Shown: positions 1-64,000 of the stretch, in pieces
How the letters are laid out: the number at the start of each line of letters is the position of its first letter
Numbering within the stretch: position 1 is the first letter of the stretch
NCBI GenBank assembly: GCA_964415355.1
Contig: CAYPYS010000003.1
Coordinates: 4,156-68,155 of the forward strand
Origin: an uncultured Planctomycetia bacterium
GTDB taxonomy: Bacteria > Omnitrophota > Gorgyraeia > Gorgyraeales > Gorgyraeaceae
Direction: 5' to 3'
Length of the DNA stretch: 64,000 nucleotides
Made by a program: the position numbers and the translations under genes
The notes under the pieces: model-generated
Databases searched by the model: none
What the model was told of the DNA's origin: nothing
What the model saw: the letters and a program-made list of their open reading frames with translations, nothing else

Positions 1-1262
1 CAGGCGTCTTTTACTCTTGTCATTTCTACTGAGGCCTTTGTGCCAGGTGCGGATTTAGGTTTAGCAGCAGGCATGGGTCGCGCTGTTTGCTGCACTGGCC
101 TGTGCGCGGTTTGTTGTGGGCTTGATTTTGTGATCTCTGGCAATTTTGAGATTATCTCTTCTATCGAAGAAATAGAATCTCTCGACGTCAATCTCACCAT
201 ACAAAGCTCAAGGACAATCCTCTCAGGCAAAAGCTGTTTTATGAGCCTTAGGCTGTTCGAGATCACATTTATTACGTAAAATATATCTCCCTGGGAAAGT
301 GCAGCAGACTGTTTTCTTACCTGCTCTATTGCCTCTTTAGGCAGGTCTATCAGATCATCTCCTGAAATTCCGACCTTCGCGATCATGATGTTTCTGAAAT
401 GCTCCAAAAGCTCAAAAAGAAACTGCTTCGCGTCCTTTCCGGAATCCAATATCCCGCCTACCAGCTGAATGGCCCCTTTTGTATCCTTGTTTATTATTAT
501 GTCGGCTGCGTGAAAAAGGGTATCCTGCTCTATCAGGCCGAGGGATTCAACCACGTCCTGCAGTTTTATTTTACCCTTGGAAAAAGAAGAGACCTGGTCG
601 AGGACGCTCTCTGCGTCACGCATGCTGCCGCTGGCTGCCTTTGCGATATATAAAAATACGTTTTCTTCGATATTTAATTTCTCTTTCTTGGCGATTTCGC
701 TGAGCTTCGCAATGATCTCTTTATTAGGTATGCGCCTGAAATCGAATCTCTGACAGCGTGAAAGTATGGTCGCAGGAAGCTTGTGCGGCTCAGTGGTCGC
801 GAATATAAACTTTACGTGCGCCGGCGGCTCTTCCAGGGTCTTCAGAAGCGCGTTAAAGGCCTCTGTGGTGAGCATGTGCACTTCGTCTATTATGTAGATC
901 TTGAAGCGGCCCCTGGACGGGGAAAACTTTACTGCCTCGCGCAGGTTACGGATTTCGTCTATGCCGCGGTTCGAAGCGCCGTCGATTTCCATCACGTCCA
1001 TGCTCGAAGAATTATTTATCTCCTGGCACGAAGCGCATTTATTGCACGACGTCGGAGTTGGCCCTTTTTCGCAATTCAAGGCCTTGCTTAATATGCGCGC
1101 GGTGGAGGTCTTCCCTATGCCTCGCGGCCCTGTAAACAGGTAGGCGTGATGCACGCGTTCCATTGAAATCGCGTTCTTGAGCGTGGTCGTAATATGTTCC
1201 TGGCCAATCACGTCGTCAAAATTCTGCGGTCGCCACTTACGGGCAAACGGTAAATACGTCAT
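1..1262 (-). CDS. dnaX: DNA polymerase III subunit gamma/tau, N-terminal part (gene runs off the left edge of the window)
   Basis: Reverse-complement translation from the ATG at 1262 gives MTYLPFARKWRPQNFDDVIGQEHITTTLKNAI...HAYLFTGPRGIGKTSTARILSKALNCE, i.e. a Walker A motif and a Zn-finger CxxC region. No stop is reached before position 1, and the plus-strand ORFs in the track over this region are antisense artefacts. Confidence 0.85.
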   Translation of the reverse strand, partial: MTYLPFARKWRPQNFDDVIGQEHITTTLKNAISMERVHHAYLFTGPRGIGKTSTARILSKALNCEKGPTPTSCNKCASCQEINNSSSMDVMEIDGASNRGIDEIRNLREAVKFSPSRGRFKIYIIDEVHMLTTEAFNALLKTLEEPPAHVKFIFATTEPHKLPATILSRCQRFDFRRIPNKEIIAKLSEIAKKEKLNIEENVFLYIAKAASGSMRDAESVLDQVSSFSKGKIKLQDVVESLGLIEQDTLFHAADIIINKDTKGAIQLVGGILDSGKDAKQFLFELLEHFRNIMIAKVGISGDDLIDLPKEAIEQVRKQSAALSQGDIFYVINVISNSLRLIKQLLPERIVLELCMVRLTSRDSISSIEEIISKLPEITKSSPQQTAHRPVQQTARPMPAAKPKSAPGTKASVEMTRVKDA

Positions 1263-1273
1263 CTCTATCCCTT

Positions 1274-1308
1274 AACTTTATATTTCAACAACGTTAAAGT
1301 GTAAACTT
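1274..1308. repeat. 35-bp imperfect palindromic intergenic repeat, copy 1 (form A, 2 substitutions)
   Basis: aactttatatttcaacaacgttaaagtgtaaactt sits between the dnaX start and tRNA-Ser. Confidence 0.9.
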
Positions 1309-1310
1309 AC

Positions 1311-1406
1311 TGGCGGAGAGGGAGGGATTTGAACCCTCGGTACGGACTTTCATCCGTACAACGGTTTAGCAAACCGCCGCATTAAGCCGGACTATGCAAC
1401 CTCTCC
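1311..1406 (-). tRNA. tRNA-Ser (anticodon GCU), class II with long variable arm, CCA encoded
   Basis: The reverse complement folds by hand as GGAGAGG-TT-GCAT/ATGC D-arm, anticodon stem GCGGT/ACCGT with loop TTGCTAA, 7-bp variable-arm helix GTACGGA/TCCGTAC, T-arm GAGGG-TTCAAAT-CCCTC, acceptor CCTCTCC, G, CCA. Confidence 0.8.
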
Positions 1407-1852
1407 CGCTTCTTTCTAAAAAATCCCTTTAATAAAGCAGCTGCCTCGTGCTCTAAGATTCCTTTTCTGACTTCTATTCTATGATTCAATTTCTTGTGAT
1501 TGACCAGATTTGTGACTGAACCACAGGCGCCGCTCTTGGGGTCATCTGCAGCGTAAAAAAGCTCTTTTATGCGCGCTAAAACCATTGCGCCAGAACACAT
1601 GCTGCAAGGTTCAATTGTAACATACATGACACAATCTATCAATCTTTCATTTTGAAGTTGACTGGCTGCTTGGGTAATAGCTATCATCTCTGCATGAGCA
1701 GTCGGATCTTTTAGCATCTTTATCTGGTTATGCGCACGGCCTATTATAGTACCTTTATGCACTATAACCGCTCCCACAGGCACCTCGTTTCTATCAAAGG
1801 CCTTTCTTGCCTCCAACAACGCCTGTTTCATATAAAATTCATGATTTTTCAT
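1382..1852 (-). CDS. tadA: tRNA-specific adenosine deaminase
   Basis: Cytidine/deoxycytidylate deaminase zinc motifs HAEMIAI...PCSMCSGAM are present. The 3' end (1382–1406) overlaps the tRNA-Ser gene. Confidence 0.8.
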   Translation of the reverse strand: MKNHEFYMKQALLEARKAFDRNEVPVGAVIVHKGTIIGRAHNQIKMLKDPTAHAEMIAITQAASQLQNERLIDCVMYVTIEPCSMCSGAMVLARIKELFYAADDPKSGACGSVTNLVNHKKLNHRIEVRKGILEHEAAALLKGFFRKKRERLHSPA

Positions 1853-3641
1853 CCAAGACCACCTTTATCATACCACGCACTGAATTCATCATAAAGACCT
1901 CATCAGCGCTCAGGACATCCTCTCTGCGCAATACCTTTTCTTTTACAGGAATTCCTCCGGATTCGAGAAGATGCCTGCGAAATACCCCATTCAAAAGCCC
2001 GCAATGCACAGGAGGCGTGTAATAAATACTGCCTTTTTTAATCAAGATATTGGATATGGCTCCTTCCGTAACCTCTCCTTTTTTATTTGTAAAAATAATA
2101 TCAAAATATCCTTTCCTCCTCCACTTCTTATGCTCCTCATCATATAGATCTCTATTTGTGGTCTTGTGATATAAAAAGACGTTGTTATTTTGTATCTTTT
2201 TTTCAGAAAATCTGGCCCTTGTTATTTCTGCGCGGCCGTTTATCTTTGCAAAACTCGGCTGCATCCTTCCACTGCCGTCAAAAAGAAGTCTCACCCTATA
2301 ATCGAAACCTCTGTCGAACCTCTTTTCCAAGTCCCCCAGCTCTTCCAGAATACCTTTTTTGTCATATCGGACGCTAAAGTATTCTGCCGACGACAAAAGC
2401 CTGTCCAGATGTGTGTTTAAAAGAAAATACCCTTTTCCGGAACGCCACAACATCGTCTCTATAAATTTAAAATCGTTTTTTTTCTTTATTATAAAATCCG
2501 CTTTTAGTTTACACTCATCAAACTCTTTATGCGGGTCTGAATCATATACTATACCGCTGCCGATTCCTATTTCTCCTGCATTGTTCTTTCTGTCTATCAG
2601 GACCGTCCTTATCGCTACGTTAAAAACACTGTCGCCATCCGGTGCAAAAAAACCAATGCCACCCGTATATACACGCCTGGGTTCTTTCTCGAGACAATTT
2701 ATGATCTTCATGGTGCTTATCTTTGGCGCACCCGTAACAGAACCCGACGGAAAAATCGCTTTTAATAGGCTATAAATACTAACGCGTTTTTTAAGGATCG
2801 CTTTGACAATGGATATCATCTGGAATAAGGTCTCGTATCTTTCTACTTCAAAAAGTTTTTTGGTAGATACTGTGCCTGGCTTTGAGATCCTTCCAAGGTC
2901 ATTCCTCAATAGATCGACTATCATCAGGTTCTCGCTTCTATTTTTAAGGCTATGACCAAGCTCTTCGATATGCTCCCTGTCTTCACCAAGATCCTTTCCT
3001 CTGTCAATGGTACCCTTCATAGGCTTTACTTCAATGCGGTCTTTATGCTTCCTGAAAAATAACTCAGGCGAGAGCGAGGCTATTGAAAATCTATCGGTAC
3101 TTATAAAACTTGAGTAAGAAACGCTTTGTTTTTTCTTAAGCTCTTCGTAAAGGCTGTGCGCAGAACCCTTAAAATCAAATTTATATTTAAAGGTGTAATT
3201 TACCTGGTAGGTCTCTCCTCTCCGTATAAAATCCTTTATCTTTTCTATGTCGCTGATATATTTTTTCTTGGATATATTCGGCCTGAGGTTTTTTATAGAG
3301 TAAGGAGAATCTTTATGTCGCAGTAAAGTCATTTTTTCTTTATGCTCGATTATTTCCGGCTTTTTGTATATGCCGAACCATAACAATGGGAAGCCGGGAT
3401 CTGCTCTAAGCTCCTTTAAGTTCTCCTCAAAGCTAAACCCTGCCTCATAAGAAATAAATCCTGCGGCGTAATAGCCTTTCAGTATATAATCCTCGATCTC
3501 ACAAAGAGTGTTTTTTACGTCGGAAAGCTTATCACAAGAAATAATCTTGGCGGGGTTCGAAAAAAGAAAGGACCTGTGGTTATCTTTATCGAATCTATTG
3601 GTCTCAAGGAGGACAAAATTCTTTTTAGGCAAGGTGGGCAT
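1839..3641 (-). CDS. pabB: Aminodeoxychorismate synthase component I fused to an aminotransferase class IV (ADC lyase-like) domain
   Basis: The N-terminal two-thirds carries chorismate-binding-enzyme motifs (SPELFFR, GTIDRG, LMIVDLLRNDLGRI, GSVTGAPK). The C-terminal ~250 aa resembles the class IV aminotransferase / PabC fold (YHKTTNR...). Confidence 0.7.
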   Translation of the reverse strand: MPTLPKKNFVLLETNRFDKDNHRSFLFSNPAKIISCDKLSDVKNTLCEIEDYILKGYYAAGFISYEAGFSFEENLKELRADPGFPLLWFGIYKKPEIIEHKEKMTLLRHKDSPYSIKNLRPNISKKKYISDIEKIKDFIRRGETYQVNYTFKYKFDFKGSAHSLYEELKKKQSVSYSSFISTDRFSIASLSPELFFRKHKDRIEVKPMKGTIDRGKDLGEDREHIEELGHSLKNRSENLMIVDLLRNDLGRISKPGTVSTKKLFEVERYETLFQMISIVKAILKKRVSIYSLLKAIFPSGSVTGAPKISTMKIINCLEKEPRRVYTGGIGFFAPDGDSVFNVAIRTVLIDRKNNAGEIGIGSGIVYDSDPHKEFDECKLKADFIIKKKNDFKFIETMLWRSGKGYFLLNTHLDRLLSSAEYFSVRYDKKGILEELGDLEKRFDRGFDYRVRLLFDGSGRMQPSFAKINGRAEITRARFSEKKIQNNNVFLYHKTTNRDLYDEEHKKWRRKGYFDIIFTNKKGEVTEGAISNILIKKGSIYYTPPVHCGLLNGVFRRHLLESGGIPVKEKVLRREDVLSADEVFMMNSVRGMIKVVLDEKS

Positions 3642-3648
3642 TGAAAAC

Positions 3649-3722
3649 TGGCTGGAGGAGATGGATTCGAACCATCACAACAGGTTCCAGAGACCTGCGT
3701 CCTACCATTAGACGATCCTCCA
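3649..3722 (-). tRNA. tRNA-Gln (anticodon CUG), U1:A72, discriminator G, CCA encoded
   Basis: Hand-folded: TGGAGGA-TC-GTCT..GGAC, anticodon stem CAGGT/ACCTG with loop CTCTGGA, variable TTGT, T-arm GATGG-TTCGAAT-CCATC, acceptor TCCTCCA, G, CCA. Confidence 0.75.
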
Positions 3723-3740
3723 TTGGTCTTTTTAAAGCTT

Positions 3741-3775
3741 AACTTTACATTTCAACAACGTTAAAGTGTAAAGTT
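3741..3775. repeat. 35-bp palindromic intergenic repeat, copy 2 (form A)
   Basis: Exact match to the consensus aactttacatttcaacaacgttaaagtgtaaagtt. Confidence 0.95.
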
Positions 3776-3779
3776 AAGT

Positions 3780-4121
3780 CTATTGCATCTCGTTTTCGAT
3801 GTACATTTTCAGGCGTTTTTGGTCGCGCGGCTCAATATAGGTAAACGCAACACCTGCTTCAAAGGACTTTGCGTGTTCCGCGCCTACTCTTTTTATCCAG
3901 ACGACTTCGCCTCTTCCGAAGATAGGCATCGTATCAGAAGGAAAATATATCTGCACCTCGAGGATCGTGCCTTTTACAAGCCTTTCGTAGACATTAAAGC
4001 TCACGCCGCCTTCGCTTATATCCTTGCCGACTATCTGGTCACCTGTATGCGGCTCTTCCAGAGTCTTGTAACGAATTATTATAGGCCAAGCGATCCTTAC
4101 AAATTTTCTCTTCTCTTCCAT
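3780..4121 (-). CDS. PilZ domain protein (putative c-di-GMP receptor)
   Basis: Carries the RxxxR motif (RKFVR) and the D-x-S-x-G-G motif (DISEGG) diagnostic of PilZ. Confidence 0.6.
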   Translation of the reverse strand: MEEKRKFVRIAWPIIIRYKTLEEPHTGDQIVGKDISEGGVSFNVYERLVKGTILEVQIYFPSDTMPIFGRGEVVWIKRVGAEHAKSFEAGVAFTYIEPRDQKRLKMYIENEMQ

Positions 4122-5389
4122 TCTTCTATGACCCTTTTCAACCTTTTGAGAGTCTTTTCTTTCCCCAAAAGGGCAAGCACATCAAATATACCGGCAGACA
4201 CGCTTTTTCCCGTGACGGCGACCCTTAAAGGATGTATCAAGTCTCCGCCCTTTAAATCCGACTCCTTTATAAAAGCCCGCGCCTCAGTCTCTATGTTAGC
4301 CGGTGTAAAATCCTCTATTTTTTCAAGACGGGCTTTTACTAATTTTAGTATACCTAAAACTTCGTCATTTTTCAAAAACTTCTGCACTGCTTCTTTATCG
4401 TAAGATACTTCCTCTGAAGTAAATACGCCGAGCTCCTGTTTAAATTCTACCAGGGTTTTCACTCTGGGATGATAAAGTGCGGTGAATTTTTTAAACCATT
4501 CCGCTTCATAGTCTCCTTTTACGAACGCTGCGGCTATCTCTATAAACCTTTCCAGGTCCAATTTCCTTATGTGCTCGCCATTGAGCCAACGGAGTTTATC
4601 CTCGTTAAACTCTGCGCCGCGCTTATTTATGCGTTTCAGCGTGAATTTTTTTATAATATATTCTAATTCCATGAATTCCCTGTCATCGCCTGGCGCCCAA
4701 CCTAGTAGTGACAGATAATTCACCATTGCCCCGGGAAGATAGCCTTTCTCTTTATACTCTGATATCGAAGTCGCACCAAATCTCTTCGACAGGCGTGATT
4801 TGTCCGGCGCCAGTATCAATGGTATGTGCGCGAATTTAGGCGGCCTTACCTCAAGCGCCCTGTACAGCGCGACTTGCTTGTTTGTATTCGAGATATGATC
4901 GTCACCCCTTATGACATGAGTAACCTTCATATCGATGTCGTCGACAACGCACGCGAAATTATAGGCAGGGCTCTTATCAGACTTGATCAATACCAACTCG
5001 CCCACCAGCGCATTGTCCACTTCTATATCGCCATGGACAATATCGTTAAACCTTACTTTTTCCGCAGGGACTTTGAATATAACAGCTTCTCCGTCTTTGT
5101 ACGCCAGTCCCTTTTCAAGGAATTTTTCAGCGTAGGACAAATAGAGATCGCGACGCTCGCTCTGAAAATACGGCCCTTCATCCCAGTTCATGCCCAGCCA
5201 CTTTAGGCTCGAGAGTATCTCTTCCAGATAGACTCCGCTCGAACGATTTTTATCCGTGTCTTCTATCCTCAATATAAATGTACCTGATTGCGTCTTTGCG
5301 TAAAGCCAGTTAAAAAGCGCTGTCCTCGCACTGCCTATATGCAGGTTCCCGGTAGGGCTAGGCGCAAATCTAACGCGAACAGTACTCAT
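4097..5389 (-). CDS. gltX: Glutamate--tRNA ligase
   Basis: N-terminus MSTVRVRFAPSPTGNLHIGSARTALFNW carries the class I HIGH motif, and a KMSKS-like LSKR motif is present. Confidence 0.9.
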   Translation of the reverse strand: MSTVRVRFAPSPTGNLHIGSARTALFNWLYAKTQSGTFILRIEDTDKNRSSGVYLEEILSSLKWLGMNWDEGPYFQSERRDLYLSYAEKFLEKGLAYKDGEAVIFKVPAEKVRFNDIVHGDIEVDNALVGELVLIKSDKSPAYNFACVVDDIDMKVTHVIRGDDHISNTNKQVALYRALEVRPPKFAHIPLILAPDKSRLSKRFGATSISEYKEKGYLPGAMVNYLSLLGWAPGDDREFMELEYIIKKFTLKRINKRGAEFNEDKLRWLNGEHIRKLDLERFIEIAAAFVKGDYEAEWFKKFTALYHPRVKTLVEFKQELGVFTSEEVSYDKEAVQKFLKNDEVLGILKLVKARLEKIEDFTPANIETEARAFIKESDLKGGDLIHPLRVAVTGKSVSAGIFDVLALLGKEKTLKRLKRVIEEWKRRENL

Positions 5390-5912
5390 AGCCTCTCCTT
5401 ACGGCATCTTGATTTATGCGTATCATGTTTTTGCGTTTTTTCGGTATCATATACGTAAGTGAATCTATCAAAGACTCTATAGGCACGATATCACGTTTAG
5501 CCAAAAGGGCACCCAGGATAACCATGTTGCTGACGCGCGCATTGCCCAGGCTAAAAGCCATCTCTGTCGCAGGAATCTTTAAAATATCTATATCAGTCCT
5601 CTTGGCGTCGACGTCTATCAATGATTTATTTATGATCAATATGCCCTTGGGCTTGACCTTTGGCTCGAATTTTTTGAGAGACGGCCTGTTCATTACCACG
5701 CATATACTAGGCTCTTTTACGACAGGAGAAGCAACCGCGTCATCTGATATGACGACCATGGAATGCGCCGTGCCTCCCCTTACTTCAGCGCCGTACGAAG
5801 GCATCCACGTAACAAATTTCCCGTTATTCATAGCCACATGCGACAGGAGTTTTCCCATAAACATTATGCCCTGTCCGCCAAATCCCGCAAAAATCAATTC
5901 TTCCCGCATCAC
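5370..5912 (-). CDS. korG: 2-oxoacid:ferredoxin oxidoreductase, gamma subunit
   Basis: FAGFGGQGI...GAEVRGG is the POR/KOR gamma-subunit signature. Confidence 0.75.
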   Translation of the reverse strand: MMREELIFAGFGGQGIMFMGKLLSHVAMNNGKFVTWMPSYGAEVRGGTAHSMVVISDDAVASPVVKEPSICVVMNRPSLKKFEPKVKPKGILIINKSLIDVDAKRTDIDILKIPATEMAFSLGNARVSNMVILGALLAKRDIVPIESLIDSLTYMIPKKRKNMIRINQDAVRRGYEYCSR

Positions 5913-6646
5913 TCTGCCTTTTTAAAAACGCCCAATGGGTATTCCTTTGTCATGACCTCGGCCATCCACTTTATGTTATCTTCTGGCGAAAGCCCTAAAT
6001 AAGTGGGACAAGGAGAAAGCACTTCAACAAGAGAAAAACCCAAACCATTTATTTGATTCTCGAATACTTTTTTTATAGCATTTTTCGCCTTTAAGATATT
6101 TGCCGGGGCATGCACTGAAACCCTTTCGATATAAGAAGTGCCCGGCAAAACAGACAAGAGCTCGCAGACCTTAAGAGGAAAACCGTCTCTTTTCTGCTCC
6201 CTGCCGCTAGGGGTAGTGCTTGTCTTTTGATTCAATATCGTCGTCGGAGCCATCTGGCCGCCTGTCATACCGTAAACAGAGTTATTGACGAATATGATAG
6301 TAATATTTTCTCCCCTGTTCGCCGCGTGGATTATCTCAGCAGTGCCGATTGCCGCCAGGTCACCGTCACCCTGATATCCAAATACAATATTCTCTGGACT
6401 CGCCCTTTTTATGCCCGTAGCCACTGCCGGCACCCTGCCATGCGCAGCCTCTGTCACGTCAAAATCCCAGTAGTCATATGCTATCACCGCACACCCCACA
6501 GGAGCTATACCTATGACCTTCTCTCTTATCGCCAACTCATCTATCGTCTCGCAGATAAGCCTGTGTACTATACCATGGCCGCATCCCGCGCAATAGTGGG
6601 TATAAACGTCTCTTAAGCTTTCGGGTCTTTCAAATATTTTATTCAT
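5909..6646 (-). CDS. korB: 2-oxoacid:ferredoxin oxidoreductase, beta subunit (TPP-binding)
   Basis: CAGCGHG and the TPP-binding GDG...N region are present. I take the start as the internal Met (MNKIFERPE), which gives an ATGA overlap with the korA stop. Confidence 0.8.
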   Translation of the reverse strand: MNKIFERPESLRDVYTHYCAGCGHGIVHRLICETIDELAIREKVIGIAPVGCAVIAYDYWDFDVTEAAHGRVPAVATGIKRASPENIVFGYQGDGDLAAIGTAEIIHAANRGENITIIFVNNSVYGMTGGQMAPTTILNQKTSTTPSGREQKRDGFPLKVCELLSVLPGTSYIERVSVHAPANILKAKNAIKKVFENQINGLGFSLVEVLSPCPTYLGLSPEDNIKWMAEVMTKEYPLGVFKKAE

Positions 6647-7698
6647 CGTAAAGACTCTAAGTATCTTATTATTTCTTCTTCTGTAGGCACGCCGCCGCCT
6701 GTACGACCATAAAAATGAACCGGCTTCTTGCAATCTATAGCTAACCTCACGTCATCTATTAATTGGCCACAGCTCATCTCTGCCACTAAAAATTTATCAA
6801 CGCGTTTTGCCAATTTCTTTAACTCTTTTTCCGGAAACGGCCACAGGCTTATTGGCCTGAAAAGTCCTATCTTTTTACCTTCTGCTCTAAATTTTTCTAC
6901 AATATTTCTGCAGATCCTGCTTGTCGTGCCATAAGCTACCAGCATGGTTTCGCTATCATCTCCGTATAAAACTTCGTAACGCACCTCTTTTTCCTTGATC
7001 TCTTCATATCTTTTTTGAAGCTTTTGGTTTAACCTCTCCAATTCCCCTTCTCCAAGCAGAAGCGACCTGATAATCCTCGGCTTTCTGCCTTTACAACCAT
7101 TGAGTATCCAATTCTTTCCGGATTTCAGTTTTAGGATTTCAGCTTTTGGCTGTAACTCCACCGGCTCCATCATCTGCCCTAAAATTCCATCACCCAGAAT
7201 CATTGCAGGCATCCTGTATTTATCTGCCAGATCAAAAGACAGCGCGGTCAAATCCACTATTTCCTGCAGTGACGCCGGCGCCAGGACTATTTGGCGATAA
7301 TCGCCGTGACCGCCGCCTCTTGTAGCTTGAAAATAATCGCTCTGACTCGGAGCTATATTTCCAAGCCCGGGCCCGCCCCTCATTATATTCACTATTACAG
7401 CGGGAAGTTCGCAACCAGCCAGATACGATATTCCTTCCTGCTTGAGACTTACACCTGGACTCGAAGAAGAAGTCATAGCCCTGATACCTGTCAAAGAGGC
7501 ACCAAAAACCATATTTATAGCAGAAATTTCGCTTTCCGCCTGGATAAAAACTCCGCCTACCTCTGGCATACGGCGCGACATATAGGCTGGGATTTCGTTC
7601 TGCGGAGTAATAGGATACCCGGCGTAAAATCTGCAGCCTGCCATTATCGCAGCTTCTGCTAAAACCTCATTACCTGACATAAGGACTTTTTTCGCCAT
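6643..7698 (-). CDS. korA: 2-oxoacid:ferredoxin oxidoreductase, alpha subunit
   Basis: MAKKVLMSGNEVLAEAAIMAGCRFYAGYPITP is typical of the alpha-subunit N-terminus. Confidence 0.85.
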   Translation of the reverse strand: MAKKVLMSGNEVLAEAAIMAGCRFYAGYPITPQNEIPAYMSRRMPEVGGVFIQAESEISAINMVFGASLTGIRAMTSSSSPGVSLKQEGISYLAGCELPAVIVNIMRGGPGLGNIAPSQSDYFQATRGGGHGDYRQIVLAPASLQEIVDLTALSFDLADKYRMPAMILGDGILGQMMEPVELQPKAEILKLKSGKNWILNGCKGRKPRIIRSLLLGEGELERLNQKLQKRYEEIKEKEVRYEVLYGDDSETMLVAYGTTSRICRNIVEKFRAEGKKIGLFRPISLWPFPEKELKKLAKRVDKFLVAEMSCGQLIDDVRLAIDCKKPVHFYGRTGGGVPTEEEIIRYLESLR

Positions 7699-7700
7699 AG

Positions 7701-7907
7701 CTATTTATACACTTTTATGCAGACTTCGGGACAGATGATCGCGCAAAAAGAACACCCTGTGCATTTACCCTTACCCTCTGCAAACTTTACAGGGTGTATG
7801 CCTTTTTTATTTATAACAGGGTCTTGTTCAATGCATACCTTTTTGCAATATAGGATACACAGCCCGCAACCCTTACATTTTTCCTTATCGATTTCTATCT
7901 TCGCCAT
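7701..7907 (-). CDS. korD: 2-oxoacid:ferredoxin oxidoreductase delta subunit (2x[4Fe-4S] ferredoxin)
   Basis: Two CxxCxxCxxxCP motifs in 68 aa. Confidence 0.85.
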   Translation of the reverse strand: MAKIEIDKEKCKGCGLCILYCKKVCIEQDPVINKKGIHPVKFAEGKGKCTGCSFCAIICPEVCIKVYK

Positions 7908-7923
7908 TTAAACATATCTCCCT

Positions 7924-7958
7924 AACTTTACACTTTAACGTTGTTGAAATGTAAAGTT
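7924..7958. repeat. 35-bp palindromic intergenic repeat, copy 3 (form B = reverse complement of form A)
   Basis: aactttacactttaacgttgttgaaatgtaaagtt. The dxs stop codon lies inside it. Confidence 0.95.
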
Positions 7959-9847
7959 ACGGTTTGTTTTATCTTCTGAGGAGAAAGGCCGTATCTGTCT
8001 AATAAAATATCCCTGTCACCGTGCTCGATAAACTTATCAGGAAGCCCGAGCATCTTAACTCTGGTTTCCTTAGGGATTTTATCGATTATCTCTTCTAAGA
8101 CGTATGCCCCGAATCCTCCCTTAAGTGCACCCTCTTCTATTGTAATCAATTTTTTAGTCTTTGATACGGATTTTAATATTAAATCCAGATCCAAAGGTTT
8201 AATGAACCTCGCGTTTATGACTTCGCAGTCTATGCCTTCAGTCAAAAGAGACGAGGCTACGTCCATTGAAACATGAGACATATAACCTATGCTTACTATA
8301 GTAACATCTTTGCCCTCTTTTAGCACCTCTGATTTTCCTAAAATAATAGGCGTTTTTGTCACGGCTGAAGGAAAATTATAACTTTTACCTCGAGGATATC
8401 TTATGGCAATAGGGCCTTCATTATAAGAAATTGCGAATCTAAGCATGTCTTTTAATTCTGCTTCATCCTTTGGCGCCAGCACCACTATGCCGGGCAGGCT
8501 TATTAGATATGCGATGTCAAACGCGCCGTGATGAGTAGGCCCGTCTTCACCCACGAGGCCAGCCCTGTCAAGCATGAATACTATATTAAGATCCTGTAAA
8601 CACGCGTCGTGTGCTATCTGGTCATAGGCGCGCTGCAGAAAGGTAGAATAAATCGCCACGACCGGTTTCAGGCCTGCCCTCGCTAGACCTGCCGCAAAGC
8701 CCACTGCGTGCTGCTCTGCCATGCCAACATCAAAGAATCTATCCGGAAAGATCTTCGCAAATCTATCGAGGCCCGTGCCTTCTGGCATTGCAGCTGTTAT
8801 GGCAATGACCCTTTTATCTGTCTTTGCGATTTCGATAATCTCTTCGCCGAATACGCTTGTGAAACTAATTTCTGGAGACACAGTCGATGTAACCTGTCCT
8901 TTTTCTTTTTTGGCACATACCTTTTCTCCGGTCGACACGTCAAATGAACTCACGCCGTGGAATTTTTCAGGTATCTTTTCGGCATACTCATAGCCTTTGC
9001 CTTTCTTGGTAACTACATGCAAAAGTACAGGCGCATCCATGTCTACGATGTTTTTCAAAGTGCCGACCAGGGTCTTTATATCATGACCGTCGACAGGCCC
9101 GAAATACCTGAATCCCATTTCCTCAAAAAGCATGCCCGGCACCAGAAGATTCTTAAGTCCTTCTTCCAGGCGCCTAGCGGATCTTATGACCCTGAACCCA
9201 AAACGCGGGACTCGTTTCAGAAGGCCCTCTATGTCGCTTCTTATTTTATTGTAAACCGGCGCGGTCATGATGCTGTTTAGATATCTACTCAGCGCGCCAA
9301 CGCTTTTTGAGATGCTCATCTCGTTGTCGTTGAGAATAACCAATATCTTTTTTCGCAAGTGGCCTCCGTGATTGAGCGCCTCGAAAGCCATGCCCCCTCC
9401 CAATGAAGCATCCCCTATAACCGCGACCACCTTATATGCCTTTTCTTCTAAATCGCGCGCCGCTACCATGCCCAGCGCAGTAGAAATAGAGGTCGAACCA
9501 TGCCCTGTCGTAAAAACATCATATTCGCTTTCATTTTTATTCGGAAAACCACTTATGCCGTCGAGTTTACGCAAGGTATTGAATCTATCTTTCCTGCCGG
9601 TTAACAGTTTATGCGCATATGCCTGGTGGCCGACGTCCCAGATAATCTTATCCTCGGGCGCGTTCAAGCAATAGTGAATCGCTACTATCAGCTCAACCGC
9701 TCCCAGGCTGGACGCCAGATGCCCGCCGGAACAAGACACTGTATCAATGATAGCGCATCTTATTTCATGCGCCAAAAGCGTAAGCTCATCAATGCTGAAT
9801 TTTTTTAAATCCGACAGCCTGGTTATCCTATCTAATAATATACCCAT
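7928..9847 (-). CDS. dxs: 1-deoxy-D-xylulose-5-phosphate synthase
   Basis: TPP-enzyme motifs (GHLASSLGAVEL, GDGxxxxG...N) and a transketolase-like C-terminal domain are present. The last residues (...LHFNNVKV) are translated from the repeat. Confidence 0.9.
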   Translation of the reverse strand: MGILLDRITRLSDLKKFSIDELTLLAHEIRCAIIDTVSCSGGHLASSLGAVELIVAIHYCLNAPEDKIIWDVGHQAYAHKLLTGRKDRFNTLRKLDGISGFPNKNESEYDVFTTGHGSTSISTALGMVAARDLEEKAYKVVAVIGDASLGGGMAFEALNHGGHLRKKILVILNDNEMSISKSVGALSRYLNSIMTAPVYNKIRSDIEGLLKRVPRFGFRVIRSARRLEEGLKNLLVPGMLFEEMGFRYFGPVDGHDIKTLVGTLKNIVDMDAPVLLHVVTKKGKGYEYAEKIPEKFHGVSSFDVSTGEKVCAKKEKGQVTSTVSPEISFTSVFGEEIIEIAKTDKRVIAITAAMPEGTGLDRFAKIFPDRFFDVGMAEQHAVGFAAGLARAGLKPVVAIYSTFLQRAYDQIAHDACLQDLNIVFMLDRAGLVGEDGPTHHGAFDIAYLISLPGIVVLAPKDEAELKDMLRFAISYNEGPIAIRYPRGKSYNFPSAVTKTPIILGKSEVLKEGKDVTIVSIGYMSHVSMDVASSLLTEGIDCEVINARFIKPLDLDLILKSVSKTKKLITIEEGALKGGFGAYVLEEIIDKIPKETRVKMLGLPDKFIEHGDRDILLDRYGLSPQKIKQTVTLHFNNVKV

Positions 9848-9857
9848 ATCCTAAATA

Positions 9858-10670
9858 TCAAGATCTCCTGTTTAAAATAAGGTCTGCTATATCTGAAAGT
9901 ATTTTTGCCTTTTTACCGAATATGTCCAGATGGGCCTTGGCGCGCTCGGTCAAAAGCCTCGCCATCTTTCTTACGTGTTCATCTCCATAAACCCTGACAT
10001 ATCCGTCATTATCTATTAGATCATCCACGAGTTGAAATGTAAAGCCGATGCATTTTCCGAACTCAGAAAGCGCTTTTATCTTTTTTTTATTCGCACCTTT
10101 GAATATGCCGCCGGCCTTTACAGAAGCTTCTATAAGCGAGCCTGTCTTATGGCTGGTTATATAGTCTAGTTCGGATTTTGTCGTTTGTCGTTTGCCGTTC
10201 GCATTTTCTATATCCACGACCTGTCCGCCCACTGTCCCATAAGTCCCTATCGCCTTTGAGATACCTTCTATCGTTTCCAAGCAACCTGCTTCTGCGAGCA
10301 ATTGAAACCCCAGGGTCATAAGCGCATCACCTGTTAATATCGCAATGGCTTCGTTAAATTTTTTATGGCAACTCGGTTTCCCGCGCCTCGAATCGTCATT
10401 GTCCACCGCCGGCAGATCATCATGGACCAAAGTATAGGTATGTATAAGTTCTATCGCGCATGCGACAGGCATAATAGCTTTTGCTTTTCCGCCGCACGCC
10501 TCAAAAGAGGCGATCGTCAATACAGGTCTTATTCTCTTGCCGCCCGGAAACACAGAATACCTCATGGCTTTATGAAGCACCTGCGGTTTTACCTTTACAG
10601 ACGGAAGATATTTATCCAGCGCCTTGTCGATTAATTTCTTCTTCTTCGCAATATACCCTTTGATCTCCAT
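9858..10670 (-). CDS. ispA: Short-chain (E)-polyprenyl diphosphate synthase (FPP/GGPP synthase)
   Basis: FARM motif LVHDDLPAVDNDDSRRG and SARM motif FQLVDDLID. Position is the conserved xseB-ispA-dxs arrangement. Confidence 0.85.
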   Translation of the reverse strand: MEIKGYIAKKKKLIDKALDKYLPSVKVKPQVLHKAMRYSVFPGGKRIRPVLTIASFEACGGKAKAIMPVACAIELIHTYTLVHDDLPAVDNDDSRRGKPSCHKKFNEAIAILTGDALMTLGFQLLAEAGCLETIEGISKAIGTYGTVGGQVVDIENANGKRQTTKSELDYITSHKTGSLIEASVKAGGIFKGANKKKIKALSEFGKCIGFTFQLVDDLIDNDGYVRVYGDEHVRKMARLLTERAKAHLDIFGKKAKILSDIADLILNRRS

Positions 10671-10681
10671 CTCTCTCCCCT

Positions 10682-10716
10682 AACTTTACATTTCAACAAC
10701 GTTAAAGTGTAAAGTT
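10682..10716. repeat. 35-bp palindromic intergenic repeat, copy 4 (form A)
   Basis: Exact consensus; the xseB stop codon is inside the repeat. Confidence 0.95.
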
Positions 10717-10936
10717 ATTCCTCGAAAGTCTCGGTATTAAGCTTGCCGCCTTTTTTGACAAGGATCTCGACCTTACGCTTTGTCTCGTCCAGACGCTTCC
10801 TGCAAAGACGCAAAAGCTTCACACCTTCTTCGTATTTTTTCAATGACTCGCCCAGCGGCATGTCTCCGCTCTCCAAGCTGTCGACAATCTCCTCTAATTT
10901 ACCCATCATCTCTTCGAATTTCAATTCTTTTGACAT
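10715..10936 (-). CDS. xseB: Exodeoxyribonuclease VII small subunit
   Basis: 73-aa coiled-coil protein beginning FEEMMGKLEEIV. Confidence 0.8.
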   Translation of the reverse strand: MSKELKFEEMMGKLEEIVDSLESGDMPLGESLKKYEEGVKLLRLCRKRLDETKRKVEILVKKGGKLNTETFEE

Positions 10937-10949
10937 ACGACCTCCTTGA

Positions 10950-12086
10950 CTAATCGACTTTTTCTACTCTGCTTTTGAAGCTGCCTTTCGAAAGTCTCGT
11001 CTCGATCAGATCATCATTCTCAAGGGACTTTACGTCCTTAAGGATCCTGTGTTCGGGAAGCTTAAAACTAATGCTATATCCTCTGTTTAAAATGCTTAAA
11101 GGGCTCAATATATCTATTTTTTCGCAGACGCGCTTAAAACCTTCTTCTTTTAACTCAATGTAATGCTTAAATCTTAAATTAAGATCCTTTTCTATCTCAT
11201 CCAGGCGCTGTTCATATTCTTTGACGAGGTCCAAAGGAAAGGTCTTGAGCTTTTTCTCGATCTCATCCAACCTATCGGCAAGTTCACTTTTTTTCACGAT
11301 CACGACTTCAGCGGCAACAGAAGGTGTCGGCGCCCTAAGATCAGCTACAAAGTCGCTGATGGTCCAGTCTATCTCGTGGCCTACTGCGCTTATTACAGGC
11401 AGCCTGGAATTATATATTGCCCTCGCGACAACCTCTTCGTTAAAAGCCCATAGGTCCTCGAGACTGCCACCGCCCCTCCCAGTTATTATTACGTCTACGT
11501 TGTTAAGCTTGTTGAATTCTTCTATGGCGGTTGCGATTTCTTCCTTTGCGCCTTCACCCTGCACCTTTACGGGATTAATGATGATCTCGACGTTAGAAAA
11601 TCTCTTTTTTATGACGTGCAACATATCTCTGATCGCTGCGCCAGTAGGCGAGGTGACTATCCCTATTCTATCCGGCAGCTTTGGTATGACTCTCTTGCGG
11701 GATTCGTCAAAAAGTCCTTCTTTGAAAAGCCGTTCCTTCAGTTGCTCGAAAGCGAGCTGCAGCGCGCCTATGCCTTTCGGCTCCATCCTGCTTACGATCA
11801 ACTGATACTGTCCCCTTTTTTCAAATAAGCTGACCTTGCCGAAACAAATAGCGTGCATGCCGTCGTTTATTTTAAATTTTATCTTTTCGTTATAACCCTT
11901 AAAGAATGCGCACTTAAGTTCGCTCTTATCATCCTTCAGTGTAAAATAAATATGACCTGAGGAAGGCGCGCTGAAATTCGATATCTCCCCCTCCACCCAT
12001 ATCTTTGAGAAAGAATCCTCCAGGATCGTCTTTATCTGCGATGTGAGCTCTCCTACTTTATATATATATTTGCCGTCGCCAGCCAT
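10950..12086 (-). CDS. xseA: Exodeoxyribonuclease VII large subunit
   Basis: OB-fold N-terminus plus catalytic domain, immediately upstream of xseB. The true start is probably MAGDGKY; the track's MLKCKVIQVSGID extension is read from the repeat. Confidence 0.8.
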   Translation of the reverse strand: MAGDGKYIYKVGELTSQIKTILEDSFSKIWVEGEISNFSAPSSGHIYFTLKDDKSELKCAFFKGYNEKIKFKINDGMHAICFGKVSLFEKRGQYQLIVSRMEPKGIGALQLAFEQLKERLFKEGLFDESRKRVIPKLPDRIGIVTSPTGAAIRDMLHVIKKRFSNVEIIINPVKVQGEGAKEEIATAIEEFNKLNNVDVIITGRGGGSLEDLWAFNEEVVARAIYNSRLPVISAVGHEIDWTISDFVADLRAPTPSVAAEVVIVKKSELADRLDEIEKKLKTFPLDLVKEYEQRLDEIEKDLNLRFKHYIELKEEGFKRVCEKIDILSPLSILNRGYSISFKLPEHRILKDVKSLENDDLIETRLSKGSFKSRVEKVD

Positions 12087-12107
12087 ATCTATCCCAGAGA
12101 CCTGAAT

Positions 12108-12142
12108 AACTTTACATTTCAACAACGTTAAAGTGTAAAGTT
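12108..12142. repeat. 35-bp palindromic intergenic repeat, copy 5 (form A)
   Basis: Exact consensus. Confidence 0.95.
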
Positions 12143-12932
12143 AGAGATAATTCAGGATCTTCTCTCTCACTCTTTCTATGGATGATGCCTTGCCAGTCTC
12201 TTCGTCTATGTCGACCAGCGCCCCCTGCAGTTCAACATCATCCTCTGCCATCTCAAATTTTGCAGGCATACATTTCAAAAAATGCTCTATGATAATATCG
12301 GCCTTGCGGCCTATGACTGAATCCTGCGGGCCTGTCATGCCCAGGTCTGTTATGTACGCGCTCCCAAGAGGCAATATCTTCTCATCAGCTGTCTGCACAT
12401 GCGTATGCGTCCCGAATACTACGCTGACTTTACCGTCGAGAAATCTCCCGATCGCGATCTTCTCGCTCGTTGCTTCCGCATGCATATCCACCAGGATTAT
12501 CCCGGTGTCTTTTGATATCCTATTCACCTCTTCTTCCGCCCTCCTGAAAGGACAGTCGATGCCTTTCATAAAAATTCTCCCAGCGACATTTATAATACCT
12601 ATTTTTTTACCCTTATTCGATTTAAGGACAGTCGAGCCTTTGCCGGGACAACCATTTGGATAATTTGCCGGCCTTAAGATCCTGGCATCTTCGTCCAGCC
12701 TTTCATATATCTCTTTTTTCTTCCAAATATGGTCACCTGCAGTCAGGGCATCGATGCGGCTGTTAAACAGATCATCTACGGTGGCCAAGGTAAGGCCTGA
12801 ACCTCCGGCAATATTCTCGGCATTGGCAATTACAAAATCTATGTCCCTGTCCTTACGAAATTCGGGGACTATTTTTTTTATCGCCTCTCTGCCGGGTTTA
12901 CCGACTATATCGCCTATTAACAGAATTTTCAA
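12141..12932 (-). CDS. ymdB: YmdB-family metallophosphoesterase (2',3'-cyclic-nucleotide phosphodiesterase-like)
   Basis: MKILLIGDIVGKPGR...DFVIANAENIAGG; it follows rny as in Firmicutes. Confidence 0.8.
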   Translation of the reverse strand: MKILLIGDIVGKPGREAIKKIVPEFRKDRDIDFVIANAENIAGGSGLTLATVDDLFNSRIDALTAGDHIWKKKEIYERLDEDARILRPANYPNGCPGKGSTVLKSNKGKKIGIINVAGRIFMKGIDCPFRRAEEEVNRISKDTGIILVDMHAEATSEKIAIGRFLDGKVSVVFGTHTHVQTADEKILPLGSAYITDLGMTGPQDSVIGRKADIIIEHFLKCMPAKFEMAEDDVELQGALVDIDEETGKASSIERVREKILNYL

Positions 12933-12949
12933 TATATTCTCCTCCGCCT

Positions 12950-12984
12950 AACTTTACACTTTAACGTTGTTGAAATGTAAAGTT
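12950..12984. repeat. 35-bp palindromic intergenic repeat, copy 6 (form B)
   Basis: Exact form B. Confidence 0.95.
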
Positions 12985-14563
12985 ATTTGGCGTATTCTAC
13001 GGCGCGGGTCTCTCTTATGACCGTGACCTTTATCTGGCCTGGATATTCCAGGCCTTCTTCGATCTTTTTTCTTATCTCTCTCGCAAGACCTATTGCCTGC
13101 AGGTCGCTTATTTTCTCTGGCTGCAGGATCACTCTTATCTCTCTCCCTGCTTGTATTGCAAATGCCTTATCGACGCCTTTAAACGAATCAGCTATCGATT
13201 CTAATTTCTCAAGACGTTTTATGTAATTCTCCAGAGACTCTCTTCGAGCCCCGGGTCTTGACGCGCTAACTGCGTCAGCAGCCTGCACAAGCACGCCGTA
13301 TACAGACGTTGACTCCTCTTCTTCGTGATGAGATGCTATGGAATTTACGACTACATACGACTCTCCGTATTTTTTAGCTATATCTGCTCCTATCTTTGCA
13401 TGAGGTCCTTCTACTTCGTGAGTCACTGCCTTGCCTATGTCATGCAAAAGACCGATTCTTTTGGCGAGATTGATGTCCAACCCTAATTCTCCTGCCATCG
13501 CGCCCATGATAAGCGAAACTTCCTTCATGTGCTGCAATGCGTTCTGGCCGTAACTGGTCCTGTATTTCAATCTGCCGATAAGCTTGATGATCTCAGGATG
13601 CACGCGCTGCAAGCCCAATTCAAAAACCGTATGTTCACCCTCTTCTTTCAGGCTGCTATCCATTTCCTGTTTTACTTTACTGACGACTTCTTCTATGCGT
13701 CCAGGATGGATCCTTCCGTCCTGCAAAAGTTTTTCCAGACTGACCCTGGCCACTTCGCGCTTTACTGTATCGAAGCTCGAAAGTATAACAGCCTCCGGGG
13801 TATCGTCGATAATTACATCTACTCCGGTCGCTATCTCGAACGCCCTTATGTTCCTGCCTTCTCTTCCTATGATCCTTCCTTTCATCTCGTCATTGGGAAG
13901 CGCCACTACAGAGACAGTCGTATTCGTCACATGCTCTGCGGCACACCTCTGTATGGCTGTAGTGAGCACCTCTTTCGCCTTTTTGTCGGCGGATTCCTTG
14001 GATCTTTCCAATATCTTATTGAACAAGACCTGGGCCTCGCGCTGCGCGTCTTCTTCTATTCTACGGAGGAATAATTTCTTAGCCTCTTCCACGCTAAGTC
14101 CTGATATCCTTTGGAGTTTCTGCTTCTCTTCGTTAAGCAGCCTGGAGAGTTCGCTCTTGCTCTGCTCTATAGCCTTCTCTTTGCCTACCAAAAGAGATTC
14201 TCTTTTCGAGACATCTTTATCCTTTCTCTCCAATATGTCTACCTTTCGTTCTATGTTCTCCTCTTTCTGACCTAACTTTTTTTCAAGATCCGAAAGTTCT
14301 TGACGTCTATTCTTTGTCTCGCGCTCAAAATCCGAACGCATCTTGAACTTAAGGTCCTTTACCTCGAGTTCGAATTCCTTTTTACGATTATCCAATTCCC
14401 TCTTTGACTCTTCAAGGCCCTTCTTGGCCCTTTCTTCTATCTCCTTCAGGTGCTTCTCGGAAAAAAACTTTCTTATGAAATATCCCGCGAAGAACACCAA
14501 GACAAAAACCAACACCTCTATCAGCGATACTATGGTTTTCAAAGTAAAATCCATCTCCAACAC
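12983..14563 (-). CDS. rny: Ribonuclease Y
   Basis: N-terminal TM helix, long coiled coil, KH domain ([15 protein letters not shown]) and HD domain (HDIGK...H). Confidence 0.9.
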
Positions 14564-14601
14564 CTCCTCAAATGAACATTCAGCTTATATATTGCGCGAG
14601 T

Positions 14602-15162
14602 TTAGTCCGTTATGACTTTGGTAAGAGAGACGTCTCTTTTCGTGGTGGGGAGTTTGTCGACCAATTGGAATCTAAAACCAAGACCCAGCTTCTTTGTCTT
14701 TTTTGGCAATTGCTTTAAAAAACGGTCATAGTAGCCCTTGCCCCGACCCAATCGATTATTGCGTCTGTCAAAAGCCAGACCAGGCACTACTACTAGATCT
14801 ATGCATTTCGGATTTAAAGATCTATTTGATTTAGATTTAACTGGTTCGTAAATTCCGTACGGACCTTTTTCCAGGCCCGTCTTAATATCCTCCAACACCA
14901 CAGGTTTTATTCTCTTCTCTCTCGCCAGAGTGACTGGTAAAGCCACGTCCTTTCCCATTGACAAGGCCTTTCTGATCACAGGCCCTGTCTCGACTTCTCC
15001 AGTCCCTTTAGAAACATAAAGCATCACACAGTTTGACGACAAAAAGTCTTTCTCTTTAAATATCCTTTTTTGTACAAGCTTGCTCTTTTGTCTCCTTTCC
15101 GATTGCTTTTGACGAGCCAGCTTTGTCTTCATTTTTTTTCTTAACACCTCTTTCCTATCCAT
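14602..15162 (-). CDS. 5-formyltetrahydrofolate cyclo-ligase
   Basis: The C-terminal [11 protein letters not shown] motif marks the MTHFS family. Confidence 0.75.
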
Positions 15163-15574
15163 TCTGTTTTTGTTTTTTCTTCTCCTTTTTTGTCATATAA
15201 TCATCTATGGCAGACTTGAGCGCCTGCTCTGCCAGGACCGAGCAATGCATCTTTATGGGAGGAAGCCCGCCCAATGCCTCTGCCACGGCCTTGTTGGAGA
15301 TCTTCAGGGCCTCTCCAACAGTCTTTCCCTTGACTATTTCTGTAACCATGCTGCTCGTAGCTATAGCTGCACCGCACCCAAACGTTTTAAACTTAGCGTC
15401 TTTTATCTTATCGTCTTCTACTTTTATATAAAGTCTCATTATATCTCCACAGACAGGATTCCCGACATTGCCTATGCCGTCTGCATCAGGTATCTCCCCG
15501 ACGTTTTTTGGATTTTTAAAATGCTCCATTACTTTTTCGCTATACTGCGTGTTAAAACCTTCCATAATTACCAC
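15155..15574 (-). CDS. NifU/IscU-like Fe-S cluster assembly scaffold
   Basis: NPKNVG...GNPVCGD...[11 protein letters not shown]...HCS, three conserved Cys. Confidence 0.85.
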
Positions 15575-15580
15575 CTCATT

Positions 15581-16237
15581 TTACTGTTCTATTACTCTCT
15601 CCCTTGGCTTGTTGCTTTTGGAATAATCCTTTGCTGGTCTTCTGGCCTTAAGATTATCAAGCTTGCCAAGTTCTTTGAGTCGATTATATATCAATATCCA
15701 CGCGCAATCCTTTTCCTTATCTACTTCGCACTTTCCTTTATCAGATCCGCCGCAAGGCCCGTTCATAAGACCTTTTGCGCATCTCGTAACAGGGCAAATC
15801 CCTCCTGTAATATTCAATACACACTCCCCGCACATCGCGCATCTCTCAAAAAATCCAGCGCCGGTCTTATCCAAAATAGAGCCAAACAGGGTGTCGCATC
15901 CTATAACAACAGACCGCTTTGACCTGTCATTGTCCAGTACGGACTGGGCGCCCAAGCCACAGGCGAGCACCAGAAACACTTCTGCATCGTCAACCGCCTT
16001 CTTGTTCTTCGCAAAGTGCAGTTTTGTCTGGCTTGCTATGCACGGTGAATCAGGAATGGCCCAGCCAGTCACGACCTTGCCTTTCGCCTCAAGAGACTTC
16101 TTCATTTCTTTTATCTCTTCTTCGCCGCCTGTCTTGCAACTAGTAGCACAATCACCGCACCCCAGGATAAAGACCTTTTTCTTGTCACCTATGAATTTTA
16201 ATATCTCGTCAAATTCTTTTTTCTGCGTAACTATCAT
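15581..16237 (-). CDS. Cys-rich metal-binding protein with a methylene-THF reductase C-terminal (MetV-like) signature
   Basis: CxxC pairs plus LMNGPCGG near the C-terminus. Assigned by motif recall only. Confidence 0.4.
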   Translation of the reverse strand: MIVTQKKEFDEILKFIGDKKKVFILGCGDCATSCKTGGEEEIKEMKKSLEAKGKVVTGWAIPDSPCIASQTKLHFAKNKKAVDDAEVFLVLACGLGAQSVLDNDRSKRSVVIGCDTLFGSILDKTGAGFFERCAMCGECVLNITGGICPVTRCAKGLMNGPCGGSDKGKCEVDKEKDCAWILIYNRLKELGKLDNLKARRPAKDYSKSNKPRERVIEQ

Positions 16238-16250
16238 AATGTCTCCTCGA

Positions 16251-16766
16251 TTACAAAAGTCTTTTTACGGCGTTCTCAAATGTCTCTTTATCTCTGTACC
16301 CTAAGAATCTTTTGGTTATACCGCCGTTTCTGTCTATGATAAAAGTAACGGGTATAGACATGATGCCTCCGTATAGATCCGTAATCTCATTATTTCCTAA
16401 TAGCATCGTGTACTCGATGCCGTTTTCTTCGGCGAACGGGCCGACGACCCTTTCTGCATTCCAGTCCAATGATATGCCTATGATCTCGAGACCATCGTCT
16501 TTGTATTTCTCATACAGCTCTATAAAATGCGGGATTTCTATCTTGCAGGGAGGACACCAGGTGGCCCAAAAATTAAGTATCACGACCTTACCTTTAAAAT
16601 CAGATAGGGTCTTCTCTTCTCCCTGGGCGTTTAAAAGCGTAAAATCAGGCGCCGGGATAAACACCTTCTTTTTCGCTTCGCTTTTGACTTTTACAAATCG
16701 CACTACGCCGTACGTCGCTGCTAAAAAAGTTATGATTAATATGAAAACTAATGATATTTTTTTCAT
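16251..16766 (-). CDS. Thiol:disulfide oxidoreductase, TlpA/ResA family
   Basis: Signal/TM N-terminus and the WATWCPPC thioredoxin active site. Confidence 0.85.
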   Translation of the reverse strand: MKKISLVFILIITFLAATYGVVRFVKVKSEAKKKVFIPAPDFTLLNAQGEEKTLSDFKGKVVILNFWATWCPPCKIEIPHFIELYEKYKDDGLEIIGISLDWNAERVVGPFAEENGIEYTMLLGNNEITDLYGGIMSIPVTFIIDRNGGITKRFLGYRDKETFENAVKRLL

Positions 16767-16770
16767 TTTG

Positions 16771-17487
16771 CTATGATAAAAAAATGCTGCTGAGTTTTGA
16801 AAAATGCCCTAAAAACAATAATATTCCAATGAGTATTAAAAAAACACCTGTCACGACCGGCACGAATTTCATAACGGCCTTAAATCTATTGAATATAAAA
16901 AGAAACTGGTTTACCGCCAGGCTCGCCATAAAAAAAGGTATACCCAGGCCGAGCGAATAAAAGCACAGTAAGAGCGTGGCACGAGGCAAACTTTCCAGCG
17001 TAGACGCATATATCAATATGCTCGAAAGTATAGGGCCCACACACGGCGTCCATCCTACGCTAAACGCCATTCCTATCAAGAAAGAACCAAAATAACTGAT
17101 ATTCTTCTTGTGGTAAATTATCTTTTTTTCTCTATTCAGTATCCCTATGTTGAGCACTCCCAGCATATGGACACCGAATAAGACTATTAATATGCCGCCT
17201 GTCCTCTCCAGCCATAGCCTTTTTATCCCAAAGAAACTCCCCAGGCTCGCGAATGTTATCCCGAATAGAATAAATATGACCGAAAATCCGAGTATAAAAC
17301 ATAACGAATGTATGGCGGTCAATCTCCTGATACTCGACCTTTCTTCCGAAGACTTCAGGTCTTCGAAGGATTTACCGGTTATATACGTTATATATGAAGG
17401 GAATAGGGGTAAGACACAGGGAGAAAGAAATGTCAAAAGACCAGCTACAAAAGACATAATGATCGAGACTTCGCTTGCATTGCTCAT
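16771..17487 (-). CDS. ccdA: Cytochrome c-type biogenesis protein CcdA (DsbD-like transmembrane electron transfer)
   Basis: Polytopic membrane protein with LSPCVLP and WTPCVGP Cys motifs. Confidence 0.8.
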   Translation of the reverse strand: MSNASEVSIIMSFVAGLLTFLSPCVLPLFPSYITYITGKSFEDLKSSEERSSIRRLTAIHSLCFILGFSVIFILFGITFASLGSFFGIKRLWLERTGGILIVLFGVHMLGVLNIGILNREKKIIYHKKNISYFGSFLIGMAFSVGWTPCVGPILSSILIYASTLESLPRATLLLCFYSLGLGIPFFMASLAVNQFLFIFNRFKAVMKFVPVVTGVFLILIGILLFLGHFSKLSSIFLS

Positions 17488-17505
17488 ATTAAATCCTCCG
17501 GATCT

Positions 17506-17793
17506 TTATCGCGAAGCCCGAACCCTTATTATATCCTGTTGTTTTCTTATATCTTCAAGGCGCTCTATTATGTCCTGCTGATTTTTTAAAACTTCTTCTA
17601 TTTTCTCTGAGACTATTCGCGAATCATCGCCTCTTGCGAGTTTCTGGCTTTTACCAAAGCCTTTAAGAGTGAGGATCCCCAGAGAAATAGCTCCTACTAT
17701 AAAAAGCGTCAAAGCTGCCTTTCTCGCCATATCCAACCTCTTTCTATATATGCGCTTATTATAACAAATCCCGTTCGCCCAGTCAATACCCAC
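17506..17793 (-). CDS. Hypothetical small membrane/coiled-coil protein
   Basis: ORF with one TM helix; no recognisable motif. The real start may be the internal MARKAAL. Confidence 0.35.
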   Translation of the reverse strand: MGIDWANGICYNKRIYRKRLDMARKAALTLFIVGAISLGILTLKGFGKSQKLARGDDSRIVSEKIEEVLKNQQDIIERLEDIRKQQDIIRVRASR

Positions 17794-17795
17794 CT

Positions 17796-17830
17796 AACTT
17801 TACATTTCAACAACGTTAAAGTGTAAAGTT
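17796..17830. repeat. 35-bp palindromic intergenic repeat, copy 7 (form A)
   Basis: Exact consensus. Confidence 0.95.
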
Positions 17831-17837
17831 AGGCGGG

Positions 17838-19538
17838 TCACTTGCATTTCAGTCTGGCGCAAGACAGAGTATTTAATACGTCTCCTTTCTCTATCCATCC
17901 CCGACGGGCAACAGCTACGCCAAATTTCATAAGCCCCAGCTGCTCTGCTATATGCGCGTCTGTATTTATTGCCAATTTCACACCAAAATCCCTGGCCATA
18001 CGGCAATGTATATCATTTAGATCAAGCCTTTGAGGAAAACTATTGACTTCCAGGGCCGTACCTTCATCTCTTGCCACCTTAAAGATATCTTCGAAATCTA
18101 TTTCGTACTCCTCTCTTGCACCCCACAGCTTCCCAGTGGGATGGGCGATAATCCGGACATATTTATTCTGACACGCCTTTATGATGCGCCTGGTCAATTT
18201 CTCCTTTGGCTGCTTAAAGCCGGAGTGGATGGCACCGATTACAATGTCCATTTCTTTTAATATGTCGTCGGGATAATCCAAATTTCCATCCGAATCAATA
18301 TCCACCTCTGCCCCGTACAAGATATCTATACCTTTATATTTCTTCCTAAGCTGCTCTATTTCCTTTCTTTTCTCTTTAAGTGCATTTTTATCAAGGCCGC
18401 CGGCTATCTTCAAACCCTGAGAATGATCTGTTATAGCGATATACTCATACCCTAATTTCTTTGCCTTAACCACGACCTTTTCTATAGAGCTGCCGCCGTC
18501 AGACCAATTCGAGTGAACATGAAGATCACCTTTTATATCATCTAATTTCACAAGGTCAGGCAAATTGCCTTCTGAGGCAGCCTCGATTTCACCCCTGTCT
18601 TCTCTTAACTCAGGGTCAATATAAAAAAGCCCCAGGGCCTTATATATCTCCTTTTCACTCTTGCCGGCGATCCTCTTCTTATTTTTAAAAAGGCCGTATT
18701 CGTTTAGTTTGAGACCATCTTTTATGGCGAGCTGCCGCAGTCTTATGTTGTGCGCCTTTGAGCCCGTGAAATACATAAGCGCGGATCCATATGAAGCGCT
18801 TTCTATGACCCTTACGTCAACCTGTATCCCGTCATGCGTGATCACACTAGACTTTGTAGGACCTTTCGTAAGCACATCTTTTACCTCGGGCAATTTTATA
18901 AATACATCCATTACTCTTTTGGGCTCCCTGGAAGAAACCAGGATATCAACATCTTTCACCGTATCCCTCATGCGTCTAAGGCTGCCTGCCGGATTTACCT
19001 TAGTCGCTACTTTTGGTTTTTTGAGCTGCGAAATAATAGAGTCAGCGACGTCAACAGCTGTTTTTATGTCCATCCTGTCACGGCCCCTTTTAAAAAGTTC
19101 GATACCGCGTAAAATATTCTCCTCTGTCTTTTCCTTTATGCCGGGAAGTTTTTTGATCCTTCCGGCGTGAGCCATTCTTTCAAGCATCACGACGTCGCGT
19201 ATACCCAGTTTTTCGTATAGTAATTTCGCGGTCTTTGGCCCGACACCTGGTATATCCAGCATATCGAGTAGCCCGGGCGGGATTTCTTTTTTTAAATCTT
19301 CTAAAAATCTAAGGCTGCCCGTGGAAACCAGCTCTTTTATCTTGTCTTCGAGATCCTTACCTACCCCAGGAATACTTGTAAGCCTGTTCTCTTTTACAAA
19401 TACCTCTATGTCTTCCGGGATCGACTCTATGTTCTGCGCTGCCCGTTCATACGCCCGTATCCTGAAGACATTTTCTCCCTTTATCTCCAGGATTTCGGCT
19501 ATCTGCTTAAAGGCATTTGCAATCTCTTGATTTTTCAT
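17838..19538 (-). CDS. polX: DNA polymerase X family protein with C-terminal PHP phosphoesterase domain
   Basis: HhH motifs (IPGVGKD, IPGVGPKTA) with Pol beta-like palm, and a PHP domain HVHSNWSDG...H. Confidence 0.85.
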   Translation of the reverse strand: MKNQEIANAFKQIAEILEIKGENVFRIRAYERAAQNIESIPEDIEVFVKENRLTSIPGVGKDLEDKIKELVSTGSLRFLEDLKKEIPPGLLDMLDIPGVGPKTAKLLYEKLGIRDVVMLERMAHAGRIKKLPGIKEKTEENILRGIELFKRGRDRMDIKTAVDVADSIISQLKKPKVATKVNPAGSLRRMRDTVKDVDILVSSREPKRVMDVFIKLPEVKDVLTKGPTKSSVITHDGIQVDVRVIESASYGSALMYFTGSKAHNIRLRQLAIKDGLKLNEYGLFKNKKRIAGKSEKEIYKALGLFYIDPELREDRGEIEAASEGNLPDLVKLDDIKGDLHVHSNWSDGGSSIEKVVVKAKKLGYEYIAITDHSQGLKIAGGLDKNALKEKRKEIEQLRKKYKGIDILYGAEVDIDSDGNLDYPDDILKEMDIVIGAIHSGFKQPKEKLTRRIIKACQNKYVRIIAHPTGKLWGAREEYEIDFEDIFKVARDEGTALEVNSFPQRLDLNDIHCRMARDFGVKLAINTDAHIAEQLGLMKFGVAVARRGWIEKGDVLNTLSCARLKCK

Positions 19539-19599
19539 AGTAATATTATTTTAGCATAGATTTTTTGCCGCATAAAGGATATAATACCGGACATAGCCT

Positions 19600-19634
19600 A
19601 ACTTTACATTTTAACATTGTTGAAATGTAAAGTT
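19600..19634. repeat. 35-bp palindromic intergenic repeat, copy 8 (form B variant, 2 substitutions)
   Basis: aactttacattttaacattgttgaaatgtaaagtt lies in the divergent polX/ppiD spacer. Confidence 0.9.
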
Positions 19635-19650
19635 AGAGGGGAGATGAGAT

Positions 19651-21219
19651 ATGCTGCTGAAATTCTTGCGCAAGAAGAAGAACATGAAGAAAATAATCTG
19701 GGGACTCGCCATATTGATCATACCTGCATTTGTAATATGGGGAGCTGGTTCGTCCGGCAGAAAAAAAGGCAAAGGGCCGAATCATGCCGGGAAAATATAC
19801 AATAAAAAAATATCTTTTGACGAATATCTGAATATGTGGCAAGTTACAAGGGACTACGCCACAAGGACGTTCGGCTATAACATCCCGCCCGAATTTATAG
19901 ACCAGATGACATGGAACCGAATAATACTACTGGAAGAGGCAAGAAGGCAAAAGATCCCTGCCAGGGATTCCGAGGTCGTGGATAAGATCGTCTCATTCCC
20001 TATTTTCCAAAGAGATGGGGCCTTTGACAAAAAACTCTATAAATCAATGCTTGGCACTTCCGCAAAAGCATTTGAAGAAAAATTAAGAGACGACATACGT
20101 ATTAGCAAACTAAGGGAAATAATCATCTCGTCTGTCTCTATAAGCGACGAAGAAGTCAGGGAAGAGTACAAAAAGAAGCACGAAAAAATCAAGGCTTCTT
20201 ATGTCGCCGTGCCGTTTTCTGACTTTGAAAAGGACTCACATTTTGAAGAAGGGGACATTGTCAACCACTACGAAGTAAATAAAGAAAAATTCAGGAAGCC
20301 CGAACAAATAAATGTCAGTTACATAGAGATCCTTATCTCAAGCTTTGATGACCAGGTGTACATAGAAAAAGAATCCGTTAAAAGATATTTCGAAGAGCAT
20401 GTTTCCGAATATAAAAAGCCGGATTCCGAGGAAATCCCTGAGCTAAATGAGGAGATAAAAAAAGACATAACCGAGAAGCTCTCCCTGGAAAGGAAAAAAT
20501 CTCTCGCAGAAGAACTTTCTTACAAGGTGCTGGACGCGGCAATAGACAAGAAGGATCTTGAAAACGCCTCGCGGTCATTTGACCTGGACATAAAAGAGAC
20601 TGGATTTTTTAACATGCAGCAAGAGATTCCGGACGTAGGATGGTCTTACGAATTTGCAAAGAAAGGCTTTGAGCTGAGTGAAGGGGAAATCTCAAACATC
20701 CTTATAAAAACAGCTGAGGGATTTTACATCATAAGATTGAAAGAAAAAAAATCCTCCTATATACCTGATTTTGAAGAGACCAGAGAAATCGTGGCCGAGT
20801 CTTTCACAAAAGACCTGTCGATAAAACTCTCCGGGAAAAAGATAAAAAAAATCTACAGGTCCGTTTCTATCGACAACGAAAACAGACTGGAAGCGATCGC
20901 AGGCAAGACCAAAAAAAAGATTAAAACTACGGATGCCATAACGAGAGACAGTTACATACCCACGTTGGGGCCTGCCCGGGAATTTGTCGACAAATGCGCT
21001 TCTCTAAATATCGGGGACATAGCGCCTCCGATAAAAATGCTTGAGGTGTGGACCATTGCCAGGCTCGATGAATATCAAGGCATAGATGAAAGTAAATTTA
21101 TAGAGGAAGAAATAAATTTTAAAGAATCCCTGCTTTCTAAAAAAAGGGAATCTGAATTTAACAAGTGGTTTGAAGGATTAAAAATAAGGGCTGGTTTTGT
21201 AAATTATATCGCGGAGTAA
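19651..21219 (+). CDS. Periplasmic chaperone / peptidyl-prolyl isomerase PpiD-SurA-like
   Basis: N-terminal TM anchor followed by a SurA-N-like domain. The likely start is MKKIIWG at 19684, because the first 11 codons are read from the repeat. Confidence 0.55.
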   Translation: MLLKFLRKKKNMKKIIWGLAILIIPAFVIWGAGSSGRKKGKGPNHAGKIYNKKISFDEYLNMWQVTRDYATRTFGYNIPPEFIDQMTWNRIILLEEARRQKIPARDSEVVDKIVSFPIFQRDGAFDKKLYKSMLGTSAKAFEEKLRDDIRISKLREIIISSVSISDEEVREEYKKKHEKIKASYVAVPFSDFEKDSHFEEGDIVNHYEVNKEKFRKPEQINVSYIEILISSFDDQVYIEKESVKRYFEEHVSEYKKPDSEEIPELNEEIKKDITEKLSLERKKSLAEELSYKVLDAAIDKKDLENASRSFDLDIKETGFFNMQQEIPDVGWSYEFAKKGFELSEGEISNILIKTAEGFYIIRLKEKKSSYIPDFEETREIVAESFTKDLSIKLSGKKIKKIYRSVSIDNENRLEAIAGKTKKKIKTTDAITRDSYIPTLGPAREFVDKCASLNIGDIAPPIKMLEVWTIARLDEYQGIDESKFIEEEINFKESLLSKKRESEFNKWFEGLKIRAGFVNYIAE

Positions 21220-21225
21220 CAATGG

Positions 21226-21270
21226 TAGCTAAGTATACAATTCAACAATGTTAAAATGTATACTTAGCTA
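21226..21270. repeat. Divergent copy (9) of the palindromic repeat with a different but fully complementary 14-bp stem
   Basis: tagctaagtataca-ATTCAACAATGTTAAAA-tgtatacttagcta. The central core matches the consensus, and the stem arms differ from aactttaca/tgtaaagtt but remain perfectly complementary. Confidence 0.8.
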
Positions 21271-21726
21271 CCTGTTCTGGTTCAGAAGAGTCTTTAATTC
21301 TTTCATGAATTGATTTATATCTTTAAACTGCCTGTAAACAGAAGCAAATCTGACATAAGCTACCTCATCCAGATCATACAGAAGCTCCATGATCAATTCA
21401 CCTACCTGGCTCGCGTCTACTTCTTTCTCGAATTTGCTCTGAAGCGTATATTCTATTTTACTCGCAAGCTCTTCAAGCTTTTGCGTACTTATAGGTCTTT
21501 TCTCGCACGCCTTTTTTATTCCGGCCAAGATCTTTTTGCGATCGAATGGTTCCCGCCGGCCATCCTTCTTTATAACCATTAAAGACGCCTCTTCTATATT
21601 TTCATATGTCGTGAAGCGTCTATTGCAATTCAGGCATTCTCTGCGTCTGCGTATCGAGCGACCTTCTTCGGAAGAACGTGAATCGATTACTTTATCTTCG
21701 TCATGACCACAAAATGGACATTTCAT
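21268..21726 (-). CDS. nrdR: Transcriptional repressor NrdR
   Basis: [17 protein letters not shown]...[12 protein letters not shown] zinc ribbon followed by an ATP-cone. Confidence 0.9.
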
Positions 21727-21750
21727 GTCAGCTCTCCTTTAAATGAGCAC

Positions 21751-21783
21751 ATAACTTACGCGACTGTAAGAAGCGTAAGTTAT
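21751..21783. terminator. 11-bp-stem hairpin between glyA and nrdR
   Basis: ataacttacgc-gactgtaagaa-gcgtaagttat. Function (terminator or operator) is unknown. Confidence 0.3.
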
Positions 21784-21838
21784 TAAGTGCGAATTTATCC
21801 TGGGAATGCGATCAATAAGAGCATTCTCAGGGTCCCCT

Positions 21839-23071
21839 CTAATAAAGAGGGAATTTTTTTACAAGATCCTTTACGCTGTCAGAGCATTTCTTCAGCGCTA
21901 AATCGTTTCCTTTTTCACTCAGTGCGCTATTTATTATCTCGCCTATCTTTTGCATCTCGGATTCCCTCATGCCTCTCGTCGTAACAGCCGGCGTACCCAG
22001 TCTTATGCCGCTGGTCAATCTTGGGCCCTTCTTATCAAATGGTATAAGGTTCTTATTGACTGTTACATGGACGCTGTCAAGGATATCCGCGGCATCCTTG
22101 CCTGTAATACCCTTAGGACTTAGGTCTATTAATGAAAGGTGATTGTCTGTCCCGTCTGAAACCACTCTGAACCCTGCATTCTTAAGAGAGCCTGCAAGCG
22201 CCTTGGAATTTTTTATTATCTGAGCTTGGTATTCTTTAAAAGCAGGCGAGGCTGCTTCTTTAAGTGCCACTGCCTTAGCCGCTATCACATGCATTAATGG
22301 TCCGCCCTGGATGCCAGGAAAAATCTCCGCGTCTATCTTTTTTGCAAATTCCCTGCGACAGAATATCATGCCACCTCTTGGACCACGCAGTGTCTTATGC
22401 GTGGTGGTGCTTACTACCTCTGCATAAACCATAGGGCTGGGATGAAGCCCTGCTGCGACAAGGCCTGCTATGTGAGCCATGTCCACAAAAAGATACGCAC
22501 CTACGCTATCTGCTATTTCCCTGAACCTCTTAAAATCTATAATGCGAGAATATGCGCACGCCCCTGCGAGAATCATTTTGGGCTTATGCTTTTTGGCCAG
22601 CGCCGATATCTCGCCGTAATCAAGTTTTTCGTCATTTCTGCTAACGCCGTACGGCACTACATTAAAGAATCTTCCTGAAAAATTATGGACGTGGCCGTGC
22701 GAAAGGTGTCCGCCGCACGCAAGGTCCATTGCCAGAACAGTATCGCCTGGCTTGAGCAGGGCAAAATACACAGCCATATTCGCCTGCGTGCCTGAATGCG
22801 GCTGCACGTTCGCATGCTCTGCTCCAAAAAGCTTCTTTGCCCTCTCGACTGCAAGGCGCTCTGCCTCGTCTACATATTCGCATCCGCCATACCATCGTTT
22901 TGCCGGGTATCCTTCGGCATACTTATTGGTAAGCACAGAACCCTGCGCCTCAAGGACAGCATTCGACGCAAAGTTCTCGCTCGCTATAAGCTCAATGTTA
23001 TTCTCCTGCCTCTTTAATTCTTCTTGTATTACTTTATAGATCTCTGAATCAACTTTTTTTAATGAACTCAT
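21839..23071 (-). CDS. glyA: Serine hydroxymethyltransferase
   Basis: PLP-lysine region ...[13 protein letters not shown]. The true start is MSSLKKVD; the [12 protein letters not shown] extension comes from the repeat. Confidence 0.9.
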
Positions 23072-23089
23072 CTCCCTCTCCTTAACCCT

Positions 23090-23124
23090 AACTTTACATT
23101 TCAACAACGTTAAAATGTAAAGTT
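23090..23124. repeat. 35-bp palindromic intergenic repeat, copy 10 (form A, 1 substitution)
   Basis: ...gttaaaatgtaaagtt. Confidence 0.95.
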
Positions 23125-23566
23125 AGCGCATCTTGTCTATCTTTTTTATCTGACTGACCCTTCTCCCGTGCCTACTGCCTAATGCGCGGGTCGAAAGCCA
23201 GACATCTGTAATCTGTTTTGCCTTGGCGTCTGACACGATTTTTGCCGCTAAAACTAAAATATTGGTATCGTTATGCTGCCTGCTTGAACGTGCTATGTCA
23301 ATTCTATCGCAGAGCGCTGCGCGCACGCCTTTAGCTTTATTTGCGACCACTGACATGCCAACGCCTGTTTTGCATATAAGTATCCCGCGCGCGAATTTCT
23401 TTCTTCCTACGGCCTTGCTGACATTGTAACCAATGACAGGGTAATCGCAGCTCTCTTCGGAAAATGTACCAAAATCCTTAACCCTATGTCCCTTTTTTCT
23501 CAAAAAGTCCGCTAGACGTTCTTTTAGCTTATATCCTCCGTGATCTGCTCCTATCGCAATTCTCAT
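23123..23566 (-). CDS. rpiB: Ribose-5-phosphate isomerase B
   Basis: MRIAIGADHGGYKLKE is the RpiB/LacAB N-terminus. Confidence 0.85.
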   Translation of the reverse strand: MRIAIGADHGGYKLKERLADFLRKKGHRVKDFGTFSEESCDYPVIGYNVSKAVGRKKFARGILICKTGVGMSVVANKAKGVRAALCDRIDIARSSRQHNDTNILVLAAKIVSDAKAKQITDVWLSTRALGSRHGRRVSQIKKIDKMR

Positions 23567-23581
23567 TTCTTGTCTCCTTGG

Positions 23582-24628
23582 TTATTTATATCTTTTGAAG
23601 AGCCCTAAAAATACATCCCCTATTTGATCTTTTATTATACCCAAAACTCTTCGATATTCTTCAATAGACTTCCCGATTGGATCGGGAATGTCCTGCTTTT
23701 CTTTTAAAAGCCTGACTTTGGATTCCGCCGCCGGCCACATGTTTAAGATAATATCTCTTTGCGAGCGCTCCATTACGTAAATAACATCTGACTTCTGCAA
23801 TAGGGGCATAGTAACAGACTTTCCTCTATGCATTGATACGTCCACTCCTTCTTCCTGCATGACCTGTATAGTGTTAGGCGCTGCAGGGATGTTCAGATAA
23901 GAAAGCGTGCCTGCAGAATCTACTTTGACTTTTTCTGAAAGCCCTGCTTCTTTTAAAAGTTTCTCCAGAATCCCTTCCGACATAACACTTCTGCAGCTAT
24001 TTCCAGTACATACAAAAAGCACATAGTGATCAACCAGAAGGTCCTCTTTTGGTATCGCACCTTCTCTCACTACCTTAAATGGATCTACGCTGACGTCCAG
24101 TATGGTGGATTCCGTTCCTATCTCCGCACGGCCTCCATCTAATATTATATCAACAGATCCTTTCATGTCAGAAATGGCCTCTTCTGCTGAAACCGGAGGC
24201 TTCCTGCCCGAAATATTCGCGCTTGGAGCGACTACCGGATCGACTGTTTCATTTATAAGTGCCAGGGCGACCTCATTTCTGGGCATACGGATACCTATTT
24301 TCTTTTTCTCTTTATTTTCTGCCAAGATCGTCAATGGACCAGGCCAAAACTTATGCACTATCTTTAAGGCCCTGTCGTTTAAATCAACTCCTAATTCTTT
24401 CAGTGTCTCAAACCTCGCGATGTGAAACGTAAAAGGTTTGTTTTTTGGCCTCTTTTTTATCTTATACAGTTTATCTATAGTCTTTTTATTCAAAGCATTC
24501 GCACCAATGCCATAAACGGTCTCTGTGGGAAAAACAACAAGGCCGCCTTTTCGCAAGACATCAGCCGCCTCTTTTATTAATCCCTCCTCTTTAGCATTGG
24601 GGCTTATCTTTATAATCCTAGTCTGCAT
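23582..24628 (-). CDS. L-threonylcarbamoyladenylate synthase (Sua5/TsaC/YwlC) fused to a low-molecular-weight protein tyrosine/arginine phosphatase domain
   Basis: YrdC domain (VVFPTETVYGIGANA ... KKRPKNKPFTFHIA) followed by the LMW-PTP P-loop VLFVCTGNSCRS. Start taken at MQTRIIK. Confidence 0.75.
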   Translation of the reverse strand: MQTRIIKISPNAKEEGLIKEAADVLRKGGLVVFPTETVYGIGANALNKKTIDKLYKIKKRPKNKPFTFHIARFETLKELGVDLNDRALKIVHKFWPGPLTILAENKEKKKIGIRMPRNEVALALINETVDPVVAPSANISGRKPPVSAEEAISDMKGSVDIILDGGRAEIGTESTILDVSVDPFKVVREGAIPKEDLLVDHYVLFVCTGNSCRSVMSEGILEKLLKEAGLSEKVKVDSAGTLSYLNIPAAPNTIQVMQEEGVDVSMHRGKSVTMPLLQKSDVIYVMERSQRDIILNMWPAAESKVRLLKEKQDIPDPIGKSIEEYRRVLGIIKDQIGDVFLGLFKRYK

Positions 24629-24632
24629 AATT

Positions 24633-25064
24633 TTATAATAAATCCAATATCCTTTTCGCGAAGATCGCCGCATTCTTAGCGCCTGATTTTCCTATGGCCA
24701 TACTGGCAACAGGGACACCTGCCGGCATCTGCACCGTCGACAAAAGCGAATCCAGGCCTTTTAATGCCTTTGTATGCATTGGAACGCCTATAACAGGTAA
24801 TTCCGTATACGCGCTAACTACCCCTGCCAGGGCCGCGGACATACCTGCTCCGCATATTAAAACCTTAATCCCTTTTTTCTTGGCAGACCTTGCATATTTT
24901 CGCACGGCATCCGGCGTCCTATGAGCTGAAAGCACATTCAGTTCATAAGGCACCTTGAAATCCTTGAGTATCTTTTCTGTCTCATGTATGGTTTCCGTGT
25001 CAGATTTACTCCCTATCAGTATACCAACCAGGGGTTTCTTTTTAGCTACCATCTTCTCCTCCAT
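24633..25064 (-). CDS. purE: N5-carboxyaminoimidazole ribonucleotide mutase
   Basis: LVGILIGSKSD ... the PurE fold. Confidence 0.9.
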   Translation of the reverse strand: MEEKMVAKKKPLVGILIGSKSDTETIHETEKILKDFKVPYELNVLSAHRTPDAVRKYARSAKKKGIKVLICGAGMSAALAGVVSAYTELPVIGVPMHTKALKGLDSLLSTVQMPAGVPVASMAIGKSGAKNAAIFAKRILDLL

Positions 25065-25069
25065 TTCCT

Positions 25070-25104
25070 AACTTTACACTTTAACGTTGTTGAAATGTAA
25101 ACTT
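25070..25104. repeat. 35-bp palindromic intergenic repeat, copy 11 (form B, 1 substitution)
   Basis: ...gaaatgtaaactt. Confidence 0.95.
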
Positions 25105-27397
25105 AGTGTCTGTTAATGGCCTTGTCTCCTATGTCGCTCCTGTATTGCATGCCTTCGAAATCGATTTTCTTTACTGCGTTGTATGCATTTTTTTTAGCGG
25201 ATTTGATGTCATCCCCCATGGCCGTCACGCCCAATACCCTACCGCCACTTGTAAATATTTTTCCATCTTCAAGGATGGTGCCTGCATGAAACACCTCGGC
25301 GTCTTTTAATTTCTTAGCTTCTCCCAGTCCTCGTATTTCTTTATGCTTTTCGTAAAAGCCGGGATATCCTTTAGACGCACAGACAATGCACAAACACGGC
25401 CTGTCATCCCATTTAAGATCCGCTTTATCGAGATTACCGTCTATGCACGCTGTTATCGCATCCACCAGGTCTGATTTTAATCTAGGCAAAATAGCCTGGG
25501 TTTCAGGATCTCCGAATCTTACGTTAAACTCTAAGACCATCGGACCCTTTTTAGTGATCATAATGCCGCCGTATAATACGCCTCTATAGAATTTACCTTC
25601 TTTTGAAAATCCGTAAATAATGGGCCTAAAAACCTTCTCGATGATCTCATCGAATATTTTTCCTGACACGACAGGCGCCGGTGAATAAGCACCCATGCCG
25701 CCCGTATTGCCCGAAACCACTACTCTATTATTTCTCCTTATTACTACGAATCCTGTTGATACTGTAACACATCCTATATTCCCTTTGTAATCAACTAATT
25801 CTATATTGTATTTTCTAATAGATGTCTTATTCTTTTTTTTCATCTCTATTGAATAAACAGGCCTTGCTTTATATTTCTTTTTGTTCAAAGGATTAATCAT
25901 TGTTTTTCTTTTATCGACAGTTATTATTCCAGAACAGCCTAGCTTAACTATCATCTCTTGTATATCGTCGATTAACCTTCGAGAACCACTACAGAATCTC
26001 ATCTTACCCCGATGTATATCTCCATCTCCGAAATTAAAAGCTTTGAGAAATTCTAATAATACTTCTTTTCTTGACTGTTTTATATAATTTGGGATGTATT
26101 TTGAATAAGAAATCCCAAATCTTGATAAATATATAGCCAATTGTGTCGAGTTTATTCTAAATTTATGACTCTTCTCTTCATAAATAAATCTAAAAGGGAG
26201 CTTACTAATAATCTTTTTAATATTATTAAAATTTTTTGATTTTCTCATCTGCGAGATATAAACCCTTTTAGAGCCTTCACCTTTTGTAACATAGCCCTCT
26301 GATAAATAAATAGCGAGAAATTTAGCCCAATTGATAAAATTAATTTTTAATTTCTTAAATTTACGATTAAACTTATAATCATATTCTGGCAAAATAAAAT
26401 ATCTAGGATTTCTCCCTGTCCACGAGCCTGACTGATAGATATAATTTTCTCCCTTGTAATCCCTTGCTTCTACTACATACAATCTCTCTTTTCCTCTCCT
26501 TTGCTGAACTAACATTCTATGATTAGGCGTTACAGTTAAATCTATATTTCTATTTCTGAAATTGATCATATTACCTTTATATCTCATCCAATATTTTTTT
26601 AACGGCTTTTCAAAGAAAATTTTTCTAGAATACGGATCGAATACTGCCACTTCAACTTCTCTCTCTAATTTATTAAACCGCTTCCATCCATTATTGGTTA
26701 ATATTTCAGTATCTTCAGAATAACAATTAGGTCCCTTGTCGCCATCAAAAATCCTCTTGTGGTCCTGCGAAGACACAAGAGGCACTATGTTTCTTCCGTC
26801 GCTAAAAACCAATATAGACGCCTCTTCTCCGTCAAGACACTCCTCTATAATAATCCTCTCCCCTGAAGAGCCAAAGATCTTCTTGACCAGCATAGAGTCT
26901 ATTGCCTCTTCTGCCTCTTCAATGGTTTTTGCCACTATAACGCCCTTGCCAGCTGCAAGCCCATCCGCCTTCACGACTACAGGCGCGCATTTTTCTTTTA
27001 AATATTTTTTTGCATCCTTGGCATCGCTGAAGACCCTGAAATCTGCCGTAGGCACGTTAAACCTCTTCATGGTCTCTTTTGCAAAAATCTTACTCCCCTC
27101 AAGCATTGCAAGTTCTTTAGAAGGTCCAAATACCTTCAGGCCTTCTCTTGAAAATATATCTACTACGCCCTTCACCAGCGGCACCTCAGGCCCTACTAAA
27201 GTCAGGTCAACTTTATTCTGTTTTGCAAAATTCAAGAGGCCATCGATATCGTCTGCTTTTATCGGGACTACCTCTGCGATTTGTTTCATGCCGCCATTTC
27301 CAGGCGCGCAGAATATTTTATCGACCTTCCTGCTCTGCGCAATTTTCCAGACCAGGGCATGCTCTCTGCCGCCCGAGCCGATTACTAAAACTTTCAT
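25103..27397 (-). CDS. purD: Phosphoribosylamine--glycine ligase interrupted by an in-frame intein (764 aa precursor; ~424 aa after splicing)
   Basis: The N-extein ends ...KRIFDGDKGPN and the C-extein starts TGGMGAYSPAPVV, which together restore the conserved PurD motif GPNTGGMGAY. The 340 aa in between are intein-like. Confidence 0.85.
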   Translation of the reverse strand: MKVLVIGSGGREHALVWKIAQSRKVDKIFCAPGNGGMKQIAEVVPIKADDIDGLLNFAKQNKVDLTLVGPEVPLVKGVVDIFSREGLKVFGPSKELAMLEGSKIFAKETMKRFNVPTADFRVFSDAKDAKKYLKEKCAPVVVKADGLAAGKGVIVAKTIEEAEEAIDSMLVKKIFGSSGERIIIEECLDGEEASILVFSDGRNIVPLVSSQDHKRIFDGDKGPNCYSEDTEILTNNGWKRFNKLEREVEVAVFDPYSRKIFFEKPLKKYWMRYKGNMINFRNRNIDLTVTPNHRMLVQQRRGKERLYVVEARDYKGENYIYQSGSWTGRNPRYFILPEYDYKFNRKFKKLKINFINWAKFLAIYLSEGYVTKGEGSKRVYISQMRKSKNFNNIKKIISKLPFRFIYEEKSHKFRINSTQLAIYLSRFGISYSKYIPNYIKQSRKEVLLEFLKAFNFGDGDIHRGKMRFCSGSRRLIDDIQEMIVKLGCSGIITVDKRKTMINPLNKKKYKARPVYSIEMKKKNKTSIRKYNIELVDYKGNIGCVTVSTGFVVIRRNNRVVVSGNTGGMGAYSPAPVVSGKIFDEIIEKVFRPIIYGFSKEGKFYRGVLYGGIMITKKGPMVLEFNVRFGDPETQAILPRLKSDLVDAITACIDGNLDKADLKWDDRPCLCIVCASKGYPGFYEKHKEIRGLGEAKKLKDAEVFHAGTILEDGKIFTSGGRVLGVTAMGDDIKSAKKNAYNAVKKIDFEGMQYRSDIGDKAINRH
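25706..26725 (-). mobile_element. Intein with LAGLIDADG-type homing endonuclease domain inserted in purD (precursor aa 225–564)
   Basis: N-terminal splicing block CYSEDTEIL (Cys1), block B TPNHRML (TxxH), two LAGLIDADG-like blocks (LAIYLSEGYV, FLKAFNFGDGDI), C-terminal ...VVVSGN followed by Thr+1. The intein DNA is visibly more AT-rich than the flanking purD. Confidence 0.75.
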
Positions 27398-28383
27398 ATT
27401 ACGACCTCATCTTTTCCCTTAATAACAGTCCCTATTGTCCAGGATTTTAACCCTGATTTTTTTATGATACCATGCGCCTTATTGACATCGCGCTTATCCA
27501 CAACTGCGACCATGCCGATTCCCATATTGAATGTACGATACATTTTTTTATCATCGAGATTTGCCTTTTTTTGGATTGTTTTAAAAATACCCGGAACAGG
27601 CCAGGCACCTTTATATATCAATGCGGATTTTCCCTGCGGCAGGACGCGCGGTATATTGTCATAAAATCCCCCGCCTGTTACATGCGCCATTGACTTTACA
27701 TTGATTTTCTGTATCAATTTTAAAACAGGCTTGACATAGACTATCGTAGGCGTCAAAACGCTTTTACCTACCTTGTCCTTTAGCTCGCTCTTGCTAAAAA
27801 TCTTTCTTATAAGGCTAAAACCATTCGAATGAGCGCCGCTAGACTCTATGCCTATGATCTTATCGCCTACTTTTACGCTACGCCCGTCTATGATCCTGCT
27901 TCTCTCGACTACTCCTACGCAAAAACCAGCGAGGTCATATTGTCCGCCCTTGTACATACCCGGCATCTCTGCTGTCTCCCCTCCGACAAGCGCGCAACCA
28001 GCCTGCTTGCAACCATGGACAATGCCTTTAATAACATCCTTTGCCTTTTTATTATTCAATCTTCCCGTAGCAAAATAATCTAAAAAGAAAAGAGGCTCTG
28101 CGCCCGTCACTATGAGATCATTTACGCACATCGCGACAAGGTCAATGCCAACAGTTGTGTGTTTCCCCAAATAATCAGCGATCATGAGTTTTGTGCCTAC
28201 GCCATCCGTAGAAGAAACTAATACAGGATTTCTGTATTTTTTGGGGATCTTTACAAAGCTACTGAATCCTCCGATATTTCCCATGACCTCTGGCCGCCTA
28301 GTCCCGGAAACAAGCTTGGTTATATCTTTGACAAATCTATTCGATCTATCTATGTCTACCCCAGCCTTTTTGTAATCTATCAT
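27394..28383 (-). CDS. purM: Phosphoribosylformylglycinamidine cyclo-ligase (AIR synthetase)
   Basis: PurM N- and C-domains. Start taken at MIDYKKAGVDID, which overlaps the purQ stop as ATGA. Confidence 0.85.
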   Translation of the reverse strand: MIDYKKAGVDIDRSNRFVKDITKLVSGTRRPEVMGNIGGFSSFVKIPKKYRNPVLVSSTDGVGTKLMIADYLGKHTTVGIDLVAMCVNDLIVTGAEPLFFLDYFATGRLNNKKAKDVIKGIVHGCKQAGCALVGGETAEMPGMYKGGQYDLAGFCVGVVERSRIIDGRSVKVGDKIIGIESSGAHSNGFSLIRKIFSKSELKDKVGKSVLTPTIVYVKPVLKLIQKINVKSMAHVTGGGFYDNIPRVLPQGKSALIYKGAWPVPGIFKTIQKKANLDDKKMYRTFNMGIGMVAVVDKRDVNKAHGIIKKSGLKSWTIGTVIKGKDEVVI

Positions 28384-29156
28384 CACATGCTCCTTACGTA
28401 TTTTACGGCGTTCTTGAAGATCGCGAGGCCGTCGCCGAATCTCTGTAATCCCTCGCGCGTCCATCGAGGATGTTGCGTGCCCACCACATGTCTTTCCGGA
28501 TGAGGCATCATACCCAAGACCCTGCCTGTCGGGTCACATATGCCGGCGATACTCTCGATAGAGCCGTTAGGATTAGAAGGATAACCGGCTATTTTACCTT
28601 TTTCGTCGACATACTGAAACACGATTTGTTTGTTTTTCTTTAAAGAACGCAATACGTCTTTGTCTTTAGGAATAAACTTGCCTTCTCCATGTGCAACAGG
28701 CAGATAAATATTTTTTTTGATCCCTTTTGTCCAAACGCATTTTGCTGTCCTCAAATATGTCCATCGGTCTTCGAACTTACCTGAGTCATTGAAACTTAAA
28801 GAAGCATCCAAGTCATTATATCTCAAACCAGGCAAAATACCGGCTTTTACCAGCACCTGAAAACCATTACATATCCCTATTATGAGTTTTTTCGCCTCTA
28901 TGAAATGCCTGAGCTCTTCTTTGAGCGAGTATTTTATTTCGTTCGCAAGGATTTTTCCCGAAGCAATGTCATCTCCGTATGTAAAACCTCCCGGGATCGC
29001 TAAAATCCTGTAATCCTCCAGGTGTTTTTCGCGCCTGGCAAGCTCATTTATATGCACCAGTTCACACAGAGCACCACACATACTGAATGCAAACGCAGTC
29101 TCTACGTCGCAATTTGTCCCCGCTGTCCTTAAAACTATAACTTTCGGATTTTTCAT
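28383..29156 (-). CDS. purQ: Phosphoribosylformylglycinamidine synthase, glutaminase subunit
   Basis: Class I GATase: GICNGFQ (Cys nucleophile), H..E near the C-terminus. Confidence 0.85.
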   Translation of the reverse strand: MKNPKVIVLRTAGTNCDVETAFAFSMCGALCELVHINELARREKHLEDYRILAIPGGFTYGDDIASGKILANEIKYSLKEELRHFIEAKKLIIGICNGFQVLVKAGILPGLRYNDLDASLSFNDSGKFEDRWTYLRTAKCVWTKGIKKNIYLPVAHGEGKFIPKDKDVLRSLKKNKQIVFQYVDEKGKIAGYPSNPNGSIESIAGICDPTGRVLGMMPHPERHVVGTQHPRWTREGLQRFGDGLAIFKNAVKYVRSM

Positions 29157-29165
29157 ATATCGCCT

Positions 29166-29200
29166 AAGTTTACATTTTAACGTTGTTGAAATGTAAAGTT
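29166..29200. repeat. 35-bp palindromic intergenic repeat, copy 12 (form B variant)
   Basis: aagtttacattttaacgttgttgaaatgtaaagtt. Confidence 0.9.
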
Positions 29201-32105
29201 ACCAGCGTAACGGTTTCTGCCACGCTTCTTTTAATCTGTCCACATTCGCGTCTACGACCTTTTTGCCGTCTATACCATAGACCTTAAGATCCTTTTTATC
29301 TGAAACGCAACCCACGAGGCCCATAGGCACACCTTTCATGATAGATTCAAACTTCTTTTTGTCCTTCTTTTTTACTTCAACGATGAATCTTGTATTTGAT
29401 TCCGAGAATAAAATAACATCGCTCGGGCCTTTAGTCTGAATTGGCACTTCTCCTAAAAACACTTCTGCTCCAAGCCCGCCTGCAAATGCCATCTCAGCCA
29501 GGCTCACCCCAATACCGCCCTCAGAACAGTCGTGGCATGCCCTCGCTATACCGGCGCCTGTTGCTCTGCTGAGCGAATTAAATACCTTTAGGCCATATTT
29601 TGTATCGACCTTTGGGACGCTGTTTCCTATAACTCCCTTTATCATATTGTAATGTGAACCGCCTAATTCATCCCATGTCATGCCGACCACATATATTAAA
29701 TTCCCGCTCTCCTTAAAATCCATTGAAACCGCTTTTGTCACATCGTCCATAACGCACATCGCTGAAATCAGAAGCGTGGGAGGGATGGAAATGGATTTTC
29801 CGTGCACTGAATATTCATTGTTAAGACTGTCCTTTCCCGAAATAAAAGGCGTGCCATAACCCCTGGCAATATCAAGGCACCCGAAACTCGCCCTTACCAG
29901 ATCTCCGAGCCTGTCAGGCTTATCAGTATTGCCCCAGCAAAAGTTGTCTAGAAGCGCTGTTCTCTTCAAGTTCCCGCCCACTGATATGACCTGGCGTAAC
30001 GCTTCATCAATGCAGGAAGCAGCCATCCAATACGGGTCAATAAGACCGTAGCGCGGATTTATTCCATTTGAGACAATAATGCCTTTTTTAGAATTAAACT
30101 TTGGACGTATTATTGCAGCGTCGCCCGGACCATCATTCTTTATCCCGACAAGCGGTTTTAAAACACTCTGACCCTGCACCTCGTGGTCGTATTGCCTTAT
30201 AACCCATTCCTTACTTGAGACATTCCAGGAAGATAGGATCTTCAATAAATCTCCCGTAAGATTTTTGGGGGGGATTTTTTTTGATTCTCTGTGCTTCGGC
30301 ATTTTCCATACGGCCTTGCGCTCAAACCTGGGTATACCACCGTGCAGAAATCTCATATCCAGGTCACACACAAGGTTCCCTTTATACCTCAATCGCAATC
30401 TTTTGTCTTTAGTAAAACGACCTATTGCAACCGCCTCGACATCTTCTTTTCTGAAAACCTCTAATAACTCATCCAGATGTTTCCCGGGAACAGATAATAC
30501 CATTCTCTCCTGCGCCTCGGATATCCATATCTCTGTATAACTTAATCCATGATATTTTAAAGGTGCCTTTTCTAAATCGACTTCTGCTCCCAGGTCTTCT
30601 CCCATCTCGCCCACAGCGCTCGAAAATCCTCCTGCCCCGCAATCAGTAATAGCATTGTATAAATCTCTATCGCGCGCCTTTAAAAGCGTGTCGGTAACCT
30701 TTTTCTCTGTGATGGGATTCCCTATCTGCACTGCGCCGCCCGAAAGGTCCTCGGATTCATGCGTAAGTTCGCCGGAGGAAAAAGTAGCGCCGTGGATGCC
30801 GTCTCTCCCGGTGCGGCCCCCGACAGCTACTATAAAATCTCCTGTCTTTGCGGACTTGAACGATTTATCTTTAGGCATAATACCTACGGTGCCGCAATAC
30901 ACCAAAGGATTCCCTGTGTAGCGCTCGTCGAAAAGCACTGCGCCGTTGGCGGTCGGGATACCCATGCGATTACCATAATCCCTAACGCCGCTGACAACGC
31001 CTTTCATGATCCTTTTTGGATGCAACATGCCTTTTGGGACACGATTTTGAGGCGTGTCAGGAAGCCCAAAACAAAAAATATCAGTATTTATTATCGGTTT
31101 CGCAGCCATGCCCACGCCCAATATGTCGCGTATCACGCCTCCTATACCGGTGCCCGCTCCTCCATAAGGCTCAAGGGCAGAAGGATGATTATGAGTTTCC
31201 ACCTTGAAACATATATTGTCATCGTCGTCAAATCTGATAATCCCGGCATTGTCTTTAAAAACCGAAACGCACCATGGTTTATCCAGGTCTTTTGTAACCT
31301 TTATCACTGTATTCTTTAATAAATTATTTATCTTTCTGTTCCCCAATGCCCTGACGCCTGAGGCACGGCTCTCGAGGTTTTCTTTGTAATCTATAACGCC
31401 TTTGAACGTTTTATGCGCGCAATGCTCTGACCACGTCTGCGCAATAGTCTCTAATTCGCAATCAGTCGGGTTCCTCTTTATCCTTCTGAAATATTTCCTT
31501 ATCTCCTTCATCTCTTTAAGATTTAAAAAGAGCTGTCCGTCTTTACTGATCTTCATGAGCTTCTTATCGCTCGCTCCTAAGATATCAACTATTATTAATT
31601 TGAATTTATAATCTGCCACGTGCCCAGCACCCTGCGTACTGTGTCCCGTGACAACATGCTGTATTACTTTATTATAGAGAAGCTTTTCGCATATAGCATT
31701 AAACTGGGATTCTGAAATCCTGCCCTGCAGAAAATATTTTCTTTCGGTCTTTACGGAATCTACTCCGCTGACACCCAGATCCCTTATCGCCTTTTTTGTG
31801 CTCTCCTCGACAGGGTCCATCACGCCAGGATTATAGGCTATCTCCACTACGCGTGTCCGTGAATCGCGAGTCGTGAGTCGCGAATCGTTATAGATTTCAT
31901 ATTGCTGAGTTATAGGGTCTACCAACAATTCCTCGGCGATCTTCAATATATTATTTCTCGATACACTCCCGGAAATAATAAAGACCTGGGCAGTTGCAAC
32001 TTTCTTGATTGCAACTATACCCAGGTCTTTTATATCTTTTTTGATCCCGCTTCCCAGAGGATCAAAAATACCTTTTTTGTTCCTTATCTCAACCTTCCAC
32101 TCCAC
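29199..32105 (-). CDS. purL: Phosphoribosylformylglycinamidine synthase, PurS-PurL fusion
   Basis: ~80-aa PurS-like N-terminus (MEWKVEIRNKKGIFDPLG...) followed by PurL AIRS-like repeats. Confidence 0.85.
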   Translation of the reverse strand: MEWKVEIRNKKGIFDPLGSGIKKDIKDLGIVAIKKVATAQVFIISGSVSRNNILKIAEELLVDPITQQYEIYNDSRLTTRDSRTRVVEIAYNPGVMDPVEESTKKAIRDLGVSGVDSVKTERKYFLQGRISESQFNAICEKLLYNKVIQHVVTGHSTQGAGHVADYKFKLIIVDILGASDKKLMKISKDGQLFLNLKEMKEIRKYFRRIKRNPTDCELETIAQTWSEHCAHKTFKGVIDYKENLESRASGVRALGNRKINNLLKNTVIKVTKDLDKPWCVSVFKDNAGIIRFDDDDNICFKVETHNHPSALEPYGGAGTGIGGVIRDILGVGMAAKPIINTDIFCFGLPDTPQNRVPKGMLHPKRIMKGVVSGVRDYGNRMGIPTANGAVLFDERYTGNPLVYCGTVGIMPKDKSFKSAKTGDFIVAVGGRTGRDGIHGATFSSGELTHESEDLSGGAVQIGNPITEKKVTDTLLKARDRDLYNAITDCGAGGFSSAVGEMGEDLGAEVDLEKAPLKYHGLSYTEIWISEAQERMVLSVPGKHLDELLEVFRKEDVEAVAIGRFTKDKRLRLRYKGNLVCDLDMRFLHGGIPRFERKAVWKMPKHRESKKIPPKNLTGDLLKILSSWNVSSKEWVIRQYDHEVQGQSVLKPLVGIKNDGPGDAAIIRPKFNSKKGIIVSNGINPRYGLIDPYWMAASCIDEALRQVISVGGNLKRTALLDNFCWGNTDKPDRLGDLVRASFGCLDIARGYGTPFISGKDSLNNEYSVHGKSISIPPTLLISAMCVMDDVTKAVSMDFKESGNLIYVVGMTWDELGGSHYNMIKGVIGNSVPKVDTKYGLKVFNSLSRATGAGIARACHDCSEGGIGVSLAEMAFAGGLGAEVFLGEVPIQTKGPSDVILFSESNTRFIVEVKKKDKKKFESIMKGVPMGLVGCVSDKKDLKVYGIDGKKVVDANVDRLKEAWQKPLRW

Positions 32106-32122
32106 GCTACTCCAGTCCCTTA

Positions 32123-32827
32123 TTAAGCTTTTATTCTCTTGAGAACTTCCTGGTATGCCTCTTCTATCTTTCCTAAATCACGCCTGAAACGGTCCTTGTC
32201 CAGCTTTTCATTGGTCTTCTTATCCCAGAGCCTGCACGTGTCCGGCGATATTTCGTCTCCCAAAAGTACCTTGCCCTGATGCCTTCCGAACTCCAGTTTA
32301 AAATCAACGAGTTTTAGATCGACCTTATCGAAAAAATCTTTTAATAGGTCATTTATCTTAAACGAATAATCTTTTATCTCCTGCATCTCTTTTTTTGTAG
32401 CAAGCCCGAGCATCTCTATGTGGTCATCGTTTATCAATGGATCATGGAGCGCGTCCTCCTTGTAATGATATTCCAGGAGAGGCGCCTTTAAAACTATGCC
32501 TTCTTCTATGCCGAGAAGCTTGGAAAGACCGCCCGCGGAGATATTTCTCATAGTGACCTCCACCAGCACTATTTTAAGCCTCTTTACAAGCATCTCTCTT
32601 TCGTTCAGCTTCTTCACAAAGTGCGTTGGTATACCTTTTGACTCAAGAAGCTGAAATATAGCCGAAGAAATCTCATTATTCATGACTCCCTTTTGCTGTA
32701 TAGTGCCCCTCTTTGTGGCGTCAAAAGCCGTAGCGTCGTCCTTGAATTCCTGTATGACTAAATTAGGGTCATCTGTCTCATACAGTTTTTTTGCCTTGCC
32801 CTCGTAAATCTTTTTACCTTTCTTCAT
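32123..32827 (-). CDS. purC: Phosphoribosylaminoimidazole-succinocarboxamide synthase
   Basis: SAICAR synthetase fold (YEGKAKKLY...). True start MKKGKKIYEG with AAGGAG 6 nt upstream; the MLKCKVRRRR extension comes from the repeat. Confidence 0.9.
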   Translation of the reverse strand: MKKGKKIYEGKAKKLYETDDPNLVIQEFKDDATAFDATKRGTIQQKGVMNNEISSAIFQLLESKGIPTHFVKKLNEREMLVKRLKIVLVEVTMRNISAGGLSKLLGIEEGIVLKAPLLEYHYKEDALHDPLINDDHIEMLGLATKKEMQEIKDYSFKINDLLKDFFDKVDLKLVDFKLEFGRHQGKVLLGDEISPDTCRLWDKKTNEKLDKDRFRRDLGKIEEAYQEVLKRIKA

Positions 32828-32839
32828 TCTTCTCCTTCT

Positions 32840-32874
32840 AACTTTACATTTCAACAACGTTAAAATGTAAAGTT
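32840..32874. repeat. 35-bp palindromic intergenic repeat, copy 13 (form A, 1 substitution)
   Basis: ...gttaaaatgtaaagtt. Confidence 0.95.
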
Positions 32875-32879
32875 ACTTT

Positions 32880-34172
32880 TTATATACCGACTTTTTTGAA
32901 GATCCTGTCTACGTGTTTTGTATAATAAGAGAGATCAAAAAATTTCTCAAGCTCTCTGGGTTTGACCACTTTCATGAAATCCTTGTCTTTCCACAGCGCC
33001 TCTTTAAAATTTATATTTCTAGCCCAGACCTGCATGGCGCATCTCTGGATAATGTCATACGCCCTTCGTCTTTCTACGCCTCTTTTTTCCAGCTCTACAA
33101 GTATCCTTGCTGAAAATATAAGGCCTCTCGTCTTTGCCAGGTTATTCCTCATGTTCCCGGGATAGACATGAAGCTTTTTAATGATAAAGATCATGTCATT
33201 CAGCATATAATCCAAAAGTATAGTGCTGTCAGGTATGATAATCCTTTCTGCTGACGAATGGCTTATATCCCGCTCGTGCCAAAGAGCAACGTTTTCCAGA
33301 GAAACCATTGCATTCGCGCGCAAAACCCTGGCAAGACCCGTAATCCTCTCGCACATAACCGGATTTCGCTTATGCGGCATGGCGCTCGAGCCTTTCTGAC
33401 CCTTAGAAAAAGGTTCTTCGGTCTCTCTTACCTCTGTCTTCTGCAAGTTTCTGATTTCCACTGCTATTTTTTCGAGCGTGGCTCCGACAAGGGCAATCTG
33501 TGAAAGATAATCCGCGTGGCGGTCTCGCTGCAAGACCTGCGTGGATATATTGGCTGACCTCAGGCCCAACTTCTTACATACATAGTTTTCGACATAAGGC
33601 GCCACATTGGAATAAGTCCCGACCGGACCTGAAATCTTACCGACACTGATTATATACTTTGCCTGTTCGAGACGATCAATGCATCTATTTATCTCGTCAA
33701 AATAAAGGCTCATCTTTAGCCCAAATGTTGTGGGTTCAGCGTGCACGCCATGACTCCTGCCGACCATTATTGTGTTTTTATATTTCTTTGCCTTCTTGCG
33801 CAATTCCTGTTTTAGTTTATTCAGGTTTACAATAAGCATATCAGCTGCTTCTTTCATTACCACTGACAAGGCAGTATCCAATACATCGCTTGAAGTAAGA
33901 CCCTGATGCACAAACCTGGAAGCTGGTCCTACGTGTTCTGCTATATTGTGTAGAAAGGCGATTACATCGTGGCGGGTTTTTTGCTCTATTTTCTCTATAC
34001 GCTTTACGCTAAATCTTGCTTTTGACTTTATCTTCTTGAGCTCTTTCCTGGGCACCTTGCCAAGATTGGCCATTGCTTCGCAGGCAAGGATCTCTATATC
34101 CAGCATCTTCTGAAACTTATTCTGCTCGTCCCAGATAGCTGACATCTTTGGAAGTGAATATCTAGGTATCAT
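32880..34172 (-). CDS. purB: Adenylosuccinate lyase
   Basis: Fumarate lyase superfamily signature GSSAMPHKRNP. Confidence 0.9.
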   Translation of the reverse strand: MIPRYSLPKMSAIWDEQNKFQKMLDIEILACEAMANLGKVPRKELKKIKSKARFSVKRIEKIEQKTRHDVIAFLHNIAEHVGPASRFVHQGLTSSDVLDTALSVVMKEAADMLIVNLNKLKQELRKKAKKYKNTIMVGRSHGVHAEPTTFGLKMSLYFDEINRCIDRLEQAKYIISVGKISGPVGTYSNVAPYVENYVCKKLGLRSANISTQVLQRDRHADYLSQIALVGATLEKIAVEIRNLQKTEVRETEEPFSKGQKGSSAMPHKRNPVMCERITGLARVLRANAMVSLENVALWHERDISHSSAERIIIPDSTILLDYMLNDMIFIIKKLHVYPGNMRNNLAKTRGLIFSARILVELEKRGVERRRAYDIIQRCAMQVWARNINFKEALWKDKDFMKVVKPRELEKFFDLSYYTKHVDRIFKKVGI

Positions 34173-34181
34173 AGCAAAGTT

Positions 34182-34211
34182 ACTATACCATATATAGATT
34201 TAAATAGTCAA
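34182..34211 (-). promoter_or_regulatory. Putative sigma70-type promoter of purB (TTGACT-18-TATAGT) with a very short leader
   Basis: On the minus strand the sequence reads TTGACTatttaaatctatatatggTATAGTaactttgctATG. No obvious SD is present. Confidence 0.35.
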
Positions 34212-34241
34212 CAAAAAATCACTATATATACCAAAATATGT

Positions 34242-34305
34242 GTCATTCCCGCGCAAGCGGGAATCTAAGAGAACATTACGTCATTCCCGTGAAAGCGGGA
34301 ATGAC
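34242..34305. repeat. Two GC-rich hairpins with GNRA tetraloops (attcccgc-GCAA-gcgggaat and gtcattcccgt-GAAA-gcgggaatgac)
   Basis: Read directly; both are the same family (gtcattcccg..cgggaatgac). Confidence 0.7.
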
Positions 34306-34380
34306 ACCATTTAAATAATCTCATAATACAAATCCCTCCAATCACTGTTAACTTTCTCTATAAATTCTATCTTCCATTGT

Positions 34381-34560
34381 CTATTTCATTTCTTTATACG
34401 TTTCTCTATATACAAGCTTATGGACATTGTATTTTTGAGCAAACCCTTTGATAATATTATTCTTGTGCTCGTATATCCTTTTTACTAGATCGCTTGTTAT
34501 GCCTATATACAATACACCATTCCTTTTGCTAGCTAATATGTAAACATAATAACGTTTCAT
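34381..34560 (-). CDS. 59-aa GIY-YIG nuclease-domain protein (UPF0213/YhbQ-like), below the ORF-track size cutoff
   Basis: Reverse-complement translation gives MKRYYVYILASKRNGVLYIGITSDLVKRIYEHKNNIIKGFAQKYNVHKLVYRETYKEMK*. YVYIL...GxLYIG(I/V)T...R..EH is the GIY-YIG catalytic core. Confidence 0.6.
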   Translation of the reverse strand: MKRYYVYILASKRNGVLYIGITSDLVKRIYEHKNNIIKGFAQKYNVHKLVYRETYKEMK

Positions 34561-34572
34561 GATAATTCATGG

Positions 34573-34633
34573 ATTCCCGCTTTCGCGGGAATGACATGTC
34601 AGAATTTGTTATTCCCGCGCAAATTAGGAATCC
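34573..34633. repeat. Third hairpin of the same family in inverted orientation (attcccgc-TTTC-gcgggaat) plus a decayed fourth copy
   Basis: Together with 34242–34305 these bracket the GIY-YIG ORF. Confidence 0.6.
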
Positions 34634-34696
34634 ATTCTTTATATATTATATTAGACACAGAATAAGGTTGTTTTCTTTCAAAAATTTTAAAATAAA

Positions 34697-34732
34697 AAAC
34701 CGGTTTTTCTAATTAAAGAAAAACCGGTTTAA
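34697..34732. terminator. Two copies of the self-complementary motif aaaaaccggttttt just downstream of the tRNA-fMet 3' end
   Basis: Each copy forms a short hairpin followed by T/A runs on either strand. Plausible bidirectional terminator but weak. Confidence 0.3.
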
Positions 34733-34734
34733 TA

Positions 34735-35016
<282 letters not shown>

Positions 35017-35036
35017 ATCTTTAAAGTGTATCGTAT

Positions 35037-35065
35037 ATTATAAAGGGCTGCGCGTTGGCTGTCAA
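35037..35065 (-). promoter_or_regulatory. Consensus sigma70 promoter for tRNA-fMet (TTGACA-17-TATAAT)
   Basis: On the minus strand the sequence reads TTGACAgccaacgcgcagcccttTATAATatacgatacactttaaagat followed by tRNA +1. Confidence 0.6.
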
Positions 35066-35083
35066 TGCTTTTATGGCAGGTCT

Positions 35084-35116
35084 AACTTTACACTTTAACG
35101 TTGTTGAAATGTAAAG

Positions 35117-35118
<2 letters not shown>
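35084..35118. repeat. 35-bp palindromic intergenic repeat, copy 14 (form B)
   Basis: Exact form B, between the ftsB stop and the tRNA-fMet promoter. Confidence 0.95.
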
Positions 35119-36699
<1,581 letters not shown>

Positions 36700-38142
36700 C
36701 TATAGCTTCCCGCGGGTCGCATAATATTCCGGAATAAGCACTTTATCTAAAAGTCTGGGATTCCTTGCGGCTATATCAGAGATCATGCCCATCATGAGTT
36801 TGGTCTTGTAACGAAATAACTCGCAATAATAAGGATCCGGCTGCCCCAGATTCTTGCTTGAGAAATAATTTAGATTATAGCAAGAACCGCAACCTCTGCA
36901 TATGCGCTTCGCCCAGCATTTATTGCAGGCATCGCTTGAAGAAATCTTGTTATCAAAAAATTTTCTAACCTTATCCTCATTTATTCCTTTTCCGACCGTC
37001 CCTATCCTGAATTTTGGCAGGCCTACAAATGCGGTGCAGGGATATATGCTGCCGTCCATATCTACTGCCATCAGAGTAAACCCCGCCGAACAGGTGCCGA
37101 CGATCGACTGAATATGATACAGCCGGCTCAGCTGTTTGAAGAAGCGATTAAAATACGTATTGGCATACGTCAATCTTCCGCCAAGGATCTCTTTGGTGTA
37201 AAAAAGGGCCAGATCATCATATAAAGATTTAAGGCGGGATAATCCCCTGGGCCCTGAAAAGAAAAATTGGTTATTCGGCTCTAATCCATATCCGGCCTTC
37301 TCGCTCTCGCAGACCTCTATGCGATCAAACTCAAGATCACGTAAAAACTTAAATGTCTTCACTATTTCGTCAGAATAAGGTGTAAAGGTAGCTCTCCCTA
37401 CTATGCGTCTTCTATGTTTTTTACTAAGCGATTTTATATTATTTACCACTATATCATATGAACCCGCGCCATCAGGGAAGGGCCGCTGTCTATCCTGGAT
37501 CTTGCGCGGCCCGTCGAGACTTACGGCGACATCCACGCCATTAGATATTAAGTATTCCCCTCTTTCCTTATCCAGCAATACGCCATTGGTAGCAAGCAGA
37601 AAACGGAATTTAATTCCCTTCTTATCTTGTATCTTCCGGCAATATCCGATAACATTTTTTATAAGTTCGAAATTCAAAAGAGGTTCCCCTCCATAAAAAT
37701 CTACAACCAGATCCTTTACCCCCCTCGATTCTCTGACCAATAGATCTATTGCCTTAAATGCTACCTTTTCTCCCATCTTTTTATTATCTCTGGTTAAATT
37801 ACCGTAGCTCCCGGCTTCGTTCCAACAATAACGACAACGCAGATTACAGCTATTTACGATATTTAACGTAAGGTCTGTTATCCTTCTTTTTATATACGAA
37901 TCCGCTGGCTTTGGCTGGCAGAAAATAACCTTGTCCCTCTTTAATCTGGACAGATTATCAATGGTCGCCTTGGCGGGTTTATGCCCATACTTTCGACAGA
38001 TCTTCTCTTCGGCTTCTTTTGCGGTGCAGTGCTGCATCAGGCTTATAGCCTCTGAAGCCATGTCATCTGCTTCAAAGAAATTAGCGCTTTCGACATCGAC
38101 AACAAAGTTTTTATCGCGTATCTTAAATTGATATACTCTCAT
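36700..38142 (-). CDS. Radical SAM enzyme with C-terminal SPASM domain (peptide/cofactor-modifying maturase type)
   Basis: CNLRCRYC (CX3CX2C) plus a C-terminal Cys cluster CTAFVG...CNKCWAKRICRGCGSC. Confidence 0.75.
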   Translation of the reverse strand: MRVYQFKIRDKNFVVDVESANFFEADDMASEAISLMQHCTAKEAEEKICRKYGHKPAKATIDNLSRLKRDKVIFCQPKPADSYIKRRITDLTLNIVNSCNLRCRYCWNEAGSYGNLTRDNKKMGEKVAFKAIDLLVRESRGVKDLVVDFYGGEPLLNFELIKNVIGYCRKIQDKKGIKFRFLLATNGVLLDKERGEYLISNGVDVAVSLDGPRKIQDRQRPFPDGAGSYDIVVNNIKSLSKKHRRRIVGRATFTPYSDEIVKTFKFLRDLEFDRIEVCESEKAGYGLEPNNQFFFSGPRGLSRLKSLYDDLALFYTKEILGGRLTYANTYFNRFFKQLSRLYHIQSIVGTCSAGFTLMAVDMDGSIYPCTAFVGLPKFRIGTVGKGINEDKVRKFFDNKISSSDACNKCWAKRICRGCGSCYNLNYFSSKNLGQPDPYYCELFRYKTKLMMGMISDIAARNPRLLDKVLIPEYYATRGKL

Positions 38143-38189
38143 AAAATCTACTCTTTTTTATTTTCTATCTGATTATGCCGCAACGTAAG

Positions 38190-38205
38190 AAAGGGGAGCC
38201 CCTTT
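38190..38205. terminator. GC-stem hairpin (aaagggg-ag-ccccttt) between the small peptide ORF and the SPASM radical SAM gene
   Basis: Read directly. This is the usual position of an attenuator between a precursor gene and its maturase. Confidence 0.4.
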
Positions 38206-38242
38206 ATGAAAACCTAAAGCAAGCTCCCCTGGAAGGAAATGC

Positions 38243-38323
38243 CTACCACAACACCCTACCGCAACGACAGAATGCCGAAGGATAGCGCCGCTTATTCTTG
38301 CGACGATTAAGCAAGTAAATCAT
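38243..38323 (-). CDS. 26-aa basic, Cys-containing peptide MIYLLNRRKNKRRYPSAFCRCGRVLW (candidate RiPP precursor/leaderless core)
   Basis: ORF found by hand; AAGAAGGGGGG lies 6 nt upstream of the ATG. Same strand as, and immediately upstream of, the SPASM radical SAM gene. Not in the ORF track because of its size. Confidence 0.35.
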   Translation of the reverse strand: MIYLLNRRKNKRRYPSAFCRCGRVLW

Positions 38324-38465
38324 GTGCACCCCCTTCTTCTTTGCTTCTATAGTTTATTATGATATACCCTCTCCTGGCACAAGGCAAGGAAAAAATAAGT
38401 TTACACCTTGTGACACTGTTCGAAAACATCTGGTTATTCTATCCTACCCGATAACATTGAAGATA

Positions 38466-39173
38466 TTACAAAAACACTGCCTTGAGAAACTCCATATAAA
38501 TCCTGTTGTTCAACTTTGACGCGCCGGTCTTTCTCTCTCCGAATACATAATGGATATTCTTTACAGCTATATTCCCGGGCGAGGCCTTTAAAAAATCAAA
38601 GAGTATCTTATAGCCCTTTGGCCTGAAATCGACCAAGCCATTCTTATCAAAAACCCACTCTTTCCAAAAACTTGTGTCTGCGCCAAAAAAACCTGTCAGC
38701 ACATCATAGCTGAAATATTTCTTACCTCTTATCAATAAAGAAAATCTGCCTAAAAAATTTCCAAGATAGGATATGCTTTTTCTTAAGACAGGCCAGCGGC
38801 CTTCTACTATTTTACGAGAAGCCGCAACCAACCTCGACCCCTCTGCCAGGCCGTCCATAATATCCCTTACCCTTTCCCAAGGATGCTGGTTATCCGCATC
38901 CATCACGATAAAATATTTGGTCTTGACCAATCTGGTCGCGTCTAAAATGCTCGCTGTCAGCCCATGGACCCTTTCGTTCTTCCTGTCTAAAAAAAATATC
39001 CTCCTGTCTTGAAAAGATAAAACCAGATCCCTTGTATTATCAGCCGACCCGTCATCCGTTACTATAATAAATATATCGCGGTATAATTCGAATAATTTAT
39101 TTATCAACACACCCACGTTGCCTGCTTCATTTAATGTCGGGAGTATGATAGTGTATTTATTCTCTGGTATCAT
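38466..39173 (-). CDS. GT2-family glycosyltransferase (polyprenyl-phosphate sugar transferase, DPM1/ArnC-like)
   Basis: IILPTLNEAGNV...IIVTDDGSADNT...VMDADNQHP, i.e. the DxD and GT-A motifs. Confidence 0.75.
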   Translation of the reverse strand: MIPENKYTIILPTLNEAGNVGVLINKLFELYRDIFIIVTDDGSADNTRDLVLSFQDRRIFFLDRKNERVHGLTASILDATRLVKTKYFIVMDADNQHPWERVRDIMDGLAEGSRLVAASRKIVEGRWPVLRKSISYLGNFLGRFSLLIRGKKYFSYDVLTGFFGADTSFWKEWVFDKNGLVDFRPKGYKILFDFLKASPGNIAVKNIHYVFGERKTGASKLNNRIYMEFLKAVFL

Positions 39174-40522
39174 TTTAGGACTAGGGGAAGTCTCGATATT
39201 ATCCTGCCTTTAAGGCAGTGGGGATTGCCGGCATAAAGATCTCCTGTTGTTGAAAAAACCTCTGCCCTGCAACTACCCCTGCATCTCTTTCTGAAAAAAC
39301 ACGCCTTGCACGGAAAGTCAAATCTATCCACGTCCATAAGGCTGAGCATCTGCGGAGAATTCCAGATCTCCCCTATATTTTCTTCCAATATGTTTCCAAG
39401 CGGATGATGTAACAGCTCGCAGAAAAATATAGACCCTTCATGGTCTATATTAGTCTCTATATGTCCGCCGTAACAGGAAGTGATTATCGTGACCATGGGC
39501 CTTCCGATCCCATCCCTATTAAGATAGCCCAGGCACTTAAGAAATCCGAATTCCAATTTATTGAGCGCCAGTGTATCGCTATGTTCGCGGCCGCGGCCGG
39601 CCCTGATAAATGTATTGACAATAATCCTTGATACATTGAAATCTTTAAAAAATCTCCTGAGCCTGAATATATCAGAAAAGTTTCTGTGTGTCGCTGTAAA
39701 GTTTATATAGGTATCTATGCCTTCTTTGGAGAGTTTTTCTAAAATTGCGATGGCCTTTTTAAAATGCCCTTCCCCTCTTATGAGGTCATTAGACCTGGAA
39801 GATACTCCGTCCATGCCCATAGACAACGTTATATCTTTTCTCTTGCCGAGTTCTTTTATTTCCTTATCTTTCAGAAGCATGCCATTTGTATTTATCCTGA
39901 CCTTCATGTCCCTGGATAAAATGCAGTCTATTATATCAAATATATGAGGATTTAAAAATGATTCTCCGCCCGTTAAAATAACCTCGAAGACCCCTGCCGC
40001 TTTTATCCTGTCCACTATCTTCCTGATCCTGTGTAAATCTATCCCGCGATCGTCGCCTTTTTCAGGGAGATTATAGCAATGAGCGCATTTCAGATTGCAC
40101 TCATGCGTAATCGTAAAAAATACCCTGAGAGGATATCTGGGCCTGGCGAATCTTGAATAATCCATGTATCCCAGATCAAAAGACTTTATGTCTGGTTTTA
40201 TAAATTTAGGAAGATTATATCGAGGGGCGATATTGTCGCCAAAACCGACCTTGTCGCCATTGAATCGAGAGGTAATAATCTCTTTTTTAAGCAGGTCGTT
40301 CAAAAACTTCTTTACAATAAACCTGGTATGATTATTATTTAAATCAGCGCATTTAAAAGATCCGACAAGCTGTGACAGGTCTACGCCATTGCAATAATAG
40401 AATATAATGGACGCTGTTTCGTTTAGCGTCCAGTATCTATCATTGCGATAGATGATTATCTTGGAACCGTCTTCCCATCGCCATCTTATACTATCATTTT
40501 TATAAAATAATGGGCTCTTCAT
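39170..40522 (-). CDS. Radical SAM/SPASM maturase with N-terminal PqqD-like RiPP-recognition element
   Basis: N-terminal WTLNETASIIFYYCNGVDLSQLV resembles PqqD/RRE. CNLKCAHC core; SPASM Cys cluster FFCELLHHPLGN...FPCKACFFRKRCRGSCRAE. Confidence 0.7.
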   Translation of the reverse strand: MKSPLFYKNDSIRWRWEDGSKIIIYRNDRYWTLNETASIIFYYCNGVDLSQLVGSFKCADLNNNHTRFIVKKFLNDLLKKEIITSRFNGDKVGFGDNIAPRYNLPKFIKPDIKSFDLGYMDYSRFARPRYPLRVFFTITHECNLKCAHCYNLPEKGDDRGIDLHRIRKIVDRIKAAGVFEVILTGGESFLNPHIFDIIDCILSRDMKVRINTNGMLLKDKEIKELGKRKDITLSMGMDGVSSRSNDLIRGEGHFKKAIAILEKLSKEGIDTYINFTATHRNFSDIFRLRRFFKDFNVSRIIVNTFIRAGRGREHSDTLALNKLEFGFLKCLGYLNRDGIGRPMVTIITSCYGGHIETNIDHEGSIFFCELLHHPLGNILEENIGEIWNSPQMLSLMDVDRFDFPCKACFFRKRCRGSCRAEVFSTTGDLYAGNPHCLKGRIISRLPLVLK

Positions 40523-40523
40523 A

Positions 40524-41582
40524 TCATATATTAATATTTTTGTAAGATATATCCAGCTTTGCAGGCAGGATATATCTCGCGCGAAAATCAGGATTATTCA
40601 TAAGGCACCCTTTGTATCCCGAATTAAAAATAGGGTGTGCCCACATAGACTCTAATATTTTATTCAGGGGTCTAGTGCGCATATCCCCGAAACTTACAGG
40701 CACAAAAGGACAAGGCTGCACCTCTCCATAACAGGAGACATAAAAAAAATCTTTTTTTAAGGCTGCGCAAAACCTCTCATCATTTTTACAAAAAGCTTCG
40801 CTGGATTCCAGATACACGAAACCAGGATCAGCGAGCTTCCTGACCTCATTCTCTTCTTCACTGGTCAGTCTCTCTTCTTCTCTGTCCACCCATCTGCCGG
40901 CCAATGTCGCAAATATAACCCGCACAGAGTTGACCTTTAATCTCCTGCCGATATCTATGATCTTCTTCAGCCGTCCACTCTTTATCTTATCTCTATGGGC
41001 GTTCATAAATATGCTGCAGGAAAGGCCTTCCTTAACGCAGGCCTTTATGCCATCAATGGCATTTTCAAAACATCCCTCTGCCTTTGATACTAAATCATGG
41101 CTCTCTCTATCAGGGCCTTCGATCCTCACAAAAATATGATTCAGCCCGGACTTTTTTAATTTCAAAACTACATCCCTGGAAAGATCTACTCCATTAGTTT
41201 CCATTTCAGTAAATAAACCTCTACTGACAGCATAGTCGATCAGCTCATATATATCTTTTCTGAGAAGAGGTTCCCCTCCTATAAAAGAAACAGCAGTGCA
41301 CATGGACGGGTATTCCGCGATCTCGTCCAGTATCTTTTTGACCTCAAAAGAGGAAAGTTCTTTTTCAGGATGCCTGTCATAACTCCCGCACCAGCAATAG
41401 TCACACTTACAATGGCACTCATATGTGAGATTGACCATTGCCTTTAAAACGCCTCCCCTTATGCTCTTGAGAGGATGAACGCAAAGCGTCCTGATCGAAC
41501 GCGCCAGCTGGCAGGACAATCGATTGCTGAATTTTTCCCTGAATTTCAATCTATAATTCTTTAACCTGGCTATGAAATCCAC
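40524..41582 (-). CDS. Radical SAM protein (~350 aa) with SPASM-like C-terminal Cys motifs
   Basis: YECHCKCDYCWC; C-terminal CKNDERFC...VSCYGEVQPCPFVP...GC. Paralog of 45858–46925. Confidence 0.7.
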   Translation of the reverse strand: MDFIARLKNYRLKFREKFSNRLSCQLARSIRTLCVHPLKSIRGGVLKAMVNLTYECHCKCDYCWCGSYDRHPEKELSSFEVKKILDEIAEYPSMCTAVSFIGGEPLLRKDIYELIDYAVSRGLFTEMETNGVDLSRDVVLKLKKSGLNHIFVRIEGPDRESHDLVSKAEGCFENAIDGIKACVKEGLSCSIFMNAHRDKIKSGRLKKIIDIGRRLKVNSVRVIFATLAGRWVDREEERLTSEEENEVRKLADPGFVYLESSEAFCKNDERFCAALKKDFFYVSCYGEVQPCPFVPVSFGDMRTRPLNKILESMWAHPIFNSGYKGCLMNNPDFRARYILPAKLDISYKNINI

Positions 41583-41599
41583 ACAAATCTCCTGCGCAG

Positions 41600-43009
41600 C
41601 TAAAAAATAGTCTTAAAAAAATTAACCACCCTGCCTGTTAATTCATTGATCTCGGAATATCCAAAAATTTCTCTAAGGAGATACGCCGGTCTTAAATAAA
41701 AATCACGGTAACATCTTTTGCGATATTTTATCAACGTATCCATGTCCAGTCCGTATGTTGTATGCGCCAACTTTTTGGGAGAAGAATATTTGTGATAGTG
41801 CCGGTATTCCACGTCCTTTTTGATCTCTCCTCTGGCCAATGCCGTTTTATATAATTTTGATCCGGGGAATGGCTGTGTAATAAAAAACACAGCTCTGTCC
41901 AGAGGTAATTTTTTTGCAAATTTTAAAGTATCTCTAATGCTCTTATCATTATCACCCGGCAGGCCTATCATGAAAAACGCCACTGTCTTTATGCCTGCCT
42001 TCCTGGTCTCGTGAATAGTTTTCTCAATGCATTCTAACTTTATGCCTTTATTTATATTGTCCAGGACCCTCTGATTGCCGGATTCGACGCCATACCCTAT
42101 CTGCCAGCAACCTGATGCCTTCATGGCCTTGAGCGTCTCCGGCGTTACCCGATCGACCCTGCCCATACATGACCAGTCAATCTTTAAGTTCCTGGATATA
42201 AGCTTACGGCATAATTCCATAACCCTTTCCGGACTAAAAGTAAACAGATCATCTACGATACTTACTTCACTGACACCGTACTTATCAACCAGTACCTGTA
42301 TTTCATCCAATATATGTCCTGCACTGCGCGTCCTGAATTGATTGCCGAAAACTGCCTGGTCGCAGAAAACACATTTATACGGGCAGCCGCGGCTAGTGAT
42401 AATGATTGCGTTCGGCAGAGACTTGTAATAGCAATATCTGTATTTATCAACCGGTGGCAACAGGTGCCGTGCAGGAAGAGGTATTGTATCCAGGTCCTCT
42501 ATGTACGGCCTCTTCGTAGTACGGACAGGTTTTTTGCCATTATTGAAGATTATGCCTTTTATATCAGGGATCTTGTCTTTTCTGCGCGCGGAGATGGCAT
42601 CTGCAAGTTCTACTATAGTGCGCTCTCCTTCTCCGAGAACACCGTAATCAAAGCACCCTGTTTCCATTGTCTCTTCAGGAAGTGCGCTAACATGGGGCCC
42701 TCCTATGACTACGGTATAGTCGCCAAGTGATTTTATCTTTTCCGCCAATAATCTTGTTATGCAGAAATCAGGCGTGGAAGAGCCAAGGCCAACAATGCCT
42801 GGATTAAATCCTGAAACATGCTCCAGGATACTGTCTATAGAGAACCTCTCTGCCTTGGCATCTATTATCTTCACATCATAACCTGCGTTTTCTAATGCCG
42901 CGGCTATATAGGCCAGGCCAAGGGGCTGCGACCTGTCATAGACATGCCCAAAGCTCCTGACGCCGGATTCCAAATCACTCGGAGGATGGATCAAAAGTAT
43001 CTTCAGCAA
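41600..43009 (-). CDS. Cobalamin-binding (class B) radical SAM enzyme, paralog A
   Basis: N-terminal B12-binding Rossmann domain (LGLAYIAAALENAGYDVKIIDA...VVIGGPHVSALPEE) plus ITSRGCPYKCVFCDQ. Confidence 0.8.
   Translation of the reverse strand: MLKILLIHPPSDLESGVRSFGHVYDRSQPLGLAYIAAALENAGYDVKIIDAKAERFSIDSILEHVSGFNPGIVGLGSSTPDFCITRLLAEKIKSLGDYTVVIGGPHVSALPEETMETGCFDYGVLGEGERTIVELADAISARRKDKIPDIKGIIFNNGKKPVRTTKRPYIEDLDTIPLPARHLLPPVDKYRYCYYKSLPNAIIITSRGCPYKCVFCDQAVFGNQFRTRSAGHILDEIQVLVDKYGVSEVSIVDDLFTFSPERVMELCRKLISRNLKIDWSCMGRVDRVTPETLKAMKASGCWQIGYGVESGNQRVLDNINKGIKLECIEKTIHETRKAGIKTVAFFMIGLPGDNDKSIRDTLKFAKKLPLDRAVFFITQPFPGSKLYKTALARGEIKKDVEYRHYHKYSSPKKLAHTTYGLDMDTLIKYRKRCYRDFYLRPAYLLREIFGYSEINELTGRVVNFFKTIF
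42467..42928. repeat. 462-nt segment 100% identical to 43873–44334 (B12-domain-coding part of adjacent paralogs)
   Basis: Verified line by line; the copies are offset by exactly 1406 nt. Confidence 0.95.
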
Positions 43010-44421
43010 AACATTGCCCTCAAAATATTCGACATCCTTAGAAACAGGACTTTAAATCCGCGATATCTGATAATCTGTTTCAAAAGATACAGTGGCCGCA
43101 TATAAAATTCGCGGTAAAATTTATTTCTGTATCTTACCAGTGTCTCTGCGGTAAGATCCTTTGCCACATAAGCAAAGCGGTTATGGGCAGCCATGTTGTG
43201 ATAATAACGGTATTCTATGTCTTTAAATATCTCTTTTCTGGCAACGGCATTTTTGTATAGCTCTGATCCGGGAAAAGGCTGAGTGATGCGAAAACCGAGC
43301 TTATCCAGGCCGAGCCTTTTTACAAAACTCAAACTGTCCCTGATATTTTGTTCATTGTCTCCCGGCAATCCTATCATGAGAAAGGCCGCTGCCTCAATGC
43401 CTGCCGTTCTGGTCTGGAAAATAGTCTCTTTGATGCCAGACAGGTTGATATTTTTATTTATCCTGTCCAATGTATCCTGACTACCGGACTCGATCCCGTA
43501 TATGATCTGCCAGCATCCTGCTGACTTCATGGCCTTGAGCGTTTCCGGGGTTACGTGATCTGTCCTGCTCAAGCATGACCAAACCACGTTCATCTTTCTG
43601 GATATTAGCTCGCGGCAAAACTTCAGGATCCTTTCGCGGTCTACGGTAAAAAGATCATCTACGATATCTATGCCTTTTACACCATGTCTTTTTACCAGCA
43701 TCTCTATCTCATCTACTATATTAGGAACGCTCCGCCTTCTGAGATGGTTGCCAAAGACTGCCTGGTCGCAGAAAACACATTTATACGGGCAGCCGCGTGT
43801 GGTTATTATTGTAGCTGTAGGCAAATATCTATACCAGCTGTAACTATATCTCCTTATATCAGGCAGTAATCTCCGTGCAGGAAGAGGTATTGTATCCAGG
43901 TCCTCTATGTACGGCCTCTTCGTAGTACGGACAGGTTTTTTGCCATTATTGAAGATTATGCCTTTTATATCAGGGATCTTGTCTTTTCTGCGCGCGGAGA
44001 TGGCATCTGCAAGTTCTACTATAGTGCGCTCTCCTTCTCCGAGAACACCGTAATCAAAGCACCCTGTTTCCATTGTCTCTTCAGGAAGTGCGCTAACATG
44101 GGGCCCTCCTATGACTACGGTATAGTCGCCAAGTGATTTTATCTTTTCCGCCAATAATCTTGTTATGCAGAAATCAGGCGTGGAAGAGCCAAGGCCAACA
44201 ATGCCTGGATTAAATCCTGAAACATGCTCCAGGATACTGTCTATAGAGAACCTCTCTGCCTTGGCATCTATTATCTTCACATCATAACCTGCGTTTTCTA
44301 ATGCCGCGGCTATATAGGCCAGGCCAAGGGGCTGATATATATCAATGACGGGATTTAGCCTCCCTCCCATGCCTAAATAATCGACCGGCGGATAAACTAA
44401 AAGTATTTTATTTTTTTTCAT
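43003..44421 (-). CDS. Cobalamin-binding (class B) radical SAM enzyme, paralog B
   Basis: N-terminal ~190 aa are identical to paralog A; TTRGCPYKCVFCDQ; the C-terminal half diverges. Confidence 0.8.
   Translation of the reverse strand: MKKNKILLVYPPVDYLGMGGRLNPVIDIYQPLGLAYIAAALENAGYDVKIIDAKAERFSIDSILEHVSGFNPGIVGLGSSTPDFCITRLLAEKIKSLGDYTVVIGGPHVSALPEETMETGCFDYGVLGEGERTIVELADAISARRKDKIPDIKGIIFNNGKKPVRTTKRPYIEDLDTIPLPARRLLPDIRRYSYSWYRYLPTATIITTRGCPYKCVFCDQAVFGNHLRRRSVPNIVDEIEMLVKRHGVKGIDIVDDLFTVDRERILKFCRELISRKMNVVWSCLSRTDHVTPETLKAMKSAGCWQIIYGIESGSQDTLDRINKNINLSGIKETIFQTRTAGIEAAAFLMIGLPGDNEQNIRDSLSFVKRLGLDKLGFRITQPFPGSELYKNAVARKEIFKDIEYRYYHNMAAHNRFAYVAKDLTAETLVRYRNKFYREFYMRPLYLLKQIIRYRGFKVLFLRMSNILRAMFC
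43873..44334. repeat. Second copy of the 462-nt perfect direct repeat
   Basis: Identical to 42467–42928. Confidence 0.95.
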
Positions 44422-44422
44422 T

Positions 44423-45850
44423 TTAAAAAATTGATTTCATAAAAGCCCTGATTCGCCTCGGAAAAGCCCGAAATTCTCTATAACTAAAAATCTGGTTGAT
44501 AACAAACGACGGCCGCATATAAAATTCGCGGTAAAACCTATTCCTGCATTTCACCAGGGTCTCTGCGGTAAGGCCGCGCGGGACATAGGGCAACTCTTTA
44601 TGAAAATTATCATTGTCGTAATAATGATATCCTACGTCTTTCCTGATCTCTCCTCTAGCAAGGGCTGTCTTGTATAACTCTGATCCTGGAAAAGGCTGCG
44701 TGATGCAAAACGCTACTCTATCCAGTGAAAGCCTCTTGGAAAAATCAATGGTCTCGCGCATGCTTTTTTCATCATCACCTGGCAGCCCCACTAGAAAAAA
44801 GCCCTGCGTCCTTATCTTCACCCTTTTAGTCCAGCTAACAGCCTTCTCTGCAACCTCCAACGTGATATCTTTCTTGATCGAGTCCAGGATCTTTTGATTG
44901 CCTGACTCAATCCCATAATTTATGTGCCAGCAACCAGCTTTTTTCATGATCCTAAGCATCTCCGGCGTAACACAATTAACCCTTCCCATGCAGAGCCATG
45001 CTATCTTTAATCTCCTAGACATCAACTTACTACAAAATTCCATGACCCTTTCGCGGTTTACAGTAAACAAATCATCCACTATCTCTATCTCGCGAACGCC
45101 GTAATCTTTCACTAGCATCTCTACTTCGTCCAATATATTCCCTATGCTTCTCATCCTTACCTTGCTGCCGAATACAGAGCGATCGCAAAACGTACATTGA
45201 TAAGGACAACCACGACTGGTAATAATAGGGGCTTTTGGTAAATATTTATAAAACTTATACTCGTATCTGCTTATATCCGACAATAATCTCCACGCCGGAA
45301 ATGGTATGGTATCCAAGTCTTTTATATATGGACGGCGCGGTGTCTTCACAATTCGAGAACCTTCTCTGAAAACCACACCCATGATATTACATGTTCCTGC
45401 TTCTTTACCATCGCATATTGCATCGACGAGCTCTAATATTGTATCCTCTCCCTCATCAATAAGGCCGTAATCAAAGCATCCTGTTTCCATTGTCTCTTCA
45501 GGAAGTGCGCTTACATGGGGCCCTCCTATGACTACGGTATAGTCGCCAAGTGATTTTATGGCCTTTGCCAGGGACTTCGTTATAAAGAAATCAGGGGTAG
45601 AGGAGCTTATGCCTATAATGCGGGGATTAAATCCTGAGACCTTTTTTAAAATATCATCTATAGAAAGCCTTTCCAACTTGGCATCTATTATCTCAACCTC
45701 GTATCCGGCTCTATCCAGCACTGCGGCTATATAAGCAAGGCCCAGAGGAGGATTCATGCAATAGAAATGCCCGGTCTTCCCGTTTTCTAAAAACGTGATA
45801 GGCGGATAGATTAAAAGGATTTTTTCTTTTTTATGATTTTCTAAAGGCAT
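44423..45850 (-). CDS. Cobalamin-binding (class B) radical SAM enzyme, paralog C
   Basis: Same architecture; ITSRGCPYQCTFCDR. Shares an ~80-nt patch with paralogs A/B at 45481–45560 (1 mismatch). Confidence 0.8.
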   Translation of the reverse strand: MPLENHKKEKILLIYPPITFLENGKTGHFYCMNPPLGLAYIAAVLDRAGYEVEIIDAKLERLSIDDILKKVSGFNPRIIGISSSTPDFFITKSLAKAIKSLGDYTVVIGGPHVSALPEETMETGCFDYGLIDEGEDTILELVDAICDGKEAGTCNIMGVVFREGSRIVKTPRRPYIKDLDTIPFPAWRLLSDISRYEYKFYKYLPKAPIITSRGCPYQCTFCDRSVFGSKVRMRSIGNILDEVEMLVKDYGVREIEIVDDLFTVNRERVMEFCSKLMSRRLKIAWLCMGRVNCVTPEMLRIMKKAGCWHINYGIESGNQKILDSIKKDITLEVAEKAVSWTKRVKIRTQGFFLVGLPGDDEKSMRETIDFSKRLSLDRVAFCITQPFPGSELYKTALARGEIRKDVGYHYYDNDNFHKELPYVPRGLTAETLVKCRNRFYREFYMRPSFVINQIFSYREFRAFPRRIRAFMKSIF

Positions 45851-45857
45851 ATTAAAA

Positions 45858-46925
45858 TCAACCGCGTTCTATATCTTCAGCAAATAAAATGTCTGGCCCG
45901 GCATGCCTGACATATTTATCATGAAATCTTCTATTATTCATCAGACATCCCCTATAATTCTCATTACCAAAGATGGATTTCTTCCACATGTTGTCTAATA
46001 TTTCATTCAGCCCCTTTTCTCTGATATTTCCGAAATTAATGGGCACAAAAGGACACGGTTGTACCTCTCCATAACATGAAACATAAAACATTTTCTTATC
46101 CTTAGACGGGCATATCCTGTCCATTTCCCTGGCGCATACATAGCTGGATTCGAGATATACAAAATCCGGGGTCAAGAATTCCTTTACTGCGTTCTCTTCG
46201 GTCTCTGTTAAGACCTCATGTTCATTTTTTATCCATCTGCCGGCGCATGTAGGATAAAGAATTCTTACAGAACTTACCCTTAATTCTTTTCCTAATTTTA
46301 TTATTTCTTTGATCTGGCCATTATATATTTTTTCCTTGGTAGCTATAGTTGAAATACTGCACGATAATCCTTCTTCTACGCAATGTCCTATCCCATACAC
46401 GGCATGGCTGAAACATCCTTTAAAATCCGATATCCTGTCATGAGACTCAGGTTCGGTATTTTCTATTCTCAGGAAGACATGGTGCAGGCCGGCCTTTTTA
46501 AGTCTTTTTACATTATCTAAAGAAAGAAGGATCCCGTTTGTCTCTATCTCTGCGAACAATCCTCTTCTATTTGTGTATTTGACCAGCTCAAAGATGTCGT
46601 TCCTCATCAAGGCCTCTCCGCCGAAAAAAGTAACCACAATGCCCGAAAAAGGTAACCGGCCAATATCATCGAGCAATCTCTTGACTTCCGAAGTGCTGAT
46701 TTCTTTTTCTTTATTTTTTATATATAATCCTGAACAACAATATTCGCAGTTACACTGACATTCGTAAGTCAACCCTATTATTACCTTTAAAAAGCCATTT
46801 CTTATACCTTGATAGGGTGATCTTATCAAAAGACCGCCCCATCTCAATAACTGGGCAGAATATGAGTTGCTGAATTTTTCTCTGAATCTAAGCCTGTGAT
46901 TTTTTAATTTGCTTATTATATTCAT
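45858..46925 (-). CDS. Radical SAM protein (~355 aa) with SPASM-like C-terminus, paralog of 40524–41582
   Basis: YECQCNCEYCCSG; C-terminal CAREMDRICPS...VSCYGEVQPCPFVP...GC. Confidence 0.7.
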   Translation of the reverse strand: MNIISKLKNHRLRFREKFSNSYSAQLLRWGGLLIRSPYQGIRNGFLKVIIGLTYECQCNCEYCCSGLYIKNKEKEISTSEVKRLLDDIGRLPFSGIVVTFFGGEALMRNDIFELVKYTNRRGLFAEIETNGILLSLDNVKRLKKAGLHHVFLRIENTEPESHDRISDFKGCFSHAVYGIGHCVEEGLSCSISTIATKEKIYNGQIKEIIKLGKELRVSSVRILYPTCAGRWIKNEHEVLTETEENAVKEFLTPDFVYLESSYVCAREMDRICPSKDKKMFYVSCYGEVQPCPFVPINFGNIREKGLNEILDNMWKKSIFGNENYRGCLMNNRRFHDKYVRHAGPDILFAEDIERG

Positions 46926-46949
46926 TTTATGAAACAGGTGTCGTATATT

Positions 46950-48173
46950 TCAATCCACAAGACAGGCGATCCTGTGCTTACGGAAAAATCTTACGGCTTT
47001 TTTCAGCCTCTCTCTAATGATCTCATCGGGTATCTCTGGTTTAATATATCCGGCCGGCGTCGCTATATTCTTACAGAAAGGAAATATCTGTACTGACTCG
47101 AATCCTATCTCTTTAATAATATTAAGTGTATCTTCGAATTCCCCCTCTGTCTCTGAGGGAAACCCAGCGATTATATGGGCATAAAATCTCAGGCCACTGT
47201 GCGCCCTTTTTAATTCGCGCAAAACCTCTTTTAACTCCTGGGCACCGTAACCTCTGTTCATCAGCTTAAGTATCCTTGTGCTGCCTGACTGCACCATGCA
47301 GCTGACCACTTCTATTTTTCTTGATTTAAAAACAGTGATCAGTTCTTTCCTGTATTTAACCATCCATTTCGGGTTAAGGTAATCTATCTGGATCTTAAAA
47401 TCCTTGTCTATCTCTACAATTCTCTTAAGTAAATCCGGCAATGTATGACCCGTATCCAGGCCATATGCCCCGACATTATCCCCGACCAGTATAATCCTTT
47501 TGTGACCACTGCTTAATGCCCTGCGAAACTCTTCGATACAGACCTCTATGGGTTTACTGCGCAGTTCCCCGACCGCGCGCCATATAACGCAATAGGAACA
47601 ATGGCTGTCCACGCAGCCATCGCATATCCTGATGTAATACGTTTTAAAAAGAGCGGTCTTTTCTTTTATGTATATCCATGTCCGCTTTAAAAGTCCCGGA
47701 CATAATTTTATATTTATACCCGAGCTAGAAACCCTCTTTAATTTTCGGGAGATCGATTCAGGATACAGGAGATTTGCATCCGGCAGATCCTTGAACTTCA
47801 CTTTAAAATCCGGGAATAGACCATCTATGCGTTCATTGTCCGATGTCGCAAAGCTCTCGCCCTTAAAGCTTTTCTTTAATTCTTCCTCGTTAACGGCCTT
47901 TAAGCAGCCGCCGATTATCAGGTCGCTGTTGTAATTATTTAATTCCCTTATCCTTTTAAACGCGAGCTCTTCTATATTTTTCTTATATGCGCAGGTGATA
48001 AATAATATTTTATCTGTTTTTTTCGGGCTGGTGCTGATATTGAACCCATTGGACAAAAAATATTTTTCAAATTTTCTGGCGTCCAGGGTCCTGGCTGGAC
48101 AGCTTCCCATATGTTCTATGTAAATAGACTTGGTGGCGGTCTCAGGTTTCATGTTTCCCCTTGTTATAAACAT
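46950..48173 (-). CDS. Methylthiotransferase-like (MiaB/RimO family) radical SAM protein with non-canonical Cys spacing
   Basis: MTTase N-terminal domain with three Cys (CPAR.., ITCAYK, GGCL), then ICDGCVDSHCSYC (CX2CX4CX2C rather than CX3CX2C). Confidence 0.5.
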   Translation of the reverse strand: MFITRGNMKPETATKSIYIEHMGSCPARTLDARKFEKYFLSNGFNISTSPKKTDKILFITCAYKKNIEELAFKRIRELNNYNSDLIIGGCLKAVNEEELKKSFKGESFATSDNERIDGLFPDFKVKFKDLPDANLLYPESISRKLKRVSSSGINIKLCPGLLKRTWIYIKEKTALFKTYYIRICDGCVDSHCSYCVIWRAVGELRSKPIEVCIEEFRRALSSGHKRIILVGDNVGAYGLDTGHTLPDLLKRIVEIDKDFKIQIDYLNPKWMVKYRKELITVFKSRKIEVVSCMVQSGSTRILKLMNRGYGAQELKEVLRELKRAHSGLRFYAHIIAGFPSETEGEFEDTLNIIKEIGFESVQIFPFCKNIATPAGYIKPEIPDEIIRERLKKAVRFFRKHRIACLVD

Positions 48174-49129
48174 TTATGAAGCGTATGCTTTGCCCTGATA
48201 AAATCCAAATTAAATCTTTGAAAAAGACGTATCGCTTCGCGGTTGGAAAGCCTGGTAGGGCATTCTACGCAATCATAATTCAAGGTCACATCCTCGAGCA
48301 TAGATTTCATCAGGCCTACGATGGCACCTTTTGCATAGGGCGCAACAGCCATAAGCGCTCCCTCTCCCATAATCCTGTAATCGCTAATACCCTGTAAATA
48401 TTTGCAAGGCCTATGCGTAAAAAAGCCTACAGGTTTATCTGCCTTTAGTGCCACAAACACCGTGTCTGCGCGCGAATTATTCTTAATCCACTCGCTATAT
48501 AAAGAATCTGCCCTGTCTTTTGGTATAAAGGGGTCCAGATGAAATCGGTCCTGAGAAAAAGACCTGCCTGCTATCTCCATAAGGGAAGCAAGGTCTTCGT
48601 CTTTATATCTTCTAACCTTATAAATCGTACGAAGAGAAGGTATTTTATGTTTTTTTGGTTTAAATACAAATGTAACTATCGTGTCCATTATTTTAAAACC
48701 GTTTTTTTTCAATATATGGATCCCTGATAAATCCTCCACATCGATCTTGCAGCTTAGATGCCTGAAGCGTTCTTCCCTGCATATATCTAACAGAAAAGAA
48801 AGTAATCCATCCTTTATCTCGGATTCCTTTTCATAGTTATCTGCGGAAATAATATGCCCTATCCCGCCCATCTTGATGCCGAAATGCCCTGTGTCCCATT
48901 CTAGCAAGCTAAGGGATGCGAGGGCCCTGGCCGTATCATTTACTTTAGCTAACAATATCCGATTATTTTTACAACCCGCTGGATCAGATATCTGTTTTAA
49001 TAAGCAGGCCTCCTGGTGTTCTTTATTTATCTCCCCGTAGCTTCTTAAATCATTATACCTGTATCCTGATATTAATCTTTTAATGTCGTCGGATACAGTA
49101 CCGGCCCTGGCTGAAATGATCTCTATCAT
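48164..49129 (-). CDS. Hypothetical protein, possibly tandem-GNAT acyltransferase (WecD-like)
   Basis: C-terminal half has a GNAT-like beta-bulge region (RFHLDPFIP...VGFFTHRP...GALMAVAPYAKG). Weak assignment. Confidence 0.3.
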   Translation of the reverse strand: MIEIISARAGTVSDDIKRLISGYRYNDLRSYGEINKEHQEACLLKQISDPAGCKNNRILLAKVNDTARALASLSLLEWDTGHFGIKMGGIGHIISADNYEKESEIKDGLLSFLLDICREERFRHLSCKIDVEDLSGIHILKKNGFKIMDTIVTFVFKPKKHKIPSLRTIYKVRRYKDEDLASLMEIAGRSFSQDRFHLDPFIPKDRADSLYSEWIKNNSRADTVFVALKADKPVGFFTHRPCKYLQGISDYRIMGEGALMAVAPYAKGAIVGLMKSMLEDVTLNYDCVECPTRLSNREAIRLFQRFNLDFIRAKHTLHKCL

Positions 49130-49854
49130 AAATTTACCCGGTAACCCGCCCTATAATGAATACTGCGGGGGCATCTCCTTGATATCTCTCCAAAGTTAAC
49201 CCAGAAATCCACTCCGCCTCTTATTATCTTAAATAAGTTATACTTCGAAACTCCTTTTTTTCTGGGCAGGTGCCTGACCTCGATCTCGATCACTGACTCA
49301 GTCAGCCTAGCCAATAAAGGCTTGAGAAATCTCCTGTCTGCATCCAGTCCTTTAAGTCGCTCAAGGAGTTCCCTTCTGACCGCAAACAGGCCACACCCGT
49401 AATCCTTGAGAGGCACCTTTGTCCTGTAACTTATAATATTATTGGCAAAAAGAGAACATAATTTCCTTAACGCAGGATCCTTCCTGTTTTTCCTCCAGCC
49501 ATTGACAAAGAGATAGCCTTTATTGATATATTCCAACATACGGATAATGTCTTCTGGATCATTTTGCAGATCTCCGTCCATATTTATTACGACTTCGCCC
49601 TTCGAATGTTCAAATCCAGAGAGGATTGCAGGAAGCTGGCCGCGGTTCTTTTTAAATCTTACAAGTTTTACGCGATTATTTTCTGTCTGGATGTTTCTTA
49701 TAAGATCATACGTCCTGTCATAGCTTCCATCATCTATAAATACTATCTCATGGTTTTTTTTGAGCGAAGTCAGTACGCCATTTATCCGACGATAAAGCTC
49801 GTTTATGCTATTTTCTTCATTAAACAAAGGTATAACTACGGATACCTCTATCAT
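49126..49854 (-). CDS. GT2-family glycosyltransferase (polyprenyl-phosphate glycosyltransferase-like)
   Basis: VVIPLFNEENSI...VFIDDGSYDRT...NMDGDLQNDP; start taken at MIEVSVV. Confidence 0.8.
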   Translation of the reverse strand: MIEVSVVIPLFNEENSINELYRRINGVLTSLKKNHEIVFIDDGSYDRTYDLIRNIQTENNRVKLVRFKKNRGQLPAILSGFEHSKGEVVINMDGDLQNDPEDIIRMLEYINKGYLFVNGWRKNRKDPALRKLCSLFANNIISYRTKVPLKDYGCGLFAVRRELLERLKGLDADRRFLKPLLARLTESVIEIEVRHLPRKKGVSKYNLFKIIRGGVDFWVNFGEISRRCPRSIHYRAGYRVNL

Positions 49855-49856
49855 GC

Positions 49857-51209
49857 CTATACCTTCTCCTTGCTTGTTACCGATATTTGCCGTAGGCAGG
49901 ATGAACGGCGAATTTCTCCATCCGGAAAATCCGAGTAAAGATTGCATGTATCGACAAGCTCTAAATCTATATTCAGAGCTGTGTGAAAGGTCCCCACGAT
50001 AATACTGAATACATCAAACCTGATCAAATCTGGGAACTTTTTTTTGCATAACTGTTTTAAAATAGATTTTGCGCTTCGCAGCATGAAACTCCTTAGCTTT
50101 CTTCTGGTCAGAAATTCTTTTATAAAAAAATGGTAGGGGAAATGTAGAAATAGCCTGGTTTTTTTAAAATTATTTTTTCCGTCCAAGCGGTCATTGATAT
50201 CTTTTAGATACATGTTTAACCGCCTGAGGTCTATTAACTGGCCCATAGTTACAAGGCCTCCGTTATCCGATGCAACATAAGCCCTCATTTCGCACCATGG
50301 CTGCTTGTTCTCTTTTCTTCCGGTTACCTTTCTGAGGATTTCAAACGCATAATAACTAAAAGCAGTGCTGTCAATGAAATCTCCCGTGCTAAGGCCAGAC
50401 TGCGCCTTTATCTCTCCAAAGATGTCTGACATATTCATTGGTTCATGTTCGCCCACGCGTCCCATTTCCCAAACAGGGTTAAAATTAATTATCTTTATAG
50501 ATCTGCTGTTTTCAGAGGCAAATTTAATTATATTCCCTATCTGGTCTATGTTCAAATCTTTGACCAGCATTATGAATAAATATATGGGTATCTCGACCTG
50601 CTTCAAATTTTCTACTGCAATGGATTTTACAGCCGCAAGCCTTTCCCCTCTCAGGATCTCGCACTGGCGCTCATCAAATGTGTCGAACTGCAGGATCACC
50701 AGATCAACGCCTGTTTTTTTCAATCTACGGACGAATCCGATGTCCGCAAGTCTTTTCCCATTAGTAAATAAAAAGACTCTATATCCTGACTCTTTGATTT
50801 CCCTGATAATATCAAAAAGATCCTCTCTCAGTGTAGGCTCGCCGCCTGATAAGTAAATCGTAGATCCAGTAAATCCAGAAATCCTGTTCTTTATCTCTTT
50901 AATAGAAGGCTCTTTCATTTCAATCTCATTCGCCATGGCAAAACAAAAAGGGCAGTTCATATTGCACCTGGAATTAAGATTTATAACAAGGCCCTCTGGA
51001 TGCATCTTAGGCCTGTTGTTGTCCTTAAATAGTTTCTCTGTGGAGCTGTATTGCGACAGATCCCCCAGGGGATGACGCGCTTTAAAATATCCATGCCTCT
51101 TACAGGTCTTGTCGATATACAGCTTACCCTTTTCTTCTACAACCCGGGCATTGATGATCTCCAGGCACTCAGGGCATAAACTTCTGGTTCCGGAAATAAA
51201 TCTCTCCAT
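49857..51209 (-). CDS. Radical SAM enzyme with N-terminal CxxC zinc-ribbon/rubredoxin-like motif, no SPASM Cys cluster (paralog 1 of 3)
   Basis: SLCPECLEI...DKTCKRHGYF then CNMNCPFC, GGEPTL, and D..D-rich TIM-barrel motifs. Start taken at MERFISG. Confidence 0.7.
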   Translation of the reverse strand: MERFISGTRSLCPECLEIINARVVEEKGKLYIDKTCKRHGYFKARHPLGDLSQYSSTEKLFKDNNRPKMHPEGLVINLNSRCNMNCPFCFAMANEIEMKEPSIKEIKNRISGFTGSTIYLSGGEPTLREDLFDIIREIKESGYRVFLFTNGKRLADIGFVRRLKKTGVDLVILQFDTFDERQCEILRGERLAAVKSIAVENLKQVEIPIYLFIMLVKDLNIDQIGNIIKFASENSRSIKIINFNPVWEMGRVGEHEPMNMSDIFGEIKAQSGLSTGDFIDSTAFSYYAFEILRKVTGRKENKQPWCEMRAYVASDNGGLVTMGQLIDLRRLNMYLKDINDRLDGKNNFKKTRLFLHFPYHFFIKEFLTRRKLRSFMLRSAKSILKQLCKKKFPDLIRFDVFSIIVGTFHTALNIDLELVDTCNLYSDFPDGEIRRSSCLRQISVTSKEKV

Positions 51210-51240
51210 AACTCCTTCTGCGACTCCAGTCCGTAAACTC

Positions 51241-52731
51241 TTAATACCTACATCTATACAGATCTTCCCTGATGTACCTGGATACAGTAGTCTGGTACAG
51301 CTCTCCAAAGATAGCCGGGTGATTCAAAGGCCGCCTCCTGCGTCTATCTATCGAAAGAATAAACTTCAAGATGTCTAATAAAAAATACAGCCCCTTTAAT
51401 CTTATCCCCTGTCTTAAAAATCTCAGCACCTTAGATGCCTTTGCCCTGGTCATGATCCAGGACAATTCTTTCCTGGCAAGGCCTTTTAATTCTATGGTCT
51501 TTTTTACCCAAATATAAACGATCTTCTTTTTTTTGGATTTTTTACCATATGATATTCTATTTTTTGAATCAACCTGCTTTCCCAGAGAAGTATGAGGAAA
51601 AAGCTGATAATATAAAAAATCTGTACGTATAGGGTTAAAGGTCCTGGACATTGCCAGGCTTCTCTCCGCCGTATCTCTGTTTTCTTGAGGAAAGCCCAGG
51701 ATCATGGTGAATTTATAAGGAATATTGTAGCGCTCTAAGTTGCCGACTGCTGTCCTTATATCATTATCTAAAACATCCTTTTTTAAAATATTTCTCCTTA
51801 GATTCTCGTCTCCTGATTCTATACCCAAGCACACCATGCCGCAGCCGGCTGCCCTTGCCCTCTTTGCCCAATCATCATCGATTACATCAGCCCTTGTCTG
51901 ACAGCTCCAGGTCAGTTTTCTGTTAAGGCCTGAATCTATAAATGCTGAGCAAAACTCTCTGAAATTTTCTTTATCCAATCCGAATATCTCATCGTTAAAA
52001 AATATAGTTTTAAACCAGCTGCCGTATTTTTCATAATTAATCCTTATCTCGTCTATTACATTTTTAGGTCTCCTGACCCTGTAGTATTTGCCGGGGTTGG
52101 AATTCGATATAGCCGGGTTTGTACAAAATGCACAATCGTATGGGCAGCCCCTGGAATGGGTATGTATCAGGCTATTTGGATAATAATCCCCCATGCCAGA
52201 ATACCTTTCGATGTCCCAATGATCCCAGTTCGGGAACGCCATGCTATCCAGATCATCCTGGAACGGCCTTAATCTGTTCCTGATTATTTTCTTATCCTTA
52301 TCCTTATACCACATACCGTCTATCTTAAGATCTTCCCCCATCTCCAATCTATCTAAGAGCTCTGCTGCTGTCTTTTCTCCGTCTCCTATGCAAACCGCAT
52401 CCACGCAAGGGTTGCCTATAACTGCCTCGGGATTTAAAGTGCAATGCACTCCGCCAAATACAACCATTATATCTGGATTTATCTCTTTTATAAATTCGGC
52501 TATCTCACTGGCTATTGAATAATTGGGGCTTAATACTGAGATGCCCACTACATCAGGCCTGTACTCATTGATCTCATCAATGATATATTCCCTGTAATTT
52601 TTATATCTGAATCCCAGATCCAATAATCTCACGTCATGTTTTTTCTCCACGGAAGACATGATATACGCCAGGCCTATATTAGGGACTTCCGGAAAAAATG
52701 TTGGATTTATAAATATAGCTTTCATAGTCAA
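51241..52731 (-). CDS. Cobalamin-binding (class B) radical SAM enzyme, paralog D
   Basis: NIGLAYIMSSVEKKHDVRLLD...VVFGGVHCTLNPE; HSRGCPYDCAFCTN. Confidence 0.8.
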   Translation of the reverse strand: MTMKAIFINPTFFPEVPNIGLAYIMSSVEKKHDVRLLDLGFRYKNYREYIIDEINEYRPDVVGISVLSPNYSIASEIAEFIKEINPDIMVVFGGVHCTLNPEAVIGNPCVDAVCIGDGEKTAAELLDRLEMGEDLKIDGMWYKDKDKKIIRNRLRPFQDDLDSMAFPNWDHWDIERYSGMGDYYPNSLIHTHSRGCPYDCAFCTNPAISNSNPGKYYRVRRPKNVIDEIRINYEKYGSWFKTIFFNDEIFGLDKENFREFCSAFIDSGLNRKLTWSCQTRADVIDDDWAKRARAAGCGMVCLGIESGDENLRRNILKKDVLDNDIRTAVGNLERYNIPYKFTMILGFPQENRDTAERSLAMSRTFNPIRTDFLYYQLFPHTSLGKQVDSKNRISYGKKSKKKKIVYIWVKKTIELKGLARKELSWIMTRAKASKVLRFLRQGIRLKGLYFLLDILKFILSIDRRRRRPLNHPAIFGELYQTTVSRYIREDLYRCRY

Positions 52732-52735
52732 TAAA

Positions 52736-54073
52736 TTAAGGTTGCCTGCTATCTTTAAGGATCTCGCTGAAACAATGGCAGAATAAATTTTCTCTATAAT
52801 CAGAAAAAATATTACAGTGTTTGAAAATATCTATATCGGAATTAGAGGGCTCCACAAATGAACCTACCCTGACATGAAACGAAGACCTGTATCTGTTAAC
52901 AGGGTATTGTTTGTTAAAAAAGGAGCGAGATGAAGACAGGATCGTTCGAAACATAAAAGGTAAAAGCCTTATATTAAATAATGCGGGATTTACTAGAAAA
53001 AAATAAGCTATTTTCAAGGCAATATACCACTTCGACGGAAAAGGCCTTTCATTCAATCTCTGGTATATTTTTCTTAAAAAATTATTTATTTTTTTGAGGT
53101 CTATAAGCCTGACCAAAGGAGTAATGGCCCCGTCAATAACCAGAAAATGGCAATCTACATTGCACATCGAAGAGCGATTAAAGTTCTTATTGATAAAAAA
53201 ATTGAACAACTCTGAGACATAAAAATCGAACACAGTATAAGTGACAAAGTCATCTTCACTGATGCCTGACTCTTTTTCCAGTATCTCGAGGACCTCTGTC
53301 TTGGTAAAATCTCTGTGGCCCGGATTCCTACCGAGAGACCACGCTGGTATAAAAAAAACGGTTTTAATAATATCACTGTTCTCGGCAGCGTATCTGAAAA
53401 TATTGCCGATCTGATTATCATTTACTCCTTTTACCAGCATTACCCAGAGCTGCAACAATATCTTTGTCCGTTTCAGATTATGAACTACCTTCAGTTTTAT
53501 ATCCAGCAGATCCTCCTGCCTTAAGATATTATAATGCCTGTCGTCAAGCGTATCAAACTGTAACTGAATAATATCCAGTCCTGTCTTTTCTAATCCCCTT
53601 ATATAACTTTCATCCGTCAATCTTTTGCCATTAGTCATCAGTATGACCTTAAATCTCTTTTCTTTGAGTCGGCGTATAATCTCAAACAGATCACTCCTCA
53701 GGGTCGGTTCGCCGCCGCAGAGATATATATATTGCCCCTTGAAATTACTGGTTCTATCGATAACGTCATCCACGGAGGGCTCAGGAGTATCTTTTTTATT
53801 GCCATCGGAGAAACAAAAATTACAGGACTGATTACAATCGTAATTCAGATAGATCAATAGCGCAATTGGATGACCCTTGGGCTTTCCCCTGTACAGATCC
53901 CCAATGCTCCGGTAAAGATCCAGCCGCGGCCAGAAATACAGGTTTTCGAAGCTTCCATCCCTAGGGCAATCCTTGCGAATAAATATATTTCCGTCATCCT
54001 CAAAGACGACCGCCCCGACCATCTCCCTGCATGTTGGACAGAAACCCTTTGTTTTCTTCAATATCTTTTCCAT
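52736..54073 (-). CDS. Radical SAM enzyme with N-terminal CxxC zinc-ribbon (paralog 2 of 3)
   Basis: GFCPTCREM...KDCPRDGSF; CNQSCNFC; GGEPTL. Confidence 0.7.
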   Translation of the reverse strand: MEKILKKTKGFCPTCREMVGAVVFEDDGNIFIRKDCPRDGSFENLYFWPRLDLYRSIGDLYRGKPKGHPIALLIYLNYDCNQSCNFCFSDGNKKDTPEPSVDDVIDRTSNFKGQYIYLCGGEPTLRSDLFEIIRRLKEKRFKVILMTNGKRLTDESYIRGLEKTGLDIIQLQFDTLDDRHYNILRQEDLLDIKLKVVHNLKRTKILLQLWVMLVKGVNDNQIGNIFRYAAENSDIIKTVFFIPAWSLGRNPGHRDFTKTEVLEILEKESGISEDDFVTYTVFDFYVSELFNFFINKNFNRSSMCNVDCHFLVIDGAITPLVRLIDLKKINNFLRKIYQRLNERPFPSKWYIALKIAYFFLVNPALFNIRLLPFMFRTILSSSRSFFNKQYPVNRYRSSFHVRVGSFVEPSNSDIDIFKHCNIFSDYRENLFCHCFSEILKDSRQP

Positions 54074-54096
54074 AAAGCGGTTGCGGATTCTAATCG

Positions 54097-55464
54097 TTAT
54101 CGATCGACATCGTCGTCGTAAATATGCCTGATACAGGCAGAAGCCATCCCCTTATCATCTAACAGATCAGAATATAATGTGCACCTCTTTACTATATCGA
54201 GATCAATATTATATTTATTATGAAATACCCCTACCATAATACTCAATATATTTACCGGCTTAAAGACCTCTTTTAATGAACGTCTCTTCCATAACATATT
54301 AAATATATCGGCGATGATCTTTTTATAAAATTTCCATAATTGTATATTAAATATTAATTCCCTCATCAGAAAAAAGTAAGGCAGGGTAAACGTCAGGCGT
54401 AACCAATTTTTTGCCTTACCTTTGTCTTTAAGCGAGCTTATTATAAGCTTTAAATGCCTGTTTATCCTTTCAAGATCGACTATCTTATTTAATGGCTTTA
54501 TATCCCCTTCGTTAAACTTAAAGACATAACACCTCAGGGCACAGCCAGGTTGCCTGGTCCACATTTTACCGATCAATTTTCTCTGGACTTCGAATAAAAG
54601 CAGGGCAAATTCGGTGCAGACTATAAAATCATCGACACTTAGAGATGTCTGGCTTTCCAGTTCTTCCAGTATCCTCGAATTGGATATGCGGCCAAACTCG
54701 GAATACCTGCCAAGCTGCCATATAGGCGTGAAATTGAGGATCTTTACGCTTCTTATATTCTCTAAACTAAATCTGACCAATCTACCTATCTGATCCGTAT
54801 TTACATTGTCCACTATCACGCTGAATAAAAATATCCATATCCCTGCCTTGTTTAAATTGTCCACGGCCTTCTTTTTTATACCTGTCAATCTATCTCCCCT
54901 CATCGCTTCTTGATCATCATCGTCCAGGCTGTCAAATTGTAAATCCACCAAGTCCAGGCCGGCGGCTTTTAACTTCCTCACGTAATCCATGTTCTTTAAT
55001 TTCTTTCCATTCGTCATCAGACAGACCTTGAATCCTTTCTTTTTCAGCCTGCTGATTATCTCGAACAGATCCTCCCTTAAAGTCGGTTCTCCTCCGGACA
55101 AAAGAATATACTCTCCGTGATAATCCTTAACTCTATCTAAAATCTCCTCTATCGAAGGGTCTTTTCTTCTCGCCTTCTCTTCATTAACGCGCATATAACA
55201 GATCGGGCATTTCTGATTGCACTTAAAGGTTATGTATAATATCAAATCGCGAGGATAAAAATCGCATGCGCCTTCTATATGGCTGAATATCCTGTTCATG
55301 CCGGCATAGACCTTATGGGTGTCGAAAACATGCCTGACTTCAAACATGCCGTGTCTTTTGCAGGTCTTGTTTAAATAAAGAATACCTTGTTTTTCGATCA
55401 CCCTGGCATCGATGATTTCAAGGCATTCCGGACACATGCTTTTTGTGCAATCAATGATATTCAT
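54097..55464 (-). CDS. Radical SAM enzyme with N-terminal CxxC zinc-ribbon (paralog 3 of 3)
   Basis: SMCPECLEI...KTCKRHGMF; CNQKCPICY; SGGEPTL. Start taken at MNIIDCTK. Confidence 0.7.
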   Translation of the reverse strand: MNIIDCTKSMCPECLEIIDARVIEKQGILYLNKTCKRHGMFEVRHVFDTHKVYAGMNRIFSHIEGACDFYPRDLILYITFKCNQKCPICYMRVNEEKARRKDPSIEEILDRVKDYHGEYILLSGGEPTLREDLFEIISRLKKKGFKVCLMTNGKKLKNMDYVRKLKAAGLDLVDLQFDSLDDDDQEAMRGDRLTGIKKKAVDNLNKAGIWIFLFSVIVDNVNTDQIGRLVRFSLENIRSVKILNFTPIWQLGRYSEFGRISNSRILEELESQTSLSVDDFIVCTEFALLLFEVQRKLIGKMWTRQPGCALRCYVFKFNEGDIKPLNKIVDLERINRHLKLIISSLKDKGKAKNWLRLTFTLPYFFLMRELIFNIQLWKFYKKIIADIFNMLWKRRSLKEVFKPVNILSIMVGVFHNKYNIDLDIVKRCTLYSDLLDDKGMASACIRHIYDDDVDR

Positions 55465-55465
55465 T

Positions 55466-56938
55466 TTATCCCCTGTCATACCGTTTATCAGCATCAATGA
55501 TATATTTATAGATAGTCCTGCCCTGGAGATCACGATACATATAATAAATTTTCTGGTACCATAAATCATCCTTGGTCATAAAAATAATACTATTAATTAC
55601 GTCTGTGAAAAATCTTAGGCCTTTGTACTTCAAGCCGCGCTTTAAAAATACACATAACATCCTAAATCTTATGCCCCACATAATTCTATTTAATCGCCTT
55701 TTATTCAATGCCTTCGGCTTCACAGCAAGCCTGTTCCATGATCTTTTTATTTCTTCATCTTCTATTTTAGGATTAACCTTTCTCGCTCTCTCCCCCAGTT
55801 CGGTCTTGGGAAGCGGGTAATAAAAATTAAAATACGCCATAAAAGGGTCCATTTCCTTGATAAGATTTAAACTATTCTTAATGCTCTTATTTGTCTCTTC
55901 CGGGCATCCTATTAAAAAATTCATCTTGTACTCTATCCCATTATCCCTAAGTATCGTCGCAGCATCACATATCTGTTTCCTGTTTATATTCTTTTTATAG
56001 ACACTATTTCTTATGTAATCATCACCTGACTCTATGCCAAGCGAGACCAGAAAGCACCCTGCCCTCCTGGTTTGCCTTGCCCATTCATCTGTAACAATAT
56101 CGCATCGTGTCTGACATCCCCATGGCAGCCTCTTGTTCAATCCTTCCTTTATGTATAAATCAGAAAATTCCTTCAAAAATCTCTTGTCCAACCCAAAGAT
56201 ATCATCGCACACGTAAAGAGCCTTGAGTCCTTTATCGGCATACTTATCTATATTAATTTTTATCTCCTTAATCACATTCTCAGCGCTACGGGTCCTATAA
56301 TACCTACCCTCCGCGATATTTCTAAGGGCATGACACGAACAATAACTGCAGTCATAAGGGCAGCCTCTAGAGGCAAGGACATATAGGCTCCCGGTAACTA
56401 ATACACTAGACTCCAGGTATAAATCAACATCCCAGCGATCCCAATTAGGAAATGGTATATCGTCCAGGTCTTCATTAAAAGGCCTGGGCGCATTCCTTGT
56501 TATGTTCCCCTTCCTGTCTTTGTGCCATATGCCGGGCACCATTGGTTCCTGCCCTTTTTCCAGCGCGTTAAGATATTCCAAAAAAGACCTTTCGCCCTCT
56601 CCTATACATATTGCATCAACCAAGGGATGCTGTATGGTCTCCTCTGGGACCAATGTAGGGTGAACACCTCCTAATATCAATGGCGTATCCGGATAAATCT
56701 CTTTTATAAACCTGGCCATGAAAAGGGCGTTTTGAAACGTGAAGCTCGTGACTGAAAAACCTACTATATCAGGCTTATCTTTGAGGTTTTCCCTTAAAAT
56801 CTTTAAGTAATCCTTTGAATTAAATATAAGATCTACGAGCTTCACGTCATGCCTGTGCTCGATAGAGGATACAAGATATGCGAGGCCTATATTAGGAACT
56901 TTATCCTGTAGATTACAGTTAATCAATGTTACTTTCAT
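55466..56938 (-). CDS. Cobalamin-binding (class B) radical SAM enzyme, paralog E
   Basis: NIGLAYLVSSIEHRHDVKLVD...LILGGVHPTLVPE; ASRGCPYDCSYCSCH. Paralog of D. Confidence 0.8.
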   Translation of the reverse strand: MKVTLINCNLQDKVPNIGLAYLVSSIEHRHDVKLVDLIFNSKDYLKILRENLKDKPDIVGFSVTSFTFQNALFMARFIKEIYPDTPLILGGVHPTLVPEETIQHPLVDAICIGEGERSFLEYLNALEKGQEPMVPGIWHKDRKGNITRNAPRPFNEDLDDIPFPNWDRWDVDLYLESSVLVTGSLYVLASRGCPYDCSYCSCHALRNIAEGRYYRTRSAENVIKEIKINIDKYADKGLKALYVCDDIFGLDKRFLKEFSDLYIKEGLNKRLPWGCQTRCDIVTDEWARQTRRAGCFLVSLGIESGDDYIRNSVYKKNINRKQICDAATILRDNGIEYKMNFLIGCPEETNKSIKNSLNLIKEMDPFMAYFNFYYPLPKTELGERARKVNPKIEDEEIKRSWNRLAVKPKALNKRRLNRIMWGIRFRMLCVFLKRGLKYKGLRFFTDVINSIIFMTKDDLWYQKIYYMYRDLQGRTIYKYIIDADKRYDRG

Positions 56939-58380
56939 GATTTATAAGATGTGGAAATTATTCTCATAATTACCCTGACTAATCCACGCGTTAAACGTAA
57001 AAATTCTCCGATGGTGCGGATCTTTTTGGCCCTTTTTAAAATATACCCTAATCTGAGATAAAAAGAGCGAGTACTTATCCTAATGAGGCTTTTTAATTCT
57101 TTATATGTCATGGAAAACGGCACAAATGTGACATTCGCCAGATCGAACGGGCCATCTGAAACGATCTCCCCCCACTCTGAAGCCTTTTCAGAAAGAATGG
57201 TCCTGGGAAACGGGGTCAGATTGCTGAATGAGGCGTAGTCCAGATCTAAATCGCAGGCAAGTCTTATAGTTTTCAGGGCGTCTTCATAGGTCTCTCCGGG
57301 AATGCCTATTATAAAACTGCCCAGCACCTCTATACCTTCGCTCTTTGCAATATTCACGGCTTCCTTTATTCTACCAGCGTCTATATTTTTATTTAAAAAA
57401 TCCAGGTTTCTTTGAACCGCCGACTCTATGCCATATAGAATCTTCCAGCATCCTGCCTTTTTCATTATTCTAAGTTGTTCAGGGGAAACAGCATCGACTC
57501 TCATCTCTGTGCTCCAAACAATATCCAGGCCTCTCCGCAATATCTCCTCGCATATCTCTATTATCCTGTCCCTGTAAACAGATAAAGAATTATCGAGCAG
57601 GGTAAAATCTCTCACAGAGTATTTTTTAACGCAATATTCTATCTCGTCGACTATATTCCCCGGGCTTCTTACCCTGGAATCCCTCTCTGTATCACAATAT
57701 ATGCAGCCGTATGGACAGCCTCTTGAACAGTAAATATACGTATGCGGCAATTCTTTATAAGTCCCGGAAGGAGGGATGTAATCCCTTTCGCAGACCATGT
57801 CTCTATCAGGAAAAGGTAAGATATCCAAATCCTTAATAACAGGCCTTGGAGAATTGATAATAATCTCGCCATTTTCCCTGACTATAGACCCGCATACCCC
57901 TTTCATTGTCTCCGACCTGGATATCCTTGACGCTATTTCTGAAAATGTGTATTCGCCTTCTCCGTATACTACGCCATCCAGTTCAGGCGCCTCTTCCAAT
58001 CCTTTTTCTTTTATCGCTGACGGGTATCTACCGCCAACAAATATCTTTATGCGCGGAAAAAGTTGTTTCAATAATCTCGCTGTTCTTTTGACATTTGGCC
58101 AGTTGCATATAAGGGACGTTACGCCTACGATCTCTATCGAGTTCTGTCTTATGTTCTCAGCCACCTCATGAAGTGTCCTGAAATAATGCCCCTCCATGTA
58201 AAAGACATTGTGTCCTTTTTGCCTCAGTATCCGAGATAAAGAAAGCAATGAGAAAGAAGGAAGATTTTCAAAAATCCTGTTGGGTGGAATCAACCCAAAA
58301 AACCTGATGATCTTCCTGTCAAAGAACAGATCTGTTTCCCTGCGGTTATTTGATGGAACAGTCAATAATAATATATTCAT
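56935..58380 (-). CDS. Cobalamin-binding (class B) radical SAM enzyme, paralog F
   Basis: B12-like N-domain; IYCSRGCPYGCIYCDTE. Confidence 0.75.
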   Translation of the reverse strand: MNILLLTVPSNNRRETDLFFDRKIIRFFGLIPPNRIFENLPSFSLLSLSRILRQKGHNVFYMEGHYFRTLHEVAENIRQNSIEIVGVTSLICNWPNVKRTARLLKQLFPRIKIFVGGRYPSAIKEKGLEEAPELDGVVYGEGEYTFSEIASRISRSETMKGVCGSIVRENGEIIINSPRPVIKDLDILPFPDRDMVCERDYIPPSGTYKELPHTYIYCSRGCPYGCIYCDTERDSRVRSPGNIVDEIEYCVKKYSVRDFTLLDNSLSVYRDRIIEICEEILRRGLDIVWSTEMRVDAVSPEQLRIMKKAGCWKILYGIESAVQRNLDFLNKNIDAGRIKEAVNIAKSEGIEVLGSFIIGIPGETYEDALKTIRLACDLDLDYASFSNLTPFPRTILSEKASEWGEIVSDGPFDLANVTFVPFSMTYKELKSLIRISTRSFYLRLGYILKRAKKIRTIGEFLRLTRGLVRVIMRIISTSYKS

Positions 58381-58412
58381 TTATTCATCTTGCTCGCGTC
58401 CTACATTTAAAA

Positions 58413-59951
58413 TTATTTTTCAATAAATAACCTGGGTATATTTATTTTTATAAAATAACCAACGCAGTAAGAAAGTTTTTTTTCTATCCTGGGATCGACG
58501 CGATGCACCAGTCTTGATAAATTTACAAGGGCCAGCAACGCGTTCTTATAAAGATGTCTGAGCAGCCTCATATCTGTCAATCTATTTGCATACATCCATA
58601 TATTGAATATACCTATAAGCCTGATTATTCTTTTTATCTCTCTGATCCTCGTATGCGAATGTTTGAAAAAATTCATCCTAAGTATAAAAAAATCCTTAAA
58701 AAATAATCTTTCAAATACAGGCGTAGAGGGCCTGTTATTTATATTCTTCCATGCCCACCATGCTAAGTCCAGCCTGAGCCACCATTTTTTGATATCATAT
58801 GTCTTGTTATATGCAGAATATAATGCAGTCCCGGGATAGGGAATCAATATGCCTCCATTGACCACATATGTAAGTTTTGATAGTATCCTTTTCAAAAATA
58901 AGTATGTTGAGCTTATATGTTCTGATTTCTCCCACGGAAAACCGAACATAAATGAAACATGCGGCCGGATGCCGATCCGAGCTGTCGTATTTATGCGATC
59001 TTCGACCTTATGCAGATCTATTTTCTTTTTTATCAATGTCATTGTTTCCGGACTTCCTGTCTCTATCCCGTATGTTATACTGTAACAACCAGCTTCTTTC
59101 ATCTCTTCAAGCAACTCTTCTGTAATCAGGTCGAATCTTGATATGCAGGTCCATTTTATAGGTCTTGGCAAAGTTCTAAAAAGCCTGCACAGCTCAAACA
59201 CCCTTTGCTTATCATAAGTAAATACATCATCAAGGATAAAAAAAGTATCTATGCCGTACATCTCCTGAAGCCATCTTATTTCCTTAATAACATTTTCAGC
59301 GCTCCTACACCTAAAATCCTTGCCTAATATTTTGGAAGAACAAAAAATACACCCATAAGGGCATCCCCTGCTGGTAATAATATTTCCATAGCGCATGAAT
59401 TCATAACTGGATTTAACATAATCGGAGTGCTTGAATAAATCTTTAGCCGGCAAAGGAATATTGTCTAAATTTCCTATGGGGCTGCGACAGGGATTATGCA
59501 CGATCTCATCTCTGTCATTTTTATAACTGATGCCGGTTACATCCTTTAATTTTGCCTCACCTTTCATGAACCTGAGTATATCCAGTATAATCTCTTCGCC
59601 CTCTCCCTTTATAACAATATCAGCCCCATTTTCTAAAACCTCATCCGGTAATAAAGTCGGATGGGGCCCGCCAGCTATAATTAAAGGGAAGGTCTCTGAT
59701 AAAGCCCTTTGCAGCTTATATGCAAACTTAACAAATGTCGTGGATATAGTTATGGCTATCAAATCCGGTTTAAATGATCCGCTTTCTTTTATGATATCCG
59801 ATATGGTAAATCGGGCATACGGGGCTGCCGCGTCTATGATCTTGACCAAACAACCTTTGTTTTTTAGTGCTGCCCCGATATAGCCCAAACTCAGAGGAGG
59901 GCTTCCGTTGATCACAGGAGAAGGAGGGTGTATTAACAATGCCTTTATCAT
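58413..59951 (-). CDS. Cobalamin-binding (class B) radical SAM enzyme, paralog G
   Basis: MIKALLIHPP...LSLGYIGAALKNKGCLVKIIDA; ITSRGCPYGCIFCSS. Confidence 0.75.
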   Translation of the reverse strand: MIKALLIHPPSPVINGSPPLSLGYIGAALKNKGCLVKIIDAAAPYARFTISDIIKESGSFKPDLIAITISTTFVKFAYKLQRALSETFPLIIAGGPHPTLLPDEVLENGADIVIKGEGEEIILDILRFMKGEAKLKDVTGISYKNDRDEIVHNPCRSPIGNLDNIPLPAKDLFKHSDYVKSSYEFMRYGNIITSRGCPYGCIFCSSKILGKDFRCRSAENVIKEIRWLQEMYGIDTFFILDDVFTYDKQRVFELCRLFRTLPRPIKWTCISRFDLITEELLEEMKEAGCYSITYGIETGSPETMTLIKKKIDLHKVEDRINTTARIGIRPHVSFMFGFPWEKSEHISSTYLFLKRILSKLTYVVNGGILIPYPGTALYSAYNKTYDIKKWWLRLDLAWWAWKNINNRPSTPVFERLFFKDFFILRMNFFKHSHTRIREIKRIIRLIGIFNIWMYANRLTDMRLLRHLYKNALLALVNLSRLVHRVDPRIEKKLSYCVGYFIKINIPRLFIEK

Positions 59952-60027
59952 ATTATAATCAATGCCTGATCTTAAAAGCGCGAGCTCGGAAACTCGGAAA
60001 ATGGAGAAAGGTTTATAAACGTTACTC

Positions 60028-60855
60028 TCATTGGACAAGAAAATAAATTAAAATCAATCCAAAAATGATACTTATGATCTTAAAAGTCTTTCTGATAGTT
60101 AAAATTCCATCTATTGATATCCTGCCTTTGGATCGAAACACCTGCATTATTGATACTTGAATAACAGAGAAAACCAGTGTTAAATAAAAGACGCCTGTCA
60201 TGTTTTCAAAAATAAAAAAGCATAAAAAACTCCAGATCAACCACACAAGCAGTGACAGATGCCACAGCTTGATCGAGCGGTCCATGGGTAAATTCCAATT
60301 GCCTTCGGTCCTGCCATGTCCCATTAAATGAATGATCTGCGAAGGTGCCACTCCTAACCAGATATATCCAGCCAGGTGCAGCGCGGAAAAGGATAATGAT
60401 TTATTGGCAATATAACCTATCAGGAATAATATCGCAAAACCCGTGGAATTCAAAACGATATTAAGCGCTGGTCTTTTCTTAAATCTTGTATAAGGAGAGG
60501 AATATAAAAAACTGACGGTCCCTCCCAAAATAACCAATAAAAATACCATTTTAGAGTAAAAAAAAGAAACAAGCAAATTTATTAGAATTAAAGCAACTGA
60601 GATATATAATGCTATTCTGCGATTATAGCTTTTTCCGGATTCCCTTAAAAAATTGTCTTCCCCGGACTTAAAATCGAAATAGAGATTTATGCTATATCCA
60701 TGTGCCACATATAGAGATGCGATAAAAGACAGTACAAGAAAATCAATGATTACAAGGTCTTTTATGGCAAAGAAAAATCCGAGATATGCTACGCCTATGA
60801 TATAAAACCAATCTCTTGCTCTTAAGAATCTGATATAATACAAAAAGGCAGGCAT
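60028..60855 (-). CDS. Polytopic membrane protein, possibly UbiA-family prenyltransferase-like; first gene of the radical SAM operon
   Basis: ~8 predicted TM helices and an N-terminal RARDW motif reminiscent of UbiA-type enzymes; no clear Asp-rich motif. Weak. Confidence 0.3.
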   Translation of the reverse strand: MPAFLYYIRFLRARDWFYIIGVAYLGFFFAIKDLVIIDFLVLSFIASLYVAHGYSINLYFDFKSGEDNFLRESGKSYNRRIALYISVALILINLLVSFFYSKMVFLLVILGGTVSFLYSSPYTRFKKRPALNIVLNSTGFAILFLIGYIANKSLSFSALHLAGYIWLGVAPSQIIHLMGHGRTEGNWNLPMDRSIKLWHLSLLVWLIWSFLCFFIFENMTGVFYLTLVFSVIQVSIMQVFRSKGRISIDGILTIRKTFKIISIIFGLILIYFLVQ

Positions 60856-60904
60856 CGAACTCCAGTATATCTAATATAACATTGTACAAGCATCAGGCCG
60901 TCGG

Positions 60905-60933
60905 TTGACACTCTATTATTAGTATGATATACT
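60905..60933 (+). promoter_or_regulatory. Putative sigma70 promoter for ftsH (TTGACA-17-TATACT), followed by AAGGAG RBS
   Basis: Read directly. Confidence 0.5.
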
Positions 60934-60961
60934 CTATTCCACAGTAAAACAAGGAGAAAAA

Positions 60962-62587
60962 ATGGCTAATTTAACGATGCGTAGATTCAAGATGTTCCTC
61001 ATGATGCACTGGCTAAAGTTTACGATAATAGCCGTGGTTGTGATACTTTTGATATTAGCTGTATGGGGTCTGTCGTCTCTTGAATCATTCTACCGTCATC
61101 TTACTCTAGCCCAGATGCCTATCACTCTTCTTCTATCAGGTGTACACGCAGGCATATTCGTCTTTATGTACATGGTTTTCCTGAGGGGCGGTTTTACGAA
61201 AATAAAGCAGACTACTATAAAAGGGCAAAATGTAAATGTGCATTGGAATGATGTAATAGGCATAGAAGAAGCAAAGCAAGAGGCGTGGGAAGTCGTACAA
61301 TTGATAAAAGACCGAAAGCGACTTTTGAAGATCGGCGGAAATATCCTTAGAGGTCTTCTGATGGTCGGGCCTCCTGGTTGCGGAAAGACATATCTCGCAA
61401 AAGCAATAGCAACAGAGGCAGGTATTCCATTCATATCAATGTCCGGAAGTGAATTCACCGAAATATTCGTAGGGGTTGGCGCATCGCGAGTGAGAAAGCT
61501 ATTCAAAAAAGCCAGGACACTTGCCTACGGATATGGCGCGTGTATTGTTTTTATAGACGAGCTGGATGCCATAGGAAGAGCGCGCTCATTCAGCTTTATG
61601 GGCGGCGGACAGGAGACAAACTCGACCCAGAACCAGCTCCTGGTAGATATGGACGGGCTCAAGGAAAAAGATTTTGATGTTATAGTCATAGGCGCGACAA
61701 ACGCGGCAGAAGGAGTTTTAGACCAAGCGCTTCTCAGGCCAGGTAGATTTGACAGGAAGATCTATATCGACAGGCCTAGCCTAGAAGGAAGGACCAAAAT
61801 ATTTGAATATTATCTTAAAAAATTAAAGTATGATAAGAGCATGGACATAGGACGCCTGGCAAGAAAGGCAGTATATAAGACACCTGCGGAAATAGACAAT
61901 ATAATAAAAGAAGCGGCCCTGATCTCCACTAGAAACAAAAAAGATACAGTAAGCTACAAAGAAATATCCGAGGCAATGGAACGCATTGACATGGGTATAA
62001 AACACAGACGACAGATGACAAAAGAGGAAAAGGAAATGGTTGCGTTCCACGAAACAGGGCATCTTGTCACAATGTACATATTGCACCCTACTGATGATGT
62101 ATTTAAGGCCTCTATCATCTCTCGCAAAGAAACGCTTGGTGCAGTGTATGCTCAACCAAGAGAAGAATTATATACTCGCAACAAAGAAAGGCTACTGGCA
62201 GATATAAAGGTAAAGCTTGGCGGATACGTGGCAGAAAAAACAAGATTCGGCACCACGAGCGATGGTGTAGCATCTGATTTTAAAGGCGCGATGCAGGTAG
62301 CACACGCCATGGTCTGGAAGGTAGGGATGAGCGACGCTGGATTTGTAGGAGACTACACTATGATACCAGAATCTCAGCTATCTGAAGTGATCAAGGAAAA
62401 GCTCAATAACGAGACAAATAAGATCATAAAGACCTGCCTTAAAGAAGTCGAAGAACTCCTCAAAAAAGAATGGCCGATAGTGGAAAGATTCGTAAAAGAA
62501 CTGCTTGAAAAAGAAGAGCTGGAGTACGACGAAGTAGAGACTATATTCAAAGAATACGGCAAGACTCATATATATAAGTCTGCATGA
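60962..62587 (+). CDS. ftsH: ATP-dependent zinc metalloprotease FtsH-like (AAA+ ATPase with HExxH)
   Basis: TM N-terminus; Walker A GPPGCGKT; Walker B IVFIDELD; second region of homology [22 protein letters not shown]; HETGH zinc motif. Shorter (541 aa) than typical FtsH. Confidence 0.75.
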
Positions 62588-63819
62588 ACGCCCCTCTCTT
62601 AAAAGTCCTATTACCCATTCTACTTTTAATGACACTTGCTTCCTGCGAAGGAGCAACATATTCAAAAGAAAAAGTCGAACGATCCGTAGTGGAACTCTGT
62701 AAAAATGAATATGATCTGGACGTAGAGGCAAAGATCATCGGCTCGACCCTTGGAGTATCCATACCCATAGAAGGACTTGTAGACCCTGAGCTGAAACTCG
62801 ACCAGGAGGCCGGTGAAAAAATAGAGGATGTGGCCCTATCCATACACAGGGTCATAATGAGCACGGACAAACCCTTAAAAATATACACGCTCACGGCAAG
62901 AGACACGAGCGCCATAGGCGCGGAATTTATATTGACGGGTTTTGTTTATGATGTAGTGCGCGTGCGGCTTTTGGATATCTCCAGAGGTGAATACCATAAA
63001 AGGATATTGAGGGATTTCAGGTTTAATTCGGTCGTAACGGGAGAAACAAAGATAAGAGAACTTTTTGATGCCGTAAACGCGCAGTCTCCTTCTATGCAGA
63101 AAATAAGATATCTATTTTATCCGATATTCACTATCGGCAAAGAAGGAAGCCAAAAAATAGAAATAATAGATATAGATGCAAAGGAGATATCAGAGCAGGA
63201 GGCCCTGTTTTACATAAAGACGAGAGAATATTACGAACCTTTGCCCGGCTTTGAAGTTTACAAGGCGATATTCCCTCCTGGATTCCAAAATGAATATTTG
63301 ATACTTACGAATATCTCCTTATTTCCGAATCCCGTAAAAGAAATCGTCTCAAAATATTTCTATTCGGGGACTGAGATAAGGCAGAGAAATGTAGGCGATA
63401 CTTTCGGTCAATATAAAGATACGGGTTACATCGGGATAGACGGTTTGCCTAAAAATGACCTGGATCCTGGCTGGTTTTTGAGCCAACAGATCTCAAGGAG
63501 GGTCAAAATACTCTTTTCTGAAGATAAAAGATTAAAAAAGCGATTCATGGTCCAGGACTCTCAGGGCTCACTAGACAATAAGATATTTCGGTTCACATTC
63601 TCTATCTCTTCTGAAGAACCCACGATGCAGGATGAAGTGGTCATATTCTCGCGCATCCTTAAACTCGCAGGACAGGTAACGCACAGATATGATTTTGAGG
63701 AGTTTGAAGGCATCGAACTGTTAAACACAGCGCCTGGAGGGAAACAACTCTATCTATCAAAAGATGACCTGAAAAAATTCAGACGGAATAGACTAAAAAT
63801 CAAGGACCTCTTACTCTAA
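62584..63819 (+). CDS. Hypothetical lipoprotein
   Basis: Signal peptide with lipobox LLMTLASC; no other motif recognised. Confidence 0.45.
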   Translation: MNAPLLKVLLPILLLMTLASCEGATYSKEKVERSVVELCKNEYDLDVEAKIIGSTLGVSIPIEGLVDPELKLDQEAGEKIEDVALSIHRVIMSTDKPLKIYTLTARDTSAIGAEFILTGFVYDVVRVRLLDISRGEYHKRILRDFRFNSVVTGETKIRELFDAVNAQSPSMQKIRYLFYPIFTIGKEGSQKIEIIDIDAKEISEQEALFYIKTREYYEPLPGFEVYKAIFPPGFQNEYLILTNISLFPNPVKEIVSKYFYSGTEIRQRNVGDTFGQYKDTGYIGIDGLPKNDLDPGWFLSQQISRRVKILFSEDKRLKKRFMVQDSQGSLDNKIFRFTFSISSEEPTMQDEVVIFSRILKLAGQVTHRYDFEEFEGIELLNTAPGGKQLYLSKDDLKKFRRNRLKIKDLLL

Positions 63820-63852
63820 CTTTACATTTCAACAATGTTAAAATGTAAAGTT
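63818..63852. repeat. 35-bp palindromic intergenic repeat, copy 15 (form A variant)
   Basis: aactttacatttcaacaatgttaaaatgtaaagtt; convergent gene ends on both sides. Confidence 0.9.
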
Positions 63853-64000
63853 ACTCCAAAATCACGACCTTTCTCCCCTCTATTCTCAGCTTCCCTTCTA
63901 CGAACAATCTTATTGCTTCAGGATAGATCTTGTGTTCTTCCCTGTGAACCGCATCTGCGAGCGTCTCTTCCGTATCATCTTCTTTTGTCATCACAGGCGA
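63851..64000 (-). CDS. 3' end of an unidentified gene running off the right edge
   Basis: Reverse-complement translation gives ...SPVMTKEDDTEETLADAVHREEHKIYPEAIRLFVEGKLRIEGRKVVILE*; the stop codon uses the last bases of the repeat. Confidence 0.4.
   Translation of the reverse strand, partial: SPVMTKEDDTEETLADAVHREEHKIYPEAIRLFVEGKLRIEGRKVVILE

Follow-up and report, generated by a model that had tools for sequence, protein, structure and literature searches.

REP and REPIN repeats are mobilized by RAYT transposases, which are Y1 HUH enzymes of the IS200/IS605 type, and this system is found in Proteobacteria, Cyanobacteria and some PVC bacteria. Gyrase and IHF are both bound by BIME/REP elements. 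The Correia elements of Neisseria (CREE/NEMIS) and the RUP elements of Streptococcus pneumoniae are MITEs of 100–155 bp with internal sequence and a duplicated TA. Rickettsia palindromic elements (RPEs), about 100–150 bp long, are inserted in frame inside genes, and integron attC sites (57–141 bp) have outer RYYYAAC...GTTRRRY boxes as well as extrahelical bases and are found beside intI in arrays of cassettes. DNA uptake sequences (DUS/USS) have a short motif that is also met as single copies and within coding sequence. Omnitrophota, the phylum considered here, are uncultured, ultra-small bacteria.

The REP is an imperfect palindrome of 20–40 bp, present in high copy number, extragenic and mostly located downstream of ORFs; the flanking ORF often takes its stop codon from an end of the repeat, and REP subfamilies carry compensated stem changes (PMC3733652). 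REPs are inherited vertically as lineage-specific families without target duplication, and the classical form has a stem of 5–13 bp with an unpaired GTAG or CGTC tag at one end (PMC3733652). They often occur as head-to-head or tail-to-tail dimers and in clusters (BIME, REPIN), and the cognate RAYT gene is flanked by repeats; for RPEs and other CGTC-tagged palindromes, no dedicated transposase is known (PMC3733652).

Here we describe a family of short hairpin-forming palindromes in an uncultured Candidatus Omnitrophota bacterium; a literature search found no report of interspersed repeats in this phylum. Comparison of close relatives shows gain, loss, in-place flipping and interruption of copies, yet their sequence is nearly invariant and their stems covary. 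The family behaves like a new variety of REP-like repeat that has neither a GTAG/CGTC tag nor the duplication of a MITE. Our preferred reading, to which we assign a probability of about 55%, is a lineage-restricted, non-autonomous, REP-like interspersed palindrome that spreads and is homogenized at the DNA level and is kept only where it is harmless.

A palindrome family between housekeeping genes

The window, by which we mean the whole 64-kb stretch of DNA analyzed, contains 14 canonical copies and one diverged copy of TA-ACTTTACAYTTYAAC-NNN-GTTRAARTGTAAAGT-TA (Table 1). With up to two mismatches tolerated, the half-site ACTTTACAYTTYAAC was found 30 times, compared to 0.57 ± 0.70 times in shuffled sequences (maximum of 2). 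The 15 near-identical palindromes of the preliminary description are thus a real family, of which one member is diverged rather than near-identical. Its division of the copies into forms A and B as mutual reverse complements was exactly right, as were its gene names (pabB, gltX, dxs, ispA, xseA, ymdB, rny, polX, ppiD, glyA, nrdR, rpiB and purE/D/M/Q/L/C/B) and its density of about one copy per 2.5 kb in the backbone: 14 copies lie in the first 35.2 kb, and none between 35.2 and 63.8 kb. Of its copies in the xseB–ispA–dxs run, one does occupy xseB–ispA; ispA–dxs has none, the other copy being located after dxs. With the same contig extended to 82.4 kb the count rose to 23, and across lineages the number of distinct copies gathered reached 113. 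Outside a 24-kb variable gene cluster, 23 of 64 gene junctions (about 36%) are occupied and the other 64% have no copy; within the cluster, 0 of 17 are. Many metagenome contigs terminate inside a copy, which indicates that the repeats break metagenome assemblies.

Table 1. Palindrome copies and associated features in the window. Core, first position of the canonical 33-bp core, or its range where given; TA+A, stop codon formed by the flanking TA and the first A of the element.
Feature	Position	Strand	Core	Form and setting	In relatives
Copy 1	1273–1309	.	1275	Form A, AAC loop on plus strand; hybrid ACTTT...AAACT ends; 3 nt past tRNA-Ser 3' end; dnaX-like start codon 12 nt away	
Copy 2	3740–3776	.	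3742	Form A; 5 nt past PilZ-gene stop; tRNA-Gln about 19 nt beyond	
Copy 3	7923–7959	.	7925	Form B, after dxs, which extends 9 codons into element (TLHFNNVKV, then stop, the TAA in TGTAAAGT); ferredoxin-like ORF start codon 9 nt away	
Half-site GCTTTACATTTCAAC	10031–10045	minus		Solo, 1 mismatch; inside ispA coding sequence	
Copy 4	10681–10717	.	10683	Form A, xseB–ispA; xseB stop TA+A	Orthologous copy identical in lineage J (L015)
Copy 5	12107–12143	.	12109	Form A, ymdB–xseA; ymdB stop TA+A	Missing in L021 and L015
Copy 6	12949–12985	.	12951	Form B, rny–ymdB; rny stop TA+A	Exact inverse in L015; other subfamily with nested insertion in L021
Promoter match	17786–17758	minus		11/12 sigma-70 match, following copy 7	
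Copy 7	17788–17838	.	17797–17829	Form A, after polX; flanks lengthen palindrome to 24-nt arms	
Copy 8	19599–19635	.	19601	Form B, ATT loop; divergent polX–ppiD spacer	
Copy 9	21224–21272	.	21232–21264	Diverged, AGTATACA...TGTATACT, compensated stem changes; convergent ppiD–nrdR junction; flanks lengthen palindrome to 24-nt arms	
Copy 10	23089–23125	.	23091	Form A, rpiB–glyA; rpiB stop TA+A	
Copy 11	25069–25105	.	25071	Form B, hybrid ends, purD–purE; purD stop TA+A	Inverse in L085; variant family in lineage G (L086)
Copy 12	29165–29201	.	29167	Form B, hybrid ends, purL–purQ; purL stop TA+A	Left arm alone survives in L087 and L085, fused to other palindromes
Copy 13	32839–32875	.	32841	Form A, purB–purC	Exact inverse in L087; empty site tatatag-GGGGAGAGGG-atg in L085
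Promoter match	35065–35037	minus		12/12 sigma-70 match directly downstream of copy 14; precedes intron-containing tRNA-fMet gene	
Copy 14	35083–35119	.	35085	Form B, after divIC-like gene, stop TA+A	
Copy 15	63817–63853	.	63819	Form A, AAT loop; ends plus-strand 411-aa gene, stop TA+A; faces convergent formyltransferase gene	

The repeat unit of 37–41 bp (consensus TAACTTTACAYTTYAACNNNGTTRAARTGTAAAGTTA) can fold as a hairpin with a stem of 17–19 bp and a 3-nt loop. This loop, AAC/GTT or AAT/ATT, is the dyad center, which had earlier been placed at AACGTT, and the perfect basal stem, counted as 9 bp before, reaches 10 bp when the flanking TA is included (TAACTTTACA/TGTAAAGTTA). Above it stand seven further pairs, carrying one G·T and one A·C in the dominant form. 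Both sides of the stem change in 5 of 17 pairs, flanking TA included; paired cells amounted to 94.9%, compared to 23–46% when the partner was slid, and the covariation score was reached by none of 500 shuffles. Compensated double changes comprise C-G to G-C in 14 sequences as well as T-A to A-T and T-A to C-G. The basal stem AACTTTACAT/ATGTAAAGTT keeps its sequence even where lineages differ apically. Every reading frame of the element, on either strand, contains a stop codon, which is unremarkable given that the same holds for 8% of shuffled 37-mers and for 29% of random palindromes with matched composition. All copies are singletons, the nearest pair (in L073) being 151 bp apart.

A single half-site stands alone in the 64 kb, within ispA. 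It recurs in L015 and L021, could have arisen by chance and is a doubtful member of the family. All others form inverted pairs 3 nt apart, and a DNA uptake sequence was rejected on this arrangement.

Occupancy, orientation and conservation among relatives

Syntenic relatives differ in which junctions are filled. The ymdB–xseA site is occupied in the window lineage alone, TPP_C–POR in L015 alone, purB–purC is empty in L085, and no copy was found across 19 kb of syntenic DNA in L018–L020; strains 99.8–100% identical to the window showed no presence/absence differences. At three of eight comparable sites (rny–ymdB, purB–purC and purD–purE) the element is exactly inverted in place with unchanged flanks. 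Foreign small palindromes are nested within copies in L021 and L015, the right arm has been replaced by other palindromes in L087 and L085, and the sole long version (L015, 9163–9354) is a copy broken up by unrelated palindromes. Subfamilies follow lineage, with AGTTTACAC...GTGTAAACT in the MAG, AGTATACA...TGTATACT, and an apical GAGGTATTACCTC variant in L086. These observations bear out the mobile, REP-like option among those first proposed.

The orthologous copies themselves hardly change. They differ at about 2 of 250 positions (about 1%), while four-fold sites are 60–74% identical between the same lineages, so the copies evolve about 40 times more slowly, a pattern that host-level selection would give as well. 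Near-identity had initially been put down to recent spread or strong selection; recent spread does not agree with the filling of the same junctions in lineages 26–40% apart at four-fold sites, nor with the empty variable gene cluster. The latter (0/17 versus 23/64 elsewhere) argues against brisk current transposition, and shared occupancy despite such divergence, together with the empty cluster, means that the identity of the copies needs ongoing homogenization or selection.

If the palindromes are spread at the DNA level, a process recognizing both structure and sequence would copy and homogenize the family. The likeliest agent would be a trans-acting enzyme working on single-stranded DNA hairpins, of the HUH/Y1 kind as for REPs, with gene conversion and template switching between arms as probable contributors; inversion in place is consistent with a template switch between the perfect 10-bp repeats at the outer ends. 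Copies would then survive only at harmless sites. No transposase or RAYT gene was detected when 400 kb of loci, a fraction of the genome, were searched by tblastn: the queries, approximate sequences of IS608 TnpA, E. coli RayT and IS200, gave no hit better than E = 0.07. The element was absent from viral contigs.

Syntenic lineages that differ in occupancy, orientation and subfamily provide a natural experiment on how palindromes spread, flip and keep their identity, and the value of this comparison set lies in neutral sites that are 26–40% diverged while the palindromes stay identical.

Placement at gene ends and a possible role at the RNA level

All 113 distinct copies are intergenic or lie within the last codons of a gene, in agreement with the placement given in the preliminary description. 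The context could be assigned for 70 copies: 61 are between co-directional genes, five are convergent and four divergent. In 31 of the 61 co-directional cases the element supplies the upstream stop codon, which is formed by TA+A in 24 and lies inside the element in seven more. The dxs and glyQ genes run 9–10 codons into their copies; ORF calls, these two among them, are lengthened by the element. On the other side, the SD of the next gene begins 1–8 nt after the element, closer than the 5–15 nt stated earlier, and its start codon is 9–22 nt away. Spacers of about 10–15 nt are filled by the SD, so that the sole safe site would be the stop codon or the few codons before it, and since the element starts with TA-A and finishes with T-TA(G/A), it can take the place of a stop codon without damage to the SD that follows.

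As RNA, the copies are predicted to form hairpins of −11.5 to −31.6 kcal/mol (z-scores of −4.8 to −9), and polycistronic mRNA would carry one such structure (−11 to −31 kcal/mol) for each occupied junction, where it probably affects 3'-end stability or decouples the cistrons. There was no evidence that such effects maintain the copies. No Rfam 15 family matched any copy at its gathering score, the only hit located close to one (mir-7615, E = 0.14) being noise.

Selection by the host, junction by junction, for RNA hairpins that punctuate operons is an unlikely explanation, though one with several observations in its favor. Such hairpins could protect the upstream cistron against 3' exonucleases, mark processing sites or uncouple translation. 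The position of copies between stop codon and next SD, the stability of the hairpins and the occupancy of shared junctions by a near-unchanged sequence would all be expected, the two highest-ranking promoter matches of a 40-kb stretch lie directly downstream of operon-end copies, and the window encodes RNase Y. However, no strand-specific signature of the RNA-level role once suggested could be found: sense-strand mismatches are divided between 47 G·U and 51 A·C pairs, the sense strand has no significant advantage in stability over the antisense strand (31 versus 23), and orientation relative to transcription is unbiased (35 versus 26). Close relatives vary in occupancy, and most junctions do without a copy. 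Moreover, selection on structure only would not keep the stems at hundreds of sites to one sequence, so a spreading or homogenizing process is needed anyway.

A broader version, in which the family is gene-boundary punctuation maintained by the host and not tolerated selfish DNA, seems quite unlikely, as does spreading and flipping by replication template switching alone, without a transposase. In the punctuation version a conserved Omnitrophota protein would read the invariant basal stem, AACTTTACAT/ATGTAAAGTT, whichever way it points and whether as DNA or as RNA, and would co-evolve with the family by lineage, while selection and gene conversion would hold the copies identical at about one-third of junctions.

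Other explanations

That a host protein, such as a nucleoid-organizing or topology factor, binds the palindromes as DNA sites or as cruciforms spread along the backbone is improbable. The retention of the basal stem where the apical part differs, the full strand symmetry of the family and the lack of copies in the variable gene cluster all fit such a site. The compensated double changes nonetheless indicate base pairing and not two independent half-sites, the way in which copies strictly avoid coding sequence and match stop codons resembles a filter for tolerated sites, and individual junctions in close relatives lack the element.

An IS630/Tc1-type MITE of the Correia or RUP kind, inserted at TA or CTAG with duplication, is highly improbable. 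TA flanks both sides in 101 of 113 copies, often as cTA...TAg, and the arms resemble terminal inverted repeats. Yet flank position 2, T..A in those 101 copies, is C..G in five, a compensated and palindromic change where a direct repeat would be expected of a duplication, and lineages L033, L040, L056, L084 and L086 have CA...TG flanks. Because the flanking TA covaries as a stem pair, it is not a target duplication, and the Correia-like option raised at first is left unsupported on this point. In addition, arms 3 nt apart are far below known MITE sizes (roughly 50–500 bp), the difference between a filled and an empty site is not the element plus TA, plasmid collections contained no match to the element sequence, and phage collections gave partial, non-significant matches only (E of 0.2–0.6).

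Unconventional intrinsic terminators or attenuators are hardly credible: stable hairpins do follow stop codons, some at operon ends, but the stem is AT-rich, no copy has a U-tract (as had been noticed from the start; the downstream flank is TA(G/A)G followed by the SD), none was classed as terminator-like by scoring, most copies are within operons of essential genes a few nucleotides ahead of the next SD, and this organism has a canonical terminator with GC stem and U-tract after tRNA-fMet (34730–34697).

Comparison with known repeat systems

The regularity of the family is unusual, with a single tagless, duplication-free 37-bp hairpin at about 36% of backbone junctions, often as the stop codon itself. 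The copies resemble attC sites in being imperfect palindromes, in lying at the 3' end of genes that run in one direction and in containing ...YAAC and GTTR... motifs. An integron attC origin was rejected, however, as the unit is 37 bp, AAC/GTT adjoin the 3-nt loop, the neighbors are syntenic housekeeping genes in all lineages, and no integrase is among the called genes of the examined loci. RPEs share the palindromic form and the tolerance of coding overlap (9–10 codons in dxs and glyQ), whereas the Omnitrophota copies reach only the last codons of genes and have no CGTC tag. With Correia and RUP elements the family shares dense intergenic distribution, inverted-repeat ends, TA flanks, inter-cistron RNA hairpin potential and co-transcription with neighboring genes; it differs in arms that are only 3 nt apart and in a TA that is a covarying stem pair, replaced by CA...TG elsewhere.

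The likeness is closest in kind to REPs: a multi-copy extragenic palindrome of 37 bp, mostly after genes in co-directional or convergent settings, that supplies stop codons, has compensated subfamilies, is inherited vertically and leaves no target duplication. In contrast to REPs, the consensus lacks GTAG/CGTC, all 17 positions per side are paired, the stem has 17–19 bp instead of 5–13 bp, and the copies stand singly, with no dimers, BIME clusters or REPIN doublets. If an enzyme or host factor acting on these palindromes is found, the REP/RAYT paradigm would extend to a new phylum and a new element architecture.

A palindrome family and its hosts

The half-site ACTTTACAYTTYAAC was found 30 times in the window at up to two mismatches, compared to 0.57 ± 0.70 in dinucleotide-preserving shuffles, which bears out the palindrome family recognized in the preliminary description. 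Paired in inverted orientation across a 3-nt gap, the half-sites make up 14 cores of 33 bp with the canonical sequence and a single diverged copy, and TA stands on either side of every core to give a 37-bp unit. The earlier division of the copies into two reverse-complementary forms, A and B, was exact and the names assigned to the genes were correct; exact-sequence look-up gave no names for two window proteins. An 18.4-kb extension through matching contigs added eight copies, for 23 in 82.4 kb, and revealed no transposase. A solo half-site, GCTTTACATTTCAAC, lies within the ispA coding sequence of the window, of L015 and L021 (loci of two relatives) and of near-identical strains, where by our estimate ~0.02 would be expected by chance per window.

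Named YmdB and PurC homologs all came from Candidatus Omnitrophota or Omnitrophica, with PurC of Candidatus Gorgyraea atricola 85% identical to that of the window. A search with the exact 33-mer returned seven loci, all from one metagenome-assembled genome (MAG) labeled 'Planctomycetia' (CAYULJ01), whose PurC is 95% identical. A 140-kb JGI contig matched the window at 100% identity and strains 99.8–100% identical to it were present in several metagenomes. Many metagenome contigs begin or end in or beside a copy (the starts of L015 and L011, and many JACKQG01 contigs: L028, L032, L037, L057 and L071), and in scaffold L089 a run of N directly abuts one. Evidently, the palindrome breaks up short-read assemblies of these genomes.

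Base pairing and subfamilies

The boundaries of the element were examined in 113 distinct copies from the window, relatives and one metagenome scan. Outward from the core, complementary flanking pairs were present in 110 copies at position 1 (A..T), 106 at position 2 (101 T..A and 5 C..G), 61 at position 3 (54%; T..A or C..G) and 46 at position 4 (41%; mostly C..G), and in 24–36 (21–32%, the background) from position 5 on. Pairing thus defines a 37-bp palindromic unit, often lengthened to CTA...TAG or CTTA...TAAG; two window copies extend further, with 24-nt arms. Among 48 distinct 37-mers, standard pairs filled 94.9% of cells versus 23–46% when the partner column was slid. Two-sided changes occurred at five of the 17 stem pairs, namely C-G to G-C (14 sequences), T-A to A-T (3 sequences), T-A to C-G (two positions) and C-G to T-A (one position), a covariation score reached by none of 500 shuffles. 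The dominant form retains one G·T and one A·C pair, whichever its orientation.

Predicted folding energies were −11.5/−13.2 kcal/mol as RNA and −8 to −9 kcal/mol as DNA for the 37-mer, −21 to −22 kcal/mol as RNA for 41–43-mer variants (−19.9 kcal/mol as DNA, for the L086 variant only) and −31.6 kcal/mol as RNA for the extended copy after polX. The element carries stop codons in all three frames on both strands, a property also found in 8% of shuffled 37-mers and in 29% of random palindromes matched to it in composition. Given these frequencies, and a variant in L086 (the locus of a more distant relative) that lacks the stops on one strand, we rejected the stops as a designed feature.

Different lineages carry different versions of the family. 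The MAG contains many AGTTTACAC...GTGTAAACT copies with CTTA...TAAG flanks, and a third subfamily, AGTATACA...TGTATACT, comprises the diverged window copy and copies in a metagenome of the L015 type. L033, L040, L056 and L084 contain perfect palindromes, AAACAACTTTACAYTTTAACAWTGTTAAARTGTAAAGTTGTTT, at pilO–next gene, dapA–dapB, glyQ–glyS and a glycosyltransferase junction. In three copies of L086, the apical part is replaced by GAGGTATTACCTC and the basal AACAACTTTACATTT/AAATGTAAAGTTGTT is unaltered.

A second palindromic family, TGTTCGAGG-N5-CCTCGAACA, was seen in related Omnitrophota; in L021 it is nested within one of the 37-bp elements, and one copy in L018 lies inside the dxs reading frame.

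Orthologous junctions

Gene order is conserved in L015 (lineage J), L021, L085 and the MAG, whose four-fold degenerate sites are 60–74% identical to those of the window; identity falls to 47% for L086 (lineage G) and to ~36–41% for L018. Filled, empty and inverted sites were all observed at orthologous junctions. In L018–L020, the 19 kb of syntenic DNA is free of the element and a different palindrome family is present.

State of the element at orthologous gene junctions
Junction	Window	Relatives
ymdB–xseA	Filled	L021 and L015 empty
TPP_C–POR	Overlapping genes	L015 filled
purB–purC	Filled	MAG exact inverse; L085 empty
polX junction	Filled	J identical
xseB–ispA	Filled	J identical; L021 2 differences
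rny–ymdB	Filled	J exact inverse; L021 another subfamily with nested palindrome
purD–purE	Filled	L085 inverse with 1 change; G variant family
dxs junction	Filled	J with ~160 bp of other palindromes inserted
purL–purQ	Filled	MAG and L085 retain left arm only, joined to unrelated palindromes
divIC junction	Filled	MAG same orientation, 1 change; G empty

Orthologous copies showed ~2 differences in ~250 compared positions, versus 26–40% at neutral sites. At the rate separating the window from J, we calculated the probability of one 37-nt copy remaining unchanged as ~0.69^37 = 1e-6. The element was inverted at three of eight comparable sites. At rny–ymdB, the spacer flanking the inversion is essentially unaltered, and at purB–purC the 33-nt core is a perfect reverse complement between flanks of 9 and 13 nt that have diverged by three and four changes.

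Placement between genes and along the chromosome

Among the 70 copies with both neighbors assignable, 61 lie between co-directional genes, five between convergent and four between divergent genes. In 24 of the 61 co-directional copies, the flanking TA and the element's first A form the upstream stop codon; in a further seven the stop codon lies inside the element (dxs and a glyQ, for example, extend 9–10 codons in), and in ~20 it precedes the element by no more than 15 nt. The 3′ flank, TA(G/A)G, leads directly into the Shine–Dalgarno sequence (SD), with the start codon 9–22 nt away; these downstream flanks are ordinary SDs only, and an SD carried by the element was rejected. Element-free junctions have spacers of ~10–17 nt or overlapping genes. 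In spacers so short, an insertion would be harmless only at the stop codon or within the final few codons, which could explain the placement without targeted insertion. The best two sigma-70 promoter matches of the first 40 kb both lie 10–20 nt downstream of a copy; these two operon-end copies therefore stand between a stop codon and the following promoter.

Outside 36.7–60.9 kb, 23 of 64 junctions are occupied, versus none of 17 inside (Fisher p = 0.002). This ~24-kb cluster is missing between an FtsH-like gene and eno in L086, and the MAG has different genes upstream of eno, so that the earlier distinction of a 'backbone' was reasonable. This variable DNA is uncolonized by the family. Near-identical strains (99.8–100%) showed no polymorphism of copies, which together with the empty variable region argues against very brisk current transposition.

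Features of the window and of related loci
Feature	Position (strand)	Description
GltX ORF	4097–5389 (−)	430 aa; gltX model matched at residues 4–98 and 102–421
Solo half-site	10031–10045 (−)	In ispA
Sigma-70 match	17758–17786 (−)	11/12
Extended copies	17788–17838; 21224–21272	24-nt arms
Diverged copy	21232	Third subfamily
PurD ORF	25103–27397 (−)	764 aa; GARS_A in two parts, LAGLIDADG_3 match between
GTCATTCCCGCGAAAGCGGGAAT repeat	34242–34307; 34573–34622	Flanks the GIY-YIG-like ORF
GIY-YIG-like ORF	34380–34566 (−)	Small; MKRYYVYILASKRNGVLYIG...
Terminator	34730–34697	Canonical, with U-tract; after tRNA-Met
tRNA-Met(CAU)	~34750–35017 (−)	Initiator type; anticodon loop split by group I intron (RF00028, 70.7 bits)
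Sigma-70 match	35037–35065 (−)	12/12; upstream of tRNA-Met
Variable cluster	36700–60855	Many paralogous B12-binding and radical-SAM genes, GT2 glycosyltransferase, UbiA prenyltransferase
Second family, L021	471–517	
Second family, L025	3079	
Second family, L018	1557–1576; 14521–14564	
Run of N, L089	8079	Against a palindrome copy

The split initiator tRNA gene was not called by ARAGORN. The palindromic repeat GTCATTCCCGCGAAAGCGGGAAT, which is different from the 37-bp element, also occurs in L004, L026, L070 and L071, and LAGLIDADG_2 and PDDEXK_5 ORFs occupy the position equivalent to the GIY-YIG-like ORF in L085 and L086. PurD is 424–427 aa in relatives; the longer window protein most probably carries an intein that includes a homing endonuclease. 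About 40 gltX model positions are absent between the two matched stretches of GltX, so the protein is seemingly shorter than usual; gltX of strain L089 was called in two pieces.

A model for the spread and maintenance of the element

Four things are required of any process that is to account for the data: it must place one sequence at numerous junctions, hold the copies almost invariant despite divergence at neutral sites, allow entire lineages to change over to another version, and preserve base pairing equally for the two strands. Simple vertical decay is insufficient because it leaves the near-identity unexplained, as is site-by-site purifying selection alone because it leaves family-wide switches unexplained. 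The most economical model, to which we assign a probability of about 0.55, is a non-autonomous element resembling repetitive extragenic palindromes (REPs) that is copied by a hypothetical trans-acting, hairpin-recognizing enzyme. Such an enzyme, for which the HUH/Y1 type is the known precedent, would act on hairpins whose basal stem is conserved. The copies would be kept alike by turnover or gene conversion, and selection would purge every insertion that harms a gene or an SD. Inverted repeats are known to mediate rearrangements, and template switching between the perfect 10-bp outer repeats, independent of RecA, could produce the in-place inversions. No Y1 or REP-associated (RAYT) transposase was found by tblastn in 400 kb of collected loci, a weak negative as the queries were approximate.

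A host function of the intercistronic hairpin is a genuine alternative, or an addition, to copying. It would likewise explain the strong conservation, but no strand-specific signal supports it. Loop orientation relative to transcription is split 35 to 26, and the sense strand is more stable in 31 copies and less stable in 23. Non-Watson–Crick pairs on the sense strand number 47 G·U versus 51 A·C (7 versus 11 in copies with a single imperfection). With G·U not in excess of A·C and orientation unbiased, RNA-level selection was rejected; we regard a function as RNA as unlikely and one as a DNA site as more improbable still. Pairing is kept by a process symmetric on both strands, which fits a DNA-level process acting through single-stranded-DNA hairpins, cruciforms or conversion between arms.

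Other identities were also rejected. As stated previously for canonical terminators, no U-tract follows any window copy and none scored as terminator-like; a canonical GC-stem and U-tract terminator is used by the organism elsewhere, after its tRNA-fMet gene. Integron attC sites have the wrong size and architecture and do not suit the housekeeping synteny; parS, NrdR-box and PurR-box operators showed no match by inspection and the neighboring genes are functionally unrelated; a DNA uptake sequence does not agree with the lack of solo copies (one solo half-site, in ispA, aside); and a CRISPR was rejected because the copies do not form arrays. No copy matched Rfam at the gathering score or in E-value mode, viral contigs gave no matches to the element, BLAST against plasmids and phages gave nothing relevant and nothing relevant was found in the literature on Omnitrophota and palindromes.

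Comparison with known repeat families

The REP-like element favored here agrees in part with the miniature mobile element proposed earlier: its behavior is REP-like, whereas a Correia-like TA target duplication was rejected, as the flanking TA covaries as a base pair and its compensated change to CA...TG is incompatible with duplication. Miniature inverted-repeat transposable elements (MITEs) differ in having a target duplication, internal sequence and a parent IS, none of which was found for the element. The element resembles REPs in being a short extragenic palindrome that supplies stop codons, has subfamilies with compensated changes and is inherited vertically (PMC3733652). It differs from them in lacking the unpaired GTAG/CGTC tag, the 5–13-bp stem and the organization in dimers and clusters. 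The family is therefore filed as a new variant of interspersed intergenic palindromic repeats, outside any named family.

Follow-up and report, generated by a model that had tools for sequence, protein, structure and literature searches.

A dispersed AT-rich hairpin family of Candidatus Omnitrophota and a putative RAYT-like HUH-Y1 gene bracketed by its copies

INTRODUCTION

To our knowledge, nearly all REP/RAYT systems characterised so far come from Proteobacteria and have GC-rich, GTAG-tagged hairpins. In Escherichia coli, the REP/BIME sequences, which go with TnpA-REP (4ER8) in the REPtron, are short, high-copy hairpins that are nearly all intergenic. Hairpins of this type bracket the Y1 HUH gene, whose synteny is conserved and which is associated with a genome-specific hairpin version. 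These traits recur in the hairpin family described here, where the linked enzyme has a predicted fold closest to 4ER8 and an Asn four residues after the catalytic Tyr (Y+4 = N). A conserved 5′ GT[AG]G lies 0–2 nt from the foot of REP hairpins (PMC6006769, PMC3733652), and RAYTs are single-copy and vertically inherited (PMC5581495).

Several other systems share part of these properties. Pseudomonas REPINs (Bertels and Rainey 2011, PMC3116915; RAYT groups 2 and 3, PMC5581495) form, like the present family, within-genome subtypes with compensated stems, and the 16-mers of their RAYT flanks are the most abundant of the genome; comparable 16-mers are found here. High-copy hairpins devoid of GT[AG]G, as in our case, are described for subclass 2.6 and class 3 REPs (PMC6006769). 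A Y1 core followed by an HTH tail is found in TnpAY1 subclass 2.1 (‘TIRYT’; Quentin et al. 2018, PMC6006769), and the enzyme described below resembles subclass 2.1.2 in this respect. Subclass 2.1 genes are reported to be adjoined by no REP-like hairpins, only by the terminal inverted repeats GGGG[AT][CG]A[CG] (PMC6006769). Subterminal hairpins of IS200/IS605 elements (IS608, ISDra2) also lie on both sides of a Y1 gene, often inverted, and the enzyme fold is the same. Finally, intrinsic (Rho-independent) terminators are likewise stable hairpins placed after stops, and the hairpin from which this work started lies between convergent genes. A literature search for palindromic or intergenic repeats of Omnitrophota/Omnitrophica found no relevant report.

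RESULTS AND DISCUSSION

A perfect hairpin at the ppiD–nrdR junction

The window (the whole 64-kb stretch of DNA analysed) carries one hairpin, hereafter the target, between a PpiD/SurA-like gene and nrdR. The features of the junction are as follows:

19651–21219, + strand: PpiD/SurA-like peptidyl-prolyl isomerase gene (SurA_N_2, SurA_N_3, Rotamase_2)
21224–21272, no strand assigned: target hairpin, with perfect 16-bp arms at 21224–21239 and 21257–21272
21226–21239 and 21257–21270: target arms tagctaagtataca and tgtatacttagcta
21240–21256: target centre ATTCAACAATGTTAAAA, 17 nt
21229–21267: family-defined 39-nt element of the target, TATACA subtype
21268–21726, − strand: nrdR (TIGR00244, 210 bits)

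The TAA stop of ppiD is 4 nt ahead of the target stem, and the right arm contains the last codon and TAG stop of nrdR (21268–21270). The 14-bp arms and the centre are exactly those described in the first-pass annotation, and pairing runs 2 bases further out (gg/cc), which brings the stem to 16 bp. RNA folding gave −25.6 kcal/mol on the + strand (z −6.6) and −31.1 kcal/mol on the − strand (z −9.9), with 0 of 200 shuffles folding as well; DNA folding was similar. The window, target included, is 100% identical to two metagenome contigs (JGI 3300009375 Ga0118721_1004744 and 3300009106 Ga0117917_1024811).

That annotation had both arms changed and the central sequence retained, as a sequence-specific core. 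Aligned in register with the 11-nt arm of the window consensus, the target differs at only 2 of 11 positions (ctaaCtTtaca to ctaaGtAtaca: C5 to G, T7 to A). Both differences are matched by a compensating change in the opposite arm. The other 5 bp of the stem are supplied by flanking bases, which on the right belong to the last codon and TAG stop of nrdR. We dropped these extra pairs as a special feature: over the 121 copies assembled below, stem extensions are distributed near chance, long ones being slightly in excess (2 copies have at least 5 extra bp). The centre is indeed conserved family-wide, the target itself being 3 positions off the window consensus TTTCAACAACGTTAAAG and 1 off the copies at 19598 and 63816. 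It is mostly paired rather than an open core: TTCAAC pairs with GTTAAA, apart from a single C×A mismatch, to give an inner stem that ends in a loop of 3 nt. Both target feet show GTAG/CTAC, by chance, from the nrdR TAG stop.

Fifteen copies in the window

An nhmmer profile search found exactly 15 family copies in the window, among which the target is the ninth by position (E = 2.4e-10). Fourteen fall in the first 35.2 kb, the fifteenth is at 63.8 kb, and the nearest neighbours are 842 nt apart. When the 17-nt centre pattern was searched with up to 3 mismatches, 17 matches were obtained in the window against 0.54 expected. In addition, the most frequent 16-mers of the window all derive from the hairpin element. 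The copies other than the target are:

1272–1310, + strand: abuts the 3′ end of tRNA-Ser (1311–1406, − strand)
3739–3777, + strand: between a 113-aa ORF and tRNA-Gln
7922–7960, − strand: dxs TAA stop inside the arm
10680–10718, + strand: intercistronic; stop of the upstream gene in the arm, RBS of the next gene directly after
12106–12144, + strand: intercistronic
12948–12986, − strand: stop of the RNase Y gene inside the arm
17794–17832, + strand: downstream of polX; equals the consensus sequence
19598–19636, − strand: divergent polX–ppiD spacer, 14 nt before the ppiD start region
23088–23126, + strand: between rpiB and glyA
25068–25106, − strand: after purD
29164–29202, − strand: after purL
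32838–32876, + strand
35082–35120, − strand
63816–63854, + strand: TAA stop of the + strand gene 62584–63819 inside the arm

Family anatomy and stem covariation

The window consensus reads cTAACTTTACA-TTTCAACAACGTTAAAG-TGTAAAGTTAg. The unit is a near-perfect palindrome of 39–41 nt, built of an outer stem of about 11–12 bp ending at an ACA...TGT junction, an inner 7-bp stem CTTYAAC/GTTAAAG, whose C×A mismatch reads U·G on the complementary strand, and a loop AAY/RTT of 3 nt. Many copies of the sister genome are free of the mismatch (CTTTAAC-AAT-GTTAAAG) and form a perfect 19-bp stem. The G+C content of the element is 27–28%, compared to 42% for the window.

Further copies come from the loci that matched ACANTTCAACAAYGTTAAARTGT when each species was scanned through a single genome. 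Among the matches listed, there were only Omnitrophota-labelled MAGs and one labelled Planctomycetia (CAYULJ01), and 106 further copies were present in the 324 kb of Omnitrophota MAG loci concerned. The family sample thus comprises 121 copies (15 from the window and 106 from the loci), and covariation was computed on its 63 distinct 41-mers.

Stem covariation around a sequence-conserved centre, first proposed from the target, proved genuine across the family. Changes on both sides occurred at 8 of the 19 stem pairs among the 63 distinct sequences, which 0 of 500 shuffles reached, and the covariation score was 0.199, compared to 0.097 in shuffles. Doubly changed cells numbered 81 in the same 63 sequences, against 33±5 in shuffles, a count that exceeds that of independent events since copies share descent (we estimate about 7–8 compensatory events). 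Pairing held in 90.6% of cells and dropped to 16–46% when partner columns were slid by 1–3. The compensated types are TTTACA/TGTAAA, TTCACA/TGTGAA, TATACA/TGTATA and TTAACA/TGTTAA, to which are added TTGACA/TGTCAA, TTTGCA/TGCAAA, C-G versus G-C at position 5, and TTAAG versus TCAAG/CTTGA. Uncompensated cells were few and mostly singletons. Further covarying copies being plentiful in the 121-copy set, the target is not accounted for as a chance palindrome.

The inner stem pairs and the loop were nearly invariant across the 121 copies, and they are kept in more distant species that carry three compensated outer-arm changes (AACAACTTGACA...TGTCAAGTTGTT; loci L004, L010 and L060). This points to an element whose stem would have to pair and whose tip would be read by sequence. 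As far as alignment goes, both the membership of the target in the family and the covariation around a fixed centre are clear.

We then compared the unit with the defining features of REPs. It is a short palindrome forming a stem-loop (19-bp stem, one mismatch, 3-nt loop, fold z −6.6 to −10), present in the window and the listed loci at high copy number, dispersed and between genes. Scanning of 242 feet revealed no conserved 5′ GT[AG]G: the motif occurs within 12 nt of only 7 of them, and flank positions carry at most 0.2 bits. The basal stem is not G+C-rich, and the copies are singlets, with no inverted doublets of the REPIN kind separated by a short spacer.

Gene context, strand bias and the question of a terminator

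All copies are intergenic, and their arms often overlap the stop codon or last codons of a gene. ORF calls in the loci are mechanical; of the copies for which both neighbouring genes were called (108), 101 are in co-directional gaps, 3 in convergent and 4 in divergent ones, against a background of 284 co-directional, 19 convergent and 20 divergent gaps. In this genus, about 36% of co-directional gaps are occupied, a density that is biased upward outside the window because the loci were picked by element match. The upstream stop is the TAA at element positions 2–4 in 39 of the 101 co-directional cases, and the next start codon typically lies 9–20 nt beyond the element. Whichever way it is oriented, the unit has a TAA in each of the three frames.

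The sense strand has U·G at the inner mismatch in 44 cases and C×A in 17 (p = 7e-4), and orientation relative to transcription is biased 59:26. The outer stem gave 13 G·U versus 14 A·C on the sense strand. These counts show a bias of orientation without any general signature of RNA, and the direction of replication could equally be the source of the bias.

A terminator had been expected at the convergent ppiD–nrdR junction. No T-tract was found after the arms, the target tails being CTGTTCTGG on the + strand and ATTGTTACT on the − strand. A terminator scan of 17–26 kb called 11 terminator-like sites, with no family copy among them. Since there is no T-tract and 101 of the 108 copies lie between co-directional genes, only 3 being convergent, a dedicated terminator role at ppiD/nrdR is unsupported. 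Against Rfam 15, the window had no match that reached the gathering threshold, and 17.7–23.3 kb had none even at E ≤ 1.

Turnover of copies between relatives

CAYULJ01 is a close relative (83–96% amino-acid identity), and synteny with 17.8–36.6 kb of the window is seen in its loci L025, L026 and L046. At the ppiD–nrdR junction, which holds the target in the window, L025 has 54 unrelated nt and no element. The polX–ppiD site (19598) and the purD-side site (25068) hold a copy in the window; in L025 they are empty, with just ‘CTAAG’ and ‘CTTAAG’ left, respectively. The rpiB-side site is empty in the window and filled in L025. The glyA–rpiB site (23088) is filled in both, L025 holding another subtype (TTAAG..CTTAA). 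The L046 ortholog of copy 32838 keeps the arms, with a 17-nt centre that is the exact reverse complement and is hence flipped, copy 35082 is conserved at the orthologous L046 site, and the left half of copy 29164 is replaced in L026 by a different palindrome. On these alignments, copies are evidently gained, lost and flipped between sister genomes. The three filled/empty pairs yield no insertion-site rule, their footprints being inconsistent (CTAAG, CTTAAG, none).

The target is the one TATACA-type copy in the 64-kb window. Its arms AAGTATACA...TGTATACTT, around a centre of the ...AATGTTAAAA type, recur in at least three other assemblies. TATACA subtype sites were located in L007 (JABMSB01), in CAYULJ01 at L016:3949, L019:1469 and L043:2513, and on eight contigs of metagenome JACKQG01, beside other subtypes on the same contigs; in L052 the subtype flanks the Y1 gene on both sides. 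Chimeric copies also occur (e.g. L042:4101 and L036:7371). The idea of a drifted copy repaired in place does not agree with a recurrent subtype and an empty junction in the sister genome. Judged from these comparisons, the target is a member of the minor TATACA subtype that arrived or was retained at ppiD–nrdR in this lineage only.

A linked gene for a RAYT-like Y1 protein

A motif screen of the window and the fetched loci gave one HUH/Y ORF, L035:1561–2352, in CAYULJ01. Its product (P0001) is a protein of 263 aa that matches Pfam Y1_Tnp PF01797 (35.6 bits, cutoff 23) and has a C-terminal HTH tail (HTH_23/HTH_28/HTH_7-like). The sole NCBIfam match is the REP-associated tyrosine transposase NF047646, at 64 bits for a cutoff of 80 (E = 1.3e-17). 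The protein carries the motifs HIHLL and YIHHN, with H76, H78, Y135 and N139 invariant in 28 homologues, and so combines the HUH motif, the catalytic Tyr with an Asn four residues on and the Y1_Tnp domain, as do RAYTs. Homologues number more than 1,000 (about 295 aa), and the best matches are almost all from Omnitrophota.

An AF2 model was built from the 28 homologues (pLDDT 85.5). The top Foldseek match of the model was 4ER8_A (E = 1.9e-6, TM 0.74, 159/165 columns); IS200 and IS608 followed at about 1e-4, and 4ER8 was also ahead of ISDra2. The predicted structure is that of a TnpA-REP rather than of an IS transposase. PDB sequence searches with the protein and with the 28-sequence profile gave no transposase match. 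According to the model, the Y1 protein has a RAYT-like fold, along with the catalytic motifs.

Hairpins bracketing the Y1 gene

In L035 the Y1 gene is bracketed by the element at 1499–1539 and 2335–2375. The upstream copy lies 21 nt before the ATG, and the downstream copy contains the last five codons and the stop. In six further assemblies, a Y1 homologue is adjoined by that genome's own version of the hairpin. Over the seven assemblies, copies were found on both sides in six, and upstream in L059, together with a mismatched downstream copy. These genome-specific versions recur elsewhere on the same contigs, and all bracketing hairpins are built as ...ACA / inner stem / A-N-T loop / ...TGT... 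The clustering at the gene stands out where copies are few: L053 has just two in 12.9 kb, one on each side of the Y1 gene. Chance bracketing is calculated at about 0.13 in CAYULJ01 and about 0.06–0.11 for each of the low-density genomes; because the bracketing in CAYULJ01 alone could be due to chance, the argument rests on the genomes of lower density.

The flanking of a cognate Y1 gene by copies, each gene with its own REP type, was thus seen in seven related assemblies, any Y1 gene of the window's own genome lying outside the 64 kb. In 5 of 6 informative contigs the gene has the context hom-thrC-Y1-(HTH_3)-Tricorn_N-giant protein-rluD, as expected for a vertically inherited RAYT (PMC5581495); the L058 gene differs and sits in an ATP synthase cluster. 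A 16-mer from the RAYT flanks of CAYULJ01 occurs 89 times in the loci, among the matches listed. In these contigs a RAYT-like gene is bracketed by hairpins that evidently co-vary with it from genome to genome.

Weighing the explanations

We consider it probable that the target is a copy of a Candidatus Omnitrophota REP-type family, spread or maintained by a putative single-copy RAYT-like HUH-Y1 enzyme. Such an enzyme, with its C-terminal HTH, would act on the element folded as a single-stranded DNA hairpin, reading the inner stem and loop by sequence, and the outer stem would need only to pair. Variants changed in both arms would then proliferate as subtypes and half-changed variants would stay rare singletons, since pairing would be needed for the enzyme step. 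We infer both the mobilisation of the hairpins by the enzyme and single-stranded DNA as the relevant form. The selection for pairing had first been placed at the RNA or cruciform level; the link with a Y1 HUH gene favours a single-stranded DNA hairpin, and the outer-stem count of 13:14 contains no RNA signal. Hairpins might still affect host mRNA. Standing against a REP/RAYT system are the missing canonical marks (GT[AG]G foot, G+C-rich stem, doublets), a Y1 protein that scores under the NCBIfam cutoff and matches no PDB sequence, an HTH tail like that of subclass 2.1, for which no REPs were reported (PMC6006769), and the 59:26 orientation bias, which could mean selection at the RNA level.

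The family could instead be a host RNA element, i.e. an intercistronic mRNA hairpin serving as 3′-end stabiliser, RNase III-type site or factor-dependent terminator, and as a two-way barrier at the target; this we find possible but doubtful. It agrees with the co-directional setting of 101 of 108 copies, with the stops supplied in 39 of 101 cases and the next start 9–20 nt on, and with a very stable RNA fold (−26 to −32 kcal/mol). However, no T/U tract follows any arm, the terminator scan (17–26 kb) calls no copy and no Rfam match was obtained. The excess of U·G over C×A on the sense strand (44:17, p = 7e-4) also supports an RNA element, but both orientations are common and the outer stem is even for G·U and A·C (13:14). 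The 60-nt variant with a CCAC-UUCG-GUGG mini-hairpin supports an RNA element too, UUCG-type loops being known for RNA stability. Against it, copies are also found in divergent spacers (4 of 20), sister genomes can do without individual sites, and the centre occurs flipped. An RNA element would leave the brackets around the Y1 gene unexplained, and a role in RNA may be a secondary, co-opted one rather than an alternative.

Two DNA-level explanations appear less suited to the data. A duplex site or cruciform bound by a dimeric host protein (nucleoid protein, regulator or topoisomerase) is unlikely, even though the conserved centre is inversely repeated and has the size of an operator (TTYAAC-N3-GTTRAA, a 6-3-6 operator): a dimeric binder leaves 11–12 covarying flanking base pairs unexplained. 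The absence of strict orientation and the occupation of about a third of intergenic gaps would suit such a site, and E. coli REP/BIMEs are known to bind gyrase and IHF (PMC3479197), but the genes beside the copies are functionally unrelated and copies are gained and lost between sister genomes. We judge very unlikely a miniature inverted-repeat element moved by DDE cut-and-paste into TTAA or TA, with CTTAAG ends as duplicated palindromic target. The CAYULJ01 unit does read CTTAAG-...-CTTAAG and two empty orthologous sites keep just CTAAG or CTTAAG, but slippage between self-complementary feet yields the same ‘empty’ pattern, one filled/empty pair differs by 46 nt without CTTAAG at the empty site, and the main type of the window ends CTAAC...GTTAG, an inverted and not a direct repeat. 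Ends containing TAA/TTAA would also place copies at stop codons; nevertheless, the unit is far shorter than known MITEs, no linked DDE transposase was found, and the linked gene is a Y1. As for a chance palindrome, or a copy drifted and compensated in place at one site, a single TATACA-type copy in 64 kb and extra 5 bp that partly reuse pre-existing flanking bases are what it has in its favour. It is extremely improbable in view of the family match (E = 2.4e-10), the identical arm variant with a ...AATGTTAAAA centre in other genomes and the site empty in the sister genome; by arithmetic, 64 kb should hold about 1e-5 perfect inverted repeats of 16 bp with a fixed spacing.

Two further candidates were rejected. 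TTTACA...TGTAAA could recall the −35/−10 boxes of a promoter; the hexamers stand 12 or 19 nt from the TAAAGT-like boxes, the arms show stem covariation, unlike a promoter, and a scan of 17–26 kb called nothing at the elements. An integron attC was suggested by a few copies (17794, ACCTAAC...GTTAGGC), which fit RYYYAAC/GTTRRRY by chance; flanks are unconserved, the CAYULJ01 type ends CTTAAG, and the neighbours are the housekeeping genes dxs, rny, glyA, purD and purL.

An atypical REP/RAYT-type system

Compared to E. coli REPs, the Omnitrophota hairpin has no 5′ GT[AG]G, its stem is AT-rich (27% G+C) and its longest conserved block is at the tip, not the foot. Its density is far higher (about 1 per 2.5–3 kb, or about a third of intergenic gaps, with the upward bias already mentioned for loci outside the window). 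The enzyme is about 100–130 aa longer than E. coli TnpA-REP and has the C-terminal HTH. In contrast to Pseudomonas REPINs, the copies are isolated hairpins and not inverted doublets with a short spacer. In contrast to subclass 2.1, which the enzyme resembles in architecture, the HTH-tailed gene is bracketed by true hairpins that are dispersed genome-wide. The difference with IS200/IS605 is that the Y1 gene is putatively not multi-copy and usually occupies one syntenic place, the hairpins and not the gene being the dispersed unit, and that Y+4 is N, as in RAYTs, not Q. Unlike intrinsic terminators, the hairpins have no T-tract on either strand and an AT-rich stem, and most copies directly precede the next RBS in co-directional strings.

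Our classification on these sequence data is that of an apparent REP/RAYT-type system, atypical in being AT-rich, devoid of the GT[AG]G foot, made of singlets and served by an HTH-tailed RAYT. The compensated stem would place the hairpin among selfish or domesticated repeats of a kind already known, though in an unusual form and in a phylum new to them; it is the behaviour expected of this repeat class, and not evidence of a ppiD/nrdR terminator. Tentatively, the HTH-tailed Omnitrophota Y1 proteins might be hairpin-mobilising RAYTs that read the tip (CTTYAAC/GTTAAAG, A-N-T loop and ACA/TGT) instead of a GT[AG]G foot, with a cargo co-opted as gene punctuation. The punctuation idea comes from the TAA in all frames, which provides the stop for 39 of 101 genes, the next start 9–20 nt on and the 2:1 bias to the better-pairing strand.

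Omnitrophota would thus be an uncultured phylum with an AT-rich, untagged REP version at very high density. The matched enzyme–hairpin pairs across genomes offer a natural series for the question of RAYT recognition, and families of this sort escape automatic REP finders that rely on the GTAG rule. The repeat can account for many odd intergenic palindromes and stop-codon overlaps in Omnitrophota MAGs, and is a likely cause of assembly breaks.

Variants and a second repeat family

A 60-nt variant of the element carries an extra mini-hairpin, CCAC-UUCG-GUGG. A second palindromic repeat family, marked by AGGTGTCTGTCCCTATTT, also exists. Half-elements were initially candidates for an IS inserted in the loop; those joined to CCACTTCGTGGCACAGGC are the 60-nt variant with its mini-hairpin, and those joined to AGGTGTCTGTCCCTATTT belong to the second palindromic family.

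Rearrangement and distribution of the main element

The 39–41-nt hairpin repeat is spread very unevenly, the window's first 35 kb carrying 14 copies and the 28-kb co-directional gene run at 35200–63800 none. Comparison of orthologous copies in the window (32838–32876) and in the sister genome CAYULJ01 (L046:6650–6687) showed identical arms and an exactly reverse-complemented 17-nt centre. The tip of the hairpin has flipped between the sister genomes, with re-insertion and template switching as candidate routes.

In a 60-nt variant (n = 6 in CAYULJ01), the left outer arm is separated from the centre by about 20 additional bases (TACCACTTCGTGGCACAGGC), an insert that brings a CCAC-TTCG-GTGG mini-hairpin. 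CAYULJ01 also contains a second palindromic family, AAATAGGGACAGACACCT ... AGGTGTCTGTCCCTATTT, unrelated to the main element, which is sometimes adjoined by a truncated half of the latter. In the sister genome, a third palindrome, TTAGCCCATTCCTCTGTAGGGGAGAC-TTAAG-GTCTCCCCTACAGAGGAATGGGCTAA, takes the place of the element's left half at the site that follows purL. A further hairpin, ATAACTTACGC-N11-GCGTAAGTTAT, belongs to about 95 nt missing from the sister genome (L025).

Palindromic variants and families
L003:2600–2690; L009:115–200; L014:430–520; L021:1960–2050; L038:4780–4870; L045:4395–4480: 60-nt variant, CAYULJ01
L003:5356–5410; L006:1971–2025 and 6856–6905; L011:332–385; L029:6116–6170; L047:6096–6150: second family, CAYULJ01
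L026, about 2330–2420: third palindrome, orthologue of window 29164–29202
Window 21751–21783: further hairpin, nrdR/glyA spacer

The arms of the nrdR/glyA hairpin bear a faint likeness to TAACTTTACA of the main family.

Upstream region of the Y1 gene

The 5′ hairpin of the RAYT-like Y1 transposase gene is preceded in several genomes by a conserved stretch, TTGAAAGAAA...GTGTC... (L050:9900–10000; L053:1895–1935; L035:1440–1498; L052:235–275). This stretch may be the gene's own promoter, in which case the 5′ hairpin would fall in the Y1 leader.

Probable insertions and gene architectures in the window

34381–34560, minus strand: GIY-YIG ORF, 59 aa (Pfam, 44.8 bits)
34736–35016, minus strand: tRNA, anticodon CAU, with a group I intron in the anticodon loop (Rfam RF00028, 70.7 bits)
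25103–27397: purD, product of 764 aa
29199–32105: PurL, 968 aa

The GIY-YIG ORF has hairpins of type GTCATTCCCGCG...CGCGGGAATGAC on both sides, and the absence of the entire block (34242–34595) from the syntenic L046 region suggests that a small mobile element inserted here. The tRNA intron covers about 34778–34982; the orthologous L046 tRNA lacks it, and ARAGORN gave no call for the intron-split tRNA at 34736–35016. In PurD, a match in two parts together with a weak intein N-terminal match points to an intein-containing protein; the purD insert is also found in the sister genome (L025). Two PurS-like domains at the N-terminus of PurL indicate a PurS-PurS-PurL fusion.

Follow-up and report, generated by a model that had tools for sequence, protein, structure and literature searches.

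The PurD protein encoded in a 64,000-nucleotide stretch of DNA from an uncultured Omnitrophota bacterium (hereafter, the window) carries a 340-aa insert that we interpret, with a probability of about 0.9, as a genuine and probably splicing-competent class 1 intein with a LAGLIDADG homing endonuclease. It is situated in the ATP-phosphate-binding GPN/TGGMG loop of the enzyme (here and below, a slash marks the insertion point). PurD is a new intein host and insertion site, and the element itself is of a well-known kind. The gene and its parts are arranged as follows:

25103..27397, (-) strand: purD precursor ORF (N-extein, intein and C-extein), 764 aa plus stop; Pfam GARS_N, GARS_A (split) and GARS_C; TIGR00877
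26726..27397, (-) strand: N-extein, PurD residues 1-224, with the C-terminal end ...QDHKRIFDGDKGPN
25706..26725, (-) strand: intein, 340 aa, Cys1 to Asn340 (precursor residues 225-564)
26342..26725, (-) strand: HINT splicing domain, N-terminal part (intein 1-128); NCBIfam intein_Nterm; all-beta in the model
26723..26725, (-) strand: block A, Cys1
26510..26542, (-) strand: block B DLTVTPNHRML (Thr66, His69)
25925..26341, (-) strand: LAGLIDADG homing-endonuclease domain (intein ~129-267), from Pfam, PI-PkoII and Foldseek I-DmoI matches; borders approximate, set by the model's secondary structure
26291..26323, (-) strand: LAGLIDADG motif 1, KFLAIYLSEGY (intein 135-145, Glu143)
26018..26050, (-) strand: LAGLIDADG motif 2, FLKAFNFGDGD (intein 226-236, Asp234)
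25706..25924, (-) strand: HINT domain, C-terminal part (intein 268-340)
25751..25789, (-) strand: block F-like YKGNIGCVTVSTG (Cys319 at F:4); register by pattern, not superposition
25706..25750, (-) strand: block G FVVIRRNNRVVVSGN (Ser338, Gly339, Asn340)
25106..25705, (-) strand: C-extein, spliced PurD residues 225-424, first residue Thr+1 (25703..25705), TGGMGAYSPA...

The original prediction had placed an intein at positions 25706-26725 (aa 225-564 of a 764-aa PurD ORF), and these coordinates proved exact. The insert begins with CYSEDTEIL, ends with VVVSGN and separates Asn224 from the Thr of the GPN/TGGMG loop. Its removal leaves, as had been anticipated, a PurD of normal length (424 aa) in which the GPN/TGGMGAY motif is contiguous again. 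This spliced-out protein scores 543 bits against TIGR00877 purD (cutoff 288), matches solved PurD structures from end to end (E 7.6e-145) and, in the extein alignment that had been proposed as a check, is collinear with both solved PurDs and intein-less orthologs. The gene lies within the order purQ-purM-purD-purE and is the sole purD copy in the window. Asn229 of human GARS contacts an ATP phosphate (PMC2978367), and motif spacing suggests that the -1 Asn of PurD (Asn224) is its counterpart. Moreover, an assembly artefact is excluded, since several JGI and ENA samples together contain 10 contigs on which the identical 764-aa protein is called.

The reading of the insert as an endonuclease-bearing intein had been based on its Cys start, a TPNHRML motif, two LAGLIDADG motifs and a Ser-Gly-Asn terminus followed by Thr, all of which are present, the TPNHRML motif spanning intein residues 65-71. 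The class 1 features found comprise the in-frame insertion, Cys1, a block B TxxH, the C-terminal Asn, Thr at position +1 and, in the structure model, a HINT fold. The intein_Nterm model of NCBIfam (TIGR01445) scored 27.1 bits (cutoff 24.5); the C-terminal intein model of the same collection gave no match at E<=1, and Pfam Intein_splicing and Hint_2 scored under their cutoffs. The last 59 intein residues, which contain blocks F and G and the junction, returned only chance matches among PDB sequences. An alignment of 18 diverse members of the intein clade described below showed Cys1, His69, Asp234, Gly339 and Asn340 to be invariant and the block B Thr to be conserved in at least 90%, while the F:4-like position is Cys in 15 and Ser or Asp in some others. 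Thr, the rarest C-extein nucleophile at position +1, follows the intein in this copy and in all 22 other PurD copies.

The class 1 feature that is absent is the penultimate His (G:6), a common but not obligatory residue, in whose place stands Gly339. The original prediction had described a His replaced by Gly; the Gly is present, but it is not a change in this copy, being invariant throughout the clade. All 35 full-length relatives run from Cys1 to a terminal GN followed by C, S or T, and the penultimate Gly is therefore not a sign of decay. Splicing without a penultimate His is credited to Chen, Benner & Perler 2000 (J Biol Chem 275:20431) where that work is cited in PMC4031507, and the Ssp DnaE intein (Sun et al. 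2005) is also listed there. These inteins, whose hosts are unrelated to PurD, constitute a precedent for Asn cyclisation without a G:6 His, so that Gly339 is no bar to intein membership.

The AlphaFold model of the intein (pLDDT 93.6, pTM 0.92) predicts a HINT domain together with a double-motif LAGLIDADG endonuclease. Its top PDB matches in Foldseek were all intein endonucleases (TliVMA, E 2.4e-16; PhoVMA; PI-PkoII; PI-SceI; PI-PfuI), followed by I-DmoI. The endonuclease domain matched Pfam LAGLIDADG_3 (E 6e-7, 30.1 bits, cutoff 22.5) and, in sequence, PI-PkoII (E 4.6e-6), with LSEGY and GDGD aligned; in Foldseek it matched I-DmoI with a TM of ~0.62 normalised to the target (E ~1e-6). The pseudo-dimeric alpha-beta-beta-alpha-beta-beta-alpha fold was thus recovered structurally through I-DmoI and at the sequence level through PI-PkoII. 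The suggested inspection of the endonuclease motifs revealed both predicted catalytic acidic residues, Glu143 and Asp234, to be intact, and they are kept in every PurD copy covering the motif; among the 18 clade members Gly144 is as invariant as Asp234, and position 143 is Glu or Asp.

PI-PkoII (2cw7), TliVMA/PhoVMA (7qsu/7qst), PI-PfuI (1dq3) and PI-SceI (1vde) likewise consist of a HINT domain interrupted by a two-motif LAGLIDADG endonuclease, and they share Cys1, the block B TxxH and the terminal Asn. The solved archaeal-type intein endonucleases resemble the PurD intein in fold (Foldseek E 1e-11 to 2e-16), although sequence identity is only 10-15%, and the solved inteins reside in DNA polymerase, VMA ATPase or RNR rather than in PurD. 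At 340 aa the PurD intein is smaller than they are, a length that by itself makes the extra DNA-recognition or stirrup domains known from PI-SceI and PI-PfuI unlikely to be present. Its penultimate residue is Gly, where His would be expected.

The closest solved sequences were those of PI-PkoII and the AceL NrdHF intein (6zgq). The latter is the best solved match to the N-terminal splicing region (..SPNHRM.. versus ..TPNHRM.. in the PurD intein), and both inteins have Met at B:12 (Met71 in PurD) and Cys at the F:4-like position. AceL NrdHF is a naturally split class 3 intein without an N-terminal Cys, with Cys124 as branch point and Thr at G:5, whereas the PurD intein is contiguous and has an invariant Cys1, Ser at G:5 and an endonuclease. 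Nearer relatives were found in a metagenomic 'C1...(S/C)GN' clade hosted by FolE (GTP cyclohydrolase I), ThyX/ThyA, DNA polymerase A, RpoB, class II RNR, DNA methylases and a phage prohead protease. Its members share 24-35% identity with the PurD intein over the full 340 aa, as well as its length, block pattern, VRRNGK..(S/C)GN signature and LAGLIDADG domain; they differ in host gene and insertion site, and the PurD inteins form a clade of their own (100/100 bootstrap).

Open frames with the same intein at the same GPN/TGGMG site were identified in at least 22 other GTDB species genomes, namely four Omnitrophota-type bacteria, one 'Diapherotrites' bin and 17 archaeal bins, among them Thermoplasmata, DPANN, Asgard and methanogens. 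The taxon names follow the MAG records, which label two Omnitrophota-like genomes 'Planctomycetia'; the PurD of the 'Diapherotrites' bin is of bacterial type. The genome scan used a four-sequence intein alignment (A4), as an alignment of partial sequences (A3) had no usable conserved stretch. In 19 of the 22 genomes the contig shows the N-side junction, and in the other three it ends inside the intein. The claim that purD is not a commonly reported intein host held for the literature searched, in which no report of a PurD intein was found, and it is now refined by these mostly archaeal occurrences.

Native domains at this site in other PurDs had been named as the observation that would speak against an intein. 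The 120 nearest PurD orthologs listed measure 420-441 aa and hence lack the intein, and two of them, close Omnitrophota orthologs (90% aa and 88% nt identity, shared gene order), read uninterrupted through GGACCTAAT/ACAGGCGGCATGGG. The empty purD site of genome L006 reads TTTGATAATGACAAAGGACCTAAT/ACAGGCGGCATGGGCGCTTATTCA. A search of 1.84 billion representative proteins brought up long PurD-like sequences, of which 16 were read; most of these owed their length to fusion with other domains of the pur pathway, to C-terminal extensions or to internal inserts rather than to further inteins, the exceptions being P0201, P0202 and the two-intein P0212. A scan of viral contigs did not find the PurD intein and returned only distant clade relatives (20-35% identity), hence no viral vector was identified.

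Horizontal acquisition of a selfish element, as originally proposed, agrees with the comparison between domains. The present copy and the archaeal copies share 53-68% identity in the intein and 30-42% in the exteins, and the site is empty in close orthologs. Neighbour-joining trees on short alignments recovered the PurD inteins as monophyletic (100/100) and grouped the Omnitrophota inteins with those of Thermoplasmata (98/100); monophyly of the Omnitrophota inteins received only 71/100. The midpoint-rooted extein tree, built in the same manner, divides largely by domain, with the 'Diapherotrites' bin (L015) and two Woesearchaeota/Nanoarchaeia bins (L021 and L024) on the bacterial side. The element therefore combines a sporadic distribution and empty sites in close relatives with a phylogeny incongruent with that of its host, as befits a mobile element. 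The insert was correctly described as more AT-rich than its gene (GC 29.5%; exteins 45.2%, whole window 42.2%), and in all 22 hosts intein GC (27-39%) lies under extein GC (32-57%). It is well supported by these sequence comparisons that the intein was horizontally acquired and moved between archaea and Omnitrophota; for the direction of transfer we can offer inference only.

Relative to genome L008, dS is 0.30 in the intein and 0.72-1.02 in the exteins, and the low intein value may in part be due to pronounced AT and codon bias instead of recent transfer. The corresponding intein dN/dS is 0.17 (HINT 0.19, endonuclease 0.15), with 0.05-0.17 against more distant copies, and the exteins, at 0.06-0.08, are under strong constraint. 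Judged from these ratios, the HINT and endonuclease domains are both under purifying selection.

Alternative readings were weighed against this evidence. The lack of a penultimate His, together with generic C-terminal and HINT profile models that match weakly or not at all, might point to a decaying, splicing-dead remnant and to a purD that is no more than a pseudogene or yields an inactive enzyme. This is highly improbable, given that the 764-codon frame is open here and the frame is open in 22 other genomes, that dN/dS is 0.05-0.19 in both intein domains and low in the exteins, that the catalytic residues are all conserved with GN as the rule in the whole clade, and that purD is the sole copy in the window and part of an intact pur operon. 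A different question is whether the intein follows, or is able to follow, a route like that of class 3, or stands in evolution between classes 1 and 3, such that Cys319 of block F would take over the N-extein as a branched thioester before Thr+1. The frequency of Cys at F:4 in the clade, the missing penultimate His, a G:5 Ser or Cys chemically near the Thr of class 3, and the AceL NrdHF match, a proven class 3 intein with Met rather than Trp at B:12, lend this idea some appeal. Nevertheless, class 3 is defined by the absence of an N-terminal nucleophile (PMC7891396, PMC4031507) and Cys1 is invariant in 35 of 35 relatives; some members of the clade have Ser or Asp at F:4; across all inteins Cys ranks second in frequency at F:4 (PMC4031507); and the F:4 register follows from pattern only. 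We consider such a route quite improbable. Class 3 membership proper is rejected, both for the presence of Cys1 and because the WCT triplet (Trp B:12, Cys F:4, Thr G:5) reads Met71, Cys319 and Ser338, with only the Cys fitting.

Co-option as a conditional switch, compatible with a selfish element, would have splicing, and hence purine synthesis, gated for instance by redox through a Cys1-Cys319 disulfide. The insertion probably adjoins an ATP-contacting residue of an essential enzyme, two conserved Cys are predicted near the active site, some precedent for redox-gated inteins is indicated by PMC6195587, and Novikova et al. see functional meaning in the clustering of inteins at ATP-binding sites (PMC4760082). 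We nonetheless regard a switch as distinctly unlikely, since the intein is patchily distributed, even between orthologs as close as 90% identity, and an intact endonuclease under selection combined with cross-domain transfer is the mark of an actively homing parasite and not of a fixed regulator. Two further readings, a PurD domain native to the lineage and a chimeric assembly, have nothing in their favour but the insertion itself, and their probability is close to nil: fold and profile searches lead to inteins and LAGLIDADG enzymes, independent samples yielded the identical protein on 10 contigs, and related elements reside in the unrelated hosts FolE, ThyX, DNA polymerase A, RpoB and prohead protease, by which both readings are refuted.

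For the preferred class 1 intein, splicing and DNA cleavage are activities that we infer by analogy with characterised inteins. Translation would yield the 764-aa precursor, in which Cys1, helped by Thr66 and His69 of block B, would undergo an N-S acyl shift. The hydroxyl of Thr+1 would then attack the thioester to form a branched intermediate, cyclisation of Asn340 would release the 340-aa intein, and an O-N shift would create a native Asn-Thr peptide bond in an active 424-aa PurD. The endonuclease of the freed intein (Glu143, Asp234) would cut intein-less purD at ...GGnCCnAAT/ACnGGnGGnATGGG..., and the intein would be copied into the cut allele through repair. That this target codes for a motif invariant across Bacteria and Archaea would have enabled the element to cross between domains.

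With the PurD intein, a core purine-biosynthesis enzyme and an ATP-grasp fold join the intein hosts, in keeping with, and extending, the known bias of inteins to ATP-binding sites and nucleotide metabolism (PMC4760082); the understanding of inteins in general is left unchanged. An allele common to Omnitrophota and archaeal bins, with an intein far more conserved than its host gene, offers a clean case of probable cross-domain homing into a universally conserved target. Furthermore, the invariant Gly-Asn terminus with Thr, Ser or Cys at +1 provides compact (340 aa) natural examples for Asn cyclisation without a penultimate His. A speculative and rather unlikely extension is that the 'Cys1 ... 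Cys(F:4) ... (Ser/Cys)-Gly-Asn' clade, including the PurD intein, forms a mechanistic bridge between classes 1 and 3; if so, the internal Cys and His-less C-terminus would allow either a branched intermediate at block F or a disulfide between Cys1 and Cys319 making PurD maturation conditional. Separately, and as tentatively, the transfer between archaea and Omnitrophota might be a trace of physical contact between predator or epibiont and host, as some Omnitrophota attach to archaea and kill them (PMC10066038). Finally, intein-bearing purD genes receive no name or 'hypothetical protein' from annotation pipelines and are split by gene callers or contig ends, so that PurD could be wrongly scored as absent in pathway reconstructions of these uncultured lineages.

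The purD open reading frame (window 25103..27397, minus strand) comprises 764 codons, and its translation yields a PurD protein reading ...DGDKGPN, followed by 340 residues (CYSEDTEILT...VVVSGN, encoded by window 25706..26725, minus strand) and then by TGGMGAYSPA. The original prediction of a 340-aa insert running from Cys to ...SGN, followed by Thr and splitting purD at GPN|TGGMGAY, was exact in its coordinates. Removal of the insert leaves a 424-aa PurD that matches the NCBIfam purD equivalog (543 bits, cutoff 288) and aligns over its full length with PurD proteins of solved structure (2yrw, E 7.6e-145); PurD contains three Pfam GARS domains, and GARS_A is cut in two by the insert. The gene resides in a purQ-purM-purD-purE cluster and is the only purD copy within the window. 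As had been noted, the insert is AT-richer than its host gene, with a G+C content of 29.5% vs 45.2% in the two exteins and 42.2% in the window, a dip that is plain in a sliding profile. An assembly artefact was ruled out, since one and the same 764-aa protein was called on ten contigs (the longest of 172 kb) from several JGI and ENA samples.

In profile searches, two models matched the insert above their cutoffs, Pfam LAGLIDADG_3 with E 6e-7 and the NCBIfam model of the N-terminal intein region with 27.1 bits (cutoff 24.5), while the scores for the generic Pfam models Intein_splicing and Hint_2 fell under their cutoffs and the NCBIfam C-terminal intein model gave no match. Such weak generic matches may be one reason why the purD-intein genes carry no informative name in their sources, or are labelled 'hypothetical protein'. 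In a sequence search of solved structures, the endonuclease half aligned with PI-PkoII, LSEGY and GDGD included (E 4.6e-6), and the N-terminal splicing region with the AceL NrdHF intein (E 0.003). An AlphaFold model, built with an alignment of 18 clade members as input, was confident (pLDDT 93.6, pTM 0.92), and its top PDB matches were all intein homing endonucleases, namely TliVMA (2.4e-16), PhoVMA, PI-PkoII, PI-SceI and PI-PfuI, with I-DmoI as the next structural match for the inserted domain. The profile matches, the PI-PkoII alignment and the intein-like predicted fold bear out the proposal of an intein with a homing-endonuclease domain, organized as follows (intein residue numbers).

1 to about 128: HINT N-part
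about 129-267: LAGLIDADG domain
268-340: HINT C-part
Cys1: intein position 1, after Asn224 of PurD
Thr66/His69: block B
Glu143 and Asp234: acidic residues of the LAGLIDADG motifs
Cys319: block F:4-like position, assigned by pattern
Ser338-Gly339-Asn340: intein C-terminus, followed by Thr+1 of the C-extein

The penultimate Gly had been predicted as a replacement of the usual His; the Gly is indeed present, and it is a clade-wide trait rather than a sign of decay. The Cys1...Gly-Asn pattern occurs in 35/35 full-length relatives recovered, where the +1 residue is Cys (19), Thr (10) or Ser (6), and Cys1, His69, Asp234, Gly339 and Asn340 are invariant in the 18 diverse relatives aligned. From this conservation we conclude that Gly339 is an ancestral, selected feature of the whole clade. 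A review ascribes an assisting role to the penultimate His, cites splicing without it, and lists Asp as the commonest F:4 residue, with Cys second (PMC4031507). Regarding the splicing route, Met71, Cys319 and Ser338 occupy positions corresponding, with the F:4 register set by pattern, to the Met-Cys-Thr that replaces the usual Trp-Cys-Thr triplet in AceL NrdHF, a proven class 3 intein (PMC7891396). This likeness would fit a class 3-like or hybrid class 1-class 3 route, which we consider improbable: Cys1 is invariant, whereas it is the lack of an N-terminal nucleophile that defines class 3 (PMC7891396, PMC4031507), and some clade members carry Ser or Asp instead of the F:4 Cys. Because Cys1 is invariant and the F:4 Cys is not universal, the PurD intein is filed, on its sequence, as class 1.

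Splicing would thus follow the standard four steps: Cys1 would initiate the reaction assisted by Thr66 and His69, transesterification onto Thr+1 and cyclisation of Asn340 without help from a penultimate His would ensue, and an O-N shift would restore the Asn-Thr bond in the ATP-binding loop. Human GARS Asn229 and Arg220 contact the ATP phosphates (PMC2978367), and Asn224, the -1 residue, is the likely counterpart of Asn229, judging from equal spacing from the QDHKR motif. Glycine and ATP/Mg binding have been attributed to A. aeolicus PurD residues numbered Asp212 and Lys214 (PMC8880213); Asp212 and Lys214 of the window PurD, which agree with these by residue number, are near the insertion. Since the insertion lies beside residues so matched, the precursor is expected to be inactive until spliced. 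Once released, the 40-kDa protein would cut empty purD sites through its LAGLIDADG endonuclease domain.

Such empty sites exist among close relatives. The 120 closest PurD orthologs listed measure 420-441 aa, and close orthologs are uninterrupted at the site; two of them, with 90% protein and 88% DNA identity and the gene order of the window, read GGACCTAAT|ACAGGCGGCATGGG without interruption at the intein position. The nearest intein-less orthologs bear the label Candidatus Omnitrophota/Omnitrophica (79% identity or less to the window PurD), which assigns the window to an uncultured member of this phylum. Same-site inteins (GPN|TGGMG, open frames, 52-89% identical) were found in nine metagenomic PurD fragments and 22 GTDB species-representative genomes; the N-side junction is seen in 19/22, and the other three contigs end inside the intein. 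The 22 hosts are four Omnitrophota-type bacteria, one 'Diapherotrites' bin with a bacterial-type PurD, and seventeen archaeal bins (Thermoplasmata/Thermoplasmatales, Altiarchaeota, Methanosarcinales, Woesearchaeota, Nanoarchaeia, Aenigmatarchaeota, Micrarchaeota, Iainarchaeum, Promethearchaeia/Promethearchaeota (Asgard) and one unclassified archaeon). Across hosts the intein has 27-39% G+C and the exteins 32 to 57%, the intein always lying under its own exteins. Two of the four Omnitrophota-type hosts, labelled 'uncultured Planctomycetia bacterium' (L008 and L014), have exteins 88% and 75-78% identical to those of the window, and their labels probably understate kinship with Omnitrophota. The 'Diapherotrites' bin (L015, PEXL01000010.1, 'Candidatus Diapherotrites archaeon CG08') contains TGGMGAYSPA, and its exteins are 52-55% identical to those of the window vs 30-42% for other archaeal bins; either this purD has a bacterial origin, or the contig was placed in the wrong bin.

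The window intein is 53-68% identical to archaeal copies, and the N- and C-exteins only 30-42%. In NJ trees, PurD inteins are monophyletic (100/100) and those of Omnitrophota cluster with Thermoplasmata (98/100) and Altiarchaeota (83/100) inteins, with Omnitrophota monophyly at only 71/100; the midpoint-rooted extein tree splits in the main by domain, not cleanly, with L015 and the L021/L024 pair on the bacterial side. In these trees the bacterial inteins seem to fall within the archaeal ones, a pattern suggestive of transfer from archaea to Omnitrophota. Empty sites in 90%-identical orthologs, intein/extein incongruence and cross-domain sharing all agree with the predicted horizontally acquired selfish element. 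Between the window and L008 (465..1484), the two closest intein-bearing genomes, dS is 0.30 for the intein and 0.72 and 1.02 for the exteins, which fits an intein whose copies diverged more recently than the genes carrying them, with a possible contribution of AT-biased codon use to the low intein value; an intein dS under half that of the exteins could reflect recent exchange within Omnitrophota or codon-bias saturation effects. The dN/dS values vs L008 are 0.19 (splicing domain) and 0.15 (endonuclease domain), and 0.05-0.17 for the whole intein vs more distant copies. Given these low ratios and the retention of both LAGLIDADG acidic residues, whose integrity had been in question, in every PurD copy covering them, the endonuclease is being maintained, as expected for an element that has not yet left the homing phase. 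The target consensus in flanking DNA is GAyaAaGGnCCnAAT|ACnGGnGGnATGGG, with first and second codon positions fixed because the peptide motif is universal; this could plausibly explain homing of one endonuclease across domains. Cross-domain sharing is of some interest given that some Omnitrophota live as epibionts on archaea or prey on them, e.g. on Methanosaeta (PMC10066038); a link between this lifestyle and intein transfer is speculation.

The element itself is of an ordinary kind: a LAGLIDADG intein of class-1 type whose host is an enzyme of nucleotide metabolism and whose insertion site is a conserved nucleotide-binding site, in line with the bias of inteins toward such sites and enzymes described in a large survey (Novikova et al., PMC4760082), in whose main text PurD is absent. 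The host and insertion site appear new: full-text literature searches found no PurD intein, in keeping with the expectation that purD is not a commonly reported host, although InBase may list one.

Related inteins were observed in other proteins. P0212 (1152 aa), a divergent PurD-like ATP-grasp protein whose in-silico spliced form scores 44.6 bits for GARS_A, has two inteins of the same clade, and its second site is also filled in Gribaldobacteria/Patescibacteria and Woesearchaeota bins (..LEWT|CRFGFP..).

P0212 intein one: GPN|TG(E)MG, the same site as the PurD intein
P0212 intein two: EFT|CRFGYP, counterpart of the PurD EFNxRFGDPE motif
L031 3001-4050, L032 3001-4047, L033 1230-2276: second-site inteins in nucleotide records

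Outside PurD, the closest relatives are inteins of GTP cyclohydrolase I (FolE), with about 30% identity, at ..(A/E)HL|CM.MRG.. (L034-L039, P0011-P0026); their hosts are bins of Ktedonobacteria, Chloroflexia and Actinomycetota, in which they are GC-adapted (53-56%). Further clade hosts are ThyX/ThyA, DNA polymerase A, RpoB, RNR, DNA methylases and a phage prohead protease, all inteins ending in GN.

Besides the intein, the window harbors another selfish element: a group I intron of 205 nt, without an ORF (Rfam RF00028, 70.7 bits, E 6.5e-16), in a tRNA-Met(CAU) gene flanked by purB on one side and by an ftsB-like gene and eno on the other.

34735..35016, minus strand: tRNA-Met(CAU) gene with intron
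34983..35016, minus strand: 5' exon
34778..34982, minus strand: intron
34735..34777, minus strand: 3' exon

The intron sits between tRNA nucleotides 33 and 34, directly 5' of the anticodon, and resembles cyanobacterial tRNA-fMet introns; the joined exons form a 77-nt tRNA-Met fold (ARAGORN) with two initiator features, a C1xA72 mismatch and an anticodon stem with three G-C pairs. Two gene fusions were also observed: a Sua5/YciO/YrdC domain joined to a low-molecular-weight phosphatase domain (window 23582..24673, minus strand; 363 aa in the ORF list, 348 aa in the gene call), and, upstream of purQ in the nucleotide record L001 (1..1199), a 968-aa fusion of PurS and PurL (FGAR amidotransferase).
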